Shown here: positions 1-64,000 of the stretch, in pieces
How the letters are laid out: every line of letters starts with the position of its first letter
Numbering within the stretch: position 1 is the stretch's first letter
NCBI GenBank assembly: GCA_965217115.1
Contig: OZ244239.1
Coordinates: 1,984,001 to 2,048,000 of the forward strand
DNA length: 64,000 bases
Direction of reading: 5' to 3'
Origin: Bdellovibrionales bacterium
GTDB taxonomy: Bacteria; Bdellovibrionota; Bdellovibrionia; Bdellovibrionales; CAYMLA01
Notes under the pieces: generated by a model
Databases searched by the model: none
What the model saw: only the letters and a program-made list of their open reading frames with translations
What the model was told of the DNA's origin: nothing
Position numbers and translations under genes: made by a program

Positions 1-377
1 ACATCGAAGACAGATGTTTTTGGAAACATCGAAGCGATCTCAATGGACAGAGGATCAAGGCCCGCCGCCAGAATAATCACCTGGCTGTTTTTACTGGAGT
101 CGTCGATCCCACTATTAGTAGATGAATTGTTAGATAAACAGCTGAATAAGAAATCAAAGGCGAGTTTTTTTATAGCATATTTTCTATTTGTTATAACTTG
201 ACTGTAAGAGGGCCATATTTTTTCATAATCTCGCACTAAGGCTTGTCCTTCAGTGAGATCAATGGATTCTAAGTACTGTGAAGTGTTGGGATGGGCAGAG
301 GAGTCTTTGTCAGTCCAGAGAAGGACAAGAGCTGATGTGGGGGAGAGTTTACACTTAGAGTGTTTTGGCTTTTTCAA
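1..377 (-). CDS. Class I SAM-dependent methyltransferase (leucine carboxyl methyltransferase-like), 3' end outside window
   Basis: Not in the ORF track. Manual translation from TTG at 377: MKKPKHSKCKLSPTSALVLLW...ITNRKYAIKK...QVIILAAGLDPLSIEIASMFPKTSVFD; QVIILAAGLD and VFD resemble LCM-type motif I/post-I. Starts 7 bp after the tdh stop. Confidence 0.6.
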   Translation of the reverse strand, partial: MKKPKHSKCKLSPTSALVLLWTDKDSSAHPNTSQYLESIDLTEGQALVRDYEKIWPSYSQVITNRKYAIKKLAFDFLFSCLSNNSSTNSGIDDSSKNSQVIILAAGLDPLSIEIASMFPKTSVFD

Positions 378-383
378 TATGAA

Positions 384-1412
384 TTACTCCCAGTTAAGAA
401 TGACTTTACCCGATTTTCCGCTAAGCATCGTTTCAAACCCTTGTTGGTAGTCATCAATTGAAAAATGATGGGTAATAACAGGCGATATGTTCAAACCACT
501 TTGAAGCATTGTCTTCATCTTATACCAAGTTTCAAACATTTCACGGCCGTAAATACCTTTCAATGTTAAACCCTTAAAAACAATTTGATTCCAATCAATA
601 ACCATGTTTTCAGGAAATATTCCAAGGCTGGCAATACGTCCTCCATTATTCATAGTATCCAACATATCTTGAAGAGCCTGGGCATTACCTGACATTTCAA
701 GACCGACATCAAACCCCTCAGTCATATTGAGTTCATTAAGGATGTCTTTTAAGTTCTCATTGTTTGTATTCACTGTGCGAACTTTAGGATCTATCTTACG
801 TGCAAGCTCTAAGCGGTGTTCATTGATATCAGTGATGACGATATGTCTTGCGCCGATATGACGACAAATAGCCACGGCCATAATACCGATGGGGCCAGCT
901 CCAGTGATAAGGGTGTCCTCTCCTATGGAGTCAAAAGTAAGGGCGGTGTGGACAGAATTACCAAGAGGGTCAAGGATAGAGGCCGTGTCATCAGAGATAT
1001 CGTCAGGAATAGGAAAAGCATTTGTTGCAGGAATAGACAAGAATTCTGCAAAGGCTCCTTGACGATTAACCCCAATACTAACAGTGTTGCGACAGAGGTG
1101 ACGACGACCTGCTCGACAGTTGCGGCAATAAGCACAGGTGAGATGACCTTCCCCTGAAACACGATCACCAACTTGATAGCCACTGACGTGAGAGCCAACT
1201 TCATGGATGATGCCAACAAACTCATGCCCTGTTATCATAGGAACAGGGATATTCTTCTGTGACCACTCATCCCATTTATAGATATGAATATCCGTTCCGC
1301 AAATAGCTGTTTTTTTAATCTTGATAAGAAGATCATTAGCTCCACACTCTGGCTTAGGAGCATCAATCATCCAGAGACCCACTTCTTTCTTTGTTTTAGC
1401 CAATGCCTTCAT
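384..1412 (-). CDS. tdh: L-threonine 3-dehydrogenase
   Basis: [20 protein letters not shown], structural Zn cluster CxxCxxC-x7-[21 protein letters not shown]; overlaps kbl by 4 bp. Confidence 0.97.
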
Positions 1413-2596
1413 TTGATGACCCCTAGTTGTTGACCGATTTTCTTAAAGCCAAGAACAGCTTTTTTAATATCTTCTTCGCTGTGAGCTGCGGACATTTGCG
1501 CACGGATACGGGCTTTTTCTTTAGGAACAACAGGATAGGAGAAGCCAACTACATAAATACCTTCCTTGAGAAGCTCGTCAGACATCTTATTTGCAAGAGA
1601 GGCATCACCTAACATAACTGGTATTATGGGATGTTCTCCTGGGAGAAGTTCAAAACCAGAAGAGATCATCTCTTGGCGAAAAAGTTTTGAATTACTTTTA
1701 AGTTTTTTTCTAAGGACAACGGAGGATTGTAAGATATCCAGAACTTTCAAGGATGTTTTTACAATGACAGGAGCAAGGGAGTTAGAGAATAAGTAGGGTC
1801 GAGAACGTTGGCGCAGCCACTCAATGACTTCCTTCCGTCCTGAGGTGTATCCACCAGAGGCTCCTCCGAGGGCCTTTCCCAAAGTTCCTGTGATAATGTC
1901 TATGCGTTTTAAAACATGACAGTGTTCATGTGTTCCTCGACCATTATCTCCCATAAATCCTACTCCATGGGAATCGTCAACCATAACCATGGCATTGTAT
2001 TTATCAGCTAAATCACAGATAGCTTCAAGATTGGCGATAAAACCATCCATAGAGAAAACACCATCTGTGGCAATGAGTTTATAACGACAGTTTTTTGTAT
2101 TCGCTTCTTTGAGTTGAGTTTCTAGGTCGGTCATATCATTGTTTTTATAACGATAGCGCCGGGCTTTGCATAGACGAATGCCATCAATAATGGAGGCATG
2201 GTTAAGGGAGTCACTGATAACGGCATCCTCAGGGCCAAGAATAGTTTCAAAGAGGCCTCCATTGGCATCAAAGCAGGAGGTGTAGAGGATCGTGTCTTCA
2301 GTGCCAAGAAACCCACTGAGTCTTTCTTCGAGTTCTTTGTGAATATCTTGTGTTCCACAGATAAAACGCACACTGGATAAGCCAAAACCATACCGTTCAA
2401 TAGCTCCCTGGGCAGTTTTAATAAGTTCTGGGTGATTGGAGAGACCTAGATAATTGTTGGCGCAAAAATTAATGACATCCTCTCCGTCGGCAATGATAGA
2501 TGACTGCTGTGGGGATGTGATGACTCGCTCATTCTTATAAAGTCCAGCGTCTTTAATATTTTCGAGTTCACTATTTAGATGTTGGGTAAAGTTCAT
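1409..2596 (-). CDS. kbl: 2-amino-3-ketobutyrate CoA ligase (glycine C-acetyltransferase)
   Basis: [23 protein letters not shown] lysine in [25 protein letters not shown]; paired with tdh. Confidence 0.97.
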
Positions 2597-2638
2597 TTTC
2601 CATATCCTCTTAGGGAAGTTATCTTAACAATGCTTGCA

Positions 2639-3085
2639 TTAGTGAATACCAAATGTCTGCCCGTATTCCCAGATTTTGTTGTTATTAGAGCTGTTGTTAA
2701 GATGATATTCTATGATAACGCCATGTTTTTTTTTATGTTCCCAATTAATAATGTTAATGTCTAAATCATACTGACCATTTTTCTGAGTATTATTTAAGAA
2801 AAAAGGAATCGCCGTAATAAACTGTTCTTTGCTATCACCTAAATACGAGAGAGAGGTTTTTTTTATTTTATTAAGAGCCTTGGGATTACGATTTAAGAGA
2901 TTGTCAGAGTAGTGGGAGACAAACCATTGCAAATAGATCTGCTGCTTAGGGGGTAACATAGATAGAGCCATAGGACTCTTGCAAATAAGCAAGAGCAACC
3001 CAATGCTGGTAAGGGACAGCGCTATAAAATAGGAAAAAGCCCGAATCATAGGGGGTATTATCAGGTTTATTTTAAAAAGAGACAA
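2639..3085 (-). CDS. Hypothetical membrane-anchored protein
   Basis: 148-aa ORF with N-terminal hydrophobic segment; no recognised motif; start uncertain. Confidence 0.5.
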   Translation of the reverse strand: MSLFKINLIIPPMIRAFSYFIALSLTSIGLLLLICKSPMALSMLPPKQQIYLQWFVSHYSDNLLNRNPKALNKIKKTSLSYLGDSKEQFITAIPFFLNNTQKNGQYDLDINIINWEHKKKHGVIIEYHLNNSSNNNKIWEYGQTFGIH

Positions 3086-3298
3086 GGTGTTAGAGTGGCT
3101 CAGAAGCCATCAGTCATGACAAAAAAGGGGGGAGTCCTGTGGTCATCTCTAGGTCACTCTAAGTAGCTAGAATTAAAGGTTAAACATACATTTTGCGGAG
3201 AGCTGTACAGAAAATCGTCATGTTTGCAATTCTGCCTAATAAGTAGATTCCACAGAAAAACCTTGTATTTACAGTAACTTATGGATATCAAGAAAAAC

Positions 3299-3314
3299 TG
3301 GCATGGCCTTTGGA
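3299..3314 (+). promoter_or_regulatory. Possible sigma-54 (-24/-12) promoter
   Basis: TGGCAT-GGCCT-TTGGA versus consensus TGGCAC-N5-TTGCW, 40 bp before the probable start (3354) of the vWA gene. Confidence 0.3.
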
Positions 3315-4544
3315 CTTAGAAAGGGTGTGAAACTCTGTTTAAAGGCGGGATGTATGAAACTTTATTGTCGATCTATTATAATTTCTGCGGTTGTGGGTGC
3401 CTATGTTGCCTGTGCCCCAGTAGAGTTTGTAGAGAATGAATCATTTGTCTGTAATGACTTATTGGATGAATGCACGCGAGTGACTCCCACAGGAATAGAT
3501 TATGAGCATAGGGTTTCTGCTCCTGGTAAGAATGTGGACATCCTCTTTGTTGTCGATAACTCAGGGTCTATGTCATTTGAACAGAATGAAATAGCCAATC
3601 GTTTTAATGGTTTCTTAGCGCAGTTAGACGGTAAAGAGATGAATTATCACATTGCAATGACAACGACGGATATATCATCTTCTAGTAATCCATCCCGTTC
3701 TATTAATAAGAATGGTGTTTTGCAGGATGGGAAGTTGCTTCAATTAGTAGATAGCAATGGCAATGGCACGGGCCAATACATAATTAAGAGAGACCAGTCT
3801 AATCGTGAGGAACTTTTTGAAAAAACGATTATGCGTCCAGAGACACTGGCCTGTGAAAACTGGTTGAATAGCTTCAATTCAGGAAGCGATCCTTTAACAA
3901 GAGTTAATGAGAGAGAAGCTGCTATAGCTAATTGTCCTTCATTTGATGAGAGAGGGATTGTGGCGGCAGGTAAAGCTGTAGAACGTAACGAGCATGGATT
4001 TTTACGGAGAAATGCCCATACAGCAATTGTTATTATTTCCGATGAAGATGAAAGAAGTGTTGGTGCTGACGGAGTTGCAGACAGTAGATACGCAAATGCT
4101 AAATATGGAATCGAAACCGAGGATCGACCTGAGGTTTTCATTGAAGATTTTAAATATAAATTTGGCGTGAATAAAACATTGACGGTTCACTCGATTATCG
4201 TCAAACCAGGGGATGTATCTTGCTTAAACATTCAGAATGCTCAAACTAATGGTGTGAAAGGTTTTGAAGGTGATTTTTATGAAAAACTCTCAAACCTAAC
4301 TAGTGGAGTTGTAGGGGATGTGTGTGCCAGTAACTACACAAGTCAGTTAGAAGCCATCGGTTCAACCATCGCTCAACAGACGGTATCCATTGCAATTCAC
4401 TGTTCTAGTCCTGAGAGTCTGAAAGTGGCCTTTTCTCCAGTAGAGAACGCTGTTCCCTATGAAGTTATGGATAGTAAAATAGTTTTTGATGACGCCTTGG
4501 ATGCCAATACTTCAGTGACGGTTTCATACAGTTGTAAGAATTAA
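3303..4544 (+). CDS. vWA/MIDAS-domain lipoprotein (probable start 3354)
   Basis: DILFVVDNSGSM (DxSxS MIDAS), IAMTTTD, IVIISDEDE, VGDVCASNY; lipobox-like AYVA|C after MKLYCRS... Confidence 0.85.
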   Translation: MAFGLRKGVKLCLKAGCMKLYCRSIIISAVVGAYVACAPVEFVENESFVCNDLLDECTRVTPTGIDYEHRVSAPGKNVDILFVVDNSGSMSFEQNEIANRFNGFLAQLDGKEMNYHIAMTTTDISSSSNPSRSINKNGVLQDGKLLQLVDSNGNGTGQYIIKRDQSNREELFEKTIMRPETLACENWLNSFNSGSDPLTRVNEREAAIANCPSFDERGIVAAGKAVERNEHGFLRRNAHTAIVIISDEDERSVGADGVADSRYANAKYGIETEDRPEVFIEDFKYKFGVNKTLTVHSIIVKPGDVSCLNIQNAQTNGVKGFEGDFYEKLSNLTSGVVGDVCASNYTSQLEAIGSTIAQQTVSIAIHCSSPESLKVAFSPVENAVPYEVMDSKIVFDDALDANTSVTVSYSCKN

Positions 4545-4578
4545 AAAAAAAGCCGTTTTAATTCAAGATTAGAACGGC
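4543..4578 (-). terminator. Intrinsic terminator between convergent vWA and FKBP genes
   Basis: GCCGTTTTAAT-TCAAG-ATTAGAACGGC hairpin preceded by an A9 tract (U-tract on the minus strand). Confidence 0.7.
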
Positions 4579-4655
4579 GAAGTTGATTTTCTATTTAAAA
4601 ATAAGACCTATAGTCATTCAAGCATGTTTTAAAGCAGATTTACAATGGCTGCCAA

Positions 4656-5375
4656 TTACTTTCCTTTCTTTCGAAGTTTCTTTGATGTCTTCTTTGTCTT
4701 ATTCTTTAGGATATCGAGCAATTCAACTTCAAACACCAAAACAGAGTTGGCTGGAATACTAGGTCGTCCTCTCTCACCGTAGGCCAAGTTGCTAGGGATA
4801 TAGAGCATCCACTTGGACCCTTTTGACATTAACTGTAAAGCCTCAGTCCAACCAGGAATAACTCCTTTTACAGGAAACTCAGCAGGAGTGCCACGTTTGC
4901 GAGAGCTATCAAATTCAGTGTCATCGAGAAGTTTTCCTACATAGTGGACTCTAACTTTAGAGTTAGCAGAAGGTTTTGGGCCTTTACCATTGGTTAAAAC
5001 CTTGTACTGTAGGCCTGATTTTGTGGTTTTAACACCAGATTTCTTTTTATTCTCTTCAAGAAATTTGAGACCTTCGGCCTTACTTTTCTCAGCTTTTTGC
5101 TTTTTCTCAGCCATGAGTTTTTCTCTCATTTTTTGAATAGCCTCTGTTTTTTCTTTGTCAGTTAAGCGACTTTTCCGGCCTTTTAAAACGTCGTCTATCG
5201 CAGCAGCGACAAGGTCAACATTGGCATCAACACCTTGAGCCTTCATTCCCTGACCGATTTGCCAACCAATGGTATAACTGGCTTTTTGTTCGTCAGTTTT
5301 GAGGGGGGGATTTTTCTTATCATTACACCCTGTGAAAGTAATGAAGGCTGTTAAAGTTATAATTAATCGAAACAT
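4656..5375 (-). CDS. FKBP-type peptidyl-prolyl isomerase (FkpA/Mip-like lipoprotein)
   Basis: KASYTIG N-domain, TKSGLQYKVL, VHYVGKLLDDTEFDSS, VIPGWTEALQLM, LAYG, LVFEVELL; lipobox FTG|C. Confidence 0.95.
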   Translation of the reverse strand: MFRLIITLTAFITFTGCNDKKNPPLKTDEQKASYTIGWQIGQGMKAQGVDANVDLVAAAIDDVLKGRKSRLTDKEKTEAIQKMREKLMAEKKQKAEKSKAEGLKFLEENKKKSGVKTTKSGLQYKVLTNGKGPKPSANSKVRVHYVGKLLDDTEFDSSRKRGTPAEFPVKGVIPGWTEALQLMSKGSKWMLYIPSNLAYGERGRPSIPANSVLVFEVELLDILKNKTKKTSKKLRKKGK

Positions 5376-5441
5376 GATATCCTCTCTTTTTTTAAGTGAA
5401 TAGATTCACGAGAGATTACGACAAAATGCTCAAGGTAGAAA

Positions 5442-6956
5442 CTATTTATTACGGGAACTGGGGCGCTGTGTCGTAACCTGTTCTTGTTCGAGAAAGTTCT
5501 GGATATTTTGGTGATAGGAGGAGTTCTTTGCTCTTCCCATGGGAGAGGCCCTTTGCTCGCAGTTGCTTATAGAGCACCTTTCACAGGTTTGCCCAACCTC
5601 TTTTCTGGTGATGACCGAGTCTTCAGAGAAGGAGATAAGTCTCTTGGCATTCTCATCCATGGAAATACCTAATGTGAAGCCCACTTTTATATCCGAGTTG
5701 AGTTCCTGGTCTTCGGCAACTGAGAGACAGAGGTAATCTGTTTTTTCGTCGATAAAGAAGGAACGTTGAATGCCAGCAGTAAGACTCCTCGGGTTGTCTT
5801 TGCAAAGATTTTGTAAGAGAGAGGTGGTGATCCAACGTCGACAGTACTGTTCATCATTTTTAATTTCATGGGGGGAATGGAGCTGGGATAAATGAAGTTC
5901 TTGTGACAGATAAAAGTGCTCCTGTTTGGTGTCGTAGTAGAATTTTAAATAGAAGATATCTTTTAAATTAAAAAATGTGGGCAAAACCTGAGTGAGACGT
6001 TGAAAGAAGGTCTCTGTTGTTCCAGAGTAGGTCTGAATCCATTGGGAAAACCCTTGCCCATCCCATTTATCTTCAAGGAAGAGGTTTTTTATTTGACCGA
6101 TAAATGTTTGTTGCGGGATTAAAAAAGCGTTGGAGAAGTAAGTAGCTTGAAAATCATTATAAAGTTGAGAGAGTGACTCTAGTTCAAAGTTTGAAGTCAA
6201 GGGTCGCTCTTTAAGCTTCATATAGGAAAAGGCAATTTCCTTTAAAAGAATTGAGTAAAGAGATTTAGGAGAGATGTTCCCGTTGATGAAAGTAGTTATA
6301 GCACTTCCTTTTTTTTTGCAAAAGAAAGTTAATGATTGAATTTCTAAGGGGTAATCGTCGAAAGATTCAATGATGACGTCTTTTCCAAAAACTGAGTTGA
6401 GAGTTTCAACAAGAAAACCTACAGGGGGAAGTTGGGAAAAATCTGAGAGATTAAGCTCAGTTTTGAATGCCTTTACTTTTTCTTCTATCTGGGGGAAAAA
6501 ATTATCATGACTGTTAAGATGGCCCCTTAAAATAGCAATAAAAAAATCTTCCACTTGAATACTGTGTATGCGCATTATTTCTAAAAATGTAGCTAAGAGT
6601 TGTTTCATTTGTTTTGGGTTTTTTGTTAATGACTGGAAAATGGTCCGGTTGGAGAATCCTAATAATTCAAGGGGGAGTTCAGTGACAAATTGAGATTTTA
6701 AAGTCTGTGAAAGATTTAAGAACTCCTTATTGAGTTCAAAGGAAGAGAGCTGCTGCTCTGGGACTGAGAGTGCCTGAGAGAGCAGGGTGATTTTATCAGA
6801 GCGAGGGTATTTTTTTCCCTGTTCAATCTCGTTGAGATAAGATGGAGAAAGCCCTGATTTGAGTGAGAGTTCTTTTAAGGAAAGATTCTGATTTTTCCTC
6901 AACCCCCTTAATTTAAACCCTAGAATAAGGCGCAACATTTCTTTATTAAGAATCAT
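5442..6956 (-). CDS. XRE-family regulator, RamB/PrpR/ScfR-like
   Basis: N-terminal HTH (LSLKELSLKSGLSPSYLNEIEQGKKYP), NFFPQIEE, YCRRW, C-terminal TCERC-x4-C-x2-R cysteine cluster. Confidence 0.75.
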   Translation of the reverse strand: MILNKEMLRLILGFKLRGLRKNQNLSLKELSLKSGLSPSYLNEIEQGKKYPRSDKITLLSQALSVPEQQLSSFELNKEFLNLSQTLKSQFVTELPLELLGFSNRTIFQSLTKNPKQMKQLLATFLEIMRIHSIQVEDFFIAILRGHLNSHDNFFPQIEEKVKAFKTELNLSDFSQLPPVGFLVETLNSVFGKDVIIESFDDYPLEIQSLTFFCKKKGSAITTFINGNISPKSLYSILLKEIAFSYMKLKERPLTSNFELESLSQLYNDFQATYFSNAFLIPQQTFIGQIKNLFLEDKWDGQGFSQWIQTYSGTTETFFQRLTQVLPTFFNLKDIFYLKFYYDTKQEHFYLSQELHLSQLHSPHEIKNDEQYCRRWITTSLLQNLCKDNPRSLTAGIQRSFFIDEKTDYLCLSVAEDQELNSDIKVGFTLGISMDENAKRLISFSEDSVITRKEVGQTCERCSISNCEQRASPMGRAKNSSYHQNIQNFLEQEQVTTQRPSSRNK

Positions 6957-7118
6957 GGATGAGTTCCTGTCTGGTTATTCTTCATAAGTATAGCACTGAC
7001 CATTATAGGATCTAGTTTTTTTTAGAACACGCCTAAATGTACGCCTCTGATATAACTTGATGCGTTGGGGGCGAGGTTTTTCATTGAGGTTTTTTATGTG
7101 AATCTGTTGAAATAGGTA

Positions 7119-8375
7119 ATGCCAAAAGTGAGGTTATGCTTATTATTATTTCCTATTTTAACTGGTTGTTCTTTTATAAATGACAGTGAAAGTTTAAAAC
7201 AGGAACCAGTTTTAAATAAGACCTCCTATCGTGTAAGTTCTGTGAGGGTAAAAAAGAATTCTAATATTTCTGAGACATTAAAAAACCTAGGTATGAACTC
7301 GCAAGAGGTTTATGATGTCACAGAATCAGCGAGATCCCTTCTTGATTTTTCTAAGGTACTGGTCGGAACTGAACTTATTATCTTTAGAGATTTACCGCCA
7401 TTAAAAAAAATCATGAAACTGCAGTTAAAAATATCTGATGTTCGTGATCTTATTTGGAATTATCAGGATGGAAATTGGAAGGCCTTATTTAAAGATAAAG
7501 ATGTGCAGTTTAGAGCGTTGGGTTTTTCTGGCGAGGTGAGTCAGTCTTTGTGGGATTCAGCTTTGGAGTCTGGCTTGAGCCCCCAAATTATTATTGATTT
7601 GGCTGATATTTTGGCATGGCAAGTGGATTTTGCTAGAGAAGTTCGTAAGGGCGATTATTGGAGAATTCTTGTTAATCAGCGTCTGGTTGATGGAAAGCCA
7701 CTAGGGTGGGGGAAAATTTTAGCAGCCGAGTATAAAGGTTATAAAAGCTCTTATATAGCTGTCTTGTACCCAGAAAAAGGAAGGAATCGCCAAGGGTACT
7801 TTAACCTGCTCGGACAGAGTATGAGAGGTCAATTTCTAAAAAGCCCTATTAAATTTGGTAGAATTAGTTCCCGATTCCAGAAAAATCGGTTTCACCCTAT
7901 TTTGAAAGTGAGGAGACCCCATTTAGGGGTGGATTATGCGGCGCCGAGGGGAACTCCAGTCAGAGCGGTGGGGGATGGTGTGGTTTTTAGGAAAGGGTAC
8001 ACACGTGGATCGGGAAAATTCCTAAAAATCCGTCATAATTCTATTTATAAAACGGCCTACAGGCACTTGAGCCGTTTTGCGAGGGGAATTAAGAGGAGAT
8101 CCCATGTTCGTCAGGGGCAAATCATAGGTTATGTGGGGTCGACAGGTTTAGCCACAGGGCCACATTTGCATTTTGAATTTTATCAGAATGACCGTTTTAT
8201 AGATCCTTTGGGGCAGAAGTTTCCCCGTGTGAATTCATTGCCCGATGGAGAGAAGGATGCGTATAAGAAATACGCTGAAAAAATCATCAGCTACTTTCCT
8301 CTTAAGCGCTACGAAGAAAAAAGTGAAGCTTCTAAATTTAGAGACTCCTATTTTAAGGAATACAAAAGTAAATGA
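7119..8375 (+). CDS. M23 peptidoglycan endopeptidase (lipoprotein, OapA/MepM-like)
   Basis: RFHPILKVRRPHLGVDYAAPRGTPV (HxxxD), YRHL, GYVGSTGLATGPHLHFE; lipobox LTG|C. Confidence 0.93.
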   Translation: MPKVRLCLLLFPILTGCSFINDSESLKQEPVLNKTSYRVSSVRVKKNSNISETLKNLGMNSQEVYDVTESARSLLDFSKVLVGTELIIFRDLPPLKKIMKLQLKISDVRDLIWNYQDGNWKALFKDKDVQFRALGFSGEVSQSLWDSALESGLSPQIIIDLADILAWQVDFAREVRKGDYWRILVNQRLVDGKPLGWGKILAAEYKGYKSSYIAVLYPEKGRNRQGYFNLLGQSMRGQFLKSPIKFGRISSRFQKNRFHPILKVRRPHLGVDYAAPRGTPVRAVGDGVVFRKGYTRGSGKFLKIRHNSIYKTAYRHLSRFARGIKRRSHVRQGQIIGYVGSTGLATGPHLHFEFYQNDRFIDPLGQKFPRVNSLPDGEKDAYKKYAEKIISYFPLKRYEEKSEASKFRDSYFKEYKSK

Positions 8376-8413
8376 GCAGGCCGTCTCATAAATAATCACA
8401 GCCTTTGTTATTT

Positions 8414-8992
8414 TTATGAAAATTCTTGGTTACAGAAATCCCAGTTTACAAGATTCCAAAAGCTCTCGACGTATTTGGGACGTGCATTGCGATAATCCAC
8501 ATAATAGGCATGCTCCCAAACATCACAAGTTAAAATAGGTATGACTCCGTCAGTGAGAGGGCAGCCAGCATTTTGAGTTTGAATGATTGAGAGTTTCCCA
8601 GAACTGTCTTTTACGAGCCATGCCCACCCAGAGCCGAATAAAGTAACTGCAGCTTTAGAGAACTGTTCTTTGAAATCAACAAAGGAGCCAAAATCTTTAC
8701 TGATGGCATCAGCCAGAGCGCCGCTAGGTTCTCCGCCCCCTTTGGGTGAAAGACAATTCCAGTAGAAAGAGTGGTTAAAAACCTGTGCGGCATTGTTGAA
8801 CATTCCGCCGTTGGATTTTGTAATAATATCCTCAAGGCTGGCATCAGAAAACTCGGTGCCTTCAATAAGGCCATTGAGTTTATCGACATAAGATTGATGA
8901 TGTTTTCCATAATGAAATTCTAGAGTTTCTTTTGAAATATGAGGCTGAAGAGCATCCATTGAATAGGGAAGCACTGGTAATTTTATAGACAT
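8414..8992 (-). CDS. sodB: Fe superoxide dismutase
   Basis: HYGKHHQSY, FNNAAQVFNHSFYW (Fe-type AAQ), FGSGWAWL, DVWEHAYY. Confidence 0.95.
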   Translation of the reverse strand: MSIKLPVLPYSMDALQPHISKETLEFHYGKHHQSYVDKLNGLIEGTEFSDASLEDIITKSNGGMFNNAAQVFNHSFYWNCLSPKGGGEPSGALADAISKDFGSFVDFKEQFSKAAVTLFGSGWAWLVKDSSGKLSIIQTQNAGCPLTDGVIPILTCDVWEHAYYVDYRNARPKYVESFWNLVNWDFCNQEFS

Positions 8993-9059
8993 ATTAACTC
9001 CTAGATGAAATTTTAAATATACAGTAGAGATATAGCAGAGACTTCTTCTCTCTTCAAGT

Positions 9060-10010
9060 CTATTTTGTAACGGTGATCCCTAGCTGTTCCTCAATGTCCT
9101 TCTTCAGTTTTTCGTCAGGGCTGAGAGTTTTAGCTCTTGAGACACCTTGGCTAAGATCGAAGGCTTGGTAGAGTGTTTCGAGATATTCATCATTGGTTAG
9201 AGACAGAAAGAAGGAGGTGCTTCTGCAATTGGCTTTGAATTTAGCTATCTTAGAACTGGGTTTATTAGAGTGGAACTTTATCCCTTGGGAGTTGGAGCTG
9301 AGTTTCATCTCAATATTGTTATCATTCACTATTGTGGCTAGAGAGGTTATTTTGCAGGGGATAGAGATATGAGTTGTGACTTCTCTATCTGTGTAAATGC
9401 CCTTGTTATTAAGCGCAGAGGGTTTGAGTTTTAATATTTTCTCATCCCAGGCTGATATTTTGAAAGCGACTTTTTGAATAGAGAGGCGGATTTTGAGTTT
9501 AATAAGATAGCTGGTCGTGGGCTTGGCGATGTTTTGAGCATTGAGCTTTTGTGTTATGTAAAAAAAAGCAATATAGGTGTTTGTCTTTTTATTCCTTAAT
9601 ATTTTTTTTATAGAAACCTTCTGCCAGCCCATATTGTCCGAAAAATAGTCAAGGGTGTGTCTGTATTCACTTAAGACTTTCTTTTCCAAGTGAGGGCTGA
9701 AGTGTGAGCTTATGAATGTAAGTTTCTTCTCAATACCAGGTGCGTCACTAAGACGACCAGTCGCTGTTAGATCAGTCTCCCTTAAATCAGTCTCAGTTAA
9801 ACCAGTCTTAGTTAAACCAATAGTGTAGTAATGTCTCAAAAAACCCCTCAAAAACACCCCCCCTCTCTCCGTGTGAGTTTTTTTTACCTCTTGGGTTTTA
9901 TTAGAATCCGGAAAGGGAAAAAAAGAGAAATAGGTCGCGATGACTGCCCACGTAAATAAGAAGAGGGAAAGTCCCCTGTAGCTATTGATCTTAATCTTAT
10001 CTGTCGTCAT
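9060..10010 (-). CDS. Hypothetical bitopic membrane protein, possibly VirB8/TraE-like periplasmic domain
   Basis: Single N-terminal TM helix followed by an alpha+beta pattern; fold call is an inference. Confidence 0.55.
   Translation of the reverse strand: MTTDKIKINSYRGLSLFLFTWAVIATYFSFFPFPDSNKTQEVKKTHTERGGVFLRGFLRHYYTIGLTKTGLTETDLRETDLTATGRLSDAPGIEKKLTFISSHFSPHLEKKVLSEYRHTLDYFSDNMGWQKVSIKKILRNKKTNTYIAFFYITQKLNAQNIAKPTTSYLIKLKIRLSIQKVAFKISAWDEKILKLKPSALNNKGIYTDREVTTHISIPCKITSLATIVNDNNIEMKLSSNSQGIKFHSNKPSSKIAKFKANCRSTSFFLSLTNDEYLETLYQAFDLSQGVSRAKTLSPDEKLKKDIEEQLGITVTK
9756..9819. repeat. In-frame 15-bp degenerate tandem repeat (about 4 copies)
   Basis: accagtcgctgttag/atcagtctcccttaa/atcagtctcagttaa/accagtcttagttaa, encoding LTKTG-LTETD-LRETD-LTATG. 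Confidence 0.85.
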
Positions 10011-10012
10011 AA

Positions 10013-10483
10013 TCAGTTCTTAGTGTTTATTTTTTCTATCATCATATCTTGATGAAATTTTCTATTTTCGCCATCGGAGATCCATTTGTCCATTTTATAA
10101 ACCTTCCATTTAACTTTTTTCGTTCGTTTTTTCTCAAAGGGAGTTTTGAAGAATCCCTTGCCTTCAGTGATGAGTTGAAATTCAGATTTACTTTTAAGCG
10201 TGGTATTCTCTAGTCTCAGCTTCTTAAGTTCCTCGTCATCATTGAAATAATAATTACCGAAGAGGGCCGTTGCGGCGATAAAAGCAGATCCCCAGGTCAG
10301 AGCATGGAATTCAGGTTTTTCGTTTACGGGGGTTGTAGCAAGACCAACACCAGCTCCGATGGGCATGGCTAGCCCCATGGCTGCCCATCTAGATTTAGAG
10401 TTAGTTGCACAGCCAAAAACAAAAAAAACGAGTAGGAAAACGCGCACAAGTTCAAGTTTTAGGGCTTTTGAGATGAATTTCAA
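10013..10483 (-). CDS. Hypothetical lipoprotein with glycine-rich hydrophobic helices
   Basis: Lipobox VFG|C, PIGAGVG and WGSAFIAATALFG segments; ends 2 bp before the next gene starts. Confidence 0.7.
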   Translation of the reverse strand: MKFISKALKLELVRVFLLVFFVFGCATNSKSRWAAMGLAMPIGAGVGLATTPVNEKPEFHALTWGSAFIAATALFGNYYFNDDEELKKLRLENTTLKSKSEFQLITEGKGFFKTPFEKKRTKKVKWKVYKMDKWISDGENRKFHQDMMIEKINTKN

Positions 10484-11720
10484 AACAAGTTCCTTTGTTG
10501 AGAGTGGATTGGGCGTTTATAGTGCCACCCCATTCTTTAATTTTACGATGAGCGTAATAAAGTCCTAACCCATTTCCTGATTCTTTACCAGAAGTAAAAT
10601 CCTCATCAAAAATATGGGGAAGATCCTGTTCAGAAATGCCACACCCGTTATCTGTGATAGAGAGTGTGAGAGCGTCTTCTTTTTCCTGAACCTTGCAGTC
10701 GATGGTTCCCGATGAGGGGATGATGGCTTCAATGCTGTTATTGAGCAAATTAGAGAGGACTCGCTTGAGTTCAGTGGGGGAGCAAATTGCTTCTAAATCG
10801 TTGGCAACATCCATATTGAAATTAATATTTTTATATAGAACGATCTTGTCATTGATAACGTCGAGAATGAGAGGTCTAACTAAAAGAGGTTGAATTTTAT
10901 TTAGACGATAGCGGTTTTTCCGATTATTTTTTAAGAGATCATCGCTTGTTTCAAGAATTCTGTTAATGGATGATTTAATGATAGACGAGGCTGGCTCAGA
11001 AATATCCGAGTTGGACTCGTGTAGGGCTATATTGAGGGACATCACAGGGGAGCGAATATCGTGGGCGACTTGTTTTGTGATTTTTGAGAGTTCTTTCTCG
11101 GCATTTAAGGCTGTATGAATTTCTTTGAGTTCTATTCTTGAATAAATACCCTGTCTAACAAGACTGATAAGCTTGTTGGTGATGTTATCCTGATAACTAA
11201 TGTTTAGTGTCATTTTTGGATCTTTGTTCCATTTTTTTAAGACATCGAGTGTCGAGATGAGTGATTTTTTGTAACCCAATAGTGGAAAAAAGGCGGCAAT
11301 AATAATTAATACTGAGGCTAAAGTTGTTATAAAGATAAATAAAGAGGAGGTCAGGGTGGATTTAATAATCTTAGCTTTTGAAATACAGGTGTTGATTTTT
11401 CCGAGGTGCAGTCCTCTGAGAGTGAGATTGTTAGATGTGGGGTAGAGACAATGGGGAGGGTTTTTCCCTTGTGACCAGGAGTATGCTGTGTAATTGTTCT
11501 GCAAAACTTTATATTGGGAGATAGGAAAATTCTGCAAGCCTGTGATAAGTTTAGCCACAAGTTCATGGTTTTTGTTCTGAAAGAGATTGTCGGCAATTTC
11601 ATATTTCCATTGAGAGATGTACTGAGAAATATCAAATTTGGCTTGCTTGTGATTAGACTCAAGCAAGGTTTGATAGAAGAGGAAAATAAAGGCCCCTGTA
11701 GCACAGAAAATTGAAAACAA
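10452..11720 (-). CDS. Membrane sensor histidine kinase (no adjacent response regulator)
   Basis: Two TM segments, H-box QVAHDIRSP, N-box SNLLNNSIEA, DNGCGI, GNGLGL. Confidence 0.92.
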   Translation of the reverse strand: MFSIFCATGAFIFLFYQTLLESNHKQAKFDISQYISQWKYEIADNLFQNKNHELVAKLITGLQNFPISQYKVLQNNYTAYSWSQGKNPPHCLYPTSNNLTLRGLHLGKINTCISKAKIIKSTLTSSLFIFITTLASVLIIIAAFFPLLGYKKSLISTLDVLKKWNKDPKMTLNISYQDNITNKLISLVRQGIYSRIELKEIHTALNAEKELSKITKQVAHDIRSPVMSLNIALHESNSDISEPASSIIKSSINRILETSDDLLKNNRKNRYRLNKIQPLLVRPLILDVINDKIVLYKNINFNMDVANDLEAICSPTELKRVLSNLLNNSIEAIIPSSGTIDCKVQEKEDALTLSITDNGCGISEQDLPHIFDEDFTSGKESGNGLGLYYAHRKIKEWGGTINAQSTLNKGTCFEIHLKSPKT

Positions 11721-11836
11721 GGGTTTTTTTATGAGTTGGCTTATATGACCTCCACGGGGCGCCAGTATAACTGTTTTTTGGTGAAATAAGGGAAAAAGAA
11801 GTTGTTTTGAAAGGTTTTCACTGAAGTCGCTCTCTT

Positions 11837-13195
11837 TTAAGGTGAGAAAGAGACAGCTTGCCCTTTTGGCTGACCAATAACTTCATCGTCTCTCATTGCG
11901 ATGTCACCAGACAGGATGGTTGCAACGGGCCAACCTTGACATTGAAAACCGTCAAATGGGGTCCAACCGGAGAGACATTCAATCCAATTGTCAGTGATAG
12001 TTTTTTTGATTTTGAGGTCTATTAATGTGAAGTCGGCATCAAAACCTTCTGCTATTTGTCCTTTATTTTGAACTCCGTAAATGCGCGATGGGTTGTAGCT
12101 TGTAAGTTGAGTGAGGCGCTCTAAGTTGAGGCGCTGGTTGTTGACGTGGGTGAGCATAACAGGAAGAAGGGTTTGCACTCCAGGCATACCTGAGGGAGAT
12201 CGAGGGTAGGGGAGTGACTTTTCTGTGAGCGTGTGGGGAGCGTGATCGGAGCCAATAACGTCGACGGTGCCATTGGTGATTCCGCGCCAAAGGGCCTCGT
12301 GGTGATGTCGTGAGCGTATGGGAGGGTTCATTTGCACTTTAGTTCCTAATTGCGTGTAACATTCGGGAGCATAAAAAGAGAGATGCTGGGGAAGACACTC
12401 GACAGTGACAAGATCTTTAGCAGTAGAGTTTTTGAGCTCTCTTAGAAACTCGATTTCCTTTTGACTTGTTATGTGAAGAACATGCACGGGGCGATTTGTT
12501 TTCTGTGCGAGTTGGGTGATTTCTTGGGTGGCAAGAAAGGCCGTGTCTTCATCTCTCCACTGGGGGTGATCGTGGACATTTTTTGATTGCATGGCGATGT
12601 TTTTTCTTTCATTGAGCCTTTTTTCATCTTCACAGTGAATAGCGATCCGTCTTCCTCCATTACTGAGGATGTCCTCCAAATCTTGGGAGTCATCAACTAA
12701 AAGAGAGCCAGTGGAACTGCCCATAAATATCTTAACTCCAACGCAGCCAGGTAATTTTTCAAGCTCATGTAACTGGTGGATGTTTTCTTTGCAGGCCCCT
12801 ATGAAAAAAGCGTAATTAACCCAACATCGATCTTTGGCTAGAGACATTTTCTGTTCAAAGGCTTTTTTGTTTGTTGTATTAGGAGATGTGTTGGGCATTT
12901 CAAAAACAGCAGTGACGCCTCCCTTTAGGGCGCCAAGTGTTCCTGCGGCGAGGTCTTCTTTGTGGGTGAGGCCTGGTTCTCGAAAATGAACTTGGCTGTC
13001 GATGCACCCCGGTAAGAGATGTAAGTGAGTTGCATCAATGGTCTCTGTGGAATCACTCAGCGCAGAGGTGGAGATGCATGTGATTTTCCCGTTTTGACAG
13101 CCAATGGATAGAGGTTCAATGGTGTGTTGCCACCTTTGGCCAGGTTTATAGACAATGGTCTGAGCGTTATTAATAACAAGATCGAATTTATGCAT
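11837..13195 (-). CDS. pyrC: Dihydroorotase
   Basis: LLPGCIDSQVHFREPG, EMPNT, KIFMGSSTG, HCED, MNPPIR, IGSDHAPH. Confidence 0.9.
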   Translation of the reverse strand: MHKFDLVINNAQTIVYKPGQRWQHTIEPLSIGCQNGKITCISTSALSDSTETIDATHLHLLPGCIDSQVHFREPGLTHKEDLAAGTLGALKGGVTAVFEMPNTSPNTTNKKAFEQKMSLAKDRCWVNYAFFIGACKENIHQLHELEKLPGCVGVKIFMGSSTGSLLVDDSQDLEDILSNGGRRIAIHCEDEKRLNERKNIAMQSKNVHDHPQWRDEDTAFLATQEITQLAQKTNRPVHVLHITSQKEIEFLRELKNSTAKDLVTVECLPQHLSFYAPECYTQLGTKVQMNPPIRSRHHHEALWRGITNGTVDVIGSDHAPHTLTEKSLPYPRSPSGMPGVQTLLPVMLTHVNNQRLNLERLTQLTSYNPSRIYGVQNKGQIAEGFDADFTLIDLKIKKTITDNWIECLSGWTPFDGFQCQGWPVATILSGDIAMRDDEVIGQPKGQAVSFSP

Positions 13196-13381
13196 AGATC
13201 AAACTCCCTAGTCTCGTTATTTTAACTTGGTTTTAAGAGAAGGTCTAGTCATAGTCGTGACTTACTTAAGTTTCTTTGACGAGTTGCTCTTGAAACAGGG
13301 TATAATATAGGAGTTGAAGTCTCATCATTTTTTAGAGGCTTTTTTAGACACGAATGCAGAGTTAATAGATGAGGGTGTGTC

Positions 13382-14113
13382 ATGTTTTTTATGAGCCGTA
13401 TTATCGTGTTAGGAATGTTGTTGTTTTCAGTGAGTATCTATGGAGCTAAGAGTCCCCGTGTTAATGAACGGCTAATGATTGAAACTCTAAAGTTACCTGT
13501 AAAACATCGTTATTTGGCACTAAGAAAAATGGAAAATCATTCGCTGCCTTATTTGCGTAGGATTGTGAATAATAAAAAAGAGAATATGTCGTTGCGTTGG
13601 AGAGCACTCTCTTCTTTAGCAAAAATCTATGGTAGGAAAAGTTTACCAGATTTGTTGAAAGCATCTAGGGATTCACAGTGGTATATGCGCAATGGAGCTC
13701 TAGTTGGTTTGGCCCACGTTGATAAAGATCAGGCGTTGAAACTGTCTAAAAGATTATTGCAAGATGATGCTATGGTCGTAAGGGCAGCAGCGGTGAATGT
13801 TTTGGCAGAACACGGCGACAATCGTCACAAGGAATTGATTTGGAAGTCATTGAATAATCCAAAAAACTTCCATAGAGGCCGAAGCTTATGGATAAGGAAG
13901 AACACTGCTCGGGCTTTCTTAAGCATGGCAGCATATGGTGATGAGAGTAAAATGGTTAAATTATTAGGCGATAAGGACAAAGCTCTTCACGCTGTTGGTG
14001 TATTGGGTCTAGAGAGGTTAGCGGGGAAAAAATTAGAAGATCCCTATGAGTTTGTGATGAATAAAAAAAAGTATTGGACAAAATGGTGGCAGGATCGATC
14101 TCTTGTTCGCTAG
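13382..14113 (+). CDS. Secreted HEAT-repeat protein
   Basis: Signal peptide; HEAT-like units (LRWRALSSLAK, WYMRNGALVGL, DDAMVVRAAAVNVL). Confidence 0.8.
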   Translation: MFFMSRIIVLGMLLFSVSIYGAKSPRVNERLMIETLKLPVKHRYLALRKMENHSLPYLRRIVNNKKENMSLRWRALSSLAKIYGRKSLPDLLKASRDSQWYMRNGALVGLAHVDKDQALKLSKRLLQDDAMVVRAAAVNVLAEHGDNRHKELIWKSLNNPKNFHRGRSLWIRKNTARAFLSMAAYGDESKMVKLLGDKDKALHAVGVLGLERLAGKKLEDPYEFVMNKKKYWTKWWQDRSLVR

Positions 14114-15791
14114 GTTTTCGGGGGAGGAAAGTGTGATTAGAAAAATTTGGATTCCATGTGTTTTAGTAATGGTTTTTTCAGGCTGTAATACTTTAGATAT
14201 TGAAAGACAAACTATGAACAGCCAGATAACACGCTCGATTGCAAGCCATGATCTTAATGAAGTAGAATTTTTTAGAGACATTAAAGAATTAGAAGAGAGA
14301 GCGAAACTTGGAAAAGTTTCTGCGATTTATCTATTAGCCGAAGTGTATAGGAAAAACCACGATGATGATTCTTATAAAGAAATGGCCTCTTGGTATGAAC
14401 AGGCGACAAAAGAGAATAATGTTAAAGCCCAGTTTCAGTTAGCAAAGGCTTATAAATACGGCAAGGGCGTGAGTGTTGATGATCGTAGAGCTTTTAAGTG
14501 GTTTGAAGCCGCTGGAAAAAGAAATCATTGGCAGTCACAGTTTGAACTGGGAGAGATGTACGCTCAGGGGAGAGGAGTCTCCATGAATGTTAAAAAAGCA
14601 AAAGATTGGTATGGGCGATCAGTAAAAAATCGTAAGAAATGGGAAAAGGCATTAGAGAAAAAAACAGCTTCAGAGACAGAGGCCATGGCGTTGAAAAAAT
14701 TGAGAGAGATAAAGGTAAAAGTCAAAAAACATCTATTGCCAGGCGGGATTGATTTTAGAGAAGAATTAACATCTAGAGAAGACTCAATATCTAGAGAAGA
14801 CTTAGTATCTAGAGCTAACCAAAAGGCTTTCTATTGGTATGAAAAAGCGGCAGAGCTAGGGCATGCTTTGTCTCAGTATCAACTGGCAGAGATGTATCGC
14901 CTAGGCTTGGGGACGGAGAGAGATTTGAAGAAGGCTTTTAAGTGGTATGAATCGTCGGCATCGGATCGCCAGCACCCACGGGCGACATTTCGCTTAGCCG
15001 AGGCCTATTTCTTTGGCTACGGTGTCACGAGAGACCTTGAGAATGGAATTATTTATTATAAGGAATTAACAGAATCCAAGAATAGAACCCATTCTTTAGA
15101 GATTGAAGAGAAAAAAATGGAGGCTCAGTATAGATTAGGTCATATATATTACAATGATGATAAGAAGGAAGCTTTGAAGTGGTACTCTGGGATCGCGAAG
15201 AAGGGCCATTTAAAAGCTATGGAAATGATTCTGAATTTGTATGTAGAGGGGGATGTGAATAAGAAAACACTCTCTTCTATAAATCGGCTTTATGATAAGA
15301 ATAGGTTGAGTGGCCCCAGTGTCGCTGAGTTGAACTTGTTTAGAGATTATGGTTCTGATGGGCTCTCAAGAAAAGAAATTAATTTAGCACATTCTGCTGA
15401 GTTCTTATCTAAATATGAAAGTATTGCCGAAAAGGGAGACAAAATGGTTAAGAACTCCTTAGCTCAGATGCTGGAGAAAGGGACGAATGTTTTTGGGGAT
15501 ACTTATGTGGATGTAAATTTAAAGCAGGCATTAGTTTGGTATAAGAGAGCGGCGAAGGCTGGCCATAAGCCAGCTTTTCATAAAGTGGCATCCATATATC
15601 TTGATGGGGCGAAAAATGTAGACATGAATATTCCCGAGGCGATTCGTTGGTATAAATTAGCTGTGAACCACCTTGATTTCCGTGCAACGGAAAAGTTGGG
15701 AGATATTTACAGTGAGTCCCCCTTTTTAGAGAAGAACATGGTGAGAGCTAATAAGTGGTATGCAGTGTACAGTGCCTATGTCTCTGAGTAA
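14103..15791 (+). CDS. Sel1-repeat lipoprotein
   Basis: Multiple AQFQLAKAYKYGKGV...AFKWFEAAG-type Sel1 repeats; lipobox FSG|C. Confidence 0.92.
   Translation: MFARFSGEESVIRKIWIPCVLVMVFSGCNTLDIERQTMNSQITRSIASHDLNEVEFFRDIKELEERAKLGKVSAIYLLAEVYRKNHDDDSYKEMASWYEQATKENNVKAQFQLAKAYKYGKGVSVDDRRAFKWFEAAGKRNHWQSQFELGEMYAQGRGVSMNVKKAKDWYGRSVKNRKKWEKALEKKTASETEAMALKKLREIKVKVKKHLLPGGIDFREELTSREDSISREDLVSRANQKAFYWYEKAAELGHALSQYQLAEMYRLGLGTERDLKKAFKWYESSASDRQHPRATFRLAEAYFFGYGVTRDLENGIIYYKELTESKNRTHSLEIEEKKMEAQYRLGHIYYNDDKKEALKWYSGIAKKGHLKAMEMILNLYVEGDVNKKTLSSINRLYDKNRLSGPSVAELNLFRDYGSDGLSRKEINLAHSAEFLSKYESIAEKGDKMVKNSLAQMLEKGTNVFGDTYVDVNLKQALVWYKRAAKAGHKPAFHKVASIYLDGAKNVDMNIPEAIRWYKLAVNHLDFRATEKLGDIYSESPFLEKNMVRANKWYAVYSAYVSE
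14754..14814 (+). repeat. In-frame 18-bp tandem repeat (3+ copies) within the Sel1 gene
   Basis: tttagagaagaattaaca/tctagagaagactcaata/tctagagaagacttagta/tctagag = REELTS-REDSIS-REDLVS-R. Confidence 0.85.
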
Positions 15792-15911
15792 AATTGAACA
15801 GTACGATGAACAAGTATTTTGAATGGATAAACATTTTCTAAATCCTTCTAAGTTATTGTAATTATTGATTGACACCTTTCAATCGGGTTAGGTAAAACGG
15901 TTTTTCGTTGT

Positions 15912-15988
15912 GGCGGGGTAGCTCAGCTGGTTAGAGCACTGGAATCATAATCCAGGTGTCGGGAGTTCGAATCTCCCCCTCGCTACCA
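15912..15988 (+). tRNA. tRNA-Met (CAT), elongator type
   Basis: GGCGGGGTAGCTCAG...CTGGA-ATCATAA-TCCAG...GTTCGAATC...CGCTACCA; lacks the initiator GGG/CCC anticodon stem. Confidence 0.93.
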
Positions 15989-16076
15989 TTTTCCTTGCAT
16001 TTTCCCTAGTTACTCATTGCTAGGAGGAACGACGGCAGATAAAATTTGTCAAACACTGGGTGAAGGTTAAATAATA

Positions 16077-17216
16077 ATGTTATCAGAGATAAAGAAAAAT
16101 CCGTTTAGACTTTTTTTTCCAGTGGGTTGGCTGTTGGGGTTGTCGGGGGCTCTGCTGTGGATCCTCTTTCACCAGGGGATTATTGATGGAAATCCAAAGG
16201 AGCATCACGGTCATTTAATGATCGGTGGGTTTCTCCTGTCCTTTGTAATGGGTTTCTTGATGACAGCTATTCCAAGGTTTACTAAGACGGAATATGCAAA
16301 CTCACTAGAGATAATAATATCCGTGGTGTTGGTCTTTCTCATGTCTTGGAGTGGGCTTTTTTATGTGAGTGGCCTTTTTAATATCACGAGCTTACTGGGA
16401 CTCCTGTTTATCATCGCCTATTCGGTAAGGCGGTTCATAAAGAGGGAGAGCAATCCACCGGATACATTTATATTTGTTGGAGTTGCCCTCTTAATGGGGC
16501 TGTTGGGAATATCCTTAGTTCTTAGTCACGAGTATTACCATTTGGGAGAGTTACTCTTTTTCCAAGGAATGCCCTTTTCTCTAGTTTTAGGAGTTGGTGG
16601 ACGGTTGGTTCCAGGAATTTTAGGCCATGGGGAAGTCGTCAAAGCGCAGAGAGATCGCTATGAAAACCTGGAATCCTTCTTCAAGATAGTGCCTGCTATG
16701 AATTACCTACTGGCAATGGTTTTTGTGGCGTCGTTTTTTACTGAGCACTACCTGAGTCAAGTGGTTGGCCATGCTTTAAGAGCAGTGGTGATTTCCTATA
16801 TTGCCACGGTCTATTGGAGGATTTTTAAATTTCCTGTGAAGAGAACAGTCCACACTTTTTCAATTTGGTTGGCCTGTTTGTTTATTTTTTCTGGGTCGTG
16901 GCTCTATAGCTTTTTACCCTCGATACACGTTCTCCACTTGATTTATATTGGAGGGTTTGGGTTTATAACCTTACTGGTAGCATCTCGGGTGACCCTTGCC
17001 CATGGTGATGGAGGTATGGAAATCGAGGGAGAGAAGTTTCCGTTTCTATGGATTTGTATTCTCCTGTCTCTATCAGCGGTGACCAGAGCCAGCGCCTACC
17101 TATTTCCTGCCCAGTATCAATCACATATAAGCTATTCGGCGGGTCTCTGGATTGTCGGTTTTATTATTTGGGGAATCGTCTTCATCCCCAGAATTTGCAC
17201 CCGCCAGCGGCAGTGA
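16077..17216 (+). CDS. nnrS: NnrS family membrane protein
   Basis: PFRLFF, HGHLMIGGF, GFLMTAIPRFT, GGRLVP, HLIYIGG, SRVTLAHG; multiple TM helices. Confidence 0.85.
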   Translation: MLSEIKKNPFRLFFPVGWLLGLSGALLWILFHQGIIDGNPKEHHGHLMIGGFLLSFVMGFLMTAIPRFTKTEYANSLEIIISVVLVFLMSWSGLFYVSGLFNITSLLGLLFIIAYSVRRFIKRESNPPDTFIFVGVALLMGLLGISLVLSHEYYHLGELLFFQGMPFSLVLGVGGRLVPGILGHGEVVKAQRDRYENLESFFKIVPAMNYLLAMVFVASFFTEHYLSQVVGHALRAVVISYIATVYWRIFKFPVKRTVHTFSIWLACLFIFSGSWLYSFLPSIHVLHLIYIGGFGFITLLVASRVTLAHGDGGMEIEGEKFPFLWICILLSLSAVTRASAYLFPAQYQSHISYSAGLWIVGFIIWGIVFIPRICTRQRQ

Positions 17217-17378
17217 AACACAATTAATGGTGGTGCCCCCTCGCCCAAAGTACACGAACACCCTTTGGTAGTAAAAGGGGTTAAAAAGATCCAATGGGTA
17301 GAGAGTCTAGAACGACTCAAGTGAGCTAGAGGTTTTTATTTAACTAGTGTCATACGATCAATTTCAGTAATATTGTTG

Positions 17379-18179
17379 CTATTTCGAAATAGGAAAGAAA
17401 TTAATATTTAAGAAAGAAGCCTTATCTTTTTTAACTGAGTTTTTTGAAATCGAAATTACCTTTTGCTTAGCATCTTCAAGAATTTTCTCAATCTCGGTCT
17501 GAGATTCCTTGTCATGGATAAGACAAAATGAATCGAATTTCCCACACTTTAATCCATTATCCATTTCGAGGTGCTTAGTAGCTCGCTCTAAAGCTGTTAT
17601 GTATAGGCCTTCTGTATTTACCCCTGTTTTTAAAAAAACATCATTAAGAGATTTTTTAAAAATATTTAGCTCTCTAAGCTTTTTGATTGCACCCTTTACT
17701 TCTTCTTCCGAATAGTCATCTCTTAGACGTGCAAAAATCCAATCAAACTTAAGCTTCGAGTCTTTTAACCCTAAAAGAGTATAGATTTCCCAAGTCAAAA
17801 TACTCTTGAAGATTGATTCATCTCCATCTTTATATTCATTGGGAACTAGAAGTTTAATGTCTTTTCTAAATCTCTCAAAGTTAAGCTTTACATCTTTATC
17901 TTCGGAGTTATCTTTGAGAACCATCATAAAGAAGTAGGAACTTTCTATTTCATTGAGCTTTATCTTCTCAGCTAGCTTGGCAGCCTTTTCTATACTGATT
18001 TTTCGACGTCCAGAAACGACTTGCTTTAAATAAGTCTCTGAGCCGTTAATTAAACCAGAGAAATAGCTATAAGAGTACTTGGTGTCTTTATTTTTTAAAG
18101 CACCAATATACTCTTTTATAAAGCCTCTGTAATCACTGTAATTAAAAATTGGTACTCTAGTGTCCAACACTTCCAACAT
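17379..18179 (-). CDS. TIGR02147/DUF4423-family HTH protein
   Basis: IFNYSDYRGFIKEY...YSYSYFS...SETYLKQVVSGRRKIS...ESSYF; C-terminal LNINFFPISK typical of this family. Confidence 0.8.
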   Translation of the reverse strand: MLEVLDTRVPIFNYSDYRGFIKEYIGALKNKDTKYSYSYFSGLINGSETYLKQVVSGRRKISIEKAAKLAEKIKLNEIESSYFFMMVLKDNSEDKDVKLNFERFRKDIKLLVPNEYKDGDESIFKSILTWEIYTLLGLKDSKLKFDWIFARLRDDYSEEEVKGAIKKLRELNIFKKSLNDVFLKTGVNTEGLYITALERATKHLEMDNGLKCGKFDSFCLIHDKESQTEIEKILEDAKQKVISISKNSVKKDKASFLNINFFPISK

Positions 18180-18564
18180 TAAAACCTTCTGTTTTGATTA
18201 ATTTCATCATAGGGCATGTTTTCACAACACCACTATAGTAGATTTCAAGATAGGGTAAATCAGCTCCTCCAGAGTCATAAGGAATTAATACCTCAAAAGT
18301 AGGGATTGTTGAAGAAATTCCGACTTGGGTAAATCTCATGAAATGTGAACTGCTAATACTGCTTGCTCTATTGATTAGTGATTTAAAGCTGTCTGAGGAA
18401 GAGTTAACAAACTTTAGTAGACCAAAGGGCGTTTCTTCTGTGATATAAAATTGAGCCTGTACGTCACATGTTGAGTCTGTCTTGGCAATCATTTCCCACG
18501 AGATTGAGAATGCTGGCAATGTCCAAAGAGTAAGTAAAAGTGGTATTGTAATTAACTTTTTCAT
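18157..18564 (-). CDS. Small secreted hypothetical protein
   Basis: AGGAGG RBS, signal peptide MKKLITIPLLLTLWTLPAFS, two Cys; overlaps the TIGR02147 gene start. Confidence 0.7.
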   Translation of the reverse strand: MKKLITIPLLLTLWTLPAFSISWEMIAKTDSTCDVQAQFYITEETPFGLLKFVNSSSDSFKSLINRASSISSSHFMRFTQVGISSTIPTFEVLIPYDSGGADLPYLEIYYSGVVKTCPMMKLIKTEGFNVGSVGH

Positions 18565-18573
18565 AAAACCTCC

Positions 18574-18655
18574 TAAAGTTCTTATATTTTAAGCATCTTA
18601 GAAATTCAACTTCTTAAAGTTCTTATATTTTAAGCATCTTAGAAGTTCAACTTCT
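18574..18655. repeat. 41-bp tandem duplication (2 copies, 1 mismatch)
   Basis: taaagttcttatattttaagcatcttagaa(a/g)ttcaacttct x2, immediately upstream of the RBS of 18157..18564. Confidence 0.95.
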
Positions 18656-18805
18656 CAAAATATTTAACGGGCTCAAAATGAACCCTTAGGCTTTATGATC
18701 TGTGAACGTAAGTTTTATTTATTATATTGAGATCGCTTAGATAAAAAGAAATCTAATGAAAAATGGTTTCTCACCAACCACTGTTCATTATTTCCTTGTT
18801 TTGAT

Positions 18806-18949
18806 GAGTCTAATGCCGTTTTCTTTCTAGAATATCTCCCAAAAGAATCCAGTTCTTTTCGGCGAGTTTGGCTTGGCGACTTCTATTGCATTTCTCTGCA
18901 ATGGAAGGTGACAAACGGATGTTTGAGCAAGAAAAGGGCTAGAGTCTTT
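18806..18949. repeat. Palindromic element, variant 3: left 55-bp arm, conserved core, truncated right arm
   Basis: Core halves gcgagtttggcttgg (18862-18876) and caaacggatgtttgagc (18912-18928) around apical stem cttctattgca-tttctc-tgcaatggaag; 18806-18860 is an inverted repeat of 20728-20782 (50/55). Confidence 0.85.
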
Positions 18950-18974
18950 GATCTGTACCCCAAAAAGGGGACAC

Positions 18975-19010
18975 AAAATAAAAAGCCCCATCTGTGATAT
19001 GATGGGGTTT
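18975..19010 (-). terminator. Intrinsic terminator downstream of 19092..19574
   Basis: AAAATAAAAAG-CCCCATC-tgtgatat-GATGGGG-TTT. Confidence 0.7.
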
Positions 19011-19091
19011 ATTGTTTTTAACACTGCTTTCATAATAAAGCATTTAGTTCCTAATACAAAAAAATAATTATTGTCTGTCGACTAGGTTAAG

Positions 19092-19574
19092 TCACCGAGG
19101 TTCGATTTTGCTCCTGTTAGTCGACTTTTTTCTCTGAAAAAGTGCAGAAGAAGGCCATAAATGTTTTGTTTTGGTATTAGCTAAATAAGCAATACACCCG
19201 CTAGAATCACTGCCTGGGGACCAATCAATACCGATGACAACACAGGAATTGCTGAATCTACTGATTTCCACCAAGGAACATTTAAAACCATCATGATTTT
19301 GGAAAAAAACATCAAGGTGTTTAACATTTTCTGTTGTCATGTAATAAAAATAGAATGGAGTTTTATTGGTCACCTCCACTGTATTTCCCCAGTTTGCACC
19401 TCCTTCGACGTAGTTTGCATATCCGTTGTTACCATTAATGAGTGTATCACAGTCATCAGCAAAAGCATGCAATGAAAGAATAACTATGCTGAATGCAATA
19501 ATCAATGATTTCATATTTTCTCCTTGTGTTTTATTACTTACAAAAATAATAGTTTTATTACGAGCTTTTCTCAT
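19092..19574 (-). CDS. Small secreted hypothetical protein (probable start 19514)
   Basis: AGGAG RBS before MKSLIIAFSIVILSLHAFA|DD; four Cys. Confidence 0.7.
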   Translation of the reverse strand: MRKARNKTIIFVSNKTQGENMKSLIIAFSIVILSLHAFADDCDTLINGNNGYANYVEGGANWGNTVEVTNKTPFYFYYMTTENVKHLDVFFQNHDGFKCSLVEISRFSNSCVVIGIDWSPGSDSSGCIAYLANTKTKHLWPSSALFQRKKSTNRSKIEPR

Positions 19575-19606
19575 AAGTTTGTTTAATTTTAGATATAACC
19601 TCTGTA

Positions 19607-19699
19607 CAAATTAATCAATAACATTATCTAATTTTGGAAAAATTTACAAATTTGCGAATTGACTCATAAATAATCACACCGAAAAGGCCTGAGGGCGAA
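19607..19699. repeat. Shared upstream (promoter-like) region, copy 1
   Basis: ...tttacaaatttgcgaattgactcataaataatcacaccgaaaaggcctgagggcgaa, near-identical to 20601-20696. Confidence 0.85.
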
Positions 19700-19923
19700 T
19701 ATACTGGCAAATAAAGAAGCCCGTTCGACTCAAAACAAAAACACCTATAAGATATTTAAGAGTATCAAAAACAAACACTTATGGGGGTTAAATAATGAGG
19801 AACGAGCTAAATACAATTATTATAGAAAAATACCAAGATGACTACAAAACTTGAAAAAACTGCTATAGGTTCTTTAAGTTTTATTGAGATTTTTTTTAAC
19901 CTACCTTTAAAGGTTTTATAAAT

Positions 19924-19955
19924 AAAAAAGATACTGCTAATTAAAACAGTATCTT
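19924..19955 (-). terminator. Intrinsic terminator downstream of 20049..20516
   Basis: A-tract plus AAGATACTG...CAGTATCTT hairpin. Confidence 0.6.
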
Positions 19956-20048
19956 CATCTTTCCCTAGCCTTGATGAGCTAGTTAGTTATTTAAATCTAG
20001 TGACAGAGGTGTAAAACTCTCTTTTTCAGAAAAAGATAGCAACAATTA

Positions 20049-20516
20049 TTATATTTCATATTGCACAGTGCATGCGGCCCTAGAATAATCGAAATTACTA
20101 CCATGTCGACTTATCTCAACCTGCAGCAGGTTATTTTCTTTCTTTTTTATTGTTAAAATTCTTCTAGCATAATAATAAACCCCACCTGCCTGTAACACTG
20201 ACACGGTAAGTGTATCACCTACGATTGAACAAGATTCAGTCGTCTCCGTTGCAAGCTCATCTGTAAGCATAGGTACATAGTGTCGATCATCTAATTCAAC
20301 GCGAGTATGAGGAACGTCGAAACGTACTTTTACTCGACAGTTTTTATGTTTATAAACGCTTTCAAAAACAGTGTCTTCAGTTTCACTAATACTGAAATTT
20401 GTAAATTGAAGAAATTTATTTGCACAATTTTTTGTAGAACTTGTGGCTAATGCCGACGTACTAAATGCCAAAAAAAACACTAGCCTTGGTAATAAATTTT
20501 TCATTTTTCTCTCCAA
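20049..20516 (-). CDS. Small secreted hypothetical protein (probable start 20504)
   Basis: GGAG RBS, signal peptide MKNLLPRLVFFLAFSTSALA, four Cys. Confidence 0.7.
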   Translation of the reverse strand: MERKMKNLLPRLVFFLAFSTSALATSSTKNCANKFLQFTNFSISETEDTVFESVYKHKNCRVKVRFDVPHTRVELDDRHYVPMLTDELATETTESCSIVGDTLTVSVLQAGGVYYYARRILTIKKKENNLLQVEISRHGSNFDYSRAACTVQYEI

Positions 20517-20600
20517 TCTGTATCGCTCATCTGAGCAATGGTTTTATCACAAGCTTTGCCCATGATTTCTTTAATTAAATAAACTTCTACCCATCCCTCG

Positions 20601-20696
20601 CAAATAGTCAATAAAGTTATTTGATTTGGAATTTTTTACAAATTTGCGAATCGAATTGACTCATAAATAATCACACCGAAAAGACCTGAGGACGAA
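20601..20696. repeat. Shared upstream (promoter-like) region, copy 2
   Basis: tttacaaatttgcgaa(tcgaa)ttgactcataaataatcacaccgaaaagacctgaggacgaa; has a 5-bp micro-duplication relative to copy 1. Confidence 0.85.
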
Positions 20697-20782
20697 AATG
20701 GGAGGTGACAAACGAATGTTTGAGCAAGAAAAGGGCTGGATTCTTTTGGGAGAGACTCTAGAAAAAAAACGGCATTAGACTC
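20697..20782. repeat. Palindromic element, variant 3: right half with complete 55-bp arm
   Basis: 20697-20737 is a direct repeat of 18900-18940 (39/41); 20728-20782 is an inverted repeat of 18806-18860; ends 15 bp from the tRNA-Arg 3' end. Confidence 0.85.
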
Positions 20783-20797
20783 GCAGAGCTTGCCAAA

Positions 20798-20874
20798 TGG
20801 TGACCGCGGCAGGAATCGAACCTGCGGCCTACAGTTTAGGAAACTGTCGCTCTATCCTACTGAGCTACGCGATC
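20798..20874 (-). tRNA. tRNA-Arg (CCT)
   Basis: GATCGCGTAGCTCAGTAGGATAGAGCG-ACAGT-TTCCTAA-ACTGT-AGGCCGCAGGTTCGATTCCTGCCGCGGTCACCA. Confidence 0.96.
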
Positions 20875-20917
20875 CTCTAAGAACGGAAACTCTAGCATGG
20901 GTTTTCTGTAAATGGAA

Positions 20918-22555
20918 TTACTTAGTTTGAAAGAGAGTTTTGTCTGAGGCCCATTTCTGATTAAGTTTTTTGAGTCCATCAAGCCAAGTCGTCGGAGAGT
21001 TGACGGTGTTTGTAAAAGATCGCTCGGTCATAAGAATAGCAGAACCTTCTTCGGAAGAGCCTTTAGAAATGTCATTGAGGATTGATTTTTTCCGAGTGAT
21101 GAGTTTGGAGAGAGTCTCTGACGAACATAAGAGTTTAACTTGAGAGGACAACTCCATAGAATTAAAAAAGTCACAGTATTCAATAACGGCATTAAGATTA
21201 AAATAAAACAGCTGAAATTGGTCTTGGGAATCTTGATAATGGATTTTTAAATGAGAATCACTCCAATCAAGGCCACTCTCAATGAAAAAGCGATGGGCGA
21301 ACTCATGATTGACTTCTCTCTTAGCGACTCTCTCTAAAAAGGGGGTTAATTTGGGGAACAAATCACTTTCAGATTTGCTAGCAACTGGATAAAATTTAAG
21401 GGAAAAGGTATCAACCCACCATTTCGTAAAAGACAAGTATCTATCATATGTTTTCTTGGTGTTGTTTATAGACCAATTTAAGTAACGTTGAGCTTGAGAT
21501 TTGAACAAGAAACGGTCGAGAGAAATCTTTAGCTTGAGTAACTCAGCGGGGCCAACACTACTAAATTGATCATTGTGGATATCCTCTAAGTTCTTCTTTT
21601 CGGCAAGAACCCATTCAAGGCTATTGATTGTTTCTAGAGTAATCTCTCCCAGAGGTTTAAGAAATTTCTTATCTGCTTCGGATGCTAAGACAGACCACTT
21701 TTCTGATGAAAAATTAATTTTTTTGGAAGTGGGAAAGAGGTAACTTTTAATAATTTGTTCACAGTTAGTGCAGTTCTTGGACAGATCTTGAAGTCGGCTA
21801 AGGAGGGTTTCCTGTAGTTTTGTAAGTTCAGAAACTCTTTTCATGGGATGAGTTGAATTGACCAGTTGTTGTCTGATTTCATAATAGGAACAAAGGGTAT
21901 TTGCGTAGGCATCCCGTTGAGATTTTTCTTTGAAATCGTAGCCGGGATTAGCCGCTGAGACATAGGTTTTCAAACCGGTAAGGACACCTGAAGTTAATGA
22001 TCCAAAAAGAGTAATGGGGGCACCGTAGGGGCCTGAAACCATGGCTGCCAGCCGTGTTATTTCGGTAATGATACTAGCGGCATTTGAAAGGGCTTGGGAC
22101 TTAGTTTTTTCTCTTTCAAAGCAACTTGAGTTTTTGATGGCCCCCATGAACTTAAAGAAAACTTGGGTGGCCGAATAAGCATATTTTTGGATAAAAGCAG
22201 TTTGTTGCGCTGTGAGAGCTTTGTTTTTATTCTTATCAAAGAGGTCAAAGAAATTGATCCTTTGATTTGAAGAGAGAAAACTGTGAACACCATTGAGTGT
22301 GGAGTTAACATTTGTCTGTTCCTTTTCCGTGCTGCAATTTCTGGCTTCGTTGCGGATTTTATCTCTGAGCTGATCAAACGTATTAATCAGTTGAGAAATT
22401 TGGGGATGAATAGAAGGGCATTGAATTTTGTGATAGCTGAGATCTTCTGCTGAAGAATCAACGGCAAAGAAGTGAGTAGATGAAGAGTAGGATTGACTTG
22501 AAAAGCCCAGGGAGATGAGAACGGTTGTAAATAAGGTAGACATTGTATTTTTCAT
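20918..22555 (-). CDS. Secreted, largely helical hypothetical protein
   Basis: Signal peptide, paired cysteines, amphipathic helices, one hydrophobic hairpin (LAAMVSGPYGAPITLFGSLTSGVL). Confidence 0.75.
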   Translation of the reverse strand: MKNTMSTLFTTVLISLGFSSQSYSSSTHFFAVDSSAEDLSYHKIQCPSIHPQISQLINTFDQLRDKIRNEARNCSTEKEQTNVNSTLNGVHSFLSSNQRINFFDLFDKNKNKALTAQQTAFIQKYAYSATQVFFKFMGAIKNSSCFEREKTKSQALSNAASIITEITRLAAMVSGPYGAPITLFGSLTSGVLTGLKTYVSAANPGYDFKEKSQRDAYANTLCSYYEIRQQLVNSTHPMKRVSELTKLQETLLSRLQDLSKNCTNCEQIIKSYLFPTSKKINFSSEKWSVLASEADKKFLKPLGEITLETINSLEWVLAEKKNLEDIHNDQFSSVGPAELLKLKISLDRFLFKSQAQRYLNWSINNTKKTYDRYLSFTKWWVDTFSLKFYPVASKSESDLFPKLTPFLERVAKREVNHEFAHRFFIESGLDWSDSHLKIHYQDSQDQFQLFYFNLNAVIEYCDFFNSMELSSQVKLLCSSETLSKLITRKKSILNDISKGSSEEGSAILMTERSFTNTVNSPTTWLDGLKKLNQKWASDKTLFQTK

Positions 22556-22706
22556 GATTTGGACTCTAGCATAAAATAAAAAAAAAGCGAAATTCAGTTG
22601 AGAAAACAGAGCATTTCTGTACTATTTACATGGTTTGAGTGGACATGTGTGATATTAATGGGAAGAGATTTGTGAAAATAACCGATTGCGGTGATGGAGC
22701 CTTGAA

Positions 22707-23201
22707 ATGATGGAAAAAAAGTTAGGTCTTGTGATATTGGTTTTTTGGCTTGTGGGTTGCTCGTCACCGACAAAAATAAAGCCAGTGTCTGGAGAGCAGA
22801 TTTTTGTAGCTCCTTTTGATAAAGTTTGGCGGGCGACACAAATAGCATTGGTTAAGTATCCCATTCGCACAAATAATATTGATCAGGGTATTTTAGAGAC
22901 AGATAATATTCATAGCTACGATGGATGGAAGCCACCCCATAAGAGTGCTAAAAAATCCGGAGGTCTTTATTACAAGTTGCTCATTAAGGTGATCAAAGGT
23001 CGTTATCGTGAAAGAGAAGTGACGAAAGTGATTGTTAGCAAAAAAATTAATCTAAAGCGCTCCTTTTTCTCTGAAAACCAAGAACGCCAGAGTGATGGTT
23101 TAGAAGAAAAGGTAATTCTTTATCGTATTAAGCGAGAATTGAAAATAGAGAGAGCCTTTGAAAGATCAGATAAAAAGACAAAAGAATCAGAGAACTCTTA
23201 A
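22707..23201 (+). CDS. Lipoprotein (BamC/DUF3568-like helix-grip domain possible)
   Basis: Lipobox LVG|C; FDKVWRATQIAL...IDQGILETD motif. Confidence 0.7.
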   Translation: MMEKKLGLVILVFWLVGCSSPTKIKPVSGEQIFVAPFDKVWRATQIALVKYPIRTNNIDQGILETDNIHSYDGWKPPHKSAKKSGGLYYKLLIKVIKGRYREREVTKVIVSKKINLKRSFFSENQERQSDGLEEKVILYRIKRELKIERAFERSDKKTKESENS

Positions 23202-23227
23202 AAGCCCGTTTGAGTGGCTATGGAAAC

Positions 23228-24043
23228 TTAGCTGGGGTTTTCCGTGGAAGAGTCCATTTCAACGGAGTAACCATTGTGCTTGCGGACATTGAAAACGCCT
23301 GTGTCTAGCAAGAGATATTGACCTTTGATTCCCTGCAAAGTCCCCAAAATGGTAGGAGTCTTCTCTAGAGAGAGGGAGAGAATCTTCTGGGGATAAACTT
23401 CCACTGGATATTCAAGAAAAATGGGATCATCCTCAAGAAACTCTACGTCATCAAAGGCTTCGAGCTCTTGTTCAATACTGTCAACAATCCCGTTGCGAGC
23501 TGTCTCTAGATCGATGTCCTCAATATCGTTTGTGAGCATCTTGCGCCAATTGGTTTTGTCAGAGACGTAGTCCTTCATAAGAACTTCAATAAGACCAGAT
23601 TGAAGTCTGTCCTTAACTCTAAAGACAGGAATGGCTGAAATAGCCCCCTGATCTATCCACCGTGTTGGAATTTGTGATTCCCTGGTGATGCCCACCTTTA
23701 AGCCTGATGAATTGGACAAATAGACATAATGGGGTTTCATGCAATGGGATTGGGCCCAGTTTTCGTCTCGGCAGGTTCCTTTAGAAAAGTGGCAAGTTTC
23801 AGGTTTAAGAATACACATATCGGCTTCAGCGAGTTTTTGACTGCACGGATAACAATAGCCTCCTGAAAAGCTTTTCTTAGTGATCTTTTGACAATGAACG
23901 CAGTGAATCTGTCCTGAGTATTGGATTCTGATTTCTCTCCCAATGAGGGCGTTCATGTCTACCTTGTCACCGCCCAAATTTAGAGTGTAGGAAATAGGGG
24001 AGTTGAGAGCTGTGGACATTTTGTATAGATTCCCTGTTTTCAT
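23228..24043 (-). CDS. DUF2797 domain protein
   Basis: GNLYKM, CVHC...KKSFSGGYCYPC, PETCHF, PHYVYL, KVGITR, RWIDQGA, DKTNWRKML, GIKGQYLL, NVRKH. Confidence 0.9.
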   Translation of the reverse strand: MKTGNLYKMSTALNSPISYTLNLGGDKVDMNALIGREIRIQYSGQIHCVHCQKITKKSFSGGYCYPCSQKLAEADMCILKPETCHFSKGTCRDENWAQSHCMKPHYVYLSNSSGLKVGITRESQIPTRWIDQGAISAIPVFRVKDRLQSGLIEVLMKDYVSDKTNWRKMLTNDIEDIDLETARNGIVDSIEQELEAFDDVEFLEDDPIFLEYPVEVYPQKILSLSLEKTPTILGTLQGIKGQYLLLDTGVFNVRKHNGYSVEMDSSTENPS

Positions 24044-24163
24044 AGAGTGATGATAGCAAATTTACGCAATGAGTTGAAGGGGTATTTTTATATATAATCT
24101 CCATTTACTTGCTAATCGTAGAATATATCTAGTAAAAGGGAGGGAAATAAGAGAAAAAAAAGA

Positions 24164-25270
24164 ATGGAGAGAGAAACTATTTCTTTAAGAACATCTTTAA
24201 CAGTGGGGATCAAAATGAGAATCATTAATTCACTCAGTATGATAGTATTAACGGCATTGATTGGTGCAACAGCCTTGGCTGATCGTGTGATTCAATGGAG
24301 TGGCGATTTACGTTATCGTCAGGAAGTCATTGAGTCTGATACTGTAGGTAGAAGTCGTTCCCGTATTCGGGCGCGGATTAAAGCCGAAGCTGAAGTGAAT
24401 GAGAAGGTTGATGTGACCCTACGCTTGGCAACAGGTGGTCATGGCGTGACTTCAACGAATCAGACACTCGGTAATTATGGCAGCAATAAGCCGATCGATT
24501 TAGATATGGCTTATTTTGAATGGAGACCGGTAGGGAGTCTAAAAATTTGGGCTGGAAAAATGAAAAACCCCCTTTACCAGGGAAATAGTGATCTGATTTT
24601 TGATACTGACTGGACTCCAGGTGGTTATGCTTTTAATTATGAGACGGGCAGGGATGATGGGTTTGCTATGTTCATTAATTTTTCCGAAATTTCTATTGAT
24701 GAGAGAGCAAACACTAAAAGGGATGCTTCTTTAGATGGGTCACAGATTGGGTTTAGAATTCCTTTCCTTGGCACTGAGTTAACTCTAGGGTATGGGGCTT
24801 TGAGGTTTGACAATATAAAAGGTTATGATGGGGCTTTTATCAATAGAGGAAACAGTCTTGTCTTAGACAAATATGTCAATGAGTACAATCTCCAGCAAAT
24901 ATTCTTAGCCTATGATTTTAAAATCAAAGATATTGGTGTGCAGATTTTTGTTGAAGATGTGAATAACACCGAGGTTGTTGAGCAAAGCAAGGGGTTTCTC
25001 TACGGCTTTAAAGTAGGTAACGCCGAGAAAAAGGGAACATGGGATCTAAAAATAACTTATAGAGAGCTTGAAAAGGACGCTGTTTTGGGTGGCATCACTG
25101 ACGGGGATACTTTTGGAGGAACTGATGGCAAGGGTGTTGTTCTTGGTTTTAATTATGCCTGTGGTGATAATTCCTCTTTAGGATTGAGTTTCTATGATGT
25201 AAAACGCTCTGTTTCTATGGTAGAAATAGATTATAAAAAACTTCATTTGAATTACGTAATGAAATTTTAA
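24164..25270 (+). CDS. Putative porin (Porin_5-like), likely phosphate-related; probable start 24215
   Basis: WSGDLRYRQE, RSRIRARI, RLATG...STNQTL, IDLDMAYF, AGKMKNP, C-terminal Phe; first gene of the pst operon. Confidence 0.85.
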   Translation: MERETISLRTSLTVGIKMRIINSLSMIVLTALIGATALADRVIQWSGDLRYRQEVIESDTVGRSRSRIRARIKAEAEVNEKVDVTLRLATGGHGVTSTNQTLGNYGSNKPIDLDMAYFEWRPVGSLKIWAGKMKNPLYQGNSDLIFDTDWTPGGYAFNYETGRDDGFAMFINFSEISIDERANTKRDASLDGSQIGFRIPFLGTELTLGYGALRFDNIKGYDGAFINRGNSLVLDKYVNEYNLQQIFLAYDFKIKDIGVQIFVEDVNNTEVVEQSKGFLYGFKVGNAEKKGTWDLKITYRELEKDAVLGGITDGDTFGGTDGKGVVLGFNYACGDNSSLGLSFYDVKRSVSMVEIDYKKLHLNYVMKF

Positions 25271-25331
25271 TTTTTTTGTCATTTTTGGGCTACTTTGTTA
25301 TGCCATGAGTGTTTAAACAGGAAATGGTAAA

Positions 25332-26252
25332 ATGTTTAGAAGTATCATAGTGGTTTTAGCTGCTTTAGTAGCAGCTGTTCCGGGGCAAGGCGCTTCTAGA
25401 TTAAGAGGCAAGGTGCGAATCGATGGATCGAGTACAGTTTTTCCCATCACCGAAGCTGTGGCTGAAGAATTTAACAAAGAGTTTCCTCGGGTAAGGGTTC
25501 AGATAGGTATTTCTGGAACAGGCGGGGGCTTTAAGAAGTTTTTTAGAAAAGAATCTGATATTAATAATGCTTCGAGAGAAATTCAAGGTAAAGAACTGGA
25601 ACTAGCAAAGGAAAAAGGGGCTGATTATTTAGAATTAGCTGTGGCCTATGATGGAATATCTGTGGTGATTAATCGGGAAAACACCTGGGCACGCACGATG
25701 ACGACAGGACAATTAAAAAAGATATGGCAGGCGGGGAGCAAGGTAAAAAAATGGTCAGATATAGATTCGAAATGGCCCCAGACGCCCCTTCGTCTTTATG
25801 GCCCAGGCACTGACTCTGGTACATTTGATTACTTTACAAAAGTGATCAATGGCAAATCCCATTCGAGTCGTGCGGATTACACAAAGAGTGAAGATGACAA
25901 TGTTTTAGTAAAAGGCGTCACAGGGGATAAAAACGCCTTGGCTTATTTTGGTTATGCCTATTATCGTGAGAATATAAAAAAGCTAAATGCTGTGGCACTG
26001 AGTTATAAAGGGGGCAAAGGAGTCCTGCCCTCAGTGGAGACGATTAATAACAATTCCTATAAACCCTTGTCGCGACCGATTTTCATCTATGTCAGTAAGT
26101 CTTCATTGAAAAACCCTGGAGTGAAGGAATTTATCATTTATTATTTGAAAACAGCAGGACAACTTGTGAATCAAGTGGGATATGTGGCTCTTCCTGAGAA
26201 AAAATATAAGAGGTTATTAAAAAGATTTAAGAAATGGGCTTCTGCTGAATAA
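25332..26252 (+). CDS. pstS: Phosphate ABC transporter substrate-binding protein
   Basis: IDGSSTVFPITEAVAEEF, SGTGGGFKKF, NASR, DSGTFDYF, SEDDN, PLSRPIFIY. Confidence 0.96.
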   Translation: MFRSIIVVLAALVAAVPGQGASRLRGKVRIDGSSTVFPITEAVAEEFNKEFPRVRVQIGISGTGGGFKKFFRKESDINNASREIQGKELELAKEKGADYLELAVAYDGISVVINRENTWARTMTTGQLKKIWQAGSKVKKWSDIDSKWPQTPLRLYGPGTDSGTFDYFTKVINGKSHSSRADYTKSEDDNVLVKGVTGDKNALAYFGYAYYRENIKKLNAVALSYKGGKGVLPSVETINNNSYKPLSRPIFIYVSKSSLKNPGVKEFIIYYLKTAGQLVNQVGYVALPEKKYKRLLKRFKKWASAE

Positions 26253-26264
26253 AAAGGGCGAGGT

Positions 26265-27137
26265 TTGAATCAGACTGTTGATAAAATTTTAAAAGCATTA
26301 TTACTCATCTGTACTACGGTGACAGTTTTCACGACCATCGCTGTTTTGGTGATGCTGGGTCAGGAGTCTTTTTCTTTTTTTTCTGAAGTTTCGATTTTTG
26401 ATTTCTTGTTTGGAACTCGTTGGACGCCGCTGTTAGATCCAAATTCCTTTGGTGTTCTGCCGTTGGTTTCAGGAACGATGCTGATCGTGATCGGCGGTGT
26501 GGGTTTAGCTCTTCCAGCTGGTATATTGGCGGCTATTTATCTCAGTGAATTTGCCCACGAAAAAACAAGGGCTATTGTTAAGCCAACCTTAGAGATACTG
26601 GCAGGTGTACCGACAGTGGTTTATGGGTACTTTGCACTGACTTTTGTGACTCCTGTTTTGAAGCAATTTTTTCCAGATATTCAGGTCTTTAATGCTGCAT
26701 CGGGTGCCATTGTTGTGTCTATTATGATTTTACCGATGGTGTCTTCTCTTTGTGATGATGCCTTCCGTGCTGTTCCGATGCATATGCGAGAGGCGGGATA
26801 TGGATTAGGGGCAAGCCCTTTTGAGGTCGTGACGGGAGTGTTAATACCAGCCTCTGTTACTCGTATAGGGGCAGCTGTTATTTTAGCAGTTTCCCGCGCT
26901 GTGGGAGAGACGATGGCAGTCACCTTGGCGGCAGGGGCGACGCCCAATATGACAATAAGTCCTCTGGAGAGCATTCAAACGATGACAGCCTATATTGTGC
27001 AAGTGAGTTTGGGTGATACGCCAGCAGGTGGAGTGGAGTACTTAACTTGTTTTGCCGTTGGAGCACTCTTGTTTGTGGGTACAATGTCGATGAATATGTT
27101 AGGTAGTTATTTGATGTCTCGCGTGGAGAGTCGATGA
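26265..27137 (+). CDS. pstC: Phosphate ABC transporter permease
   Basis: FGVLPLVSGT, AIYLSEFA, LEILAGVPTVVYGYF, SRAVGETMAV. Confidence 0.95.
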   Translation: MNQTVDKILKALLLICTTVTVFTTIAVLVMLGQESFSFFSEVSIFDFLFGTRWTPLLDPNSFGVLPLVSGTMLIVIGGVGLALPAGILAAIYLSEFAHEKTRAIVKPTLEILAGVPTVVYGYFALTFVTPVLKQFFPDIQVFNAASGAIVVSIMILPMVSSLCDDAFRAVPMHMREAGYGLGASPFEVVTGVLIPASVTRIGAAVILAVSRAVGETMAVTLAAGATPNMTISPLESIQTMTAYIVQVSLGDTPAGGVEYLTCFAVGALLFVGTMSMNMLGSYLMSRVESR

Positions 27138-28021
27138 AAAACCTAGAAATCAATTATCAGAGTTCTCACTTCCATAAAATGCGACGATGGAAAAACCGTT
27201 TTTTCCAATGGGTATGTGCTTGTGTGACTTGGATGGCCGTGGCTGTTTTGTTGATCTTGATTTATCACATATTGATTCAAGGTTTAAGCTGGTTGGATGT
27301 GGATTTTTTATTGAATTTTCAATCCCGTTATCCAGAAAAAGCAGGGATAAAGGCAGCTATTGTTGGTTCTATTTGGTTAATCACAATGACGGCTTGTCTG
27401 TCTGTGCCGATTGGCGTGGGAACGGCATTGTTTCTAGAGGAATACACTCTCCGCAAAAAAAGGTGGGTAAAGATTATTCAGATCAACATTAATAATCTCG
27501 CGGGCATGCCTTCAATTGTGTATGGATTATTAGGGTTAGCTTTGTTTGTTAGATTTTTTGGGTTAGGCAGAAGCCTTTGGGCAGCGAGTATGACCTTGGG
27601 ACTTCTGGTGTTACCCATGATTATTATTACTTCTCAGGAGGCGATTCGCGCTGTACCGGCAACTATTCGTGAGGCGGGATATGGATTGGGGGCACATCGT
27701 TGGCAGGTTTTATTGCAATTAGTCTTGCCTGCTGCACTGCCGGGTATTTTAACGGGTATTATTTTATCTGTTTCTAGAGTTATGGGAGAGACAGCTCCGC
27801 TGATTATGGTAGGAGCCTTGAGTTATGTGGCATTTTTGCCAGAAGGCCCTTCAGATTCATTCACCGTTCTACCCATGCAAATTTTTAATTGGGCCTCTCG
27901 ACCTCAGGAGGAGTTCCATTATTTGGCAGCAGCAGCTATTATTGTGTTATTAGTGATATTGTTTTTAATGAGTTTAGGGGCAATTATGATTCGTCAAAAA
28001 TTTCAAAAGTACAAATTATAA
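27134..28021 (+). CDS. pstA: Phosphate ABC transporter permease
   Basis: AGIKAAIVGS, LEEY, NLAGMPSIVYGLLG, SQEAIRAVP, GETAPL. Confidence 0.95.
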   Translation: MKNLEINYQSSHFHKMRRWKNRFFQWVCACVTWMAVAVLLILIYHILIQGLSWLDVDFLLNFQSRYPEKAGIKAAIVGSIWLITMTACLSVPIGVGTALFLEEYTLRKKRWVKIIQININNLAGMPSIVYGLLGLALFVRFFGLGRSLWAASMTLGLLVLPMIIITSQEAIRAVPATIREAGYGLGAHRWQVLLQLVLPAALPGILTGIILSVSRVMGETAPLIMVGALSYVAFLPEGPSDSFTVLPMQIFNWASRPQEEFHYLAAAAIIVLLVILFLMSLGAIMIRQKFQKYKL

Positions 28022-28061
28022 TGAAAATGGTGGTGAATGTGTGTAATGAGTATAAAGATGG

Positions 28062-28841
28062 ATGAGCGTGGAAATGATGACTAAGACTCTTAATGAGTAT
28101 GCTCTTTCGATGGAGAGTTTTTCTGTTTATTATGGAGAAAAGCAAGCTGTCAGGAGTGTTGACCTTAATATCAATCAAAGCAAGGTGACAGCAATTATTG
28201 GTCCCTCTGGTTGTGGTAAAAGCACGTTATTGCGTTGTTTTAACCGCATGAATGATTTTGTACCAAGCTTACGCACTGAGGGGAAGGCAGCTCTTTTTGG
28301 CAGAGACCTGTACAAGGATAATGTAGATCCAGTAGATTTGAGACGTCGTGTGGGAATGGTCTTCCAGAAACCAAATCCTTTTCCAAAGTCGATTTATAAA
28401 AATATTATTTGGGGTCCTAAGGTCAATGGCTATAAATGTGACTACGATGAGCTTGTTGAAAACTCACTTAAGAGAGCAGCTTTATGGGACGAGGTGAAGG
28501 ATCGTTTGCAGGACTCTGCACTGGCGTTATCTGGTGGTCAGCAACAGAGACTCTGTATTGCAAGAACGATTGCCATGAATCCAGAAGTTATTTTAATGGA
28601 TGAGCCGTGTTCGGCTTTAGACCCAAAGGCAACAGCGAGGATTGAGTCTTTAATAAGTGAATTGAGTGATAAGTATACGATTGTGATTGTAACTCATAAT
28701 ATGCAACAGGCGGCACGTGTTTCTGACGAGACATTGTTTTTTTACGAAGGCCAGCTTATTGAGTATGGAAGAACAGAGGATATTTTTACTGTTCCTAAAA
28801 ATAAAAAAACAGAAGATTATATTTCTGGAAGGTTTGGGTGA
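28062..28841 (+). CDS. pstB: Phosphate ABC transporter ATP-binding protein
   Basis: [53 protein letters not shown]. Confidence 0.97.
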
Positions 28842-28844
28842 TGT

Positions 28845-29546
28845 ATGTCAGTGCATTTAAGCAATGAAATTCGTGAATTAAAAAAAGCTCTTTTATCTCT
28901 TTGTACTCTCGTTGAATATTCAGTTAGAGAATCTATCAATGCGGTGAAAAACAATGATATAAAAAAAGCTCAAGCTGTGATCGAGAATGACCATAATATT
29001 GACATAAAAGAGGTGGAGTTTGAGGAAAATTGTTTAAAATTATTGGCTCTCTATCAGCCAGTGGCCTATGACTTACGTTTCTTAGTCGCAGCATTGAAAA
29101 TTAATAATGATTTAGAGAGAATTGGCGATTTGGCTGTCAATATTGCCAAACGCTATAAATCACTATCGAAATTATTCCATGAAAGTGGCAAGGTCCCATT
29201 TGATTTTGAACCGATGTCAAATAAGACCATTGAGATGCTCAAAATGGCAATTGATGCTCTGGTGTCAGAGGACACGAAAATGGCCCAGCAAGTGTGTGTG
29301 GATGATGAGCAAGTTGATGAAATGAACCGTCAAATGCATCAATTGGCCTATGAAAAAATTAAGAAATACCCAGAAGACACAAAGGCCTTAATCAGCGGCC
29401 TATCAATCTCTAAGCATCTAGAGAGAATAGCCGATTATGCGACAAATATATCAGAGGATATTATATACATGATTAATGGAACAATTATACGGCATATGCC
29501 AGAAGATCAGCTACTTATAGGGAAAAATGATTTTGATTCTGAGTAG
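28845..29546 (+). CDS. phoU: Phosphate signalling protein PhoU
   Basis: QPVAYDLR, DLERIGDLAVNIA, LERIADYATNISE. Confidence 0.96.
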   Translation: MSVHLSNEIRELKKALLSLCTLVEYSVRESINAVKNNDIKKAQAVIENDHNIDIKEVEFEENCLKLLALYQPVAYDLRFLVAALKINNDLERIGDLAVNIAKRYKSLSKLFHESGKVPFDFEPMSNKTIEMLKMAIDALVSEDTKMAQQVCVDDEQVDEMNRQMHQLAYEKIKKYPEDTKALISGLSISKHLERIADYATNISEDIIYMINGTIIRHMPEDQLLIGKNDFDSE

Positions 29547-29683
29547 GTAATAGCCAGAAGAGATGATATAGAGAGGCCTCTGAAGCGGGTTTTTAGTAAT
29601 GCTGCGCGCCAATCGTCAAGAAAACATGGACTTTAGTCCTAAGATTTTTGAGTATTGGAGGACTTCAAATGGAGTAAACATCT

Positions 29684-32056
29684 TTGTGTATATATAGACG
29701 GCGGAAATCTTTTTTGAGAGTGCTCCTATTTTTCTTCTTAGTAAGTTTATGGGCGGGGTTTTCCTACGCTCGAAGCCAGCCGTTGATTCACAGTGTAGTT
29801 ATTAAAGGAAATGAGAAAGTTGAGCGAGATGCTATTTTTGCACGAATTCAACTGCGCAAAGGGACTCGTTTTAATCGACGTAAGGTTCGAGAGGACATTC
29901 AATCTCTGTTCGAGACAGGTTATTTTTATGATGTGAAGGTCTTGAGGGAGAGACGCGGAAAGCGCGTGCGTTTGATATACAAAGTTTTAGAGAAACCTTC
30001 TGTGGCAGAAATTGTTTTTAAAGGACATTCAGAAATAGATCGTGAAGAGCTTCTTGAAATTACTGGGCTCAAGGTCTATGACATTTTAAATATGACTCAA
30101 CTACAGGAAGCGGCAGAAAAAATAGAGAAAGAGTATGAGGACAAGGGCTATTTCTTAGCGAGCGTTAAGTTGAGAGTGGAGGCAATGAGCAAAGAGAAAA
30201 CAGTTCGTGCTGTTTATGATATTGTTGAAAACTCCAAGATAGAAGTGAAGAAGATTACTATTTTAGGGAATCGTCATATTTCTGATTCTAAAATTAAAGA
30301 AGTTATGGAAACCCAGGAGGGAACTTATTTTGGGTTTCTCTCAGGGGCCGGAGCATATAAGAAAGAAGCTTTTGAGAGGGACACTCAACGTTTGCGTTAC
30401 TTGTATCTTTTGGACGGTTACGTTCAAGTAAAATTTGATCGCCCAGAGGTTTATGTAACTCCCAATAAAAAAGATATATATATTACGATTCGCATAGAGG
30501 AAGGCGAGCAGTTTTTTCCTGGTGAGGTAGAATTTTCTGGTGATCTTCTCTTTGATAGTGAGGAATTGTCTGAACTGATCAAGATTAATAAATCTAAGGT
30601 TTTCTCCTATCAAATTTTGCAGGAAGATATTGCTCGTCTTACGGCTAAGTATGGGGATTTGGGCTATGCCTTTACCAACGTGATACCTAAGACTTCTTTG
30701 AGTCAAGAGGCTCACAAGGTGGATGTTACTTTTGAGATTGATAAGGGAAGTAAGGTTTATTTTGGACGTATTGATGTAATTGGTAATACGAAGACCAGAG
30801 ATAAAGTGATTCGTCGGGAGTTGAAAATTGCTGAAGGCGAGCTTTATAATGAGACGTTCAAGAGGGTGTCTTTGGCGAATATAAAACGCCTTGGCTTTTT
30901 TGAAGAGGTCCATTTAAAAACCACCACTCCTGCTGGACAGCCTGAGATACTCAATATTGAGGTTGAGGTTAAAGAGCGTAATACCGGAACTATAAATGTT
31001 GGAGCAGGTTATGGCTCGACCAGTGGGCTTAAATTTCAAGCACAAGTTAATCAAATTAATTTTTTGGGACGGGGTCAAAACCTGGGAGTTACGGTTAATT
31101 CCAATGTGGAAAGTTCGACTTATAATTTGAATTTTACCGAGCCTTATTTTTTGGATACAAAGTGGTCTTTAGGGACAGACATCTATAAAACGGAGACCCG
31201 CAGGCAGAGTTTGGATTACCAGAAGAAAACACTTGGTGGAGCTTTGCGTTTTGGTCACCCCCTGAGTGGAAATTTGTTTAGCGAAGTGCGTTTGAAAGTT
31301 GACGAAACTGAGTTGATCTCTAACGATGATTTGGATGAAGACCTTTATCCGATTAATGATCCTGGCCAGCAGGGGCAAACAAACTCGGTTACTTTGACTT
31401 TGGTTTATGATAAACGCAATGATCGTTTTACTCCTTCCCATGGGTATTATGCGAGGTCTTCTTTAGAGTATGCTGGATTAGGAGGGGACTTAACTTATAC
31501 TTTGGGGCGGGGAACCTTTCGTTATTATAAAAAGTTGTTTTGGAAAGTAATTTGGAGAAACAATCTCTCCTATTCGTTTATCAACTCTTCCCGTAGCGAA
31601 GTTCCCTTTAGTAGGCGTTTTCTTTTAGGTGGCCCGTTTAATTTAAAGGGTTATGATTATGCTCAGGTGGGGCAGCGTAGGTTTTCTAATAAGTTTTTTA
31701 ACGCGCGGTTGGAGGCGATTCGTCAGGCTGAGGAACGTGAGCCGACGGCTGAGGAAATAGAGAAAGTGCGCATAGCTTCTTTTCGTCCTTTTGGCGGAGA
31801 ACAGGAGTTGTACTACAACATGGAATTTGAGTGGCCCCTGATTGAGGAAGCCAGGATCAAGGGGATTTTATTTTACGATATTGGTGCAGCTGAGGATTCA
31901 ATTAGAGCGTCAGATTTTTTGAGTGATTGGGGTGTGGGAGTGAGATGGTTTTCTCCCATTGGTCCGTTGCGGTTTGAATTAGGTTTTCCCCTTAATCGGG
32001 ATCCAAATTATCATAGAGAAAAGGTGTTCAATTTTACAATTGGGACACCATTTTAA
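29684..32056 (+). CDS. bamA: Outer-membrane assembly factor BamA
   Basis: POTRA repeats (GNEKVE, GNTKTRDKVIRREL), VKERNTG, NFLGRGQ, LKGY loop, WFSPIGPLRFE, C-terminal F. Confidence 0.96.
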   Translation: MCIYRRRKSFLRVLLFFFLVSLWAGFSYARSQPLIHSVVIKGNEKVERDAIFARIQLRKGTRFNRRKVREDIQSLFETGYFYDVKVLRERRGKRVRLIYKVLEKPSVAEIVFKGHSEIDREELLEITGLKVYDILNMTQLQEAAEKIEKEYEDKGYFLASVKLRVEAMSKEKTVRAVYDIVENSKIEVKKITILGNRHISDSKIKEVMETQEGTYFGFLSGAGAYKKEAFERDTQRLRYLYLLDGYVQVKFDRPEVYVTPNKKDIYITIRIEEGEQFFPGEVEFSGDLLFDSEELSELIKINKSKVFSYQILQEDIARLTAKYGDLGYAFTNVIPKTSLSQEAHKVDVTFEIDKGSKVYFGRIDVIGNTKTRDKVIRRELKIAEGELYNETFKRVSLANIKRLGFFEEVHLKTTTPAGQPEILNIEVEVKERNTGTINVGAGYGSTSGLKFQAQVNQINFLGRGQNLGVTVNSNVESSTYNLNFTEPYFLDTKWSLGTDIYKTETRRQSLDYQKKTLGGALRFGHPLSGNLFSEVRLKVDETELISNDDLDEDLYPINDPGQQGQTNSVTLTLVYDKRNDRFTPSHGYYARSSLEYAGLGGDLTYTLGRGTFRYYKKLFWKVIWRNNLSYSFINSSRSEVPFSRRFLLGGPFNLKGYDYAQVGQRRFSNKFFNARLEAIRQAEEREPTAEEIEKVRIASFRPFGGEQELYYNMEFEWPLIEEARIKGILFYDIGAAEDSIRASDFLSDWGVGVRWFSPIGPLRFELGFPLNRDPNYHREKVFNFTIGTPF

Positions 32057-32074
32057 CAAGAGGAGATACTGGGT

Positions 32075-32608
32075 ATGGGCAAAATAGTTTTAGTGATGTT
32101 TATGGGAGGACTTTTATTCTCTAGTGCGGGGTTTACGAAAGTTAAATTAGGTTGGGTGGATGTCCAAAAAGCCATTGAATCAACAACATCAGGTAAGAAG
32201 CTAAAGAGAACATTAGATGCTGAAGCAGAAAAAATGAAGAGATCTTTACGCAAGAAAGAAAAAGATTTGAAAAAAATGAGTGAAGACCTGAAGAAAAAAA
32301 GATCTCTGTTATCGGCTGAAATTCTTAGGCAGAAACAAGCTTCTTTTCAAGAAGAGATGTTAAAGTACCGTGATTTGGCACAGAAGAGCAGTTTGTCCTT
32401 GCAAAAAAAACAACAGGAGTTGCTGGTCCCTGTGGAAAAGGTGATGAAAAAGGCCATCCAAAGAGTGGCTGAAAAGGGTAAATTTGACATGATCTTTCAA
32501 AAAGGAACACCTAGCTTTCTTTTGTGGGCGCATGATAAGCATAACCTAACATCTAAGGTAATAAAAACCTATGAAGCCATTTTAAAGAAATCTAAAAAGA
32601 AAAAATAA
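32075..32608 (+). CDS. skp: Skp/OmpH periplasmic chaperone
   Basis: KLGWVDVQKAI, long coiled coil, position after bamA. Confidence 0.88.
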   Translation: MGKIVLVMFMGGLLFSSAGFTKVKLGWVDVQKAIESTTSGKKLKRTLDAEAEKMKRSLRKKEKDLKKMSEDLKKKRSLLSAEILRQKQASFQEEMLKYRDLAQKSSLSLQKKQQELLVPVEKVMKKAIQRVAEKGKFDMIFQKGTPSFLLWAHDKHNLTSKVIKTYEAILKKSKKKK

Positions 32609-32620
32609 GAGAAAAAATTT

Positions 32621-33076
32621 ATGGACATTCAGGATATAAAGAAAATTCTCCCCCATCGTTATCCGTTTTTATTGGTTGATAGGGTTCTTAAAGTTGAAAA
32701 AGGCCCCAAGCATCCAGATGTTGAGGGTTTAAAGGTGGAGGCGATAAAATGCGTGACTGTGAACGAGCCATTTTTTCAGGGTCACTTCCCCCACCGTCCA
32801 GTGATGCCAGGTGTTTTAGTTGTAGAGGCAATGGCTCAAGTGGGTGCTCTGGCTATAAATACCATTTCAAAGGGGAGTCAGGATTTTTCTTTGGTGGGAA
32901 TTAATAAATGTAAATTCCGTGCTCCCGTGATTCCTGGGGATCGTCTGTTAATAAAGGTAGCTGCATATAAACAACGCCAGGGAATTATTTGGTTTAAAGG
33001 TGAAGTCCTTGTAGATGATGAAGTGGTGGCAGAGGCTGATTTAATGGCTAAGGCTTTCCCTAGAAAGGATCACTAA
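32621..33076 (+). CDS. fabZ: 3-hydroxyacyl-ACP dehydratase
   Basis: LPHRYPFLLVDRV, EPFFQGHFP, MPGVLVVEAMAQ. Confidence 0.97.
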   Translation: MDIQDIKKILPHRYPFLLVDRVLKVEKGPKHPDVEGLKVEAIKCVTVNEPFFQGHFPHRPVMPGVLVVEAMAQVGALAINTISKGSQDFSLVGINKCKFRAPVIPGDRLLIKVAAYKQRQGIIWFKGEVLVDDEVVAEADLMAKAFPRKDH

Positions 33077-33883
33077 ATGGAGCAGGTTGCAGGAGAGACG
33101 GTAATCCATCCCACGAGTATCATTAGCTCGGAGGTCAAATTGGGGCAGGGTGTTTTTGTTGGTCCTAATTGCCATATCATGGGTAAGGTTCAGATAGGAG
33201 ATCGTTGTGTATTACAAGCCAACGTTCACATAGGTTCTGAATTTGGCGTGGTCGAGATAGGTCGTGGGAACCGGTTCTATCCGTCATCTTTTATTGGAGG
33301 GCCACCTCAGGATATTACCTATGCTGATCAAGCAACGGAGCTTATTATTGGTGATGGCAATACCTTTCGTGAGTTTGGTTCTGTGAATATTGCGACCTCT
33401 AAAGAAGAGGGCAAAACAATCGTTGGTAATGATAACTATTTTATGGCCTACACTCACATTGGTCATGATTGTCGTATTGGTAGCCATATTGTGATTGCCA
33501 ATAGTTCTAATTTAGGCGGACACGTCTGTATAGAAGATCATGTTAAGGTTGGAGGAGTTTGCAACTTTAACCAATTTGTTAGAGTGGGTAAGTACGCATT
33601 TATTTCTGGTGGCTCGGTGATTATAAAGGATATTTTGCCTTTCTCGTCGGCAGGTGGCCACCCTTGTCTAGCCAAAGCGACGAATAAGGTTGGTTTAGAG
33701 AGGGCTGAATTTACTAAAGATAAAATTGATAGGATTCATCGTAGCCTTCGCTCTTTGTTGAAGGGAGATCTAACTCAGGCAGAGGTTTTAGATAATTGTG
33801 AGCGAGATTATCATAGCTGTGACCAGGTCATGTACCTTGTGAATTTCATAAAAAGTTCTAAAAGAGGAATTGCAAAGCAATAG
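33077..33883 (+). CDS. lpxA: Acyl-ACP:UDP-GlcNAc(3N) acyltransferase
   Basis: Hexapeptide repeats, GGPPQD, NTFREF, HIGHDC, LGGHV, NKVGLER. Confidence 0.93.
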   Translation: MEQVAGETVIHPTSIISSEVKLGQGVFVGPNCHIMGKVQIGDRCVLQANVHIGSEFGVVEIGRGNRFYPSSFIGGPPQDITYADQATELIIGDGNTFREFGSVNIATSKEEGKTIVGNDNYFMAYTHIGHDCRIGSHIVIANSSNLGGHVCIEDHVKVGGVCNFNQFVRVGKYAFISGGSVIIKDILPFSSAGGHPCLAKATNKVGLERAEFTKDKIDRIHRSLRSLLKGDLTQAEVLDNCERDYHSCDQVMYLVNFIKSSKRGIAKQ

Positions 33884-34892
33884 AGATGAAGGGAACTATT
33901 TGTGTGTGTATCTTTTCCTTCCATCGCTCTATCCGAATAGGATGATGAAACAAAGGATTGTGGGAATGATAAAAGGCGCCGTTATTGGAGTGGGTTACTT
34001 AGGAAAATTTCACGCTCAAAAGTATTCATCTCTGGAAATGGTGGAGTTAGTAGGTGTCTGTGACCCCAGCAGAGAGCAATGTGATCGTGTAGCTGGAGAG
34101 TTGGGTGTGACGGCTTTTTATGATCATCGTGATCTCCTTGATAAAGTGGACGTTGTGACTATTGCGGCATCAACTCGTTTTCATTATGAAATAGCTAAGG
34201 ATTTTTTAAATTATGGTGTCCATGTTTTGGTAGAAAAACCAATCACTTCTACGGTGGCTGAGGCACGAGAGTTGATCGAAATTTCTCAGAAAAAAAATAT
34301 AAAATTGCAGGTAGGACATATTGAGCGTTTTAATCCTGTTTATAAGGCGTTGAAAGATCTGGTTGTAGAACCTCGATTTATTGATGGCAAGAGATTGGCG
34401 ATGTTTAAGCCTCGTGGAGCAGATGTGAGTGTGGCCCATGATGTAATGATTCACGATATTGACCTGGTGTTAGATTTGATGGGCTCTTCGGTGAAAAATG
34501 TTATTTCTAGTGGTGGAAATTTCTTTATGCCAACGACGGATTTTGTGAGTGCGAGTTTAGAGTTTGAAAATGGAGGGTTGGTTCACCTTCAGGCGAGTCG
34601 TATGGAGGCGGATCATTGCAGGAGTATGAGGGTTGTTGATCGTCAGGGTGTCTGGGATGCAGATTTCTCAGGAGAACTAAAGAGGTGTTTGTGCCAAGGA
34701 GTGTTTGAGGGAGGAATGTTAGAGGCGCCTTTAAAGTTTGAGAGTTTACCAGTGAAGAAATATGATGCTATGGAAGAAGAGACACGAGCGTTTTTTCAAT
34801 CTGTTATAAACGATGAAGCTTGCGTGGTTTCAGGAGAAGACGGTCTTGCTTCTTTGGAGTTAGTGGAGAGAGTTATTAGTGGTGTCTTCTAA
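33870..34892 (+). CDS. gnnA: Gfo/Idh/MocA oxidoreductase, GnnA-like UDP-GlcNAc 3-dehydrogenase (probable start 33966)
   Basis: GVGYLGKFHAQKY, VEKPI, QVGHIERFNP, DVMIHDID; located between lpxA and lpxB. Confidence 0.78.
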   Translation: MQSNRDEGNYLCVYLFLPSLYPNRMMKQRIVGMIKGAVIGVGYLGKFHAQKYSSLEMVELVGVCDPSREQCDRVAGELGVTAFYDHRDLLDKVDVVTIAASTRFHYEIAKDFLNYGVHVLVEKPITSTVAEARELIEISQKKNIKLQVGHIERFNPVYKALKDLVVEPRFIDGKRLAMFKPRGADVSVAHDVMIHDIDLVLDLMGSSVKNVISSGGNFFMPTTDFVSASLEFENGGLVHLQASRMEADHCRSMRVVDRQGVWDADFSGELKRCLCQGVFEGGMLEAPLKFESLPVKKYDAMEEETRAFFQSVINDEACVVSGEDGLASLELVERVISGVF

Positions 34893-36060
34893 AAGAATTC
34901 TAATGATATCGGCCGAAGCCAGCAGTGCCTTGTATGGGTTGAGAATTTTGCAGGAATGGCAGAGAGAGGGGAGAGATTATCAGGTTTATGGTATTGGCTC
35001 TCGGGATATGGAGGAGAGTGGTCTTGAGTGTTTAGGTTACGCTGAAGATTTGGCTGTGGTAGGATTTCGTGAAGTTCTGTCTAAGTATAAAGAGATTAAA
35101 AAAGTCTATGGAGAAGTCCTTAGAAAAGTGAACAGTCATCCACCAGATGTGGCTGTTTTATTGGACTATCCCGGATTTAATTTAAGATTAGCAAAGGAAT
35201 TGAAAAAAAAAAGAATTAAAGTTCTTTACTATATTGCACCCCAGGTGTGGGCTTGGCGGAAAGGTCGGGTTAAGACGATACGTCGTTATGTAGATGAAGT
35301 TCTCTGTATTTTACCTTTTGAGGAAAACTTTTATAAAGAGCATGGAGTGAATGCGAGATTTGTTGGTCACCCTTTATTAGATGAATTCGATACTGCGCTT
35401 TACAGTGAAGATGTGCGCTCTGTACACAGAGGGCGATTTTTTTTTACTGAGGAGGATCAGGTCTTGGGTTTAATGCCAGGGAGTCGACACGGAGAATTGA
35501 AATATAATTTCCCGGTACAGTTGTCAGTGGCTAAGAAGTTGCACCTTAAATATCCTAAATTAAAAATCGCTATTTTGGTGGCACCGACTCTGAAAAGGGA
35601 AGAGCTGATGGAGTATTTGCAGGAGTTTAAATGTCCCTATGTTGTGATTCAGGATGAGCCCCTTAAAATGATTCAGATGGTAGATGTGATGTTGTGTAAA
35701 TCGGGAACCTCTACGTTGATGGTGGGTTTGATGGGTGTGCCAATGGTCATTATGTATAAAGTAAGTTTTTTAACAGGAATTGTAGGTAAAATTCTTGTTT
35801 CAGGCTTTATTGGTTTAGTGAACATTATTATGAATAAGGAAATCGTGCCAGAGAGGATTCAGGGTGAGGCGACAGAGAGAGAATTAGAAGCTCTCTTGGA
35901 GAGGATTATGAAAGATGACACCTATTCTTGTGAGATGAAGGATAATTTAAAAAAATTAAAAGAAAAATTAGAGAACGGTAAAGAGGCAGTGACACAGGGA
36001 GTAAGGCCCAAGATGACAGTCGGGCAGAATGTGGCATCAATTATTGAAGGCTATCTGTGA
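34879..36060 (+). CDS. lpxB: Lipid-A-disaccharide synthase
   Basis: AEASS, DYPGFN, YYIAPQVWAWR, ILPFE, FVGHPL, LMPGSR, KSGTSTL. Confidence 0.95.
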   Translation: MVSSKRILMISAEASSALYGLRILQEWQREGRDYQVYGIGSRDMEESGLECLGYAEDLAVVGFREVLSKYKEIKKVYGEVLRKVNSHPPDVAVLLDYPGFNLRLAKELKKKRIKVLYYIAPQVWAWRKGRVKTIRRYVDEVLCILPFEENFYKEHGVNARFVGHPLLDEFDTALYSEDVRSVHRGRFFFTEEDQVLGLMPGSRHGELKYNFPVQLSVAKKLHLKYPKLKIAILVAPTLKREELMEYLQEFKCPYVVIQDEPLKMIQMVDVMLCKSGTSTLMVGLMGVPMVIMYKVSFLTGIVGKILVSGFIGLVNIIMNKEIVPERIQGEATERELEALLERIMKDDTYSCEMKDNLKKLKEKLENGKEAVTQGVRPKMTVGQNVASIIEGYL

Positions 36061-37142
36061 AGATAATATTATTCCCTCTTTTAATCTTACTGAGCGTTCT
36101 TTATGGGGTCGCTGTTTTCTTTAAGAGAACTTTTTATTTAAAAGATATTTTATTGAGACGAGAAGTTTCTGTGCCTGTTGTGAGTGTGGGGAATTTGACT
36201 GTGGGTGGCACGGGTAAAACTCCTGTGGTGAGTTATCTTATACGTTTTTTTAGTGATCAAGGCTTAAAGGTTGGAGTGGTGAGCCGTGGGTATAAGGGGG
36301 ACTTTAAGGGGATTCAAAGAGTGGATTTGAAAAAAGAGGGGAACTTTGGTGATGAGCCGATGATGCTTGCTGCTCGTTTTCCTCAAGTGCCTATTTATGT
36401 TGGTAGAGATAAGTCGCAAGCGTGTCAGATGTTGCTTGAGAAAGAATCAGCCAATGGTTCGGTAGATATGATTATTGTGGATGATGGTTTTCAGCATTGG
36501 CGACTTAAACGAGATAGGGACATCGTTTTGCTTGATAGCACAAAATCTTGTGAGATTTTTTTTGGAGAGTACGCCCTGCTGCCCTTGGGAAAAGGGCGAG
36601 AGGGTTTCAGTCAGTTGAGGCGTTCTGACGTTGTGTTCTTAACTAAAGTGGGTTGGGGAGAAGAGAAGAGTCTGCAAAATATACGCGAGAGACTATCTTG
36701 TTATCCTGTGCCTGTTGTGGAGTGGAAGTTTGCATTGAGTGGGCTGAGAGACATAATGACTGGAGAGATGGTCTCGGAGCGGGATTTACAAAGAATGAAA
36801 GATGATAAATGGGGATTGGCTTCAGGTATTGGCAGTCCAAAGAGTTTTGAAGAAGCTGTAAAGAAGGATCTTAATTTTAAAGTGGCTTGGCATAAGGTGT
36901 ATGCAGATCATTATAATTTTAAACTTGAAGATTTAAATAAATTACTAGAGAGAGCTGATTCAACGGGAGTAAAAGGAATTCTTATCAGTGAGAAAGACAG
37001 CATTAAGTGGAGAAGGCACACAGAGATGTTGAAGAGTCAGGTAAAAGGGCAAATGGGAAATATTTTGGTGGCAGAGCTTGAAATTTCCCCTTGTTCCTCT
37101 GTAGACTGGAAGAATGTCCTCGCTCATAATTTATCTCTTTAG
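36057..37142 (+). CDS. lpxK: Tetraacyldisaccharide 4'-kinase
   Basis: SVGNLTVGGTGKTP, SRGY, GDEP, DDGFQH, GIG, DHY, SEKD. Confidence 0.95.
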   Translation: MKIILFPLLILLSVLYGVAVFFKRTFYLKDILLRREVSVPVVSVGNLTVGGTGKTPVVSYLIRFFSDQGLKVGVVSRGYKGDFKGIQRVDLKKEGNFGDEPMMLAARFPQVPIYVGRDKSQACQMLLEKESANGSVDMIIVDDGFQHWRLKRDRDIVLLDSTKSCEIFFGEYALLPLGKGREGFSQLRRSDVVFLTKVGWGEEKSLQNIRERLSCYPVPVVEWKFALSGLRDIMTGEMVSERDLQRMKDDKWGLASGIGSPKSFEEAVKKDLNFKVAWHKVYADHYNFKLEDLNKLLERADSTGVKGILISEKDSIKWRRHTEMLKSQVKGQMGNILVAELEISPCSSVDWKNVLAHNLSL

Positions 37143-37989
37143 GTTTCTTAGCTTTTCCGTTCTTATTTCTCCCAGATGGTTGCGTAATCTGTGTGGTGAT
37201 GCCATTGGAATCCTATGGTTTGATGTCCTACGTTTACGTCGTCAGACGGTGTTGAGTAACCTGACCATTGCCTTTCCAGATTGGGACTTAAAGAAGCGCA
37301 CAAAGATGGGTCGTCGCTCTCTGTGTAATATGGGGCGAGGTTTTATGGATTTTTTACTCCTCCCCTATGCTGATAAGAAATGGATGGATGAAAATTTCGT
37401 TTTTGAAGGTCTTGAGAATTGGGAAAAGGCTCACGCTAAAGGCAGGGGAGTTCTGCTCTTAGGACTGCACTTGGGAATGGGAGACTTGGCCCTTGCCGGG
37501 ATAGGGCTCAAAGGAATCCCAATAAGTGTCATCACAAAAGCATTTAAAGCAAACTGGGCGGAAAACTTTTGGAATGAGTATCGTGGTAGATTTGGTGTTG
37601 AGTTTATTAAAGATCGCAGGAGTTCTTTTGATATTTTGAAGGGGTTGAAAAACAATCGTGGGGTTGTTTTTGTTTTGGATCAATTTCATGGCCCTCCCAT
37701 AGGAATTCGTAGTTATTTCTTCGGTAAGGAGACAGGAACGGCTTATGGGTTAGCTGTTTTTGCATTAAAAACCCAGGCACCAGTGATCCCTCTGTATGTA
37801 TATAAAGGGGAAGATCATAAATTTCATTTGGTTTTTGGAGATGAGGTGCTTTTGGAAAATCAGAATGATCGTGATAAAACGGTGAGCTACATGACGCAGA
37901 AGTATGATTTAGTAGTGGAAGATATCGTGAGGCGTTTTCCTCAGCACTGGCTTTGGGTTCATCGCCGTTGGAAGGAGTATAGAGATTAG
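37114..37989 (+). CDS. Lipid A late acyltransferase (LpxL/HtrB family)
   Basis: NLTIAFP, HLGMGD (Hx4D/E), LDQ, FFG, PQHWLWVHRRWK. Confidence 0.9.
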   Translation: MSSLIIYLFRFLSFSVLISPRWLRNLCGDAIGILWFDVLRLRRQTVLSNLTIAFPDWDLKKRTKMGRRSLCNMGRGFMDFLLLPYADKKWMDENFVFEGLENWEKAHAKGRGVLLLGLHLGMGDLALAGIGLKGIPISVITKAFKANWAENFWNEYRGRFGVEFIKDRRSSFDILKGLKNNRGVVFVLDQFHGPPIGIRSYFFGKETGTAYGLAVFALKTQAPVIPLYVYKGEDHKFHLVFGDEVLLENQNDRDKTVSYMTQKYDLVVEDIVRRFPQHWLWVHRRWKEYRD

Positions 37990-37993
37990 GATC

Positions 37994-38950
37994 ATGAAAG
38001 AGGGAGCCCTTTTATTTTTTTGTTCTATCTTGACCTCTTGCCAGACGGCGGTTTTAGACTCGAATTATATGAAAGACACCTCTAACTCAGAAGAGTATGG
38101 ACAGTTAATAAGTGTAAAACCAATGTCTAAGGCGATCGTGAAGGATAAGCCCCCTAAAAGAAAAGAAAAACCCGTCGCTAGAAAGAAGGAAAAATCAGAG
38201 CATTTGCCTAAACTTGAGGACAGTGAGGGTTTTTTAAAGAGAAGACCTTTAAAAGATCCATTTCGTGTGGGTGAGCGCGTGCGTTTACGTCTGACTTACT
38301 TTGGGGTTCCGGCGGGGTTTTTGAGTTTAGAGGTGAGGCCCTTTGTTAAAGTCAATGGGCGCAAGTCCTATGAGTTCGTGACGAGAGTTAAATCCAATGG
38401 GGTGTTTTCGTTATTTTATTCTGTGGATGACGTCGTGAAGACCCATGTGGATTATGAAACTCTCCTTCCCTATAACTTCTCTCTTGATGTGAAAGAGAGC
38501 AAGCAGCTGGTGAAGGCCCAAGCCTACTATAATAGTAAAACAAATAGAGCGACTTATTGGGAAAAGAAAATAACAGAGGATAAAGGGATACAGGAGATGC
38601 GTAAAGATTGGAGTGCAGCTCCTTATAGCCAAAATGTTTTTAGTGCTGCGTTTTACATGAGGACTTTTACCTATAGAACAGGTAAAAAATTGACTTTTCG
38701 CGTGGCAGACAAGGGAGAGAATATTGTTTTTACAGGTCATGTTTTGCGCCGAGAGAGAATAAAGACCAAAGTGGGCGAGTTGGACACGATTGTGGTGCAG
38801 CCTCGTATTGGTATAAAGGGTGCTTTTAAGTCTATGGGTGAGATTCTCTTTTGGTTGACTGATGATGATAGGAAGCTTCTTGTTAAATTAAAGTCAAAGA
38901 TTCAGATTGGTAGCATCGTAGGATATTTGGATGAACTAAAATCTCAATAG
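37994..38950 (+). CDS. DUF3108-domain lipoprotein
   Basis: Lipobox LTS|C; PFRVGE, YFGVPAG, FWLTDDDRK...IGS. Confidence 0.8.
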   Translation: MKEGALLFFCSILTSCQTAVLDSNYMKDTSNSEEYGQLISVKPMSKAIVKDKPPKRKEKPVARKKEKSEHLPKLEDSEGFLKRRPLKDPFRVGERVRLRLTYFGVPAGFLSLEVRPFVKVNGRKSYEFVTRVKSNGVFSLFYSVDDVVKTHVDYETLLPYNFSLDVKESKQLVKAQAYYNSKTNRATYWEKKITEDKGIQEMRKDWSAAPYSQNVFSAAFYMRTFTYRTGKKLTFRVADKGENIVFTGHVLRRERIKTKVGELDTIVVQPRIGIKGAFKSMGEILFWLTDDDRKLLVKLKSKIQIGSIVGYLDELKSQ

Positions 38951-39422
38951 GTGAGAAGGTGTCTAAAACCACACAAAAACAAGGGAGTTCACCCTGCCAT
39001 TGAGGGGGGAGATAACGCGCTACACCTTAAATTAATGGGGCTCCATTGTTTTTTTTTACCGGGGAGCTAGGGCGATAAATACAGTTCTCTGCCTGGAAAA
39101 ACTCTCCAGAAATCATGTCTTTTTCTATCTTGATCTCCTTTCCAGGAGTGCTTTTTATGGTTTTTGAACGGGGTTGTACTATGGAGCGAGAGGTTCTTTT
39201 TAGGGGATCATTTTAAGTGAGTCCCCCTATTATTTAGGTGGCGGCGAGCATCATAGCTGGCCTAAGGTATAGAAAAAGGGTTGCCAGTCATATATTTTAT
39301 CTGAAACCATATATATCAGGTAGGAAATTTTAAAAATAGAACATCGGTCGAGCAGTCTCTGAAATAGGTTAGGGCAGTTTGGCCAAAGACTTTAACAACA
39401 TTGCCGTTCTTTGGAGGACTAA

Positions 39423-40457
39423 ATGAAAAAAATTCTTAGTACACTTGTAGGAATCATGCTGTTTACAACAGTGAGTCACGCATCTAAGGCTAGATTAAAT
39501 GCTTTAGGGCAAGATGGAGATGGATCTTTATACATCTTAGACAACCGTAACATTTTTCTAAACCCATCAACGTTGAATGATGTGAAAAGTGGTATTTACA
39601 CTGAATGGGGCTCTAACCCAGAAGGTGGATTTGTTAAGTATTTAGGGGGTATGAAATTTGGTTTTCATATGGGCTCTGATTCAGCACCCGACTATAACGG
39701 TAAGTACTTGCACTCTGGTAACGGTCTTGACTTTTTCTTAGCTGGTGAATCACGGGTTAAGTGGGGTGTCGCTCTTTCCTATGTATCAAATGAATTGAAA
39801 GATGGTGATGATGACGTATTTAAAGAGAGTTCAACCGGTCTTAAACTGGGTGCTTCACGGGGCAACTGGTCAGCATTTGCTCACCTTGGATTGGGTGGAA
39901 AAGCTGAAGGGAGTATTTTTAATGACGAAGATGGGCAGCAGCCTGACGATATTAATGATGTCGCAGAAGGTAAATCATCTTACACTCTTGGTGGAACCTA
40001 CAACGTAGGTCAAGGAACTGTTTTTCTTAAGTATAAAACTGGAGAGACAGAAGTAAGTGGAGTGGATACTAATTTAAGTAAATCTGCTACTTCCCTTGGT
40101 TGGCACAACGGTCATGACATGGGTGATAACGGAATGTGGTTTTACACACTGTCTTATGATAAAGAAACGGCTGAGGGCGGAGCTTTTGACTTGGATTTTG
40201 AAGACACAGCTCTTAAGTCGATTATTGGTTTTGAAGCCCAAGGAGCTAGCTGGCTAACTTTACGTGGGTCTGTTTCCCAACGCACTTTCATCAATGAAGG
40301 CAGTGATGGATCTGTTCCAAACACAACAGCTGTTGCGGCGGGTGCTACGCTTAACTTTGGTAGCTTAAGTATTGATGGAAGCCTAGGAAGTATTGGTGAT
40401 GCAAGTTTAAACGCTTTTGATCTACTTTCTGACGTTGCCCTATCTTACTCGTTCTAA
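39423..40457 (+). CDS. Major outer-membrane beta-barrel protein (Bdellovibrio-type)
   Basis: Signal peptide ...SHA|SKARLNALG, DNRNIFLNP, LTLRGSVSQ, C-terminal YSF; strong GGAGG RBS and terminator. Confidence 0.82.
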   Translation: MKKILSTLVGIMLFTTVSHASKARLNALGQDGDGSLYILDNRNIFLNPSTLNDVKSGIYTEWGSNPEGGFVKYLGGMKFGFHMGSDSAPDYNGKYLHSGNGLDFFLAGESRVKWGVALSYVSNELKDGDDDVFKESSTGLKLGASRGNWSAFAHLGLGGKAEGSIFNDEDGQQPDDINDVAEGKSSYTLGGTYNVGQGTVFLKYKTGETEVSGVDTNLSKSATSLGWHNGHDMGDNGMWFYTLSYDKETAEGGAFDLDFEDTALKSIIGFEAQGASWLTLRGSVSQRTFINEGSDGSVPNTTAVAAGATLNFGSLSIDGSLGSIGDASLNAFDLLSDVALSYSF

Positions 40458-40481
40458 GCTAAGTTTTATTTAAAACTGATT

Positions 40482-40511
40482 AAAAAGGAGACTGTAGAGT
40501 CTCCTTTTTTT
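40482..40511 (+). terminator. Intrinsic terminator (possibly bidirectional)
   Basis: AAAAAGGAGACT-gtag-AGTCTCCTTTTTTT. Confidence 0.9.
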
Positions 40512-40543
40512 ATATTTGTGTTTCTTTAATAGTTTATAAAAGG

Positions 40544-41665
40544 ATGTGCATCTTGAAAGGGCCTTCCCACGGAGTTCTTCTAATTCAAACAGCGTTTATT
40601 GGTGATTTGTTATTAACAATCCCCCTCGCCCGTCGCTTAAAAGAATTACTGCCTGAGCATCCTCTAACTCTTTTATGTCGTAAGGGCTTAGGAGATATTT
40701 TACTGGCAACTAAAGTGATTGATCATGCTGTGGAAGTGGATAAGAGAGATCGCAATGCTTGGAAACAGATAGGGGAAAATCTTAAACAAAAAAAATATAA
40801 ATGGGTTGTGTGTCCCCATCGTTCTTTCACATCGGCTCGTCTGGTCAGCTCCTTAAAGGCAGACAAGAAGATTGGCTATTCTCTTTGGTGGAATTTTACG
40901 GTTTTTGACCATCGAGTGCAACGTCCTTTGATTGAGCCGGAGGTGATACGTCAGTTATATCTTATAAGTGAATTAGACAAAGTAACAGGTAAGAGGCTGG
41001 AGTCTTACAGTGGTCACCAGAAGAGTGCTTTATCTCAAGTACCCACCTGGGCTTCCATGGAATTAAGTGAGACTGTGTTTCTCCCGTCTAAGACAGAGAT
41101 ATTAAAGAAAAAATACCTATCGAGATGGAGTGATGGAGAGAAAAAAATCATCTCAGTGGCGCCGGGAAGTGTGTGGCCAACTAAGAGATGGAGGCTTGAT
41201 GGATATAAGCAATTGATTGCTGAGTTGCTGGATCGTGATTTTTCCGTGATTTTACTCGGATCGCCTGATGAGAGAGGGATTTGCGATGAAATAGAAGAGT
41301 CACAACAGCAGGGTAGGCGGTCTCAAGTTGTGAATTTAAGTGGTGAGACTTCCCTACTAGAGTCCTTGTATTTGATGAAACTGACTTCTGTGCTCGTCGC
41401 CAATGACAGTGGTGCTATGCACATGGCCTCGGTTGCGGGTGTCCCGTGTGTGTCTATTTTTGGTCCGACGACATTGGGATTAGGTTACCGACCATGGCAG
41501 AATAATGCTGCCGTAGTGGAGAATAAGAACCTATCTTGTCGACCTTGCGGTAAACATGGTCACAGAAAATGCCCTATTGGGACCCATGAGTGTATGACTT
41601 CATTGAAGGTGCCTGAGGTCTTGTCCCAACTGGGGCTTCTGGCAAATGACCCGTTTCTTAAATGA
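40544..41665 (+). CDS. GT9 LPS heptosyltransferase (WaaF-like)
   Basis: IQTAFIGDLLLTIP, APGSVWPTKRW, ANDSGAMHMA, IFGPT, CRPCGKHG...CP...HECM. Confidence 0.92.
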   Translation: MCILKGPSHGVLLIQTAFIGDLLLTIPLARRLKELLPEHPLTLLCRKGLGDILLATKVIDHAVEVDKRDRNAWKQIGENLKQKKYKWVVCPHRSFTSARLVSSLKADKKIGYSLWWNFTVFDHRVQRPLIEPEVIRQLYLISELDKVTGKRLESYSGHQKSALSQVPTWASMELSETVFLPSKTEILKKKYLSRWSDGEKKIISVAPGSVWPTKRWRLDGYKQLIAELLDRDFSVILLGSPDERGICDEIEESQQQGRRSQVVNLSGETSLLESLYLMKLTSVLVANDSGAMHMASVAGVPCVSIFGPTTLGLGYRPWQNNAAVVENKNLSCRPCGKHGHRKCPIGTHECMTSLKVPEVLSQLGLLANDPFLK

Positions 41666-42090
41666 GTCTTTAAATTATTTAGCTCAGACATTCGTTTGGC
41701 ATGCACCGCTCGCTTTAAAGCGAGCAAGTGCTGGCAAAGAACACCAACTCCCCCCACTTCGCTGTTCCCAGTCGAAGGCTTCAAAGGAGAGTTTCTGAGC
41801 TAAATAATGAGCTAAATAATGAAGCCTCATTTAAGAAACGGCTCATTTGCCAAACATTCCCTTGGAAGTCCCATGGGCTGTGAACAACGGGGATGGCTTC
41901 TGGCAAAGAACACTTTATACTCGCCCTGCTTCGCTGTTCCCAGTCAGTTGAAGGCTTCAAAGGAGAGTTTCTTAAATGAGTCTTTGTTATTTAGCGAGTT
42001 CGGCTTGGTGCACTGCTCGCTTTGCGAGCGGTGCTGCCAAACGAATGTCTGAGATAAATAATGAAGCCTCATTTAAGAAACGGGTCATTT
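41633..42090. repeat. Cluster of palindromic elements (variant 2), partly scrambled
   Basis: Inverted repeat 41641-41666/41826-41851; perfect palindrome gctcgctttaaagcgagc at 41708-41725; complete inverted variant-2 unit about 41960-42090; gagctaaataat x2. Confidence 0.92.
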
Positions 42091-42213
42091 AAAAAAAGGA
42101 TTTAACGTTGAAGACTCTAAACTCAAGGACAAAAGTCTAGGTTTACTGAAAACAACGTTTAACTTTAAACTTCATAAGTACTTAAGACCATAATCTACCA
42201 AGGAAGTTTTTTC

Positions 42214-42993
42214 GTGAAAAAGGAGTGTGTAATGAGAGTCTTGTTATTTTTCTGTTTTTTATTCATTTTTGAAGTTTCCTTTGCTGAAGAATACGCGGAG
42301 GGAAAAGTTCAATTAGCAAAAGTTGGTACAAAAGATGAAGCATTTCTCATCGGCGGCAAATATGTAAGTTCGTGTTCTAAGGGGGATTCTAAAACCCGAA
42401 AAACCCTATTGAATGCTATGTCTAATAATGAAAATGTTAATGTTAGTTTTATAGGAGGAGCTTCGAAGAGTTCTGAATGTATAACAAAGGTTAGATTTGT
42501 AACTTCAAAGTGTTTCGATGATTTGAAAGAAATGTCGTCTGAGTTTCGGAGTGATTCGGACAAGGGGTACGGAGATTCTAAAGGTCTTTTGAATAAGTTT
42601 TCTACTTTTGACTATCAATTTGATGAGAATACCCAGAGACATGTCCCATCGATAGTACAGCAAGGAGGAGCAAAGGAAGGCATTACAGTTATAACTCCCT
42701 CTGGTACAATGAAGGTTTCTGGTAGAAGCTGCAATCTCGTATCTAAGAAAACAAGTTTTAAATTTATTGCAGAAGCACTTAAGTCTGGATATGAGGAAAT
42801 TAAGCTTAGAGACAGAATTAGAAGTCTAGCTGGAAGGAGGTATAAGAAGAATGGTGATCTTGATAGATATAAGAAATTACTCAAAACATGCTCTAAGAAT
42901 ATACATCCAGACATTGAAGCCTCTGCTAAATCAATTTTAAATAAAATTAATGGCTCTACTACTGTCAATCGAACGAAAAAGGTGATTAACTAG
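42214..42993 (+). CDS. Secreted hypothetical protein flanked by direct repeats (probable start 42232)
   Basis: AGGAG RBS, signal peptide MRVLLFFCFLFIFEVSFA|EE, several Cys. Confidence 0.75.
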   Translation: MKKECVMRVLLFFCFLFIFEVSFAEEYAEGKVQLAKVGTKDEAFLIGGKYVSSCSKGDSKTRKTLLNAMSNNENVNVSFIGGASKSSECITKVRFVTSKCFDDLKEMSSEFRSDSDKGYGDSKGLLNKFSTFDYQFDENTQRHVPSIVQQGGAKEGITVITPSGTMKVSGRSCNLVSKKTSFKFIAEALKSGYEEIKLRDRIRSLAGRRYKKNGDLDRYKKLLKTCSKNIHPDIEASAKSILNKINGSTTVNRTKKVIN

Positions 42994-43047
42994 ATTTTGT
43001 GCCACTAGGTTCTGAGACGAATTAAGAATCAAAAAGTTCAGCCTTTC

Positions 43048-43086
43048 AAAATGGCTCCCGTAAAAAGAAGCCATTTTTATTTTTTT
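43048..43086 (+). terminator. Intrinsic terminator of 42214..42993
   Basis: AAAATGGCT...AGCCATTTT followed by a T-rich tract. Confidence 0.7.
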
Positions 43087-43190
43087 AGGAAAGCCCTCTA
43101 TTTAAAGTGGTCTTTTGTGACAATGTTATCTATTTCCAGAGAAAGACTAAAACTTGTTTCAAGTAAGTTTTGACTCTATGACCCGTTGTT

Positions 43191-43934
43191 GGGCTTCTGG
43201 CAAATGACTCGTCTTCAACGTTGTCTCCACTCTTTAGCTCAGACATTCGTTTGGCAGCACCGCTCGCAAAGCGAGCAGTGCACCAATCCGAACTCGCTAA
43301 AGAGTAAATCCAACTTTGAAGACTCTCCTTTGGAAGTCCCATGGGCTGTGAACAACGGGGTTGGGCTTCTGGCAAATGACTCGTCTTTAAAGTTGTCTCC
43401 ACTCTTTAGCTCAGACATTCGTTTGGCAGCACCGCTCGCAAAGCGAGCAGTGCACCAATCCGAACTCGCTAAAGAGTAAATCCAACTTTAAAGACTCTCC
43501 CTTGGAAGTCCCATAGGCTGTGAACAACGGGGATGGGCTTCTGGCAAATGACGTCTTTAAAGTTGTCTTCACTCTTTAAAGTTTGCACCCTCGCTTCGAG
43601 CTCTTTAGCTCAGTCATGGGCTTCGTTTGGCAGAACACTTTATACTCCCCCCTTCCCCCCGCCGCTCGCAAAGCGAGAGTTACCAATCCGAACTCGCTAA
43701 AGAGTAAATCCAACTTTGAAGACTCTCCCTTGGAAGTCCCATAGGCAGTGAACAACGGGGATGGGCTTCTGGCAAATGACCCGTCTTTAAAGTTGTCTTC
43801 ACTCTTTAGCTCAAACATTCGTTTGGCAGCACCGCTCGCTTTGCGAGCAATGCACCAATCCGAACTCGCTAAAGAGTAAATCCAACTTTAAAGACTCTCC
43901 CTTGGAAGTCCCATGGGCTGTGAACAACGGGGTT
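43191..43934. repeat. Tandem array of four 172-bp rod-hairpin units (variant 1)
   Basis: Units start at 43191, 43363, 43535 (228 bp, with insertions) and 43763; each is a nested IR gggcttc/gaagtcc > gtctttaaagttg/caactttaaagac > actctttagc/gctaaagagt > gctcgc-NNN-gcgagc. Confidence 0.95.
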
Positions 43935-44140
43935 GGGGTTTTGGCAAAGAACACTTTATACTCCCCCCTTCCCCCCGCTTCGCTGTTCCCAGTCAGTTGA
44001 AGGCTTCAAAGGAGAGTTTCTTAAATGAGTCTTTGTTATTTAGCGAGTTCGGCTTGGTGCGCTGCTCGCTTTGCGAGCGGTGCTGCCAAACGCATGTTTG
44101 AGCTAAATAATGAAGCCTCATTTAAGGAACGGGTCATTTA
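43935..44140. repeat. Terminal inverted palindromic unit (variant 2); part of a ~250-bp direct repeat with 41858-42109
   Basis: gtttcttaaatgag/ctcatttaaggaac and ttatttagc/gctaaataa arms around the reverse-oriented core. Confidence 0.92.
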
Positions 44141-45574
44141 AAAAAAGTTTTTAACATTAATATCGTATTTTTTTATTTTACGGAGCAAGGTGTTCTTAGG
44201 AATATTTGCGTGGGCCACCGTTTTATTGATTTTTCCCTTATTGGCTTTGAGGGCTTTTAGAATAAAATCTTTTTCAGATTGCTCTTTGAATTTATCGAAA
44301 TCAAGTTCACCAAATTCATGGGATGGAGGTGTTTTTATTGAGGATGTGGTGTGCATTGAACTGTTGCCGGAGGGAGTAGGGATCGTCGACATTTTGACGT
44401 TATCGGGTAGAGAAGCCAATGAGATTGTAGATGAATTTTCAAGGATAAATGCCCGTTCAATGACATTCTCTAATTCACGAATATTACCAGGCCAGCGATA
44501 GGATTTGAGTATTTCTAAACTAGCTGTTTCGATTTCTTGAATGTTTTTAGTTTGTTGTTTATTGAATTTTTTTATAAAATGTCGAACAAGCCTTGGGATG
44601 TCATTAACTCTATCTCTTAGAGGGGGTATGAAGATGGGCATAACGTTAAGCCGATAAAAGAGGTCTTCTCGAAAGGCATCATCTTCGATCATTTTTTCTA
44701 AGTTACGATTTGTTGCGGCGATAATTCTTGAATTGGTTTTAACCTCTCTTGTACTACCGATAGGAGTGAATCTTTTTTCTTGAAGAACTCTGAGAAGTTT
44801 TACCTGCATATCGGGCTTAAGTTCACCAACTTCATCAAGAAATAGAGTTCCGTTATTAGCTTGTTGAAAACGACCTATTTTTCTATCTGATGCTCCAGTG
44901 AAGGAACCTTTTTCGTGGCCAAAGAGTTCACTTTCCATGAGCTGTTCAGGAATTGCACCGCAATTGATTGCGACAAACTCGCCTTTCTTACGTGGGGAGT
45001 TGTAATGTATGGCACGGGCAACGAGTTCTTTCCCCGTGCCATTCTCTCCACGGACGAGAACGGAGGTGTCGACTTTACAAAGTTTATAAATAAGGTCAAA
45101 AATTTCGCGCATTTTTTCAGAGCTGCCGACAAAATCGCTATCAATGTCATCGTCAAAAATAGGATTGGAGATAGCAATTTCTGAAACAATCTGCCTAGCT
45201 TGAAGGGATTTTTTGACGATTTCAGTGAGTTTGTTGGGTTGAACTGGCTTTTCTAGATAATCATAGGCACCTTCTCTAATAGCGGCGACAGCATCGTTGA
45301 GATTACTGTGGGCCGTCATAAGTACAACGAAGGTCTTTGGCTGGATTTTTTTGATAGCTTCAAGAGCTTCAAGTCCAGTCATATTCGGCATCCGAACATC
45401 CATAAGGACAAGACCTGGTTGGTGTTGCTTGACTTGCATAAGGGCTTCTTGACCATCTTGGGCTTCTATGATGTTGAAATTAAAATTTTCCATGGACTCA
45501 AGAACGGAAATGACGGTTCTACGCAATTCACTTTCATCATCAACGATGAGAACTTTTAAATTTTCATTTTCCAT
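44138..45574 (-). CDS. Sigma-54-dependent response regulator (NtrC family)
   Basis: REC (VLIVDDE, MDVRMP), GENGTGKE, HEKGSFTGA, LFLDEVGE, FREDLFYRL, WPGNIREL, Fis HTH. Confidence 0.95.
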   Translation of the reverse strand: MENENLKVLIVDDESELRRTVISVLESMENFNFNIIEAQDGQEALMQVKQHQPGLVLMDVRMPNMTGLEALEAIKKIQPKTFVVLMTAHSNLNDAVAAIREGAYDYLEKPVQPNKLTEIVKKSLQARQIVSEIAISNPIFDDDIDSDFVGSSEKMREIFDLIYKLCKVDTSVLVRGENGTGKELVARAIHYNSPRKKGEFVAINCGAIPEQLMESELFGHEKGSFTGASDRKIGRFQQANNGTLFLDEVGELKPDMQVKLLRVLQEKRFTPIGSTREVKTNSRIIAATNRNLEKMIEDDAFREDLFYRLNVMPIFIPPLRDRVNDIPRLVRHFIKKFNKQQTKNIQEIETASLEILKSYRWPGNIRELENVIERAFILENSSTISLASLPDNVKMSTIPTPSGNSSMHTTSSIKTPPSHEFGELDFDKFKEQSEKDFILKALKANKGKINKTVAHANIPKNTLLRKIKKYDINVKNFF

Positions 45575-45586
45575 TATTCACCTCAA

Positions 45587-47476
45587 TTAGAGTATTTCAT
45601 CGTCTTCTACATTGCTCGGCACTTCAATATCTATATCACTTTCAGCGGGTAACCAAAAGCCTATTTTAGTTCCTTTATTATGTGTGCTTTTCAGTGAGAC
45701 TTGGCCTCCATGGAGCTCAACAAAGTATTTCACGAGATAGAGACCCAAGCCAGAGCCCTTTGTTTTTAGGTCTTGTTCTTTGCCTCGAACAAATTTATTC
45801 CAAATATTTTTTTGCTCTTCTTGAGTGATTCCAGTTCCGGTATCGGCGACTTCGACAACGATTTTACCTTTGATTTCTTTGGAACTGATGGTAATACTCC
45901 CGCCTTTTGGAGTGTATTTTATAGAATTTTCGATGAGATTAATGATGACTTCTTGAATGAGCGTCACGTCAAATTCAATGGAGAACATGGGCTCTAATTC
46001 AACTGTGAGATTGAGATATTTTTCTTTGGCGAGGGGAGAGAGCTTTTCTATGGCTGCTTCTATGGTTTCATTGATTTCAGCAATTTGTAGGTTGATTTTG
46101 AAATCTTTGGATTCAACTTTGATGACTTTTAGAATAGACTCAATGTAACGATGCAGCTCTTCTGAGTAATTTCGTATGGACTTAAGATCTTGAGAAAAAT
46201 CATATTCATTGTTTTCTGTGATCAATCTGTCTGTCACAGCTTGGATTTTGGCGATAGGAGTTTTTAGGTCGTGACTGATGAGGCTGACAAAATTACTTTT
46301 GAGTTCCTCTACCTTTCTTAAATAAAGTTGTTCTCGTTTGAGGCGCCAGTTTTTTCTCTCAATAATAGATGCCTGAAGTCCCATAAATATCATCCAAGTA
46401 AAAGAGAGTTGTATGAGAGGAGACATAATTGGAACCCAAAAATAATAGGCATCAAAGAGCCAAATGGAGAGTCCTAAGCAACAGATAAAGAGTGCAGTGA
46501 TAAAAACAATTGTGGATTGGCTAGGGTAGCGTCTCATTATGATGAGAGAAACGATGAGTAGAAAGAAGAGGTAGAGAATGTACCATTCATAATCTAAATG
46601 CTCGATCCAACGTCTATGGAGAATGTTATCTGTGATATGGGCGATAATTTCAGCTCGATTCATAAGACCTAGAGGGGTTAAAAATTGATGCCCAGGAGCT
46701 GTTCCAGAACCAATAATCACAAGTTTATTCTTAAAAAAATCGGGGGAAAGTTTTTTTAGAAGAACTTGGGATAGACTGACTTCGGAGAAGGAGTTAGTCG
46801 CTCCACGAAAATTGATCAATCTACTTGTTGGGAAAACGTATTCGATGGAGGGTCGTGGGTCTATTTTCTCAGATATGCGGGCGGCTATGTGAGGTATGCC
46901 AATAAGGGGAGAAGAGAAATGCCTAAGAATGCCATCGTCATCTGCCTGTAAATCCCCAATGCCGATATTGTCTCCGTATTCGTTGGAAAAACGAGGAGGG
47001 AGAGTTTGAGCCCGTCGATTTAAGTAGGTGTTCCATATAACTGTGGGATGAGTGAATATTTTCTCTTGCTCTTGTGAGAGGGAGGTCTTTGGGATATTAT
47101 CTCCAAAAAAGAAGGTGACAGCAATGGCCGTTGGTTTTTGCTCTAGGAGAAGGTTGAGAATGTTCACCCAAGTTTTTTCATTCCAATAGAGATTATCTGG
47201 AAGATGATTGTCAGAGAACTGTAGATAATTATTCTTTTGGAGGAATTTTTTACGGTCCTCTGGAGTTATTTTAATAATAACAATATCAGGAACAAAGCCA
47301 TTCTGGCCGCGTAAACTCAGGCGTGTGTCAAAAGACTTGAGTTCATCAAAAGTAAGAGCAACAAGTCCTACGGTCCAGCAGAGGAAGACCCTTAACCATA
47401 TGTTTCGACGACGCCAAATAGGGAGCGCTAGAAACCAAAATCGCTTGAGGAGTCGGTATTTCCATTTTGACCACAT
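45587..47476 (-). CDS. CHASE2-domain sensor histidine kinase
   Basis: DIVIIKI, DDDGILR, FFKNKLVIIG, TPLG...EIIA (CHASE2), 3 TM helices, SHDLKTP, NSIKY, GSGLGL. Confidence 0.9.
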   Translation of the reverse strand: MWSKWKYRLLKRFWFLALPIWRRRNIWLRVFLCWTVGLVALTFDELKSFDTRLSLRGQNGFVPDIVIIKITPEDRKKFLQKNNYLQFSDNHLPDNLYWNEKTWVNILNLLLEQKPTAIAVTFFFGDNIPKTSLSQEQEKIFTHPTVIWNTYLNRRAQTLPPRFSNEYGDNIGIGDLQADDDGILRHFSSPLIGIPHIAARISEKIDPRPSIEYVFPTSRLINFRGATNSFSEVSLSQVLLKKLSPDFFKNKLVIIGSGTAPGHQFLTPLGLMNRAEIIAHITDNILHRRWIEHLDYEWYILYLFFLLIVSLIIMRRYPSQSTIVFITALFICCLGLSIWLFDAYYFWVPIMSPLIQLSFTWMIFMGLQASIIERKNWRLKREQLYLRKVEELKSNFVSLISHDLKTPIAKIQAVTDRLITENNEYDFSQDLKSIRNYSEELHRYIESILKVIKVESKDFKINLQIAEINETIEAAIEKLSPLAKEKYLNLTVELEPMFSIEFDVTLIQEVIINLIENSIKYTPKGGSITISSKEIKGKIVVEVADTGTGITQEEQKNIWNKFVRGKEQDLKTKGSGLGLYLVKYFVELHGGQVSLKSTHNKGTKIGFWLPAESDIDIEVPSNVEDDEIL

Positions 47477-47566
47477 TCGACGCTATGTAGCAGAAAAGTT
47501 ATTTTTTTTCAATACTTAGGGGACATAATACTCGCTAGTTTTTTTGAATTGCAATAAGTTCATGGA

Positions 47567-48505
47567 ATGAAGGTTTGCCATGGTATTCATAATTTAGAGG
47601 GTTTTACGAAAGGGGCTGTTCTCACCCTGGGGAATTTTGATGGAGTGCACTCTGGCCACCGCCAAATTATTGAACGGGCCCTAGAGATATCCCAGAAATT
47701 GAGTGCATCATCTGTAGTTTTTACATTCTCTCCCCATCCAGTTCAGGTGATTTCTCCTGAAAGTGGTTTTAAGAGAATTTTTAGTGAAAAAGATCAAGAG
47801 TTTGAATTAAAAAAAATGGGTGTTTCACTCTTAAATGTGGAACCCTTTTCTTTGGAGTTGTCTCAAGTGTGTGCGGAGGACTTCTTTGAGAATTACATTT
47901 GGCAGCCTCTAAAGCCTTCGGCCATCGTGATTGGCTATGATTTTGCTTTTGGATCGGATAAGAAAGGCACGGTGGCTTTTTTGCGAACTATTTGTGAAGA
48001 GCGGGGGATTCATTTAGAGATGCTAGACTCCTATAAGAGAGAAGGTCGCATTGTTAGTAGCACTCTTATTAGAGAGTTAATTCAAGAGGGAAAAGTTGAT
48101 GAGGTGCCTTCTTACTTGGGGCGCCATTTCTATTTAGAAGGCAAGGTGATTGAGGGGGCCAGAAGAGGAAGACGATTGGGTTTTCCCACGGCAAATACCT
48201 TGTGTCCAACAGAGTTACAAGTTTGCTATGGGGTTTATGTGAGTCGTGTTTGGATTGAAGGAGAGGGGGAAGATAAAAAAAGCCACTTGTCTGTGACTAA
48301 CGTGGGTTATAGCCCCACATTTAGTCAAGATGGAGAGAGGCTTCTTATTGAAACTCATATCTTAGATTTTGATAGAGATGTGTATGGTAAGATGTTGAGA
48401 GTGGATTTTTTAAAATTTATGAGACATGAAAAGAAATTCCCCTCTATTGATGAGTTATCAAAACAGATAAAGATGGATATCGATAAAGCCAGAAGTGAAA
48501 AATAA
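47567..48505 (+). CDS. ribF: Bifunctional riboflavin kinase/FAD synthetase
   Basis: GNFDGVHSGH, GYDFAFG, SSTLIR, GFPTAN, ETHILDF. Confidence 0.96.
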   Translation: MKVCHGIHNLEGFTKGAVLTLGNFDGVHSGHRQIIERALEISQKLSASSVVFTFSPHPVQVISPESGFKRIFSEKDQEFELKKMGVSLLNVEPFSLELSQVCAEDFFENYIWQPLKPSAIVIGYDFAFGSDKKGTVAFLRTICEERGIHLEMLDSYKREGRIVSSTLIRELIQEGKVDEVPSYLGRHFYLEGKVIEGARRGRRLGFPTANTLCPTELQVCYGVYVSRVWIEGEGEDKKSHLSVTNVGYSPTFSQDGERLLIETHILDFDRDVYGKMLRVDFLKFMRHEKKFPSIDELSKQIKMDIDKARSEK

Positions 48506-48794
48506 CAGAGAGTAGGATAGTAAAGTGGTCTGATGAACGGCGTGGGCTGAATAGAGCCTGAATAGAGCCTGGACGGAAGAGAGATGGAATCGACCAATGT
48601 CCAGTGGTTGTGATTATTCAACACAGAGCTAGACAGAGAGTTTAGAAAAAGAAGGCCTGTTTATGTGGCGAGATTTATCATTTTAAGACATTTCTGGCCT
48701 TTTGTTAGATGTTAGAGGGCTAAAATTTTTAAGAAAAACTATCCTGACATAGGTTATTTACCGAAGAGTTAAAAGTACTTAGGGGTTTGGTGAT

Positions 48795-50489
48795 ATGGCA
48801 GGAAAAAATTTTCTTGGGGATGAACTCGTCAACGCTGGCTTGATTAATTTAGATCAATTGCAGGCAGCTGAGAAAGAGAGAAAGAAAGTTGGGGGACACC
48901 TCAACACAATTCTTATAAAAATGAAGGCCCTAGATGATAAAAAGTTGATGACTTTTCTTGAGAGAAAGTATCAAGCGCCTTCTGTTGATTTAGGAAATTT
49001 TAAAATACCTAAAGAAACAATTGCTTTAGTGACTCAAGAAATCTGTGAAGAGCATGTTTTAATACCTATTTCCAAAGTGGGAAAAACGTTGGTTGTGGCC
49101 TTTTCAGACCCGAGTAGTTTGTCTTTACGTGATGATCTCTCATTTCTAACTCGTTGTAAAATTCAGGTCGTATTAGCATCAGAGTACGCTATTTTGGCTT
49201 CTATCGAGAAATACTATGGTAGAAAAGAAGTTGAGTTGAGTTCTTTTGAGTCAAGTGATGTTAATAAAATGGCATCTGCTAAGGTTGAATTTTTAGGTGA
49301 TAGTTCCTCCAAATCAGATGAACCTATTGTTCAGTTTGTAAATGCTATTTTAGCAGAAGCCATTCGCAAAGGGGCTTCAGATATTCATATCGAGCCTTAT
49401 GAGAAAAAATTTCGTGTCCGTTATCGTATCGATGGATCCTTGCAGGAGACGACAGCACCTCCATCAGGAATAGCATCATCAGTTTCGAGTCGTATTAAGG
49501 TAATGTGTCGTATGGATATTGCTGAGAGAAGACGCCCTCAGGATGGTCGTCTCAAAGTGTTGACTCAAGACAAAAAAGAGATTGATTTTCGTGTGAATAC
49601 AGTTCCAACACTTTTTGGTGAAAAAATAGTCATGAGAATTTTGGATAAATCTACTCTACAAGTGGATATGACAAAATTAGGATTTGAAAGAGATGATTTA
49701 CAAATTTTTAAGGAAATTATTAATAGACCTCAGGGGATGGTTTTGCTCACCGGTCCTACGGGTAGTGGGAAAACAACGACAATCTATTCTGCTTTGGCAG
49801 AGTTAAATCGTAATGAGGTAAATATTTGTACGGCTGAGGATCCTGTTGAATTTAATTTAGAGGGTATTAATCAAGTTCAGGTGAATCCAGACATTGATCT
49901 TACTTTTGCGAATTCACTGAGGTCATTTTTACGTCAGGATCCAGATATTATAATGGTGGGTGAGATACGTGATTTTGAAACAGCAGAAATAGCTTTTAAG
50001 GCGGCATCGACGGGGCATATGGTTGTAAGTACACTTCACACAAATGATGCTCCTGCGACAATTTCGCGTTTGGTTGATATGGGTGTGGCTCCTTTTATGA
50101 TCACATCGACTATTTCTATTGTGGTTGCGCAGAGACTTGTTGGGAAGATTTGTGAAGACTGTAAAACACCATCTCCATCTGTAACAGCTGAGGTATTGAT
50201 TAATTTGGGTGTTTTAAAAGAAGAAGTGGAGGATTATAAAGTTATGGAGGCAAAGGGCTGTAATTTTTGCTTTGGTACGGGTATTAAAGGGCGATTGGCC
50301 ATTTTTGAAATGATGACGATCAATACTGAAATGAAGGAAGCTATTTTATCTGGTGCTTCTCCAGTGGGTATTCGTAAAATAGCTTTTAAGTCAGGAATGA
50401 GAACCCTACGTCGAAGTGCTTTATTAAAACTAAAGGCGGGACTAACAACTGTGGAAGATGTCCTAAACTCTTCAATTAAAGACAATTAA
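48795..50489 (+). CDS. pilB: Type IV pilus assembly ATPase
   Basis: ASDIHIEP, DIAERRRPQDGR, GPTGSGKTTT, AEDPVE, LRQDPD, Zn motif CEDC...CNFC. Confidence 0.95.
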   Translation: MAGKNFLGDELVNAGLINLDQLQAAEKERKKVGGHLNTILIKMKALDDKKLMTFLERKYQAPSVDLGNFKIPKETIALVTQEICEEHVLIPISKVGKTLVVAFSDPSSLSLRDDLSFLTRCKIQVVLASEYAILASIEKYYGRKEVELSSFESSDVNKMASAKVEFLGDSSSKSDEPIVQFVNAILAEAIRKGASDIHIEPYEKKFRVRYRIDGSLQETTAPPSGIASSVSSRIKVMCRMDIAERRRPQDGRLKVLTQDKKEIDFRVNTVPTLFGEKIVMRILDKSTLQVDMTKLGFERDDLQIFKEIINRPQGMVLLTGPTGSGKTTTIYSALAELNRNEVNICTAEDPVEFNLEGINQVQVNPDIDLTFANSLRSFLRQDPDIIMVGEIRDFETAEIAFKAASTGHMVVSTLHTNDAPATISRLVDMGVAPFMITSTISIVVAQRLVGKICEDCKTPSPSVTAEVLINLGVLKEEVEDYKVMEAKGCNFCFGTGIKGRLAIFEMMTINTEMKEAILSGASPVGIRKIAFKSGMRTLRRSALLKLKAGLTTVEDVLNSSIKDN

Positions 50490-50506
50490 TTAAAAGGGAG
50501 TTTGTT

Positions 50507-51727
50507 ATGGCACGGTTTGTTTATTTAGCAAAGAATATATCTGGAAAGATGGTTCGAGGCTCCATAGATGCCATTAATGAGAAAGAAGCACGCGTTCGAT
50601 TGCGTTCTCAAAGTTTAATTCCCCAGAAAATAGCTAAATCTACGAGGGAAAAAAAGGCTCAATCAGGTAGTAGTCTTTTTGGTCCACCTCCTGTGAAGAG
50701 TAAGGATCTACAGATCTTTTTTAGACAATTTTCAACGATGATAGAATCGGGTATAACTGTGGTGGAGTCTTTGGTTATTTTAGGAGAAGGCGCGAAGAAG
50801 GGAACTTTAAAGACCACGATTATTCAAGTAGGGCGCTCTATCGAAACAGGAAGAACTTTGGGGGAGGCTATGGCTATGCACCCCAGGGTTTTTGATCGTC
50901 TTAGTGTGAATATGATAAATGCAGGGGAGGATGCCGGTGCTCTGGATAAAATTCTTAATAAAATTTGTGAGTATATTGATAAATCAGAAGGCATAAAGAG
51001 AAAGGTTAAGGGGGCTTTGGCCTATCCAGTGATTGTTGTTCTAGTGGCGATTCTTGTGATTGCGTTGCTTTTGGTATGGGTTGTGCCTAAATTTATGGAA
51101 ATGTTTGCTTCATCAGGTCAAGAGGCACCTTGGTTAACAGCAATGGTGGTGGATTTGAGTAATAGTTTAACTAATCAATGGTACTATTTTGTGGGTGTGA
51201 TTGTAGGGGTGGTGTTTTTTTCAAAAACCTATTTTAAAACTAAGAAGGGGGCTTTTAATCGAGATAAGCTTTTGCTTAATCTGCCCCTTTTTGGAAGTTT
51301 AGTGAAAAAATCCAGTGTGGCGAGAATGTCGCGAACGTTAGCGACACTACTCTCTTCGGGGGTGAGTGTTTTAGATGGTTTGACCATGGCTGCCAAAACC
51401 TGTGGCAATGCGGTTATAGAACAGTCATTAGAGAAGGCAAAGGCATCGATTTCTACGGGTAAAACGATTTCGGGACCTCTGTCTGAGGACAAAGTCATTC
51501 CAAACATGGTCGTGCAAATGATAGCGGTGGGTGAGGAGTCGGGAACGATGGATGTGATGTTGGGTAAGGTGGCTGATTTTTATGAGGATGAAGTGGATAT
51601 GGCGGTTGAGACCTTGGGAAGCTTAATTGAACCTATTATAATGGTTGTTCTGGGTGGAGTTGTTGGTGTGATTGTGGTGGCGATGTATCTTCCTATTTTT
51701 CAAATGGCAAATGTGATAGGAGGTTAA
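50507..51727 (+). CDS. pilC: Type IV pilus platform protein
   Basis: FRQFSTMIESG, AGEDAGAL, ALAYP, GEESG, IEP, AMYLPIF. Confidence 0.95.
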   Translation: MARFVYLAKNISGKMVRGSIDAINEKEARVRLRSQSLIPQKIAKSTREKKAQSGSSLFGPPPVKSKDLQIFFRQFSTMIESGITVVESLVILGEGAKKGTLKTTIIQVGRSIETGRTLGEAMAMHPRVFDRLSVNMINAGEDAGALDKILNKICEYIDKSEGIKRKVKGALAYPVIVVLVAILVIALLLVWVVPKFMEMFASSGQEAPWLTAMVVDLSNSLTNQWYYFVGVIVGVVFFSKTYFKTKKGAFNRDKLLLNLPLFGSLVKKSSVARMSRTLATLLSSGVSVLDGLTMAAKTCGNAVIEQSLEKAKASISTGKTISGPLSEDKVIPNMVVQMIAVGEESGTMDVMLGKVADFYEDEVDMAVETLGSLIEPIIMVVLGGVVGVIVVAMYLPIFQMANVIGG

Positions 51728-51731
51728 AAAC

Positions 51732-53399
51732 TTGTTTGATCGTCGTGCTCCTAAAGTATACAGGATAGGGGGAGAACTAGATAGTTCTCAGATGTTTATT
51801 GTGCAAGCTGTTCGCATAGGGTTTCTCTGTGCGATTTTAATAGTGACTTTAATTTCCCAATCTCTACAGTCACGTTTTATTAATCTATGGACGATTTTAC
51901 CTATTTACGGCGTTCTATTCTTTTCATTTTCTATTAATTTAGGTTATGTTTTAAATTTTAAAAAATGTGAAAAGATTCTTTGGCTTCCAGGGTTGTTATT
52001 TGCCCTGGAACTTCTATCGGTGAGTTATCTGGTTTTTCAATCAGGCGTGGGTCAGTCGATATTTCTCTTTATGTATCTTGTTAATATTATTCTGTGTGGG
52101 TTTATTTATCAGCAAAAGGGTTCTTTTTTATTGGCGAGCGGATCATCTTTGCTATTTGCTCTTGTCTTGGTGATTGGCCCACAAATGAGTGAGCAAACGC
52201 TATTTTACACTTGGGCTTTAAATAACACGGCCTTTTTATCTGTGGCTTGGCTGAGTGGTTATTTAAGTGAGCAGTTGAGTTCTATGGGTGGTGAGTTAAA
52301 AGAAAAAGGCAAGAATTTATCTGCGTTAAAGAATATCAATCGCCTGGTGGTTGAGAATATTCCATCAGGTTTATTAACCGTTGATATGGATGGGCAAATA
52401 TTGCAAGTGAATCGAGCGGCCCATAAAATCTTGCAGGTGGATCACTTGGGAGGTAAAAACCTATTTGATATTTTTAATGGTATTCGAGAATTGTTGGATG
52501 GATTATTAGTATCTGAAGCCTCAGATAAGAGAGAGACTGTTCGCTTTGATTTTAATTATTTGAATGAGATGGGAGAGAAATCAATTCTATCATTTTCTGG
52601 AGCTTATTTTGAGAACCCAGAGAGAAGCATGGTGGGAATTATTTTAATCTTTGAAGATCAGACGAGATTAAAACACTTGGAATATGCTATGCGGCAATCT
52701 GAGAAATTAGCGGCCGTGGGGCAATTAGCTGCGGGAATGGCCCATGAGATTCGCAATCCTCTGGCGAGTATGAGTGGAAGTATCCAAATGTTGAATATGG
52801 ACGCTAAAAGTGAAGATGAAAAACGCCTGATGGGAATTGTTTTAAAAGAGACAGATCGTTTAAATAATTTGATCACAGAATTTTTGGATTATGCCCGCCC
52901 TGATCAACCGGTGAATGATCCTGTTGAGTTAAATTCTCTGATGAAAGAGGTCTGGGATTTGAGTTGCTTGAATTTAAAAGAGCGTTCAGATATTAAGATT
53001 GAAATGATTTTAGATGGTGAGGGTGAGATACTGAGTCATCGGGACAAATTGAAGCAGGGGCTTCTCAATATCGTGATGAATGCCTGTCAGGCAATGCGTG
53101 AGGTAAAGAGACCTCTCCTGCGAATTCACACTTGTAACCGTGGTGACAAGTTACAGCTGTCTATTAAGGACAACGGTTGTGGGATGTCAGATATAATGAA
53201 GAAGCGTATGTTTGAGCCTTTTCACACAACCAAGCATGGTGGGACAGGTCTGGGTTTAGCGGTAACCCATAAGATTTTAGAGAACCATGGGGCCTATGTG
53301 TCCGTTGAGTCTGCTGAGGGAATTGGAACGGAGTTTCTTTTAGAGTTTCCCCTTTATGGAAGTAATGTGATCGCTCTTAATCCGAATTTGGGCAAATAA
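51732..53399 (+). CDS. pilS: Sensor histidine kinase PilS
   Basis: About 6 TM helices, PAS (IPSGLLTVD), AHEIRNPL, EPFHTTK, GTGLGL; between pilC and pilR. Confidence 0.85.
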   Translation: MFDRRAPKVYRIGGELDSSQMFIVQAVRIGFLCAILIVTLISQSLQSRFINLWTILPIYGVLFFSFSINLGYVLNFKKCEKILWLPGLLFALELLSVSYLVFQSGVGQSIFLFMYLVNIILCGFIYQQKGSFLLASGSSLLFALVLVIGPQMSEQTLFYTWALNNTAFLSVAWLSGYLSEQLSSMGGELKEKGKNLSALKNINRLVVENIPSGLLTVDMDGQILQVNRAAHKILQVDHLGGKNLFDIFNGIRELLDGLLVSEASDKRETVRFDFNYLNEMGEKSILSFSGAYFENPERSMVGIILIFEDQTRLKHLEYAMRQSEKLAAVGQLAAGMAHEIRNPLASMSGSIQMLNMDAKSEDEKRLMGIVLKETDRLNNLITEFLDYARPDQPVNDPVELNSLMKEVWDLSCLNLKERSDIKIEMILDGEGEILSHRDKLKQGLLNIVMNACQAMREVKRPLLRIHTCNRGDKLQLSIKDNGCGMSDIMKKRMFEPFHTTKHGGTGLGLAVTHKILENHGAYVSVESAEGIGTEFLLEFPLYGSNVIALNPNLGK

Positions 53400-53578
53400 A
53401 TAATAAGCCGTTTTTAAAACTCTTATCTTACTCGGAGCAGCAGTGTCCTGATTATAAGGCATTTACTAGCCCTATTGATGGGTATTTGTAAGGGGTTGCA
53501 AAAATTGTCACTCTGGGTAAGAATGGGACGGGTGGGAATAGAATTAACGTTTCGGTTGGTTTTTGGAAGGAGCTTTAC

Positions 53579-54982
53579 ATGAAGCCGCGTATTTTGGTTG
53601 TTGATGATGAAGAGTCAATAAGAGAGTTTTTGAATATTATGCTTAAAAAAGAAGGCTATGATGTGACCTGCGTTGAAGATGGTCAGATTGCGATAAATAT
53701 TCTTCAGAAAAGAAATTTTGATATGATTATTTCTGATTTACAGATGCCAAATGTAACGGGAATGGAGTTGTTGAAGCATGTGAAGGAAGGGTATCCAGAA
53801 ATCGTGTTCATGATGATCACGGCTTTTGGTACGGCGGACACAGCGGTTGAGGCAATGAAGATGGGGGCCTATGATTATTTGTCTAAGCCTTTTAAGATTG
53901 ATGAGGTGAGAATTAATATCTCCAATGCTCTGCGTGGTCAGAGCTTGGAAGTTGAAAATAAGATATTAAAAAGAGAGTTAGTCCGTGAGTACAGCTTTCA
54001 GAGTCTTGTGGGCAATTCCGATGTTATGCATCAGGTCTTTGATTTGATTAAGAGAGTTTCCCAGGCGCCAACGAATGTTTTGATCACTGGAGAGAGTGGG
54101 ACAGGTAAGGAGATGATTGCCAAGGGGATTCATTACAATGGTCCACTAAAAGATGAGAGTTTTATAACGGTGAACTGTGGCGCGATTCCGGAGTCTCTGA
54201 TGGAGTCCGAAATGTTTGGTCATAAGAAGGGATCGTTTACGGGCGCTGTTAATGATAAAATGGGTTTATTTGAAGCGGCAGATGGCGGAACTTTGTTCAT
54301 GGATGAGGTGGGTGAATTGCCACTATCTATTCAGGTTAAATTATTGAGAGCTTTGCAGGAGAGGGTGATTCGCCGTGTGGGTTCGGTTGAGAATCAGAGA
54401 GTGAATGTGAGAATCATTGCCGCGACAAACCGTGATTTAGAGGCAATGGTCACTGAGGGGACGTTTAGGCAAGATCTCTATTATCGATTAAACGTGATTA
54501 ATATTTTAAGTCCTCCATTGCGGGATAGGAAGGAGGACATTCCCCTTCTAGTGCAGCATTTCCTTAAGAAGCACAGTGAAAAATTAGGCAAAGCCATTGC
54601 AAGTATTAGCGAGGACGCTACGGAGATTCTCTGTGGTTATGATTATCCGGGGAATGTGCGTGAGTTGGAAAATATCATTGAGAGAACCATGGCTTTAGAA
54701 GGGGGAGCCATGATTCTTCCGGAGAGTTTACCCCCGTTTGTGAACACTCCTTCTGGAAGAAAAATGGCTTCGAGCCGTGATATTGAAGTGACATCAGAGG
54801 GCGTGGATTTAGATAAGATCATTGGTCAAATTGAGAAAGAACTCTTGGTAAAGGGGATTCATACGGCTAATGGCGTGAAAAAAAAGGCGGCAAAGCTTCT
54901 GGGGATCAGTTTTCGCTCGATGCGTTATCGTATTGAGAAATACGGTTTGGGAGGATCAGGTGAGGATGAACTGGAGGATTAA
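53579..54982 (+). CDS. pilR: Sigma-54 response regulator PilR
   Basis: REC, GESGTGKE, HKKGSFTGA, C-terminal AAKLLGISFRSMRYR typical of PilR. Confidence 0.88.
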   Translation: MKPRILVVDDEESIREFLNIMLKKEGYDVTCVEDGQIAINILQKRNFDMIISDLQMPNVTGMELLKHVKEGYPEIVFMMITAFGTADTAVEAMKMGAYDYLSKPFKIDEVRINISNALRGQSLEVENKILKRELVREYSFQSLVGNSDVMHQVFDLIKRVSQAPTNVLITGESGTGKEMIAKGIHYNGPLKDESFITVNCGAIPESLMESEMFGHKKGSFTGAVNDKMGLFEAADGGTLFMDEVGELPLSIQVKLLRALQERVIRRVGSVENQRVNVRIIAATNRDLEAMVTEGTFRQDLYYRLNVINILSPPLRDRKEDIPLLVQHFLKKHSEKLGKAIASISEDATEILCGYDYPGNVRELENIIERTMALEGGAMILPESLPPFVNTPSGRKMASSRDIEVTSEGVDLDKIIGQIEKELLVKGIHTANGVKKKAAKLLGISFRSMRYRIEKYGLGGSGEDELED

Positions 54983-55105
54983 TTTCTTTCTGAGGACTTT
55001 TATGGGTTTCATTGAAAACCCGATTTGGCGATATCCGAGATAAGTATCTAGGATCGTTTTGGAGTGACAGCTTAGCCCGTTGTTTTTTTTGCAAGACGTC
55101 CTTTT

Positions 55106-55813
55106 GTGAAGACGATCGTTACTAAATTTCACATTCTATGTTCACCCTTCATCCTTGGAGTAAGGCGAATCCTGCGCAGCTGTGCCCTGTGCAATCGTTG
55201 GTGGGGAGGTGTTTCCTATCTGTGCCGCCGTTGTGAGGGGAGGGTGAAAGACAGGGCCCAGTCTTATTTAGGGTATAGCCAGGAGTTGGGTTTTCCCCAT
55301 TATTACGCCCTTGCTTGGAGGAGCGGGAATGATTGGTGGTTGCGCCCATTTATTTATGGCTTGAAGGGGGGTGGCCCTCGGGAGGTTTTTGAACAGGTCG
55401 CCCGTTTCATTGTTTTAAAAAGATTGGGTGGGAGACTGCCCCAGAGAGTGAGAATAATCCATGTTCCTGGTCACCAAGAGGCGGACCACAGTTTCTGTCT
55501 CTCTAGGGAGGTTGCAAAAATTTTAGGAGTGGAGGTTGAGAGCTGTTTGTTACCAAGTCAGAGTTCCCCCCAAGGTCTTCAGCAAAAGAGCAAAAAAATC
55601 TCTGAGAGACAGAAAGTGATGTTTCACAAAAAACCTGGTTACAAAACAGACCATGGAGAGAGTGTCATTCTTATTGATGATGTTGTAACGACCGGAGCAA
55701 CGGCCAAGGCCGTGTTTAAGGCCTTGGGAGCCCCCCCTGGCTTTGAAGTCTGGAGCCTCGTAAAGAGAATGAAAAAAGACATCCCACAGCCCAGGCGGGG
55801 AGTGTCTTTTTAA
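55106..55813 (+). CDS. comF: ComF-family phosphoribosyltransferase-like protein
   Basis: N-terminal CALC...LCRRC zinc motif, QQKSK..ER, LIDDVVTTGAT. Confidence 0.8.
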   Translation: MKTIVTKFHILCSPFILGVRRILRSCALCNRWWGGVSYLCRRCEGRVKDRAQSYLGYSQELGFPHYYALAWRSGNDWWLRPFIYGLKGGGPREVFEQVARFIVLKRLGGRLPQRVRIIHVPGHQEADHSFCLSREVAKILGVEVESCLLPSQSSPQGLQQKSKKISERQKVMFHKKPGYKTDHGESVILIDDVVTTGATAKAVFKALGAPPGFEVWSLVKRMKKDIPQPRRGVSF

Positions 55814-56838
55814 AACCCCTTCAAACAAGAAACTAAACCGACTCTAAAACTAGAGAGTCTAAAGTCCTCACTGCTGAGGCCTATATCTAAAACAGCTGTG
55901 AGAGATGCTAAAATTGAAATTTCATCATCAAATCCAAGTTGCTTTTTAGACTTAAACTTAAAAACCTCTTTAGAGAGATTAAATCTGTAGGCGACGATTT
56001 CATTTTCACTGCCGATCACTCCTCCTATGGTCATAACTTGAGATTCAAGATTTTTATTTTTAGAAAAATAAAATGTTTTCCCTTTTCTGATGGAACTGTT
56101 GTCTGCAAGCTTAACAGAATTTTTGTCATCTGCATTAAAAACTGTGGACATGTGAGGACCAGCGTCACTATAGAGATTTAAATATAATTTTTCAGTTTCA
56201 AGAGTAGAGTCACTAATATCTTTAATAACGACCACATCAGGATTGATCTTTGAAACTTCTTCGGAATGTAAATTGAATTCAGGTAACACAAGAATATATG
56301 GTTTTAATTCCGGTAAAACCATTCCTTCATGCCATTTAAGGATACTAATTTGTCTCTCCCCTTTAGAGAGACAGCTGCTTATAAGGTTCGCCGTTTTCTC
56401 TAAATCCTTAAGACCTGTTACAACAAAGGACACGTTACCAAAATGACTCATTATGTACCTCCTATCGGTTGAATTTAAGGGGTTATCTTTTTTCTTAAGA
56501 GAGGACAGAGTCTTCTCAATTTGATCTCTCTGGCGAGACAAATCATTTTGAAGTGTGAGAACTTGGTTTAGTCTTCGAGTTAAAAAAAACTCTAGCTCTT
56601 CAGAGTCTATGGATGCGTTCGCCTGTGTCAGATTTTTAATCTCATCTAAGCTAAAACCCAGCATTTTAAGGGTTTGAATTTTTTGGGCTAATTCTATTTG
56701 TGATTCTTGGTAGTAGCGATAGTTGTTCTCCCCTTTAAAATGAGAGATCAACAGTCCCTTCTTCTCATAAATTCTGAGCGCCCTGGGTGAGATGTTTGTG
56801 ATTTTTGAAAACTGTCCTATGCGCAACCAATCGTTCAT
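55810..56838 (-). CDS. MerR-family regulator with C-terminal Mur-ligase-like domain
   Basis: LRIGQFSKITNISPRALRIYEKKGLL, NNYRYY, LGFSLDEIK; C-terminus has VFNADD, KTFYFS and ILASLTAVLDIGL. Confidence 0.85.
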   Translation of the reverse strand: MNDWLRIGQFSKITNISPRALRIYEKKGLLISHFKGENNYRYYQESQIELAQKIQTLKMLGFSLDEIKNLTQANASIDSEELEFFLTRRLNQVLTLQNDLSRQRDQIEKTLSSLKKKDNPLNSTDRRYIMSHFGNVSFVVTGLKDLEKTANLISSCLSKGERQISILKWHEGMVLPELKPYILVLPEFNLHSEEVSKINPDVVVIKDISDSTLETEKLYLNLYSDAGPHMSTVFNADDKNSVKLADNSSIRKGKTFYFSKNKNLESQVMTIGGVIGSENEIVAYRFNLSKEVFKFKSKKQLGFDDEISILASLTAVLDIGLSSEDFRLSSFRVGLVSCLKGF

Positions 56839-56854
56839 TTCAACCTCAACTCTA

Positions 56855-56885
56855 ATGCTAAAGGTTAACCCTAGGTCAAGGTCAA
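56855..56885 (-). promoter_or_regulatory. MerR-type promoter with 19-bp spacer and operator dyad
   Basis: Minus strand: TTGACC-ttgacctagggttaacctt (19 bp)-TAGCAT; dyad TTGACC-TAG-GGTTAA within the spacer. Confidence 0.8.
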
Positions 56886-56941
56886 GAGACTTATTTTAAT
56901 AGAAAACCAATATGACATGTGAAAGAAGATTAAATAGAAAT

Positions 56942-57487
56942 CTATTGGTTTAGTTCTTCAACAACTTTTTTAAGAGCCTTGTTCATAGATTCAAGCATAG
57001 GCTTAACACCTGTTTCAAGGTGTCCTTTCATCATAGGGACCATTAACCCTTTAAAGGTTTCCTTGTGAGTTAGTTTAGTGCCAGAGCCAGATTCTTCAAG
57101 AATAAAAATTTTTTCATTAGTAAAAACGAGGTCTGCAACCATGTTGGCTTTCCATCTAAAGTACCTTGGGGCATCAACCTCTTTAACCACGGGGCTATAC
57201 TTGGGACCATCTTTTCTACCCTTACCTTCTTTACTAACCATTATAATGTCTAACTTTGACCCAAGAGATGGGCTACCACTAATCTTATTCATAGTTGGAT
57301 TCCAGTCATTCCATTTTGGGATGTCCATAAGGACACTCCAAACTTTTTCTGGAGTAGCACTTATTTCAATTTGAGTTTCAACTGTATTCATAGCTTTTCC
57401 TTCAACATATAGATATATGAAGCCTGAGATGAGAAGAATGGATAATACTATAATGGCCTTTTTCATAGTTCCTTTTAAATAATTCAA
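56942..57487 (-). CDS. SRPBCC/polyketide-cyclase-like protein
   Basis: TQIEISATPEKVWSVLMD...WNP, HKETFKG, MNKALKK; N-terminal TM anchor. Confidence 0.85.
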   Translation of the reverse strand: MNYLKGTMKKAIIVLSILLISGFIYLYVEGKAMNTVETQIEISATPEKVWSVLMDIPKWNDWNPTMNKISGSPSLGSKLDIIMVSKEGKGRKDGPKYSPVVKEVDAPRYFRWKANMVADLVFTNEKIFILEESGSGTKLTHKETFKGLMVPMMKGHLETGVKPMLESMNKALKKVVEELNQ

Positions 57488-57870
57488 TAATCATATCACT
57501 GTATCTAGAAGTGGACAAACCACTCTTCATGTAGGCCCAAAGATTAGCTCAATATATTGAAAATAGCGGCCCCCCTTGAGGACGCACGACAAATCAGGGT
57601 CGGCAAGACCGTTTAGGAATTCAACTTACGAAACGTTAAACAAAACAGTCAGTTATGAAGTTACCTGAGCATCACTCACTGGAGTGACAAAAGAGAGCTG
57701 GAATTTTATTTTTTGAGGTTCTTTGTGATAAATAGTGGAACATAGTAATTCTAGCTACTTACCCTAAAGATCGTTTTAAATAGCAAGCCATTTTAAAACT
57801 CTGATTTTTGTGATTTTTAATTCGTCCTGCATTATCTCCTACCCTTGTCGGCCAAGGAGAGTTCACTGCA

Positions 57871-58419
57871 CTAGTGATTGTGCAAGTACTTTTTAGCGAG
57901 CTCCACCCATTTACCGTGATGATGCTTTTTCAAAACATCAATGCACTTTGATATTTGGTTTCGTGGGTGATGAAGGGACTCATTTAAATATTTTAAGGCC
58001 AAGTTCTGTCTCTTCTTTGATTTTAGCTTTTCTAAGGACTTAACAAAATAGCCTGGTTTTCTTAAACAAAGCTTCAACCAAGCATCTTGAAGATAGCTGG
58101 GAGCATCAGCATCGTACTTTATACTTGAGGCTAAACCAGCAAGGATTTCTCCTACCCTTAAAGGGTGAGAGGTTATCAATCTGTCGATATGGGGATAGAA
58201 TAACTTGTTACAGTCATAGAGTTCATCAAACTTCGGGGAGTGGCATATTTTGATGAATTCTTTTTTGGTATCAGGAAAAGTTGATAAAAAAGTGATATCT
58301 CCTTTTCCTGGCATTTCTTTTAAAGCTTCAAGAAGCATTCGGGATTGAACAGATAGTTTTTTCCCTTCTGAGGCATAAACGAAAAAAGGGACTAAAAATA
58401 GAATCAATATCCACTTCAC
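57871..58419 (-). CDS. Secreted hypothetical protein
   Basis: AGGAG RBS, GTG start, signal peptide MKWILILFLVPFFVYA; helical, four Cys. Confidence 0.7.
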   Translation of the reverse strand: MKWILILFLVPFFVYASEGKKLSVQSRMLLEALKEMPGKGDITFLSTFPDTKKEFIKICHSPKFDELYDCNKLFYPHIDRLITSHPLRVGEILAGLASSIKYDADAPSYLQDAWLKLCLRKPGYFVKSLEKLKSKKRQNLALKYLNESLHHPRNQISKCIDVLKKHHHGKWVELAKKYLHNH

Positions 58420-58613
58420 AAATACACGTTCTCCTAAATAATGGTTTTATTACAAACGTCTCTCATAATTTCTTTTCTTTGAGGTCAGTAATAGCAAAAC
58501 TTGAGATGACTAGCTAATCAGTTTTTTAAAAAGCAGTTTTTCCCAGTTCTTCGAGCCTTTTCTCGAAACCAATACACATTTTTTAAAGAAAGGTGTTCGT
58601 AAAGCTTGAAAAA

Positions 58614-58689
58614 TGGCTCAGGCGGAGGGATTCGAACCCCCGACAAGGTGATTAACAGTCACCTGCTCTACCAGCTGAGCTACGCCTGA
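58614..58689 (-). tRNA. tRNA-Asn (GTT)
   Basis: TCAGGCGTAGCTCAGCTGGTAGAGCA-GGTGA-CTGTTAA-TCACC-TTGTCGGGGGTTCGAATCCCTCCGCCTGAGCCA. Confidence 0.96.
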
Positions 58690-58717
58690 ACAACAAGGTG
58701 ACCAAGGTAGCGAGATC

Positions 58718-59260
58718 TTATGGAGAAGTCAACTCAACAGATAGTATTTGATTCAATTCCTGGGAGTGAAAGCGGAGGCCCTTCCAGGAGTAGGTGTGAT
58801 GCCGATGGATTGTTTGAACGTTGAGGTATTCCTGTTTGCCGCTCTCTTTAAAAATAACCAAAAGGGGGTGGGTGTTTAGGGGTGTTTTATCTCCCCGCAG
58901 CTGGTCTTTTCGGGGGATGATTTGAACTGCACAGAAGAGCTCTTTTTTTAGGACGGTCCCCTTGAGTGTTTGTATTTTTTTGACTTTATGGCAGAGGTTT
59001 AATGTGATCTGTGAATCTGTTGCCACGGGAATTCCTGAGAGAATGGAGAGGAACTCATTTTTTTGAAAATCAAAATCCTTGATAGAAATCATTATTGAAA
59101 CAGTTAATAAAAAACTGCAGAGGAGAAGAACCACCTTAATCTTAGTCCACCTGGGATTGATCTTTTTCCCCATGGTCCTATTCCTCCATAGACAAGAAGA
59201 GATGACCGTTGTGATTGTAAAACTTGGTGGAATGAGCGTAACACCAAGCGTAACATCCAA
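58718..59260 (-). CDS. Hypothetical membrane-anchored protein (probable start 59173)
   Basis: MGKKINPRW... followed by a TM helix; the N-terminal extension in the ORF track runs through short repeats. Confidence 0.55.
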   Translation of the reverse strand: MDVTLGVTLIPPSFTITTVISSCLWRNRTMGKKINPRWTKIKVVLLLCSFLLTVSIMISIKDFDFQKNEFLSILSGIPVATDSQITLNLCHKVKKIQTLKGTVLKKELFCAVQIIPRKDQLRGDKTPLNTHPLLVIFKESGKQEYLNVQTIHRHHTYSWKGLRFHSQELNQILSVELTSP

Positions 59261-59280
59261 CGTAACACCAAACGAACACC
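59235..59280. repeat. Short degenerate tandem repeat (CGTAACACCAA-like, x4)
   Basis: agcgtaacacca agcgtaacatcca acgtaacacca aacgaacacc. Confidence 0.8.
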
Positions 59281-59378
59281 CCTATCTTACTTTTTATTGA
59301 TCTAAAATTCGATGGAATACTTTGATTTTAGAGACTCTGCCCAGACAAAGGACTAGCATCAGAATAAGAAGTAAGACC

Positions 59379-59414
59379 AGGAGTAGGAATAGGAGTAGGA
59401 ATAGGAGTAGGAAT
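59379..59414 (+). repeat. 12-bp tandem repeat (AGGAGTAGGAAT)x3
   Basis: Three perfect copies ending 17 bp upstream of ATG 59432. Confidence 0.95.
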
Positions 59415-59431
59415 AGGGTAAAATTTTAACG

Positions 59432-60058
59432 ATGTCTGTTAGAACCTCTTTTTTTTTATTATTGTTTCCTGTGTTTTCTTTAGCCCAGATACCTCCTGAC
59501 TCTAAGCCAAGACATGACCTATATAAAAAAATTAAGAAAACCACCAGTGTTTCATTAAAGGAAGCCTACAATGCTGTTTTTAATCACGATAAAAGAGCAA
59601 GATATGAGCTTGCACGATATGCAAAGCTTAAAGGAACAAAAGGTATTACTAAAGGGTTTCAATTAGAGATAAAGAATCACAAACAAAAATGTAATAAAGA
59701 AAAAAATAACCTGTCCTGCAAGCAACAAGTTACAGACCTAGTTAAACAGCGAGATTTCATAGGTGGCCTGGATAAAGAGGTCGGCAAAAATCCGAAGCTG
59801 GGCCTATATAGAAGCTTGGTGGTAATGAGCTATGTAATAAGACACGAGATTTTAAAACCCTCTTATAAAAAGTGGAGTAAAGAGTGCTCAAATCAGAAAA
59901 AAATAAATACTTTAAAGTGTAAAAAGCAATTTTTTGAAACGGATATTTTGTATTCCATCGTTAAAGACTTAACTCAAGCCTCATATAGTAGTGCCACCAA
60001 GACGACTTTGCCCATTAACAAAAGTGAATTAAAAAAGATGGTGGCTAGATATGAATAA
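59432..60058 (+). CDS. Secreted basic helical hypothetical protein
   Basis: Signal peptide ...VFSLA|Q, two Cys pairs; overlaps the next gene by 8 bp. Confidence 0.7.
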   Translation: MSVRTSFFLLLFPVFSLAQIPPDSKPRHDLYKKIKKTTSVSLKEAYNAVFNHDKRARYELARYAKLKGTKGITKGFQLEIKNHKQKCNKEKNNLSCKQQVTDLVKQRDFIGGLDKEVGKNPKLGLYRSLVVMSYVIRHEILKPSYKKWSKECSNQKKINTLKCKKQFFETDILYSIVKDLTQASYSSATKTTLPINKSELKKMVARYE

Positions 60059-60920
60059 GATATTGGTTATTTTTTCGATATTTCTGTCATTTGAATCTTG
60101 GGCAAATACCTGTCCTGATTGCAAGGGCAAAGAGAAGAAACCCATAGGGATTTGTTTTGTAGATCAATCTTTTGAGGGTACTTTCTTCGAAATGGGAATT
60201 CCCGCTGATTGTGGATATTGGTCTGAAAAATTCTTTGTTGGCAATAAAGATGACATGGAAGCTAAACTCAGAGAACTTTCAGAAAAATGCACCACTATAT
60301 CAAGACTTACCTTTTCAGGGCATGGAAGTCCCGGCTATCATGCTTCAGGCCTCAGAACTGGAAAGGTAGGCTTTCTTAGAAACTATGGCTGTATGTTAGA
60401 AGAGGGGATAAATGTGAGAATTGATGGGTGCAATGTTGGGAGGGGTTGTGAAGGTGATATGTTTTTACATGATATTGCGAAAAACCTTTTCCATGGAAAA
60501 CAAGGATCTGTTAATTCTCCCACACACAATAGTTCAACTTTTTTACCTGGAGTGATCCCCAGCTTTTCGCTTAACGGTGTATCCAGAGAGTTACGATATA
60601 ACCCCTCAAAAAAGTTTTCTCCTGAGGAGTGGACACAAACAGGGTTAGCCATTAGTGACGGCGGGACAATGGCGGAACATTGTAAAAATGAGATTACAGA
60701 GCTAATTGATGATATCAAGGTATATAAGAAAAAATGTGGAGACTTCGCAAGCCTATCTGGATATCAATCCCTTGCTGAAGGCTTATCTTATAGCCAAAGC
60801 TGGGACTATGCTAAGGTAAAGGATACAATAGTACGGTTAAAATATCATCTAAATTCTCTAAAAGACTGTAAACCAGTTTATAGAGGACACCCTCTAAGAA
60901 GACGGAGAAGTGTGCAATAA
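60051..60920 (+). CDS. Secreted Cys-rich protein with DUF4347/clan-CD-like His-Cys motifs
   Basis: Signal peptide ...FESWA|N, ISRLTFSGHGSPG, VRIDGCNVGRGCEG. Confidence 0.65.
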   Translation: MNKILVIFSIFLSFESWANTCPDCKGKEKKPIGICFVDQSFEGTFFEMGIPADCGYWSEKFFVGNKDDMEAKLRELSEKCTTISRLTFSGHGSPGYHASGLRTGKVGFLRNYGCMLEEGINVRIDGCNVGRGCEGDMFLHDIAKNLFHGKQGSVNSPTHNSSTFLPGVIPSFSLNGVSRELRYNPSKKFSPEEWTQTGLAISDGGTMAEHCKNEITELIDDIKVYKKKCGDFASLSGYQSLAEGLSYSQSWDYAKVKDTIVRLKYHLNSLKDCKPVYRGHPLRRRRSVQ

Positions 60921-61101
60921 AATAAACCTCTCGATCTTTGTTTTTTATTTATAAAATCATGCCTTTAAAGGCAAATTAAAAAAACCACTATTAGACCAAA
61001 GAGCTTTCTTTAATTCTTTAGTTTTTTGCTTTTCCGATGAAGTTAAATAATGCCTTGCTAAGTTGAGACTCTTACTTGTGGCTTTTTTATCTTAGAAGGG
61101 A

Positions 61102-62427
61102 TTATTGAGGTTTTTGCGAATCGCTCCAAGGGAGTCCGAGGCCATCTTGACGTCTTATTTCTGCAAGCTCTTTTAAATCTGGAAGTTTCATTGTACCAAA
61201 AATAATATCGGCAAGTGGATAGAGAAGATTAAAATTCGTTCTTACTTTTTTATGATGCACGTAATGGATTTGTGCCATGAGGTTTCCGTAACGGGAATTA
61301 AGTAATTTTCTTAAAACAATCTTATTCTGGGTTTTTTCTAAGACTTGTTGGCGAGGTAAATGCATGTATTTATGTACAAAGTTTACTCCAACTGGATAGA
61401 AAAATGTTGGTACGGTGGAGAGTGTTAACATTATAGGGTCAAATCCTAAAAAATAACCAATGAGAGCAGTGAGGGAAGAGACAGGAGCTACTAAATTGAA
61501 ATAGTCTTTTTTACTCAAAACAAGACCATAGGCACTTTTTTTTACAAGATTTGTTTGATATCTTTCGCCAAAATTATTCTGTTTGACTTTTCCGTGTATG
61601 AAATTATCCACATGTAATTTGTGATTGAGATCATCAAATTGAGCAGTGTATTTCTTGTAGGTGACTCCGTGGTGTACGATACTGTGATTAAAGTGCATTC
61701 CTTTTAATAACTGACCAATAATCGGTAGGTCTCTTAGCTTTTGAGATGCATGGGCCCCATAGCGGTGGAATGCATATTCGGCAAAGGAGGTGATTGCCAG
61801 TCCTGTCATGGCTGCAGCGAGATACTTGCCACCCAAGTTATGAAAAGCCATGCCTGTCAGTGCCAATGTGGAAATTGTTGTGAGAATCACGTAGTCTCTG
61901 ACTTGAGGTACGTAGCTTCTAAAATACTCTTTATAGGATTGTGGTCCATGGCGCAAACTAGCGTTGTAGAAGGTCAGAGCTTCTGGGCGTAAAGATTTAA
62001 GGTGCTTTTTTGGTATAGGCTTTCCTGCATTTTCTCTTGAGAGGAATTGACCAGTTATTTTTTCGTAATGTATTGACAGTAAGTCCTTAATCTTTTCGTT
62101 TAATTTAAATGGTTTAAGGATATTTATTTTTAATAAGTAAGTCAGTGATGCATAATTAACAATTAACGAGGATTGGTTGCTGTTTTTAAATTCAAAATTT
62201 TCTAACTTCGTTAAAAGTAACTTCGCTCTAGTTACAAACTCTCCTTCTCCAAGAGCAATTTCTTCTGTGCGTCTGATTGTTTCAACATCACTCTTAGGGA
62301 TTTTTTTAGAAAGAGAGCTGTATGGGTCTAAAAACAAAGACTTACAAGTGATGTTAGATTGAGCCAAAGAGTTCTGGGCTGCGTGTGTACTGCAGATGAG
62401 AAGACAGCTAAATAAGAACTTATTCAT
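61102..62427 (-). CDS. Fatty acid hydroxylase/sterol desaturase-family protein with N-terminal extension
   Basis: His boxes EYAFHRYGAH, HSIVHH, HKYMH, HYVHH, NFN...ADIIFGT; signal-peptide-like N-terminus. Confidence 0.85.
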   Translation of the reverse strand: MNKFLFSCLLICSTHAAQNSLAQSNITCKSLFLDPYSSLSKKIPKSDVETIRRTEEIALGEGEFVTRAKLLLTKLENFEFKNSNQSSLIVNYASLTYLLKINILKPFKLNEKIKDLLSIHYEKITGQFLSRENAGKPIPKKHLKSLRPEALTFYNASLRHGPQSYKEYFRSYVPQVRDYVILTTISTLALTGMAFHNLGGKYLAAAMTGLAITSFAEYAFHRYGAHASQKLRDLPIIGQLLKGMHFNHSIVHHGVTYKKYTAQFDDLNHKLHVDNFIHGKVKQNNFGERYQTNLVKKSAYGLVLSKKDYFNLVAPVSSLTALIGYFLGFDPIMLTLSTVPTFFYPVGVNFVHKYMHLPRQQVLEKTQNKIVLRKLLNSRYGNLMAQIHYVHHKKVRTNFNLLYPLADIIFGTMKLPDLKELAEIRRQDGLGLPWSDSQKPQ

Positions 62428-62584
62428 TCATTACCTCAAAAGTCTTTTCTTACAACATTAGCAGAGAAAAATAGTTTTGTTTTGACGATTTGTGTGGTGA
62501 TGCAAGGTTTATGGAAAAAAACATTGGGATGTGTGTCTATTTGGGAAGATTTCTTTACATGGTCCAATCAAATGAACAGGAACT

Positions 62585-63472
62585 CTATTCAATAGGGAGA
62601 CAGTAGTACGATATAGAGTCGCTTTGATTTTTTTTATATAATTTATGATCGTAGATCTCTAAATCAAATGAATTTATTCTTTTATGTTTAGATTGAGGTA
62701 GCCATATACCATAGATAAAATCTGCAGCAATATGGCAAGAATGAGTATTGCCACGAATTTCAAAAATAGCGTATTTTTGCGATTTAATTTCAAAGATTTT
62801 CATTGTATGAGGAAAATCAGAGAATGAGGAAACTTCTGCACCTGCTAGATAGTTAAGCTCATTACAATTCATATCTCCATGTGGTGTTATGATAACACCG
62901 TAGCTAAAATTCTTAACTTTGTTTTTTATTTTTTTTCTTTCGCAATTAAATTTGGTCCAATGATTTGAAATTTTATTGTATGATTTTTTTTCACTTGCAA
63001 GAGTAGATTCAAATTTTGTGTTGAGGCCAACGATCTGTTTAGAATCGATTTCTTCGATTTTAGGGATGTGTGAGATGTTTAGAGAGATATAATCTAAGCG
63101 ACTTTTATCCAGGTAGGGTTTCATTTTTGAGATTAAAGAGATTTTTTCTCTTTTAACGAACCCTGGAGTATAACTGAAATAATCTTTAAACGCTCTAGAA
63201 AACGATTCTTGAGATGAGAACTGGTAGTTAATAGCGATATCAATTATTTTTAAATGACCTTTTTTCAAATCTTCAGCTGCTAATGACAACCTCCTTCCTT
63301 TTAAGTAATTTCCAATGGAATCACTGACAATGGCCCGAAAAATCCTTTGAAACTCCCATTGAGAGAACGAGCTTAATTCGCATAAAGATTCTACAGTAAT
63401 AGGTGTGTGAATATTGCTTTCGATAAAATCTATAACTTTTTGTATTTCCAGGATATAACGCTCTGTAACCAT
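62585..63472 (-). CDS. AraC-family regulator with GyrI-like effector domain (Rob-like)
   Basis: IQKVIDFIESN, FQRIF, RRLSLAA, FSSQESFSRAFK, YLAGAEV, IYGIWLPQS, DLEIY. Confidence 0.92.
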   Translation of the reverse strand: MVTERYILEIQKVIDFIESNIHTPITVESLCELSSFSQWEFQRIFRAIVSDSIGNYLKGRRLSLAAEDLKKGHLKIIDIAINYQFSSQESFSRAFKDYFSYTPGFVKREKISLISKMKPYLDKSRLDYISLNISHIPKIEEIDSKQIVGLNTKFESTLASEKKSYNKISNHWTKFNCERKKIKNKVKNFSYGVIITPHGDMNCNELNYLAGAEVSSFSDFPHTMKIFEIKSQKYAIFEIRGNTHSCHIAADFIYGIWLPQSKHKRINSFDLEIYDHKLYKKNQSDSISYYCLPIE

Positions 63473-63649
63473 GAGTTAAAGCATGACATCTAAAGGTTAT
63501 AATGTCATTTGATGAAATGTGCGGGGTTAGACCGTGTCGTCAACAAAAAATTCCTTGTTAATTAATAGCTTGACCCCAGAAAAAAGAATCACTTCCAGTA
63601 AATTATCCACTGGCAGTGCTGAGGTCGGTGGTTCGTTCCGTACTCAGAT

Positions 63650-63742
63650 TGGTGGAGGAGGGGGGATTCGAACCCCCGGTACGAGTTTACCTCGCACGAC
63701 TGTTTAGCAAACAGTTGGTTTCAGCCACTCACCCACTCCTCC
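63650..63742 (-). tRNA. tRNA-Ser (GCT)
   Basis: GGAGGAGTGGGTGAGTGGCTGAAACCA-ACTGT-TTGCTAA-ACAGT, long variable arm, GGTTCGAATCC...CTCCTCCACCA (93 nt). Confidence 0.96.
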
Positions 63743-64000
63743 TACTAGAAGTCACAACGGAGTAACATTTCAGAAGAAAACTTTGCCACAGGCTTGATCT
63801 GGAATCAAGAGACTCCTTTGAGTTTCTTGGAAGATATCTAGTAGTTTTCAGGAAAAAGAGTTCTTTCCACGGTTTCAATGACTGTGTGAATGAGCTTAAT
63901 GTGAATTTCCTGTATTCTGTCCGATGTCTGAGCAGGGACGACAAGGGCTAGATCAGCTAACTTTCCAAGGGCCCCTCCGTCTTTCCCCAGAAGCCCGACG

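What the first reader, a model, noticed from the sequence alone, without database searches (positions are those of the whole stretch)
18806..44158. Family of rod-like palindromic elements with a fixed core and exchangeable arms, bracketing secreted-protein genes at two loci: candidate cassette-capture system
Seen: one asymmetric core (GCGAGTTYGGMTTGG on one side, CAAACGRATGTYTGAGC on the other) occurs in three structural variants. Variant 1 is the 43.2-43.9 kb array; variant 2 lies at 41.6-42.1 and 43.9-44.1 kb; variant 3 lies at 18.8 and 20.7 kb. Arms and apical stems differ in sequence but stay base-paired (apex gctcgc-aaa-gcgagc versus cttctattgca-tttctc-tgcaatggaag). At both loci, duplicated element halves flank orphan genes for small secreted Cys-containing proteins, each with its own RBS and terminator (19092..19574 and 20049..20516; 42214..42993). 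Known analogues: integron attC hairpins, REP/REPIN-RAYT and IS200/IS605 HUH systems all read ssDNA hairpin structure rather than sequence. Inference: a structure-recognised, non-autonomous element mobilised in trans that captures or shuffles effector genes. No cognate enzyme is in this window.
Basis: partly seen in the sequence, partly recalled or inferred. Interest (0 to 1): 0.85.

Follow-up and report, generated by a model that had tools for sequence, protein, structure and literature searches.

The report
Conserved-core palindromic repeat family in Bdellovibrionales
The hairpin-forming repeats are real and belong to a large, undescribed family of non-coding palindromic elements found in many Bdellovibrio-like bacteria, but nothing shows that they are a machine for capturing genes.

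Summary
The two-part core has about 104 copies in this 2.17-Mb genome. It recurs in 20 of 150 other sampled genomes of the same order, always as helix, asymmetric internal loop, helix and apical stem. Arms and apex differ in sequence but stay paired.

There are two lineages here.
- Variant 3 (40 copies) is the middle of an ordinary miniature transposon with 26-bp terminal inverted repeats and 8-bp target duplications. The window copy is the only one found split by cargo.
- Variants 1 and 2 (about 64 copies) are roughly 250-nt asymmetric units. They lie downstream of genes, abut stop codons of convergent genes, and punctuate islets of small, low-GC, signal-peptide genes.

The 41.7-44.1 kb islet is an insertion: its two flanking genes are directly adjacent in four relatives.

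I found no RAYT, IS110, ISL3 or IS4/IS5-type DDE (PF01609) transposase, and no recombinase beside any array. Y1 transposases do not track the repeats across genomes.

Best reading: a new REPIN/MITE-like repeat family with an unusual conserved centre, which marks recombination-prone accessory islets. Dedicated cassette capture remains unproven. Earlier agents of this scan described single loci of the same family elsewhere in this genome.

The parts
18806..18949 (+). Variant-3 (T) rod, left part. It holds the left arm, core A (18862-18876), the apex, core B (18912-18928) and the first 21 nt of the right arm. This copy has no MITE terminal repeats.
   Evidence: Homology to about 40 other copies stops exactly at 18949. 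The motifs were located. No terminal inverted repeat was found for this copy.
18950..20696 (.). A 1,747-bp segment inserted into the T rod. It holds two minus-strand gene units, each made of a terminator, an ORF and a shared upstream module. It is flanked by the 50-nt direct repeat of T sequence.
   Evidence: GC is 0.317 over 19-20 kb.
19092..19514 (-). Orphan gene for a 140-aa protein with a signal-peptide-like N-terminus and 6 Cys.
   Evidence: Translation. No Pfam family. Terminator-like site at 19007-18986 on the minus strand.
19607..19720 (.). Shared upstream module, first copy. The second copy is at 20601-20699. The module recurs upstream of other small secreted-protein genes and of dnaK.
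   Evidence: BLAST matches at 788k, 739k, 735k, 1009k and 403.7k. Repeat families D13 and D16.
20049..20504 (-). Orphan gene for a 151-aa signal-peptide protein with 4 Cys. A 753-nt block containing it (19892-20639) is 96% identical to genome 403844-404596, which lies between dnaK and dnaJ.
   Evidence: Terminator-like site at 19956-19927 on the minus strand.
20697..20782 (+). T rod, right part. It runs from the 3' half of the apex through core B (20709-20725) to the end of the right arm. The outer 13 nt pair with 18806-18818 and are specific to this copy.
   Evidence: (inverted repeat I7).
20798..20874 (-). tRNA-Arg(CCT). Its 3' end lies 15 nt from the rod.
40544..41665 (+). Heptosyltransferase (GT9) gene, the left flank of islet 2. 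Its last 8 or so codons overlap the outer arm of a C element.
   Evidence: Pfam. Alignment of the gene end to the array spacers. Homologues.
41640..41731 (-). Truncated C element holding the outer arm, the complement of core B (41682-41698) and the apex. It is broken directly after the apical stem.
41732..41852 (+). Remnant of a plus-oriented C unit. It keeps the CT-rich stretch, the 5' module and the right arm, and has lost the centre of the rod. It includes a 12-nt tandem duplication.
   Evidence: (families D7, D10, D11).
41907..42109 (+). Complete C unit of variant 2, made of a CT-rich stretch, the 5' module and the rod (41958-42098). It is the left copy of the 189-nt direct repeat.
   Evidence: family D2; z -6.9.
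42232..42993 (+). Orphan cargo gene for a 253-aa protein with a signal peptide and 6 Cys. It has two weak paralogues (34% identity over 95 aa) in another C islet at 1909-1911 kb.
43188..43950 (-). Four tandem C units of variant 1 with a 172-nt period. The third unit is interrupted by a 28-nt CT-rich insert between the core and the apex.
   Evidence: family D1; z -9.4.
43948..44158 (+). Complete C unit of variant 2, the right copy of the direct repeat. Its 3' end overlaps the stop codon of the next gene.
44138..45574 (-). Sigma-54-dependent response regulator gene, the right flank of islet 2. In four relatives it is the convergent neighbour of the GT9 gene.

Best explanation
These are members of a previously undescribed, order-wide family of non-coding palindromic repeats of the REP/REPIN and MITE kind. 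The unusual point is that the conserved part is the centre, not the ends.

The centre is about 30 nt. It forms a basal helix, a small asymmetric internal loop (GA on the 5' side, GTCTGA on the 3' side), a 9-10 bp helix (TTYGG.TTGG with CCAAACG.A) and an apical stem. The flanking arms and the apex are free to change as long as they pair.

The genome holds two lineages.
- T (variant 3) rides inside a conventional miniature transposon with terminal inverted repeats and an 8-bp target duplication. Its transposase is no longer present.
- C (variants 1 and 2) is a roughly 250-nt polar unit that sits downstream of genes. It has multiplied locally, in tandem and within islets.

I infer that long, near-identical hairpin repeats are fragile and recombinogenic. 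They therefore mark and enlarge small accessory islets wedged between convergent housekeeping genes. On this reading the bracketing of secreted-protein genes is a by-product of repeat-mediated duplication, insertion and recombination, not the work of a dedicated capture enzyme.

Shown: the family, its structure, copy number, distribution, the T ends and duplications, the C polarity, and the insertion status of islet 2. Inferred: that the core is a protein (or RNA/ssDNA) recognition site, and that recombination between copies builds the islets.
For: Copy number: the covariance model finds about 104 places in the genome. That is 115 matches, of which 11 are weak opposite-strand matches at the same places.

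An exact-pattern scan of one genome per species returned 17 stretches, all in Bdellovibrionales-labelled MAGs. The viral collection gave 0 and metagenome contigs gave 13.

Structure: on 38 matches from other genomes, 94.7% of cells pair against 58.7% in shuffles (0 of 500 reach it) and 40-46% when the partners are slid. Compensatory changes occur at 35 of 37 pairs. On the first alignment it was 28 of 37.

Long palindromes: 56 of the 57 found in the genome carry this core or a variant of it.

T lineage: both terminal repeats were found in 25 of 40 copies. By eye, 13 of those 25 have 8-bp AT-rich direct repeats outside them.

C polarity: the A side faces a gene's 3' end in 23 of 26 non-internal cases. 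Of the 18 B sides that face a 3' end, 14 lie within 56 nt of the stop codon.

Bracketed ORFs (n = 32): median length 196 against 288 aa, GC 0.364 against 0.396 (p = 1e-6), and signal-peptide-like 62% against 38% (p = 0.006).

Islet 2 is an insertion: GT9 and the sigma-54 regulator are convergent neighbours, between 8 nt of overlap and a 42-nt gap, in 4 of 11 relatives' loci. The cargo gene was found in none of the 11.

No partner enzyme was found.

Neighbours of the repeats in 41 loci from other genomes are ordinary housekeeping genes.
Against: - The strict sequence conservation of the core, inside helices that could covary, implies a specific reader that I could not name.
- C copies within one array are far more alike than the genes between them. 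At 427-430 kb the repeats are about 94% identical while the two genes share 46% amino-acid identity. At 474-483 kb four identical cores separate unrelated genes. This fits site-specific accretion or concerted evolution as well as passive recombination.
- In another genome (G142), 12 of 12 copies examined have copy-specific outer arms that are perfectly complementary. Ordinary MITE or REP biology does not explain this.
- The statistics on bracketed genes use a crude gene caller and a crude signal-peptide rule, and the data points are not independent.
Confidence: 0.55

Rival explanations
1. The C unit is a site-specific recombination site. It would be integron-like, or like the tandem accretion of integrase-less islets at gene 3' ends. 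The folded or duplex core would be read by a recombinase acting in trans, and small gene units carrying a C site would be added one after another at a resident C site next to a stop codon.
For: - Arrays of C units in one orientation are separated by 1-3 gene segments in 7 of 8 islets, and the cargo is co-oriented with them.
- Direct repeats bound islet 2. By eye, the left copy carries about 20 nt resembling the 3' end of the regulator gene beyond the unit.
- The array spacers resemble the end of the GT9 gene.
- Repeat variants are specific to each array.
- The cargo is orphan and low in GC.
- Five or six loci share one layout: an inverted C pair with B ends pointing outward onto convergent stop codons.
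- The islet is absent from relatives.
Against: - No recombinase lies at any array. The genome holds three full and one fragmentary Phage_integrase matches, at 605k, 743k, 1679k and 1564k, all away from arrays. The 743k one lies in an ICE-like region.
- The core does not fit the attC R-box consensus as I recall it, and it does not resemble this genome's dif candidate.
- Cargo genes carry their own upstream modules and terminators.
- Many C units stand in gene-free tandem arrays.
- No target duplication or defined crossover point was found at the C ends.
Confidence: 0.17
2. The rods act as RNA. They would be a structured element in 3' untranslated regions or intergenic transcripts, serving as a stabiliser, insulator, processing site or protein sponge, with the internal loop as a protein-binding motif. 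Their spread by duplication and by the MITE would then be secondary.
For: - C units lie downstream of a co-oriented gene in 23 of 26 cases.
- In this genome, G-T mismatches in the arms outnumber A-C mismatches on the core-A-to-core-B strand, 47 against 18.
- The tandem G-A potential of the loop resembles a kink-turn. That resemblance is recalled, not tested.
- The core sequence is conserved across families of the order.
Against: - No Rfam family matches at the gathering threshold or at E up to 5.
- In the other genomes the mismatch asymmetry disappears, 13 against 11.
- T copies show no such orientation towards genes.
- Variant cores replace the loop G with C.
- T-runs precede the rods and A-runs follow them, so they are not intrinsic terminators on either strand.
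- Neighbouring genes differ from copy to copy.
Confidence: 0.18
3. The elements are REPINs mobilised by a RAYT (Y1/HUH) transposase.
For: - The architecture is a hairpin doublet with compensatory changes.
- One RAYT-like ORF (Y1_Tnp, 29.5 bits) lies 140 nt from a divergent rod in one relative, locus L065.
Against: - There is no Y1_Tnp match in this genome, which is 99.4% complete and in one contig.
- Y1_Tnp is present in 17 of 20 other rod-bearing genomes and in 100 of 130 rod-free ones, so there is no association.
- Two rod-rich genomes lack Y1_Tnp: G089 with 14 matches and G142 with at least 25.
- In L065 only one rod flanks the ORF, not an inverted pair.
Confidence: 0.04

Closest known systems
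REP/REPIN elements with RAYT transposases (for example in Pseudomonas and E. coli)
   Same: They are short, non-coding and intergenic, and form hairpins. Copies number in the tens to hundreds and often sit at gene 3' ends or in tandem. Compensatory changes keep the stem.
   Different: There is no RAYT in the genome and no association with Y1 genes across 150 genomes. The conserved unit is a roughly 30-nt split core at the centre of rods 110-250 nt long. It is not a 20-40 nt REP with a conserved 5' tetranucleotide (that description is recalled). The arms are exchangeable.
Bacterial MITEs such as Correia (CREE/NEMIS), ERIC/IRU, RUP and ISL3-derived MITEs
   Same: Variant 3 has 26-bp terminal inverted repeats, 8-bp target duplications, lengths of 263-520 nt and 40 near-identical copies, with no coding capacity. 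The 8-bp duplication and GG-starting ends resemble the ISL3 family, a comparison made from memory.
   Different: No ISL3 or other matching transposase is in the genome. The part shared with variants 1 and 2 and with other genera is the internal hairpin core, not the ends. Variants 1 and 2 showed no terminal repeats or target duplication.
Integron attC sites and chromosomal cassette arrays (such as Vibrio VCRs)
   Same: The sites are imperfect hairpins with unpaired bases, read by structure. Sites within one array are highly similar. Small co-oriented orphan genes lie between the sites.
   Different: There is no IntI, attI or common promoter. The conserved bases lie in the middle of the hairpin rather than at its base. 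The cargo has its own upstream modules and terminators. Many units are gene-free tandem repeats.
Tandem accretion of integrase-less islets (CIME-like) at the 3' ends of genes
   Same: Islets sit exactly at stop codons of conserved genes and are bounded by direct repeats that include gene-end-like sequence. The flanking genes are adjacent in relatives.
   Different: The islets are only 1-8 kb. The repeat is a genome-wide hairpin family rather than a site-specific att sequence. No cognate integrase was identified.

Membership tests
Integron gene cassettes (attC) | An IntI-type tyrosine recombinase gene with attI and a promoter at one end of the array | tested here: not met
   PF00589 gives 4 matches, at 605k, 743k, 1564k (a fragment) and 1679k. 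None is at an array (arrays listed). The IntI-specific insertion was not tested.
Integron gene cassettes (attC) | R''/R' boxes at the base of the hairpin (consensus recalled from memory) and extrahelical bases in the L boxes | tested here: not met
   The conserved bases lie mid-stem, and the bases of the arms vary freely. An asymmetric internal loop does exist.
Integron gene cassettes (attC) | Units made of one promoterless ORF plus one site, all in the same orientation | tested here: inconclusive
   Cargo is co-oriented with the sites in 7 of 8 islets. However, segments hold 1-3 genes with their own upstream modules and terminators, and many units hold no gene at all.
REP/REPIN-RAYT | A RAYT (Y1_Tnp) gene in the genome, typically flanked by inverted REPs | tested here: not met
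   There is no PF01797 match in the genome, and no co-occurrence across 150 genomes.
REP/REPIN-RAYT | An inverted doublet that forms a hairpin kept by compensatory substitutions | tested here: met
MITE (DDE transposon derivative) | Terminal inverted repeats and target-site duplications of fixed length | tested here: met
   This holds for variant 3 only. Both 26-bp terminal repeats were found in 25 of 40 copies, and by eye 13 of those 25 have 8-bp duplications. Neither feature was found for variants 1 and 2.
MITE (DDE transposon derivative) | A related autonomous element with the same ends | tested here: not met
   The terminal repeat occurs only on T copies. PF01610, PF01609 and PF01548 are absent, and there is a single rve remnant at 1562k.
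IS200/IS605-derived elements (PATEs) | Subterminal hairpins with a Y1 TnpA, and no terminal repeats or target duplication | tested here: not met
   There is no Y1 gene. T has terminal repeats and target duplications. T does show a bias towards the leading strand, 30 of 40 copies.
Curated RNA families (Rfam 15) | A match to a covariance model | tested here: not met
   Only 4 tRNAs reach the gathering score. Nothing relevant appears at E up to 5 over 41.6-44.2 kb.
Xer-dependent integrating elements (IMEX) | A dif-like XerC/XerD site, either folded or duplex | tested here: not met
   The dif candidate at 184749-184767 resembles the B. bacteriovorus dif listed in PMC2731167 (passages read). The core shares only a 5-mer run with it, by eye.

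The most novel reading that the evidence does not exclude
The conserved core would be the recognition or priming site of an unidentified hairpin-specific process, acting on ssDNA or RNA and confined to Bdellovibrionales. That process would copy the core to new places and build an inverted duplicate of the local flank around it, giving copy-specific but perfectly paired arms. The same sites would let small gene units be added at stop codons of convergent genes. This would be a structure-specified mobile or recombination system with no known enzyme class.
Probability: 0.2. Interest if true: 0.85.

Novelty: new variant of a known kind. Interest (0 to 1): 0.6.

Why it matters
Interspersed palindromic repeats are usually defined by their ends (MITEs) or by a short motif read by a RAYT (REPs). 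Here the centre is conserved across families of an order while everything around it is replaceable. In at least one genome each copy has its own perfectly paired arms.

This points to an unidentified reader of the hairpin core. It may also point to a way of making palindromes from flanking DNA.

The elements also mark the places where a small predatory-type genome keeps its variable secreted-protein genes. That makes them practical landmarks for finding accessory islets.

If an enzyme is found, it could be a new tool that recognises structure rather than sequence.

Tried and rejected
- RAYT/Y1: absent here and not associated with the repeats across genomes.
- IS110, ISL3 and DDE_Tnp_1: absent.
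- Other recombination or mobility genes: one rve remnant, one partial resolvase and one reverse transcriptase in a defence-like neighbourhood. None is near a rod.
- Xer/dif idea: there was no match to a recalled enterobacterial dif at up to 7 mismatches. A dif candidate was found near the skew maximum, but it is unlike the core.
- Insertion into pre-existing palindromes: rejected for this genome, because essentially no long palindrome lacks the core.
- Empty-site test for the copy-specific arms of G142: same-genus genomes are too diverged at the DNA level.
- Sequencing runs: no RNA holder is listed. The four runs come from one sample and are held as contigs. The laid contigs break at the repeats. 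One low-depth joint (41863 to 43005, depth 4.4, side 30) and a lower contig depth over the cargo in one run (10.5 against 28-34) are too weak to use.
- A second split T copy at 1425 kb turned out to be an internal replacement, not cargo.
- Strand asymmetry of wobble pairs is not robust outside this genome.
- Literature: three full-text searches were made (Bdellovibrio + palindromic + repeat + intergenic; Bdellovibrio + miniature inverted-repeat; palindrome-associated transposable elements). From the listings and abstracts, none describes this family.
- An earlier-findings look-up by sequence found nothing.

Full report
**1. Is it there?**

Yes. In the window, core A has 7 matches and core B has 8 at up to one mismatch. 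Shuffles give 0.02 and 0.00.

Single units fold into rods with z-scores from -5.3 to -15.

The window is positions 1,984,001-2,048,000 of a single 2,170,531-bp contig with 39.6% GC. Relatives that carry the motif are labelled Bdellovibrionales.

**2. How big is the family?**

Genome-wide there are 89 exact core A sites and 61 exact core B sites. Within 2 mismatches, 93 A+B pairs lie on one strand.

I built a covariance model from 39 diverse copies. It finds 115 matches. Eleven of these are weak opposite-strand matches at the same places, which leaves about 104 copies: 40 of variant 3 ('T') and about 64 of variants 1 and 2 and close variants ('C').

A separate search for long palindromes found 57. 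Of these, 52 contain a T or C core pair and 4 more contain a variant or half core. Only 1 is unrelated. In this genome, then, a long palindrome almost always means this family.

**3. Distribution outside the genome**

- An exact split-core pattern, scanned over one genome per species, hit 17 stretches. All are in MAGs labelled Bdellovibrionales, Bdellovibrionaceae or Pseudobdellovibrionaceae.
- The viral collection gave none. Metagenome contigs gave 13.
- The model matched 20 of 150 other sampled genomes of the order, in 8 of 13 families.

The core sequence is almost invariant in these copies, while the arms and apex are unrelated in sequence yet paired. On 38 matches from other genomes, 94.7% of cells pair. 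Shuffles give 58.7% (0 of 500 reach the observed value) and slid partners give 40-46%. Compensatory changes occur at 35 of 37 pairs. That alignment was fitted to the model, which favours the structure somewhat.

**4. Anatomy of the core**

The consensus fold has these parts:
- a basal helix that ends in G-C/C-G pairs;
- an internal loop, GA on the 5' side and GTCTGA on the 3' side;
- a short helix (G-T, T-A, then C-G, G-C) and a 2-by-1 loop;
- the helix TTGG/CCAA;
- the apical stem.

The position opposite the second T of the TT pair can be any base.

**5. Variant 3 is the inside of an ordinary MITE**

Alignment with longer flanks showed that conservation runs well beyond the rod.

Both 26-bp terminal inverted repeats were found in 25 of 40 copies. 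By eye, 13 of those 25 are flanked by 8-bp AT-rich direct repeats. Element lengths are about 263, 343 and 460-520 nt, depending on the extra modules.

The terminal repeat occurs nowhere else in the genome, and no ISL3-type transposase is present.

In 30 of 40 T copies the core-A-to-core-B strand is the leading strand (binomial p = 0.002; tandem copies are not independent).

**6. Locus 1**

The window's T copy has no terminal repeats. It has 13 nt of copy-specific outer arm and lies 15 nt from the 3' end of tRNA-Arg.

Homology to all other T copies stops at 18949 and resumes at 20697. The resumption point is 50 nt back in the element. So a 1,747-bp segment sits inside the right arm, flanked by a 50-nt direct repeat that includes core B.

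The insert consists of two gene units. Their terminator and upstream modules recur at other secreted-protein genes. One unit, 753 nt long, is 96% identical to a copy between dnaK and dnaJ that has no rod beside it.

I found no other T copy with cargo. The one other partial copy I examined is an internal replacement. I read locus 1 as a single irregular insertion into a fragile hairpin. That reading is an inference.

**7. Variants 1 and 2 are a polar unit of about 250 nt**

The unit consists of a variable CT-rich stretch, a conserved 5' module, the rod, and a 3' module ending near TTTGCCCAAATC.

- The A side faces the 3' end of a gene in 23 of 26 non-internal cases.
- The B side faces a 3' end in 18 of 34 cases. 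In 14 of those 18 it lies within 56 nt of the stop codon, which means the arm touches or overlaps the stop.
- In five or six loci an inverted pair with B ends pointing outward caps two convergent genes, and the cargo or arrays lie between them.

Islet 2 of the window is one of these loci. The last codons of the GT9 gene lie in the outer arm of a truncated unit. The stop codon of the regulator gene lies at the edge of the right-hand unit.

**8. Are the bracketed genes special?**

Thirty-two ORFs lie between C copies. Two of them look spurious. Compared with the rest of the genome:
- they are shorter, median 196 against 288 aa;
- they are lower in GC, 0.364 against 0.396 (p = 1e-6);
- they are more often signal-peptide-like, 62% against 38% (p = 0.006).

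The gene caller and the signal-peptide rule are crude, and genes within one islet are not independent.

Some bracketed genes are tandem paralogues and others are unrelated.

Islet 2 is an insertion. In 4 of 11 relatives' loci the GT9 and regulator orthologues are convergent neighbours, between 8 nt of overlap and a 42-nt gap. Here they are 2,472 nt apart. The cargo gene is found in none of the 11 loci. In the other 7 loci the regulator was not within the stretch that was fetched.

**9. Search for an enzyme**

- PF01797 (Y1/RAYT): none.
- PF00589 (tyrosine recombinase): three full and one fragmentary match, none at an array. The 743k match lies in an ICE-like region.
- PF01610, PF01548 and PF01609: none.
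- One rve remnant, one partial resolvase and one reverse transcriptase in a defence-like setting.

Across the order, Y1_Tnp is present in 17 of 20 other rod-bearing genomes and in 100 of 130 rod-free ones. One RAYT-like ORF lies beside a divergent rod in L065, and only one rod flanks it.

Neighbours of the rods in 41 loci from other genomes are ordinary housekeeping genes, and four rods lie next to tRNA genes.

**10. The oddest result**

In genome G142, all 12 copies examined share the core and about 25 nt of inner arm. Beyond that, each has its own outer arms. By eye, all 12 remain complementary for a further stretch, 22-65 nt in the 11 copies that an ungapped count could follow; the twelfth has an indel.

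I tested one such arm, and its only full-length matches in that genome are itself and its inverted partner.

One MAG shows the same thing: an identical core and apex with different arms.

Neither MITE nor REP biology predicts this. Possible explanations are palindrome extension by template switching at the hairpin, or an insertion process that makes an inverted duplicate of the flank. I could not test either, because the same-genus genomes are too diverged.

**11. RNA or DNA?**

There is no Rfam match. Among arm mismatches in this genome, G-T outnumber A-C on the A-to-B strand by 47 to 18. In other genomes the counts are 13 and 11.

The downstream-of-gene polarity of C units is compatible with a 3'-UTR role. 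No RNA run is listed for this organism, so the question stays open.

**12. Verdict**

The element family is new as far as three literature searches show (listings and abstracts only).

It behaves like a REPIN/MITE-type repeat with an unusual conserved centre. It marks islets of accessory secreted-protein genes at convergent gene ends.

A capture mechanism has not been shown. No cognate enzyme was identified here, so one could only be a host factor or an unknown protein.

Earlier agents of this scan described single loci of the same family in this genome, at 913-919 kb, 1377 kb and 1972 kb. They reached MITE-like or accretion readings without the family-wide view.

Noticed in passing
window 19607-19720 and 20601-20699; also genome 403719-403768, 734974-735074, 739794-739883 and 788049-788155: A shared upstream module of 70-110 nt precedes several unrelated small secreted-protein genes, and also dnaK. 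It may be a common promoter or 5' UTR for a regulon of exported proteins.
   Followed up: partly
genome 403844-404596 (outside the window): A 753-nt gene unit, 96% identical to window 19892-20639, sits between dnaK and dnaJ. It is an accessory secreted-protein gene inside a classic chaperone operon.
   Followed up: partly
G142 loci L112-L123: All 12 copies examined have copy-specific outer arms. By eye, all 12 stay complementary beyond the shared inner arms, for a further 22-65 nt in the 11 copies an ungapped count could follow. This suggests inverted duplication of the local flank, or palindrome growth.
   Followed up: partly
genome 184749-184767 (minus strand): A candidate chromosome dimer resolution site (dif) lies near the maximum of cumulative GC skew. 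It resembles the B. bacteriovorus dif listed in PMC2731167.
   Followed up: partly
genome 1868366-1869313 (minus strand): A 315-aa reverse transcriptase lies next to an XRE-type HTH gene and a 902-aa helicase or restriction-like gene, just downstream of rpoC, rpsL and rpsG. It looks like a defence-type RT and is not linked to the rods.
   Followed up: no
genome 1560497-1567371, plus 428145, 429454, 753490 and 788216: An eight-member family of secreted proteins of about 177 aa, 46-72% identical. Four members cluster around an IS3-like remnant (rve at 1562304-1562603). Only the two at 428-430 kb are bracketed by C units.
   Followed up: partly
window 18567-18659: A 41-nt tandem repeat with 2.3 copies lies just upstream of gene 18157-18564, beside the T rod.
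   Followed up: no
L022, L029, L146 and window 20782-20798: In four separate genomes or contigs a rod lies directly next to the 3' end of a tRNA gene.
   Followed up: no
genome 427524-430350; also a contig in run X4 at window 43267-43270: A sub-variant carries a second palindrome of about 35 nt nested in the apical loop. The rods can therefore also grow from the centre.
   Followed up: no
genome 743313-760000: An ICE- or prophage-like region holds the only non-Xer tyrosine integrase, an excisionase-like gene and large ATPase genes. No rods lie at its ends. An inverted repeat with 36 paired bases, its arms 410 nt apart, lies at 741198-741679.
   Followed up: no

Follow-up and report, generated by a model that had tools for sequence, protein, structure and literature searches.

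A head-to-tail array of hairpin units in a Bdellovibrionales genome is one locus of a dispersed family of palindromic DNA elements

The 64,000-nt stretch of a Bdellovibrionales genome analysed here (the window) contains a head-to-tail array of hairpin units at 43191-43934. We consider it probable that this array is a local pile-up of an old, MITE/REP-like non-autonomous DNA hairpin element that was amplified by recombination. The array reported in the first-pass annotation is present; it is one locus of a family dispersed in 71 copies over the genome and does not stand on its own. In the model that we propose, the amplified unit would be a ~172-bp non-coding DNA element of a family restricted to one order of Bdellovibrio-type bacteria, built from an imperfect hairpin of ~150 nt with a conserved lopsided centre of ~60 nt, fast-evolving complementary arms, conserved ends and a tail of ~20 nt. 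In this genome the family would be old and its transposition ended, and homologous or slipped-strand recombination between neighbouring copies would have made the array, local head-to-tail amplification giving four units, the truncated start of a fifth, and inverted copies on either side of the neighbouring ORF and the array.

All four units lie on the plus strand and abut without spacers, in agreement with the earlier statement that the array is not a CRISPR. Unit 1 (43191-43362) consists of a 150-nt hairpin and a 22-nt tail; units 2 (43363-43534) and 4 (43763-43934) have the same length of 172 nt. These three head-to-tail units are 95-97% identical to one another and score 128.7, 133.3 and 133 bits, respectively, against a covariance model of the element. 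The period of 172 bp assigned by the first-pass annotation thus holds for units 1, 2 and 4, but unit 3 (43535-43762) is a degenerate mosaic of 228 nt that scores merely 31.6 bits. It can be described as the basic unit with three insertions of about 29, 5 and 27 nt; the inserted material includes a C-rich 31-mer (43632-43662) that recurs at 43948-43978. The Tandem Repeats Finder (TRF) call covers just 43188-43578, with a period of 172, 2.3 copies and 95% matches. The apical loop reads TTT in unit 4 and AAA in units 1-3. The element family also gives rise to false ORFs, for example of 97 aa and 90 aa across the array.

The surroundings of the array are made largely of further pieces of the same element. 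Directly before unit 1 lies a 9-nt inverted copy of part of the tail (43182-43190, plus strand), noticed already in the first reading of the sequence as closing unit 1; by analogy with the 28-bp terminal repeats of a relative (G007, see below), it may be read as the remnant of a left terminal inverted repeat. Downstream of unit 4, the plus-strand segment 43935-43978 joins the cut-off start of a fifth unit (43935-43953) to the C-rich module (43948-43978), and an inverted full-length copy on the minus strand (43998-44146, 146.6 bits) closes the cluster. A second inverted full-length copy, also on the minus strand, lies at 41949-42097 (covariance model R1, 150 bits, E 2.8e-32). Two further plus-strand pieces are a degenerate composite copy at 41633-41855 (model match 41634-41855, 37.3 bits), in which a left element half is followed by the C-rich module and then by rearranged arm pieces, and a lone copy of the 3' end of a unit with its tail at 41858-41896, which shares 95-97% identity with the corresponding ends of the array units. 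A direct repeat of 189 nt, with its first arm on the plus strand at 41921-42109 and its second at 43970-44158 (95% identity), flanks both the array and a plus-strand ORF at 42214-42993. This ORF encodes 259 aa with a signal-peptide-like N-terminus, belongs to no Pfam family and has elements on both sides, as do its two weak paralogs at other places in the genome. The elements also reach the genes on either side: a partial element supplies the last 11 codons and the stop codon of a GT9 glycosyltransferase gene (40544-41665), and the 3' end of a sigma-54 activator gene (44138-45574, minus strand) adjoins the inverted copy at 43998-44146.

Tandem duplications, inversions of the centre and mosaics demonstrate local recombination among the copies of this family. 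Recombination between neighbouring copies would account for the composition of the units as hairpin plus tail, for the cut-off start of unit 5 and the mosaic make-up of unit 3, and for the flipped loop, the 189-nt repeat and the inverted copies. One Logan contig (run X3) crosses the junction of units 1 and 2 with no mismatch, and it may derive from the very sample used for the assembly. On copy number, the Logan contigs of four runs from a single sample are uninformative; they break inside the repeat and leave part of unit 3 uncovered.

The 2.17-Mb single-contig genome gave 72 matches to the element in a BLAST-type search, and iterated nhmmer searches identified 71 non-overlapping copies of a conserved core of ~70 nt, in 40 loci. 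Part of this core recurs in a sister family of about 13 copies. A tRNA origin of the core was considered and rejected, the weak 81-nt nhmmer matches being to the sister palindromic family and not to tRNAs. Among 28 non-redundant copies the element is 148-152 nt long, and the distance from the left end to the tail is 150-155 nt. The layout is oriented. The left end begins with TTGAT..GGGCAAA and is followed by an arm of ~30 nt; the core then comprises a lopsided internal loop (CAGACAT / AACTC), inner stems and a GCTCGC/GCGAGC apical stem; behind it come the complementary arm, the right end CTTTGAAATC and a GGGAACARCGG-like tail, often with G-rich tracts next to it. Of the 63 occurrences of the tail motif in the genome, 51 lie within 400 nt 3' of a core. 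Thus, the ~22-nt stretch that had been called a linker is part of the element, whereas the ~150-nt rod proposed together with it does appear in the fold of unit 2. Among 60 copies, the tail lies on one side of the core in 47, on the other side in 4, on both in 1 and on neither in 8. The element is non-coding and multi-copy, ~150-172 nt long, and no ORF family is common to its copies.

Other tandem arrays of the family were found by TRF with periods of 130, 147, 169, 178, 187, 215, 224, 240, 273 and 297. Such variable periods indicate that an element together with a variable flank was repeated, as expected of local duplication and not of precise end-to-end insertion. Median identity is 95.3% between copies separated by less than 20 kb and 79%, with a maximum of 93%, between those separated by at least 50 kb. 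Since near copies are alike and far copies have diverged, the dispersal appears to be old and the amplification local. Segmental duplication of genes was rejected as the cause of the spread, as the genes flanking the copies are mostly unrelated.

The element is an intergenic dispersed repeat found preferentially behind genes. With intergenic classes taken from a crude ORF caller built for this analysis, 15 loci lie in convergent regions, 20 in tandem regions and 4 in divergent regions, and one further copy lies inside a doubtful ORF; the convergent share is 15 of 39 intergenic loci, compared with 314 of 1970 background regions (p = 6e-4). Orientation follows neither transcription nor replication. 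In the tandem regions the transcript strand carries the reverse of the core at 11 loci, the core orientation at 6 and both at 3; with replication direction taken from cumulative GC skew, the core strand is leading at 8 loci and lagging at 5 (p = 0.58).

The folds of the units are strong. As plus-strand RNA, positions 1-149 of unit 2 form one interrupted rod and leave a 23-nt tail over, with a folding energy of -65.9 kcal/mol that 0 of 200 shuffled sequences equalled; as DNA the energy is -37.7 (z = -6.8). The first-pass annotation had held that the basal stem needs four G-U pairs that work on the plus strand only. This polarity does not hold up: as RNA, every unit folds better on the minus strand. 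For the three 172-nt units, the RNA energies are about -80 kcal/mol on the minus strand and about -65 kcal/mol on the plus strand, with 6-7 and 2-5 G-U pairs, respectively; for the mosaic unit 3 they are -74.7 and -65.6 kcal/mol, with 11 and 7 G-U pairs; and for the whole array they are -351 and -296. Under DNA parameters the strand difference falls to 2-5 kcal/mol. In the basal stem, seven pairs are Watson-Crick whichever strand is read, and the extra plus-specific wobble pairs number just three or four. The variable 5x5 internal loop is specific to the array locus; most family members have merely 1-2 mismatches there.

Could the array instead encode structured ncRNAs, transcribed and processed to species of ~150-170 nt, as the first-pass annotation had offered as one of two options? 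The strong fold on either strand (z = -6.5 on the plus and -8.9 on the minus strand) speaks for this reading, and so does the finding that 51 of 61 copies genome-wide, which are not mutually independent, have their better fold on the strand that runs against the core orientation. One core pair, moreover, is G-U in 10 of 28 copies. Against it, a search of 41000-46000 on both strands with Rfam 15 returned 0 matches at E ≤ 1, and the 9 promoter-like matches in 41500-44400 (4.3 +/- 2.3 in shuffles) are all weak, each agreeing at 9 of 12 positions, with none in the array units or just upstream of them. A broken unit 3 stands among intact units, and the orientation of the family relative to genes is random. 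Pairing statistics across the family, given next, also count against an RNA. We therefore regard a processed ncRNA array as highly unlikely.

To evaluate the pairing, an alignment (A1) of 28 copies that are at most 90% alike was used. RNAalifold predicted 39 pairs, of which 30 show double changes, and standard pairs make up 96.3% of 1077 cells. Double-change cells number 218, against 52.7 +/- 5.9 in shuffles (0 of 500 shuffles reached as high a count), and against 34-43 after the partners were shifted by 1-3 columns. The changes are concentrated in the arms: every one of the 27 arm pairs has double changes, and 9 of the 12 core pairs are invariant. The larger alignment proposed as a check on the first reading thus yields significant covariation. 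Within the array itself, the series of C-G, T-A and T-G at the sixth stem pair is present as had been noted, unit 1 having in addition one uncompensated C.T mismatch, and the arm variants that distinguish the array from the inverted copy at 43998-44146 are as claimed. The compensatory change inside the array is real but a single event, and the family-wide covariation is the real evidence for pairing.

This pairing is kept alike on both strands. A functional RNA would be expected to tolerate G-U pairs on its own strand. In the arms of the copies of this genome, however, G-U pairs number 8 and A-C pairs 10, and 33 distinct copies from relatives gave, in 1219 cells, 1140 Watson-Crick, 20 G-U, 20 A-C and 39 other combinations. 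The symmetry of G-U and A-C, together with the random orientation, speaks for pairing at the DNA level. Symmetric pairing could come from selection on a hairpin or cruciform, or from arm-to-arm correction without selection. The earlier proposal that the structure is selected is accordingly borne out in one respect, in that pairing is kept far beyond chance, but arm-to-arm correction may also be the cause. The other function that had been offered, an ssDNA recombination substrate, has fared better: a recombination-prone substrate acting at the DNA level fits the core inversion, the flipped loop, the mosaics and the local duplications.

We then analyzed the distribution of the element among relatives. 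Covariance model R1 matches 18 of 151 genomes of the order, this one counted, in 8 of 13 families, that of the window counted, and its matches usually span all 149 positions. As only 20 candidates per genome were scored, copy numbers in relatives are lower bounds. In a sample of the phylum, the model at E ≤ 1e-4 was positive in 4 of the 23 genomes that belong to this order and in 0 of the 127 that belong to others. Within genera, copies are present or absent at orthologous sites. Two sites that are filled in genome G121 have no model match at the orthologous intergenic regions of G125, which belongs to the same genus. In another genus, a site filled in G021 is without the element in G126, G010 and G086, and G090 carries a different 150-nt insert there. 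The element of G021 lies between a stop codon and that gene's own intrinsic terminator, upstream of a tRNA gene, and should therefore be transcribed at this site. No recurrent gene or ORF family was found beside the copies in relatives.

These observations bear on the possibility that the host has exapted the hairpin, as DNA or RNA, at gene ends, where it would act as a site for a host protein, as a 3'-UTR stabiliser or terminator helper, or as a recombination seam for accessory genes, with host selection holding the centre. Such a role is suggested by the conservation of the centre between families of the order whose arms cannot be aligned, by the position of copies behind genes, by the accessory ORFs and segmental duplications that copies bracket, and by the G021 element within a 3' UTR ahead of the native terminator. 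The distribution is patchy, however, with 18 of 151 genomes positive and presence varying within genera, and both orientations occur. There is also no T-run terminator, with 0 terminator-like sites in 41500-44400. On balance, host exaptation seems to us unlikely.

Signs of movement come from G007, a genome of another family of the order. It contains a young subfamily of 8 copies that are about 95% or more alike and lie on different contigs, each with the 150-nt hairpin between 28-bp terminal inverted repeats. The 9 nt flanking the two sides of the 8 copies match at 9, 8, 8, 9, 8, 4, 8 and 7 of 9 positions, and those flanking a 33-bp remnant that consists of ends only match at 9 of 9; thus 8 of 9 elements reach at least 7 of 9, while shifted controls give 0-6. 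A fixed 9-bp duplication is the trace of a staggered target cut, as made by DDE-type transposases. On the basis of these 9-bp target duplications in the young subfamily of one relative, we propose that the element spread by non-autonomous transposition, mobilised in trans by an enzyme making staggered cuts. What this enzyme recognises is probably the folded centre rather than the sequence of the ends. Asymmetric sequences lie between the outer and middle stems of the young G007 copies, and in about half of these copies the conserved centre has the inverse orientation with respect to them. Other subfamilies of the same genome have outer stems of very different sequence.

The terminal 14-mer of the G007 subfamily occurs 78 times (control 13), often without a hairpin. 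It follows that the hairpin may be the passenger of another small transposon, and the 9-bp duplications may belong to that carrier. An automated search detected no target duplication at 23 copies of the present genome or at 39 other copies from relatives, and no long element between matching ends was found. In the window, the sole trace of a terminal inverted repeat is the 9-nt tail copy at 43182-43190, and most copies of the genome are tailed at one end (47 of 60).

A candidate for the mover was sought among the known classes of enzyme. This genome, which is 99.4% complete, has 0 matches to Y1_Tnp (the control was positive in 6 of 14 genomes) and 0 matches each to the TnpB zinc ribbon, IS110 and DDE_Tnp_1 (IS4/IS5-type); Y2_Tnp also gave 0 matches, with a control that was silent as well, so that this result is uninformative. 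The single rve match is a truncated IS3 OrfB, a 200-aa remnant. Three tyrosine recombinases, at 605, 743 and 1679 kb, all lie far from the clusters. The only reverse transcriptase belongs to a type VI retron (RT + HTH) at about 1868 kb, and the retron was rejected as a mover as it has no hairpin copy nearby; Rfam gave no match around it. Self-BLAST of the genome revealed no IS above 1 kb in more than one copy, none of the hairpin copies has a transposase next to it, and no autonomous parent IS with the same ends was found in this genome or with the ends of G007. Two candidates in G007 were likewise set aside: an IS1380-like transposase on contig C46 has no matching ends, and a pair of weak end motifs on contig C78 lies inside ordinary ORFs. 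Across the order, DDE_Tnp_1 occurs in 4 of 18 hairpin-positive and 41 of 133 hairpin-negative genomes, showing no association. Mimicry of a Xer/dif site was also rejected, the core bearing no resemblance to the B. bacteriovorus dif site listed in PMC2731167.

The usual explanation of small palindromic repeats rests on their ends, for MITEs, or on a linked RAYT gene, for REPs, and the hairpin family described here differs from both. Its middle is kept and flips relative to the ends, while its arms drift and yet stay paired. It is confined to one order, persists in 71 copies in a genome with almost no transposases, and occupies the boundaries of small blocks of accessory genes and of local duplications. 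Keeping the centre while the ends vary reverses the pattern of an ordinary MITE, and this counts against the explanation that we prefer. It is tempting to speculate that the invariant lopsided centre is recognised by a structure-specific DNA enzyme not yet described, one that moves, inverts and amplifies folded DNA in Bdellovibrio-type bacteria and that is none of Y1/RAYT, IS200/605-TnpB, IS110 or the IS4/IS5-type DDE transposases, although we would give this idea only a small chance. If it were true, it would define a new system of transposition or recombination, in which elements are specified by their middle and not by their ends. Finding the mover or binder of the conserved centre could reveal new ways of handling folded DNA and could also explain the shuffling of accessory genes in small predatory-type genomes. 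For annotation, the family matters in that it yields false ORFs and breaks short-read assemblies.

The family appears to be undescribed: full-text searches on Bdellovibrio and Bdellovibrionota repeats, MITEs and REPINs returned no account of such a repeat. Comparison with known systems places it next to several of them. REPs and REPINs are palindromes of 20-40 nt with a conserved 5' tetranucleotide and a link to RAYT transposases, and their BIME clusters alternate in orientation. Our family shares with them the extragenic palindromes behind genes, the clusters and tandem arrays, the combination of a hairpin with accessory motifs, and the drifting paired stems. The hairpin here, however, measures ~150 nt, a lopsided centre takes the place of the REP 5' tetranucleotide, and the arrays run head-to-tail rather than alternating, although accessory motifs do occur as in BIMEs. 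The match to a REP/BIME family that the first-pass annotation had named as evidence against its own reading is therefore a partial one: this is a dispersed palindromic repeat family, but not a described one. Maintenance of the array as a REP/REPIN-BIME system by a RAYT (Y1 HUH) transposase would suit an extragenic palindromic repeat with tandem clusters, and Y1_Tnp-like genes are widespread in the order, occurring in 117 of 151 genomes. Their presence shows no association with the hairpin, at 13 of 18 hairpin-positive and 104 of 133 hairpin-negative genomes; genomes G089 and G142 have many copies with no Y1 match, and the present genome has no RAYT despite its 71 copies. Together with the unit length and the head-to-tail order, these data make a RAYT-maintained system extremely unlikely.

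Elements of the IS200/IS605 group make no target duplication and require a Y1 transposase. Like these elements and their derivatives, the present family would be read by an enzyme through irregular folded DNA hairpins and not through end sequence; unlike them, it resides in a genome without Y1 or TnpB and shows no orientation bias with respect to replication. The attC sites of integrons are imperfect palindromes of 60-140 nt in which structure and not sequence is conserved, with conserved ends and a variable centre. They resemble our elements as imperfect palindromes that bracket small accessory genes in same-orientation runs. Our elements, by contrast, keep the centre and vary in the arms, their copies occupy 40 separate loci, and the three tyrosine recombinases of the genome lie elsewhere, with no integron-type integrase near the clusters.

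The MITE-type families ERIC/IRU, Correia (CREE/NEMIS) and YPAL are non-coding imperfect palindromes of 100-200 bp, present in tens to hundreds of copies in intergenic regions. Judged by their descriptions, they are like the present elements in being non-coding intergenic palindromes that often lie just behind stop codons; terminal inverted repeats and target duplications were seen here in one relative, where the duplications may belong to a carrier. They differ in that no parent IS is known here and target duplications were seen in one young subfamily only. In the family reported here, it is the centre that is conserved across families of the order and that flips relative to the ends, and it is the ends that vary.

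Several genes in the window are touched or bracketed by elements of the hairpin family. A heptosyltransferase-like gene of glycosyltransferase family 9 (40544-41665) has its 3' end inside a partial element, from which its last 11 codons and stop codon come. The ORF at 42214-42993 (259 aa), whose start resembles a signal peptide and for which no Pfam family was found, has elements on both sides; elements also bracket its two weak paralogs on C1, the single contig of the source genome (1909295-1910110 and 1910164-1910883). A CHASE2 histidine kinase (629 aa) is encoded upstream of a sigma-54 activator (a response regulator of 478 aa) on the minus strand at 44138-47476. Elsewhere in the window, the covariance model of the hairpin family weakly matches the minus strand at 18818-18966 (30 bits, E 1.6e-4), and a 41-bp tandem repeat of 2.3 copies (18567-18659) lies close to this match, which may be a diverged member of the family.

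Outside the window, the source genome carries a sister palindromic family of ~13 near-identical hairpins of ~150 nt, which has part of the core motif in common with the window's hairpin family. These hairpins are located on C1 at ~65.7, 67.4, 195.7, 199.9, 292.7, 370.7, 505.7, 725.4, 772.7, 812.9, 1070.9, 1673.7 and 1972.4 kb, and they sit inside repeated blocks of 350-520 bp, examples of which lie at 141.3, 505.3, 594.5, 675.1, 731.0, 844.9 and 1707.0 kb. In G007, a genome from another family of the order, we found very short ends-only palindromes of ~33 bp (for example at locus L128 2997-3029, and also at C29:397-429 and C70:24637-24669) whose termini are identical to those of the young hairpin subfamily. 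One of these palindromes has a perfect 9-bp direct repeat on its flanks, and the group consists either of deletion derivatives or of a separate mini-transposon.

A ~176-aa ORF has eight paralogs in the source genome, none of them with a Pfam family found; four surround a truncated IS3-type OrfB (200 aa, HTH_21 and rve) at C1:1559-1568 kb (locus L100), and hairpin elements enclose two further ones at 428-430 kb. A type VI retron is present on the minus strand at C1:1868.3-1869.6 kb (locus L099 2867-4100), comprising a 315-aa reverse transcriptase (PADLOC RT_VI, E 1e-71) with a 104-aa HTH_VI protein upstream; its msr/msd was not found at this locus, where Rfam gave no match. Across the order, Y1_Tnp matches occur in 117 of the 151 genomes. 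Weakly scoring ORFs of this kind (33-46 bits, ~180-260 aa) are multi-copy in many genomes, and these multi-copy ORFs look like RAYT-type genes tied to another repeat family.
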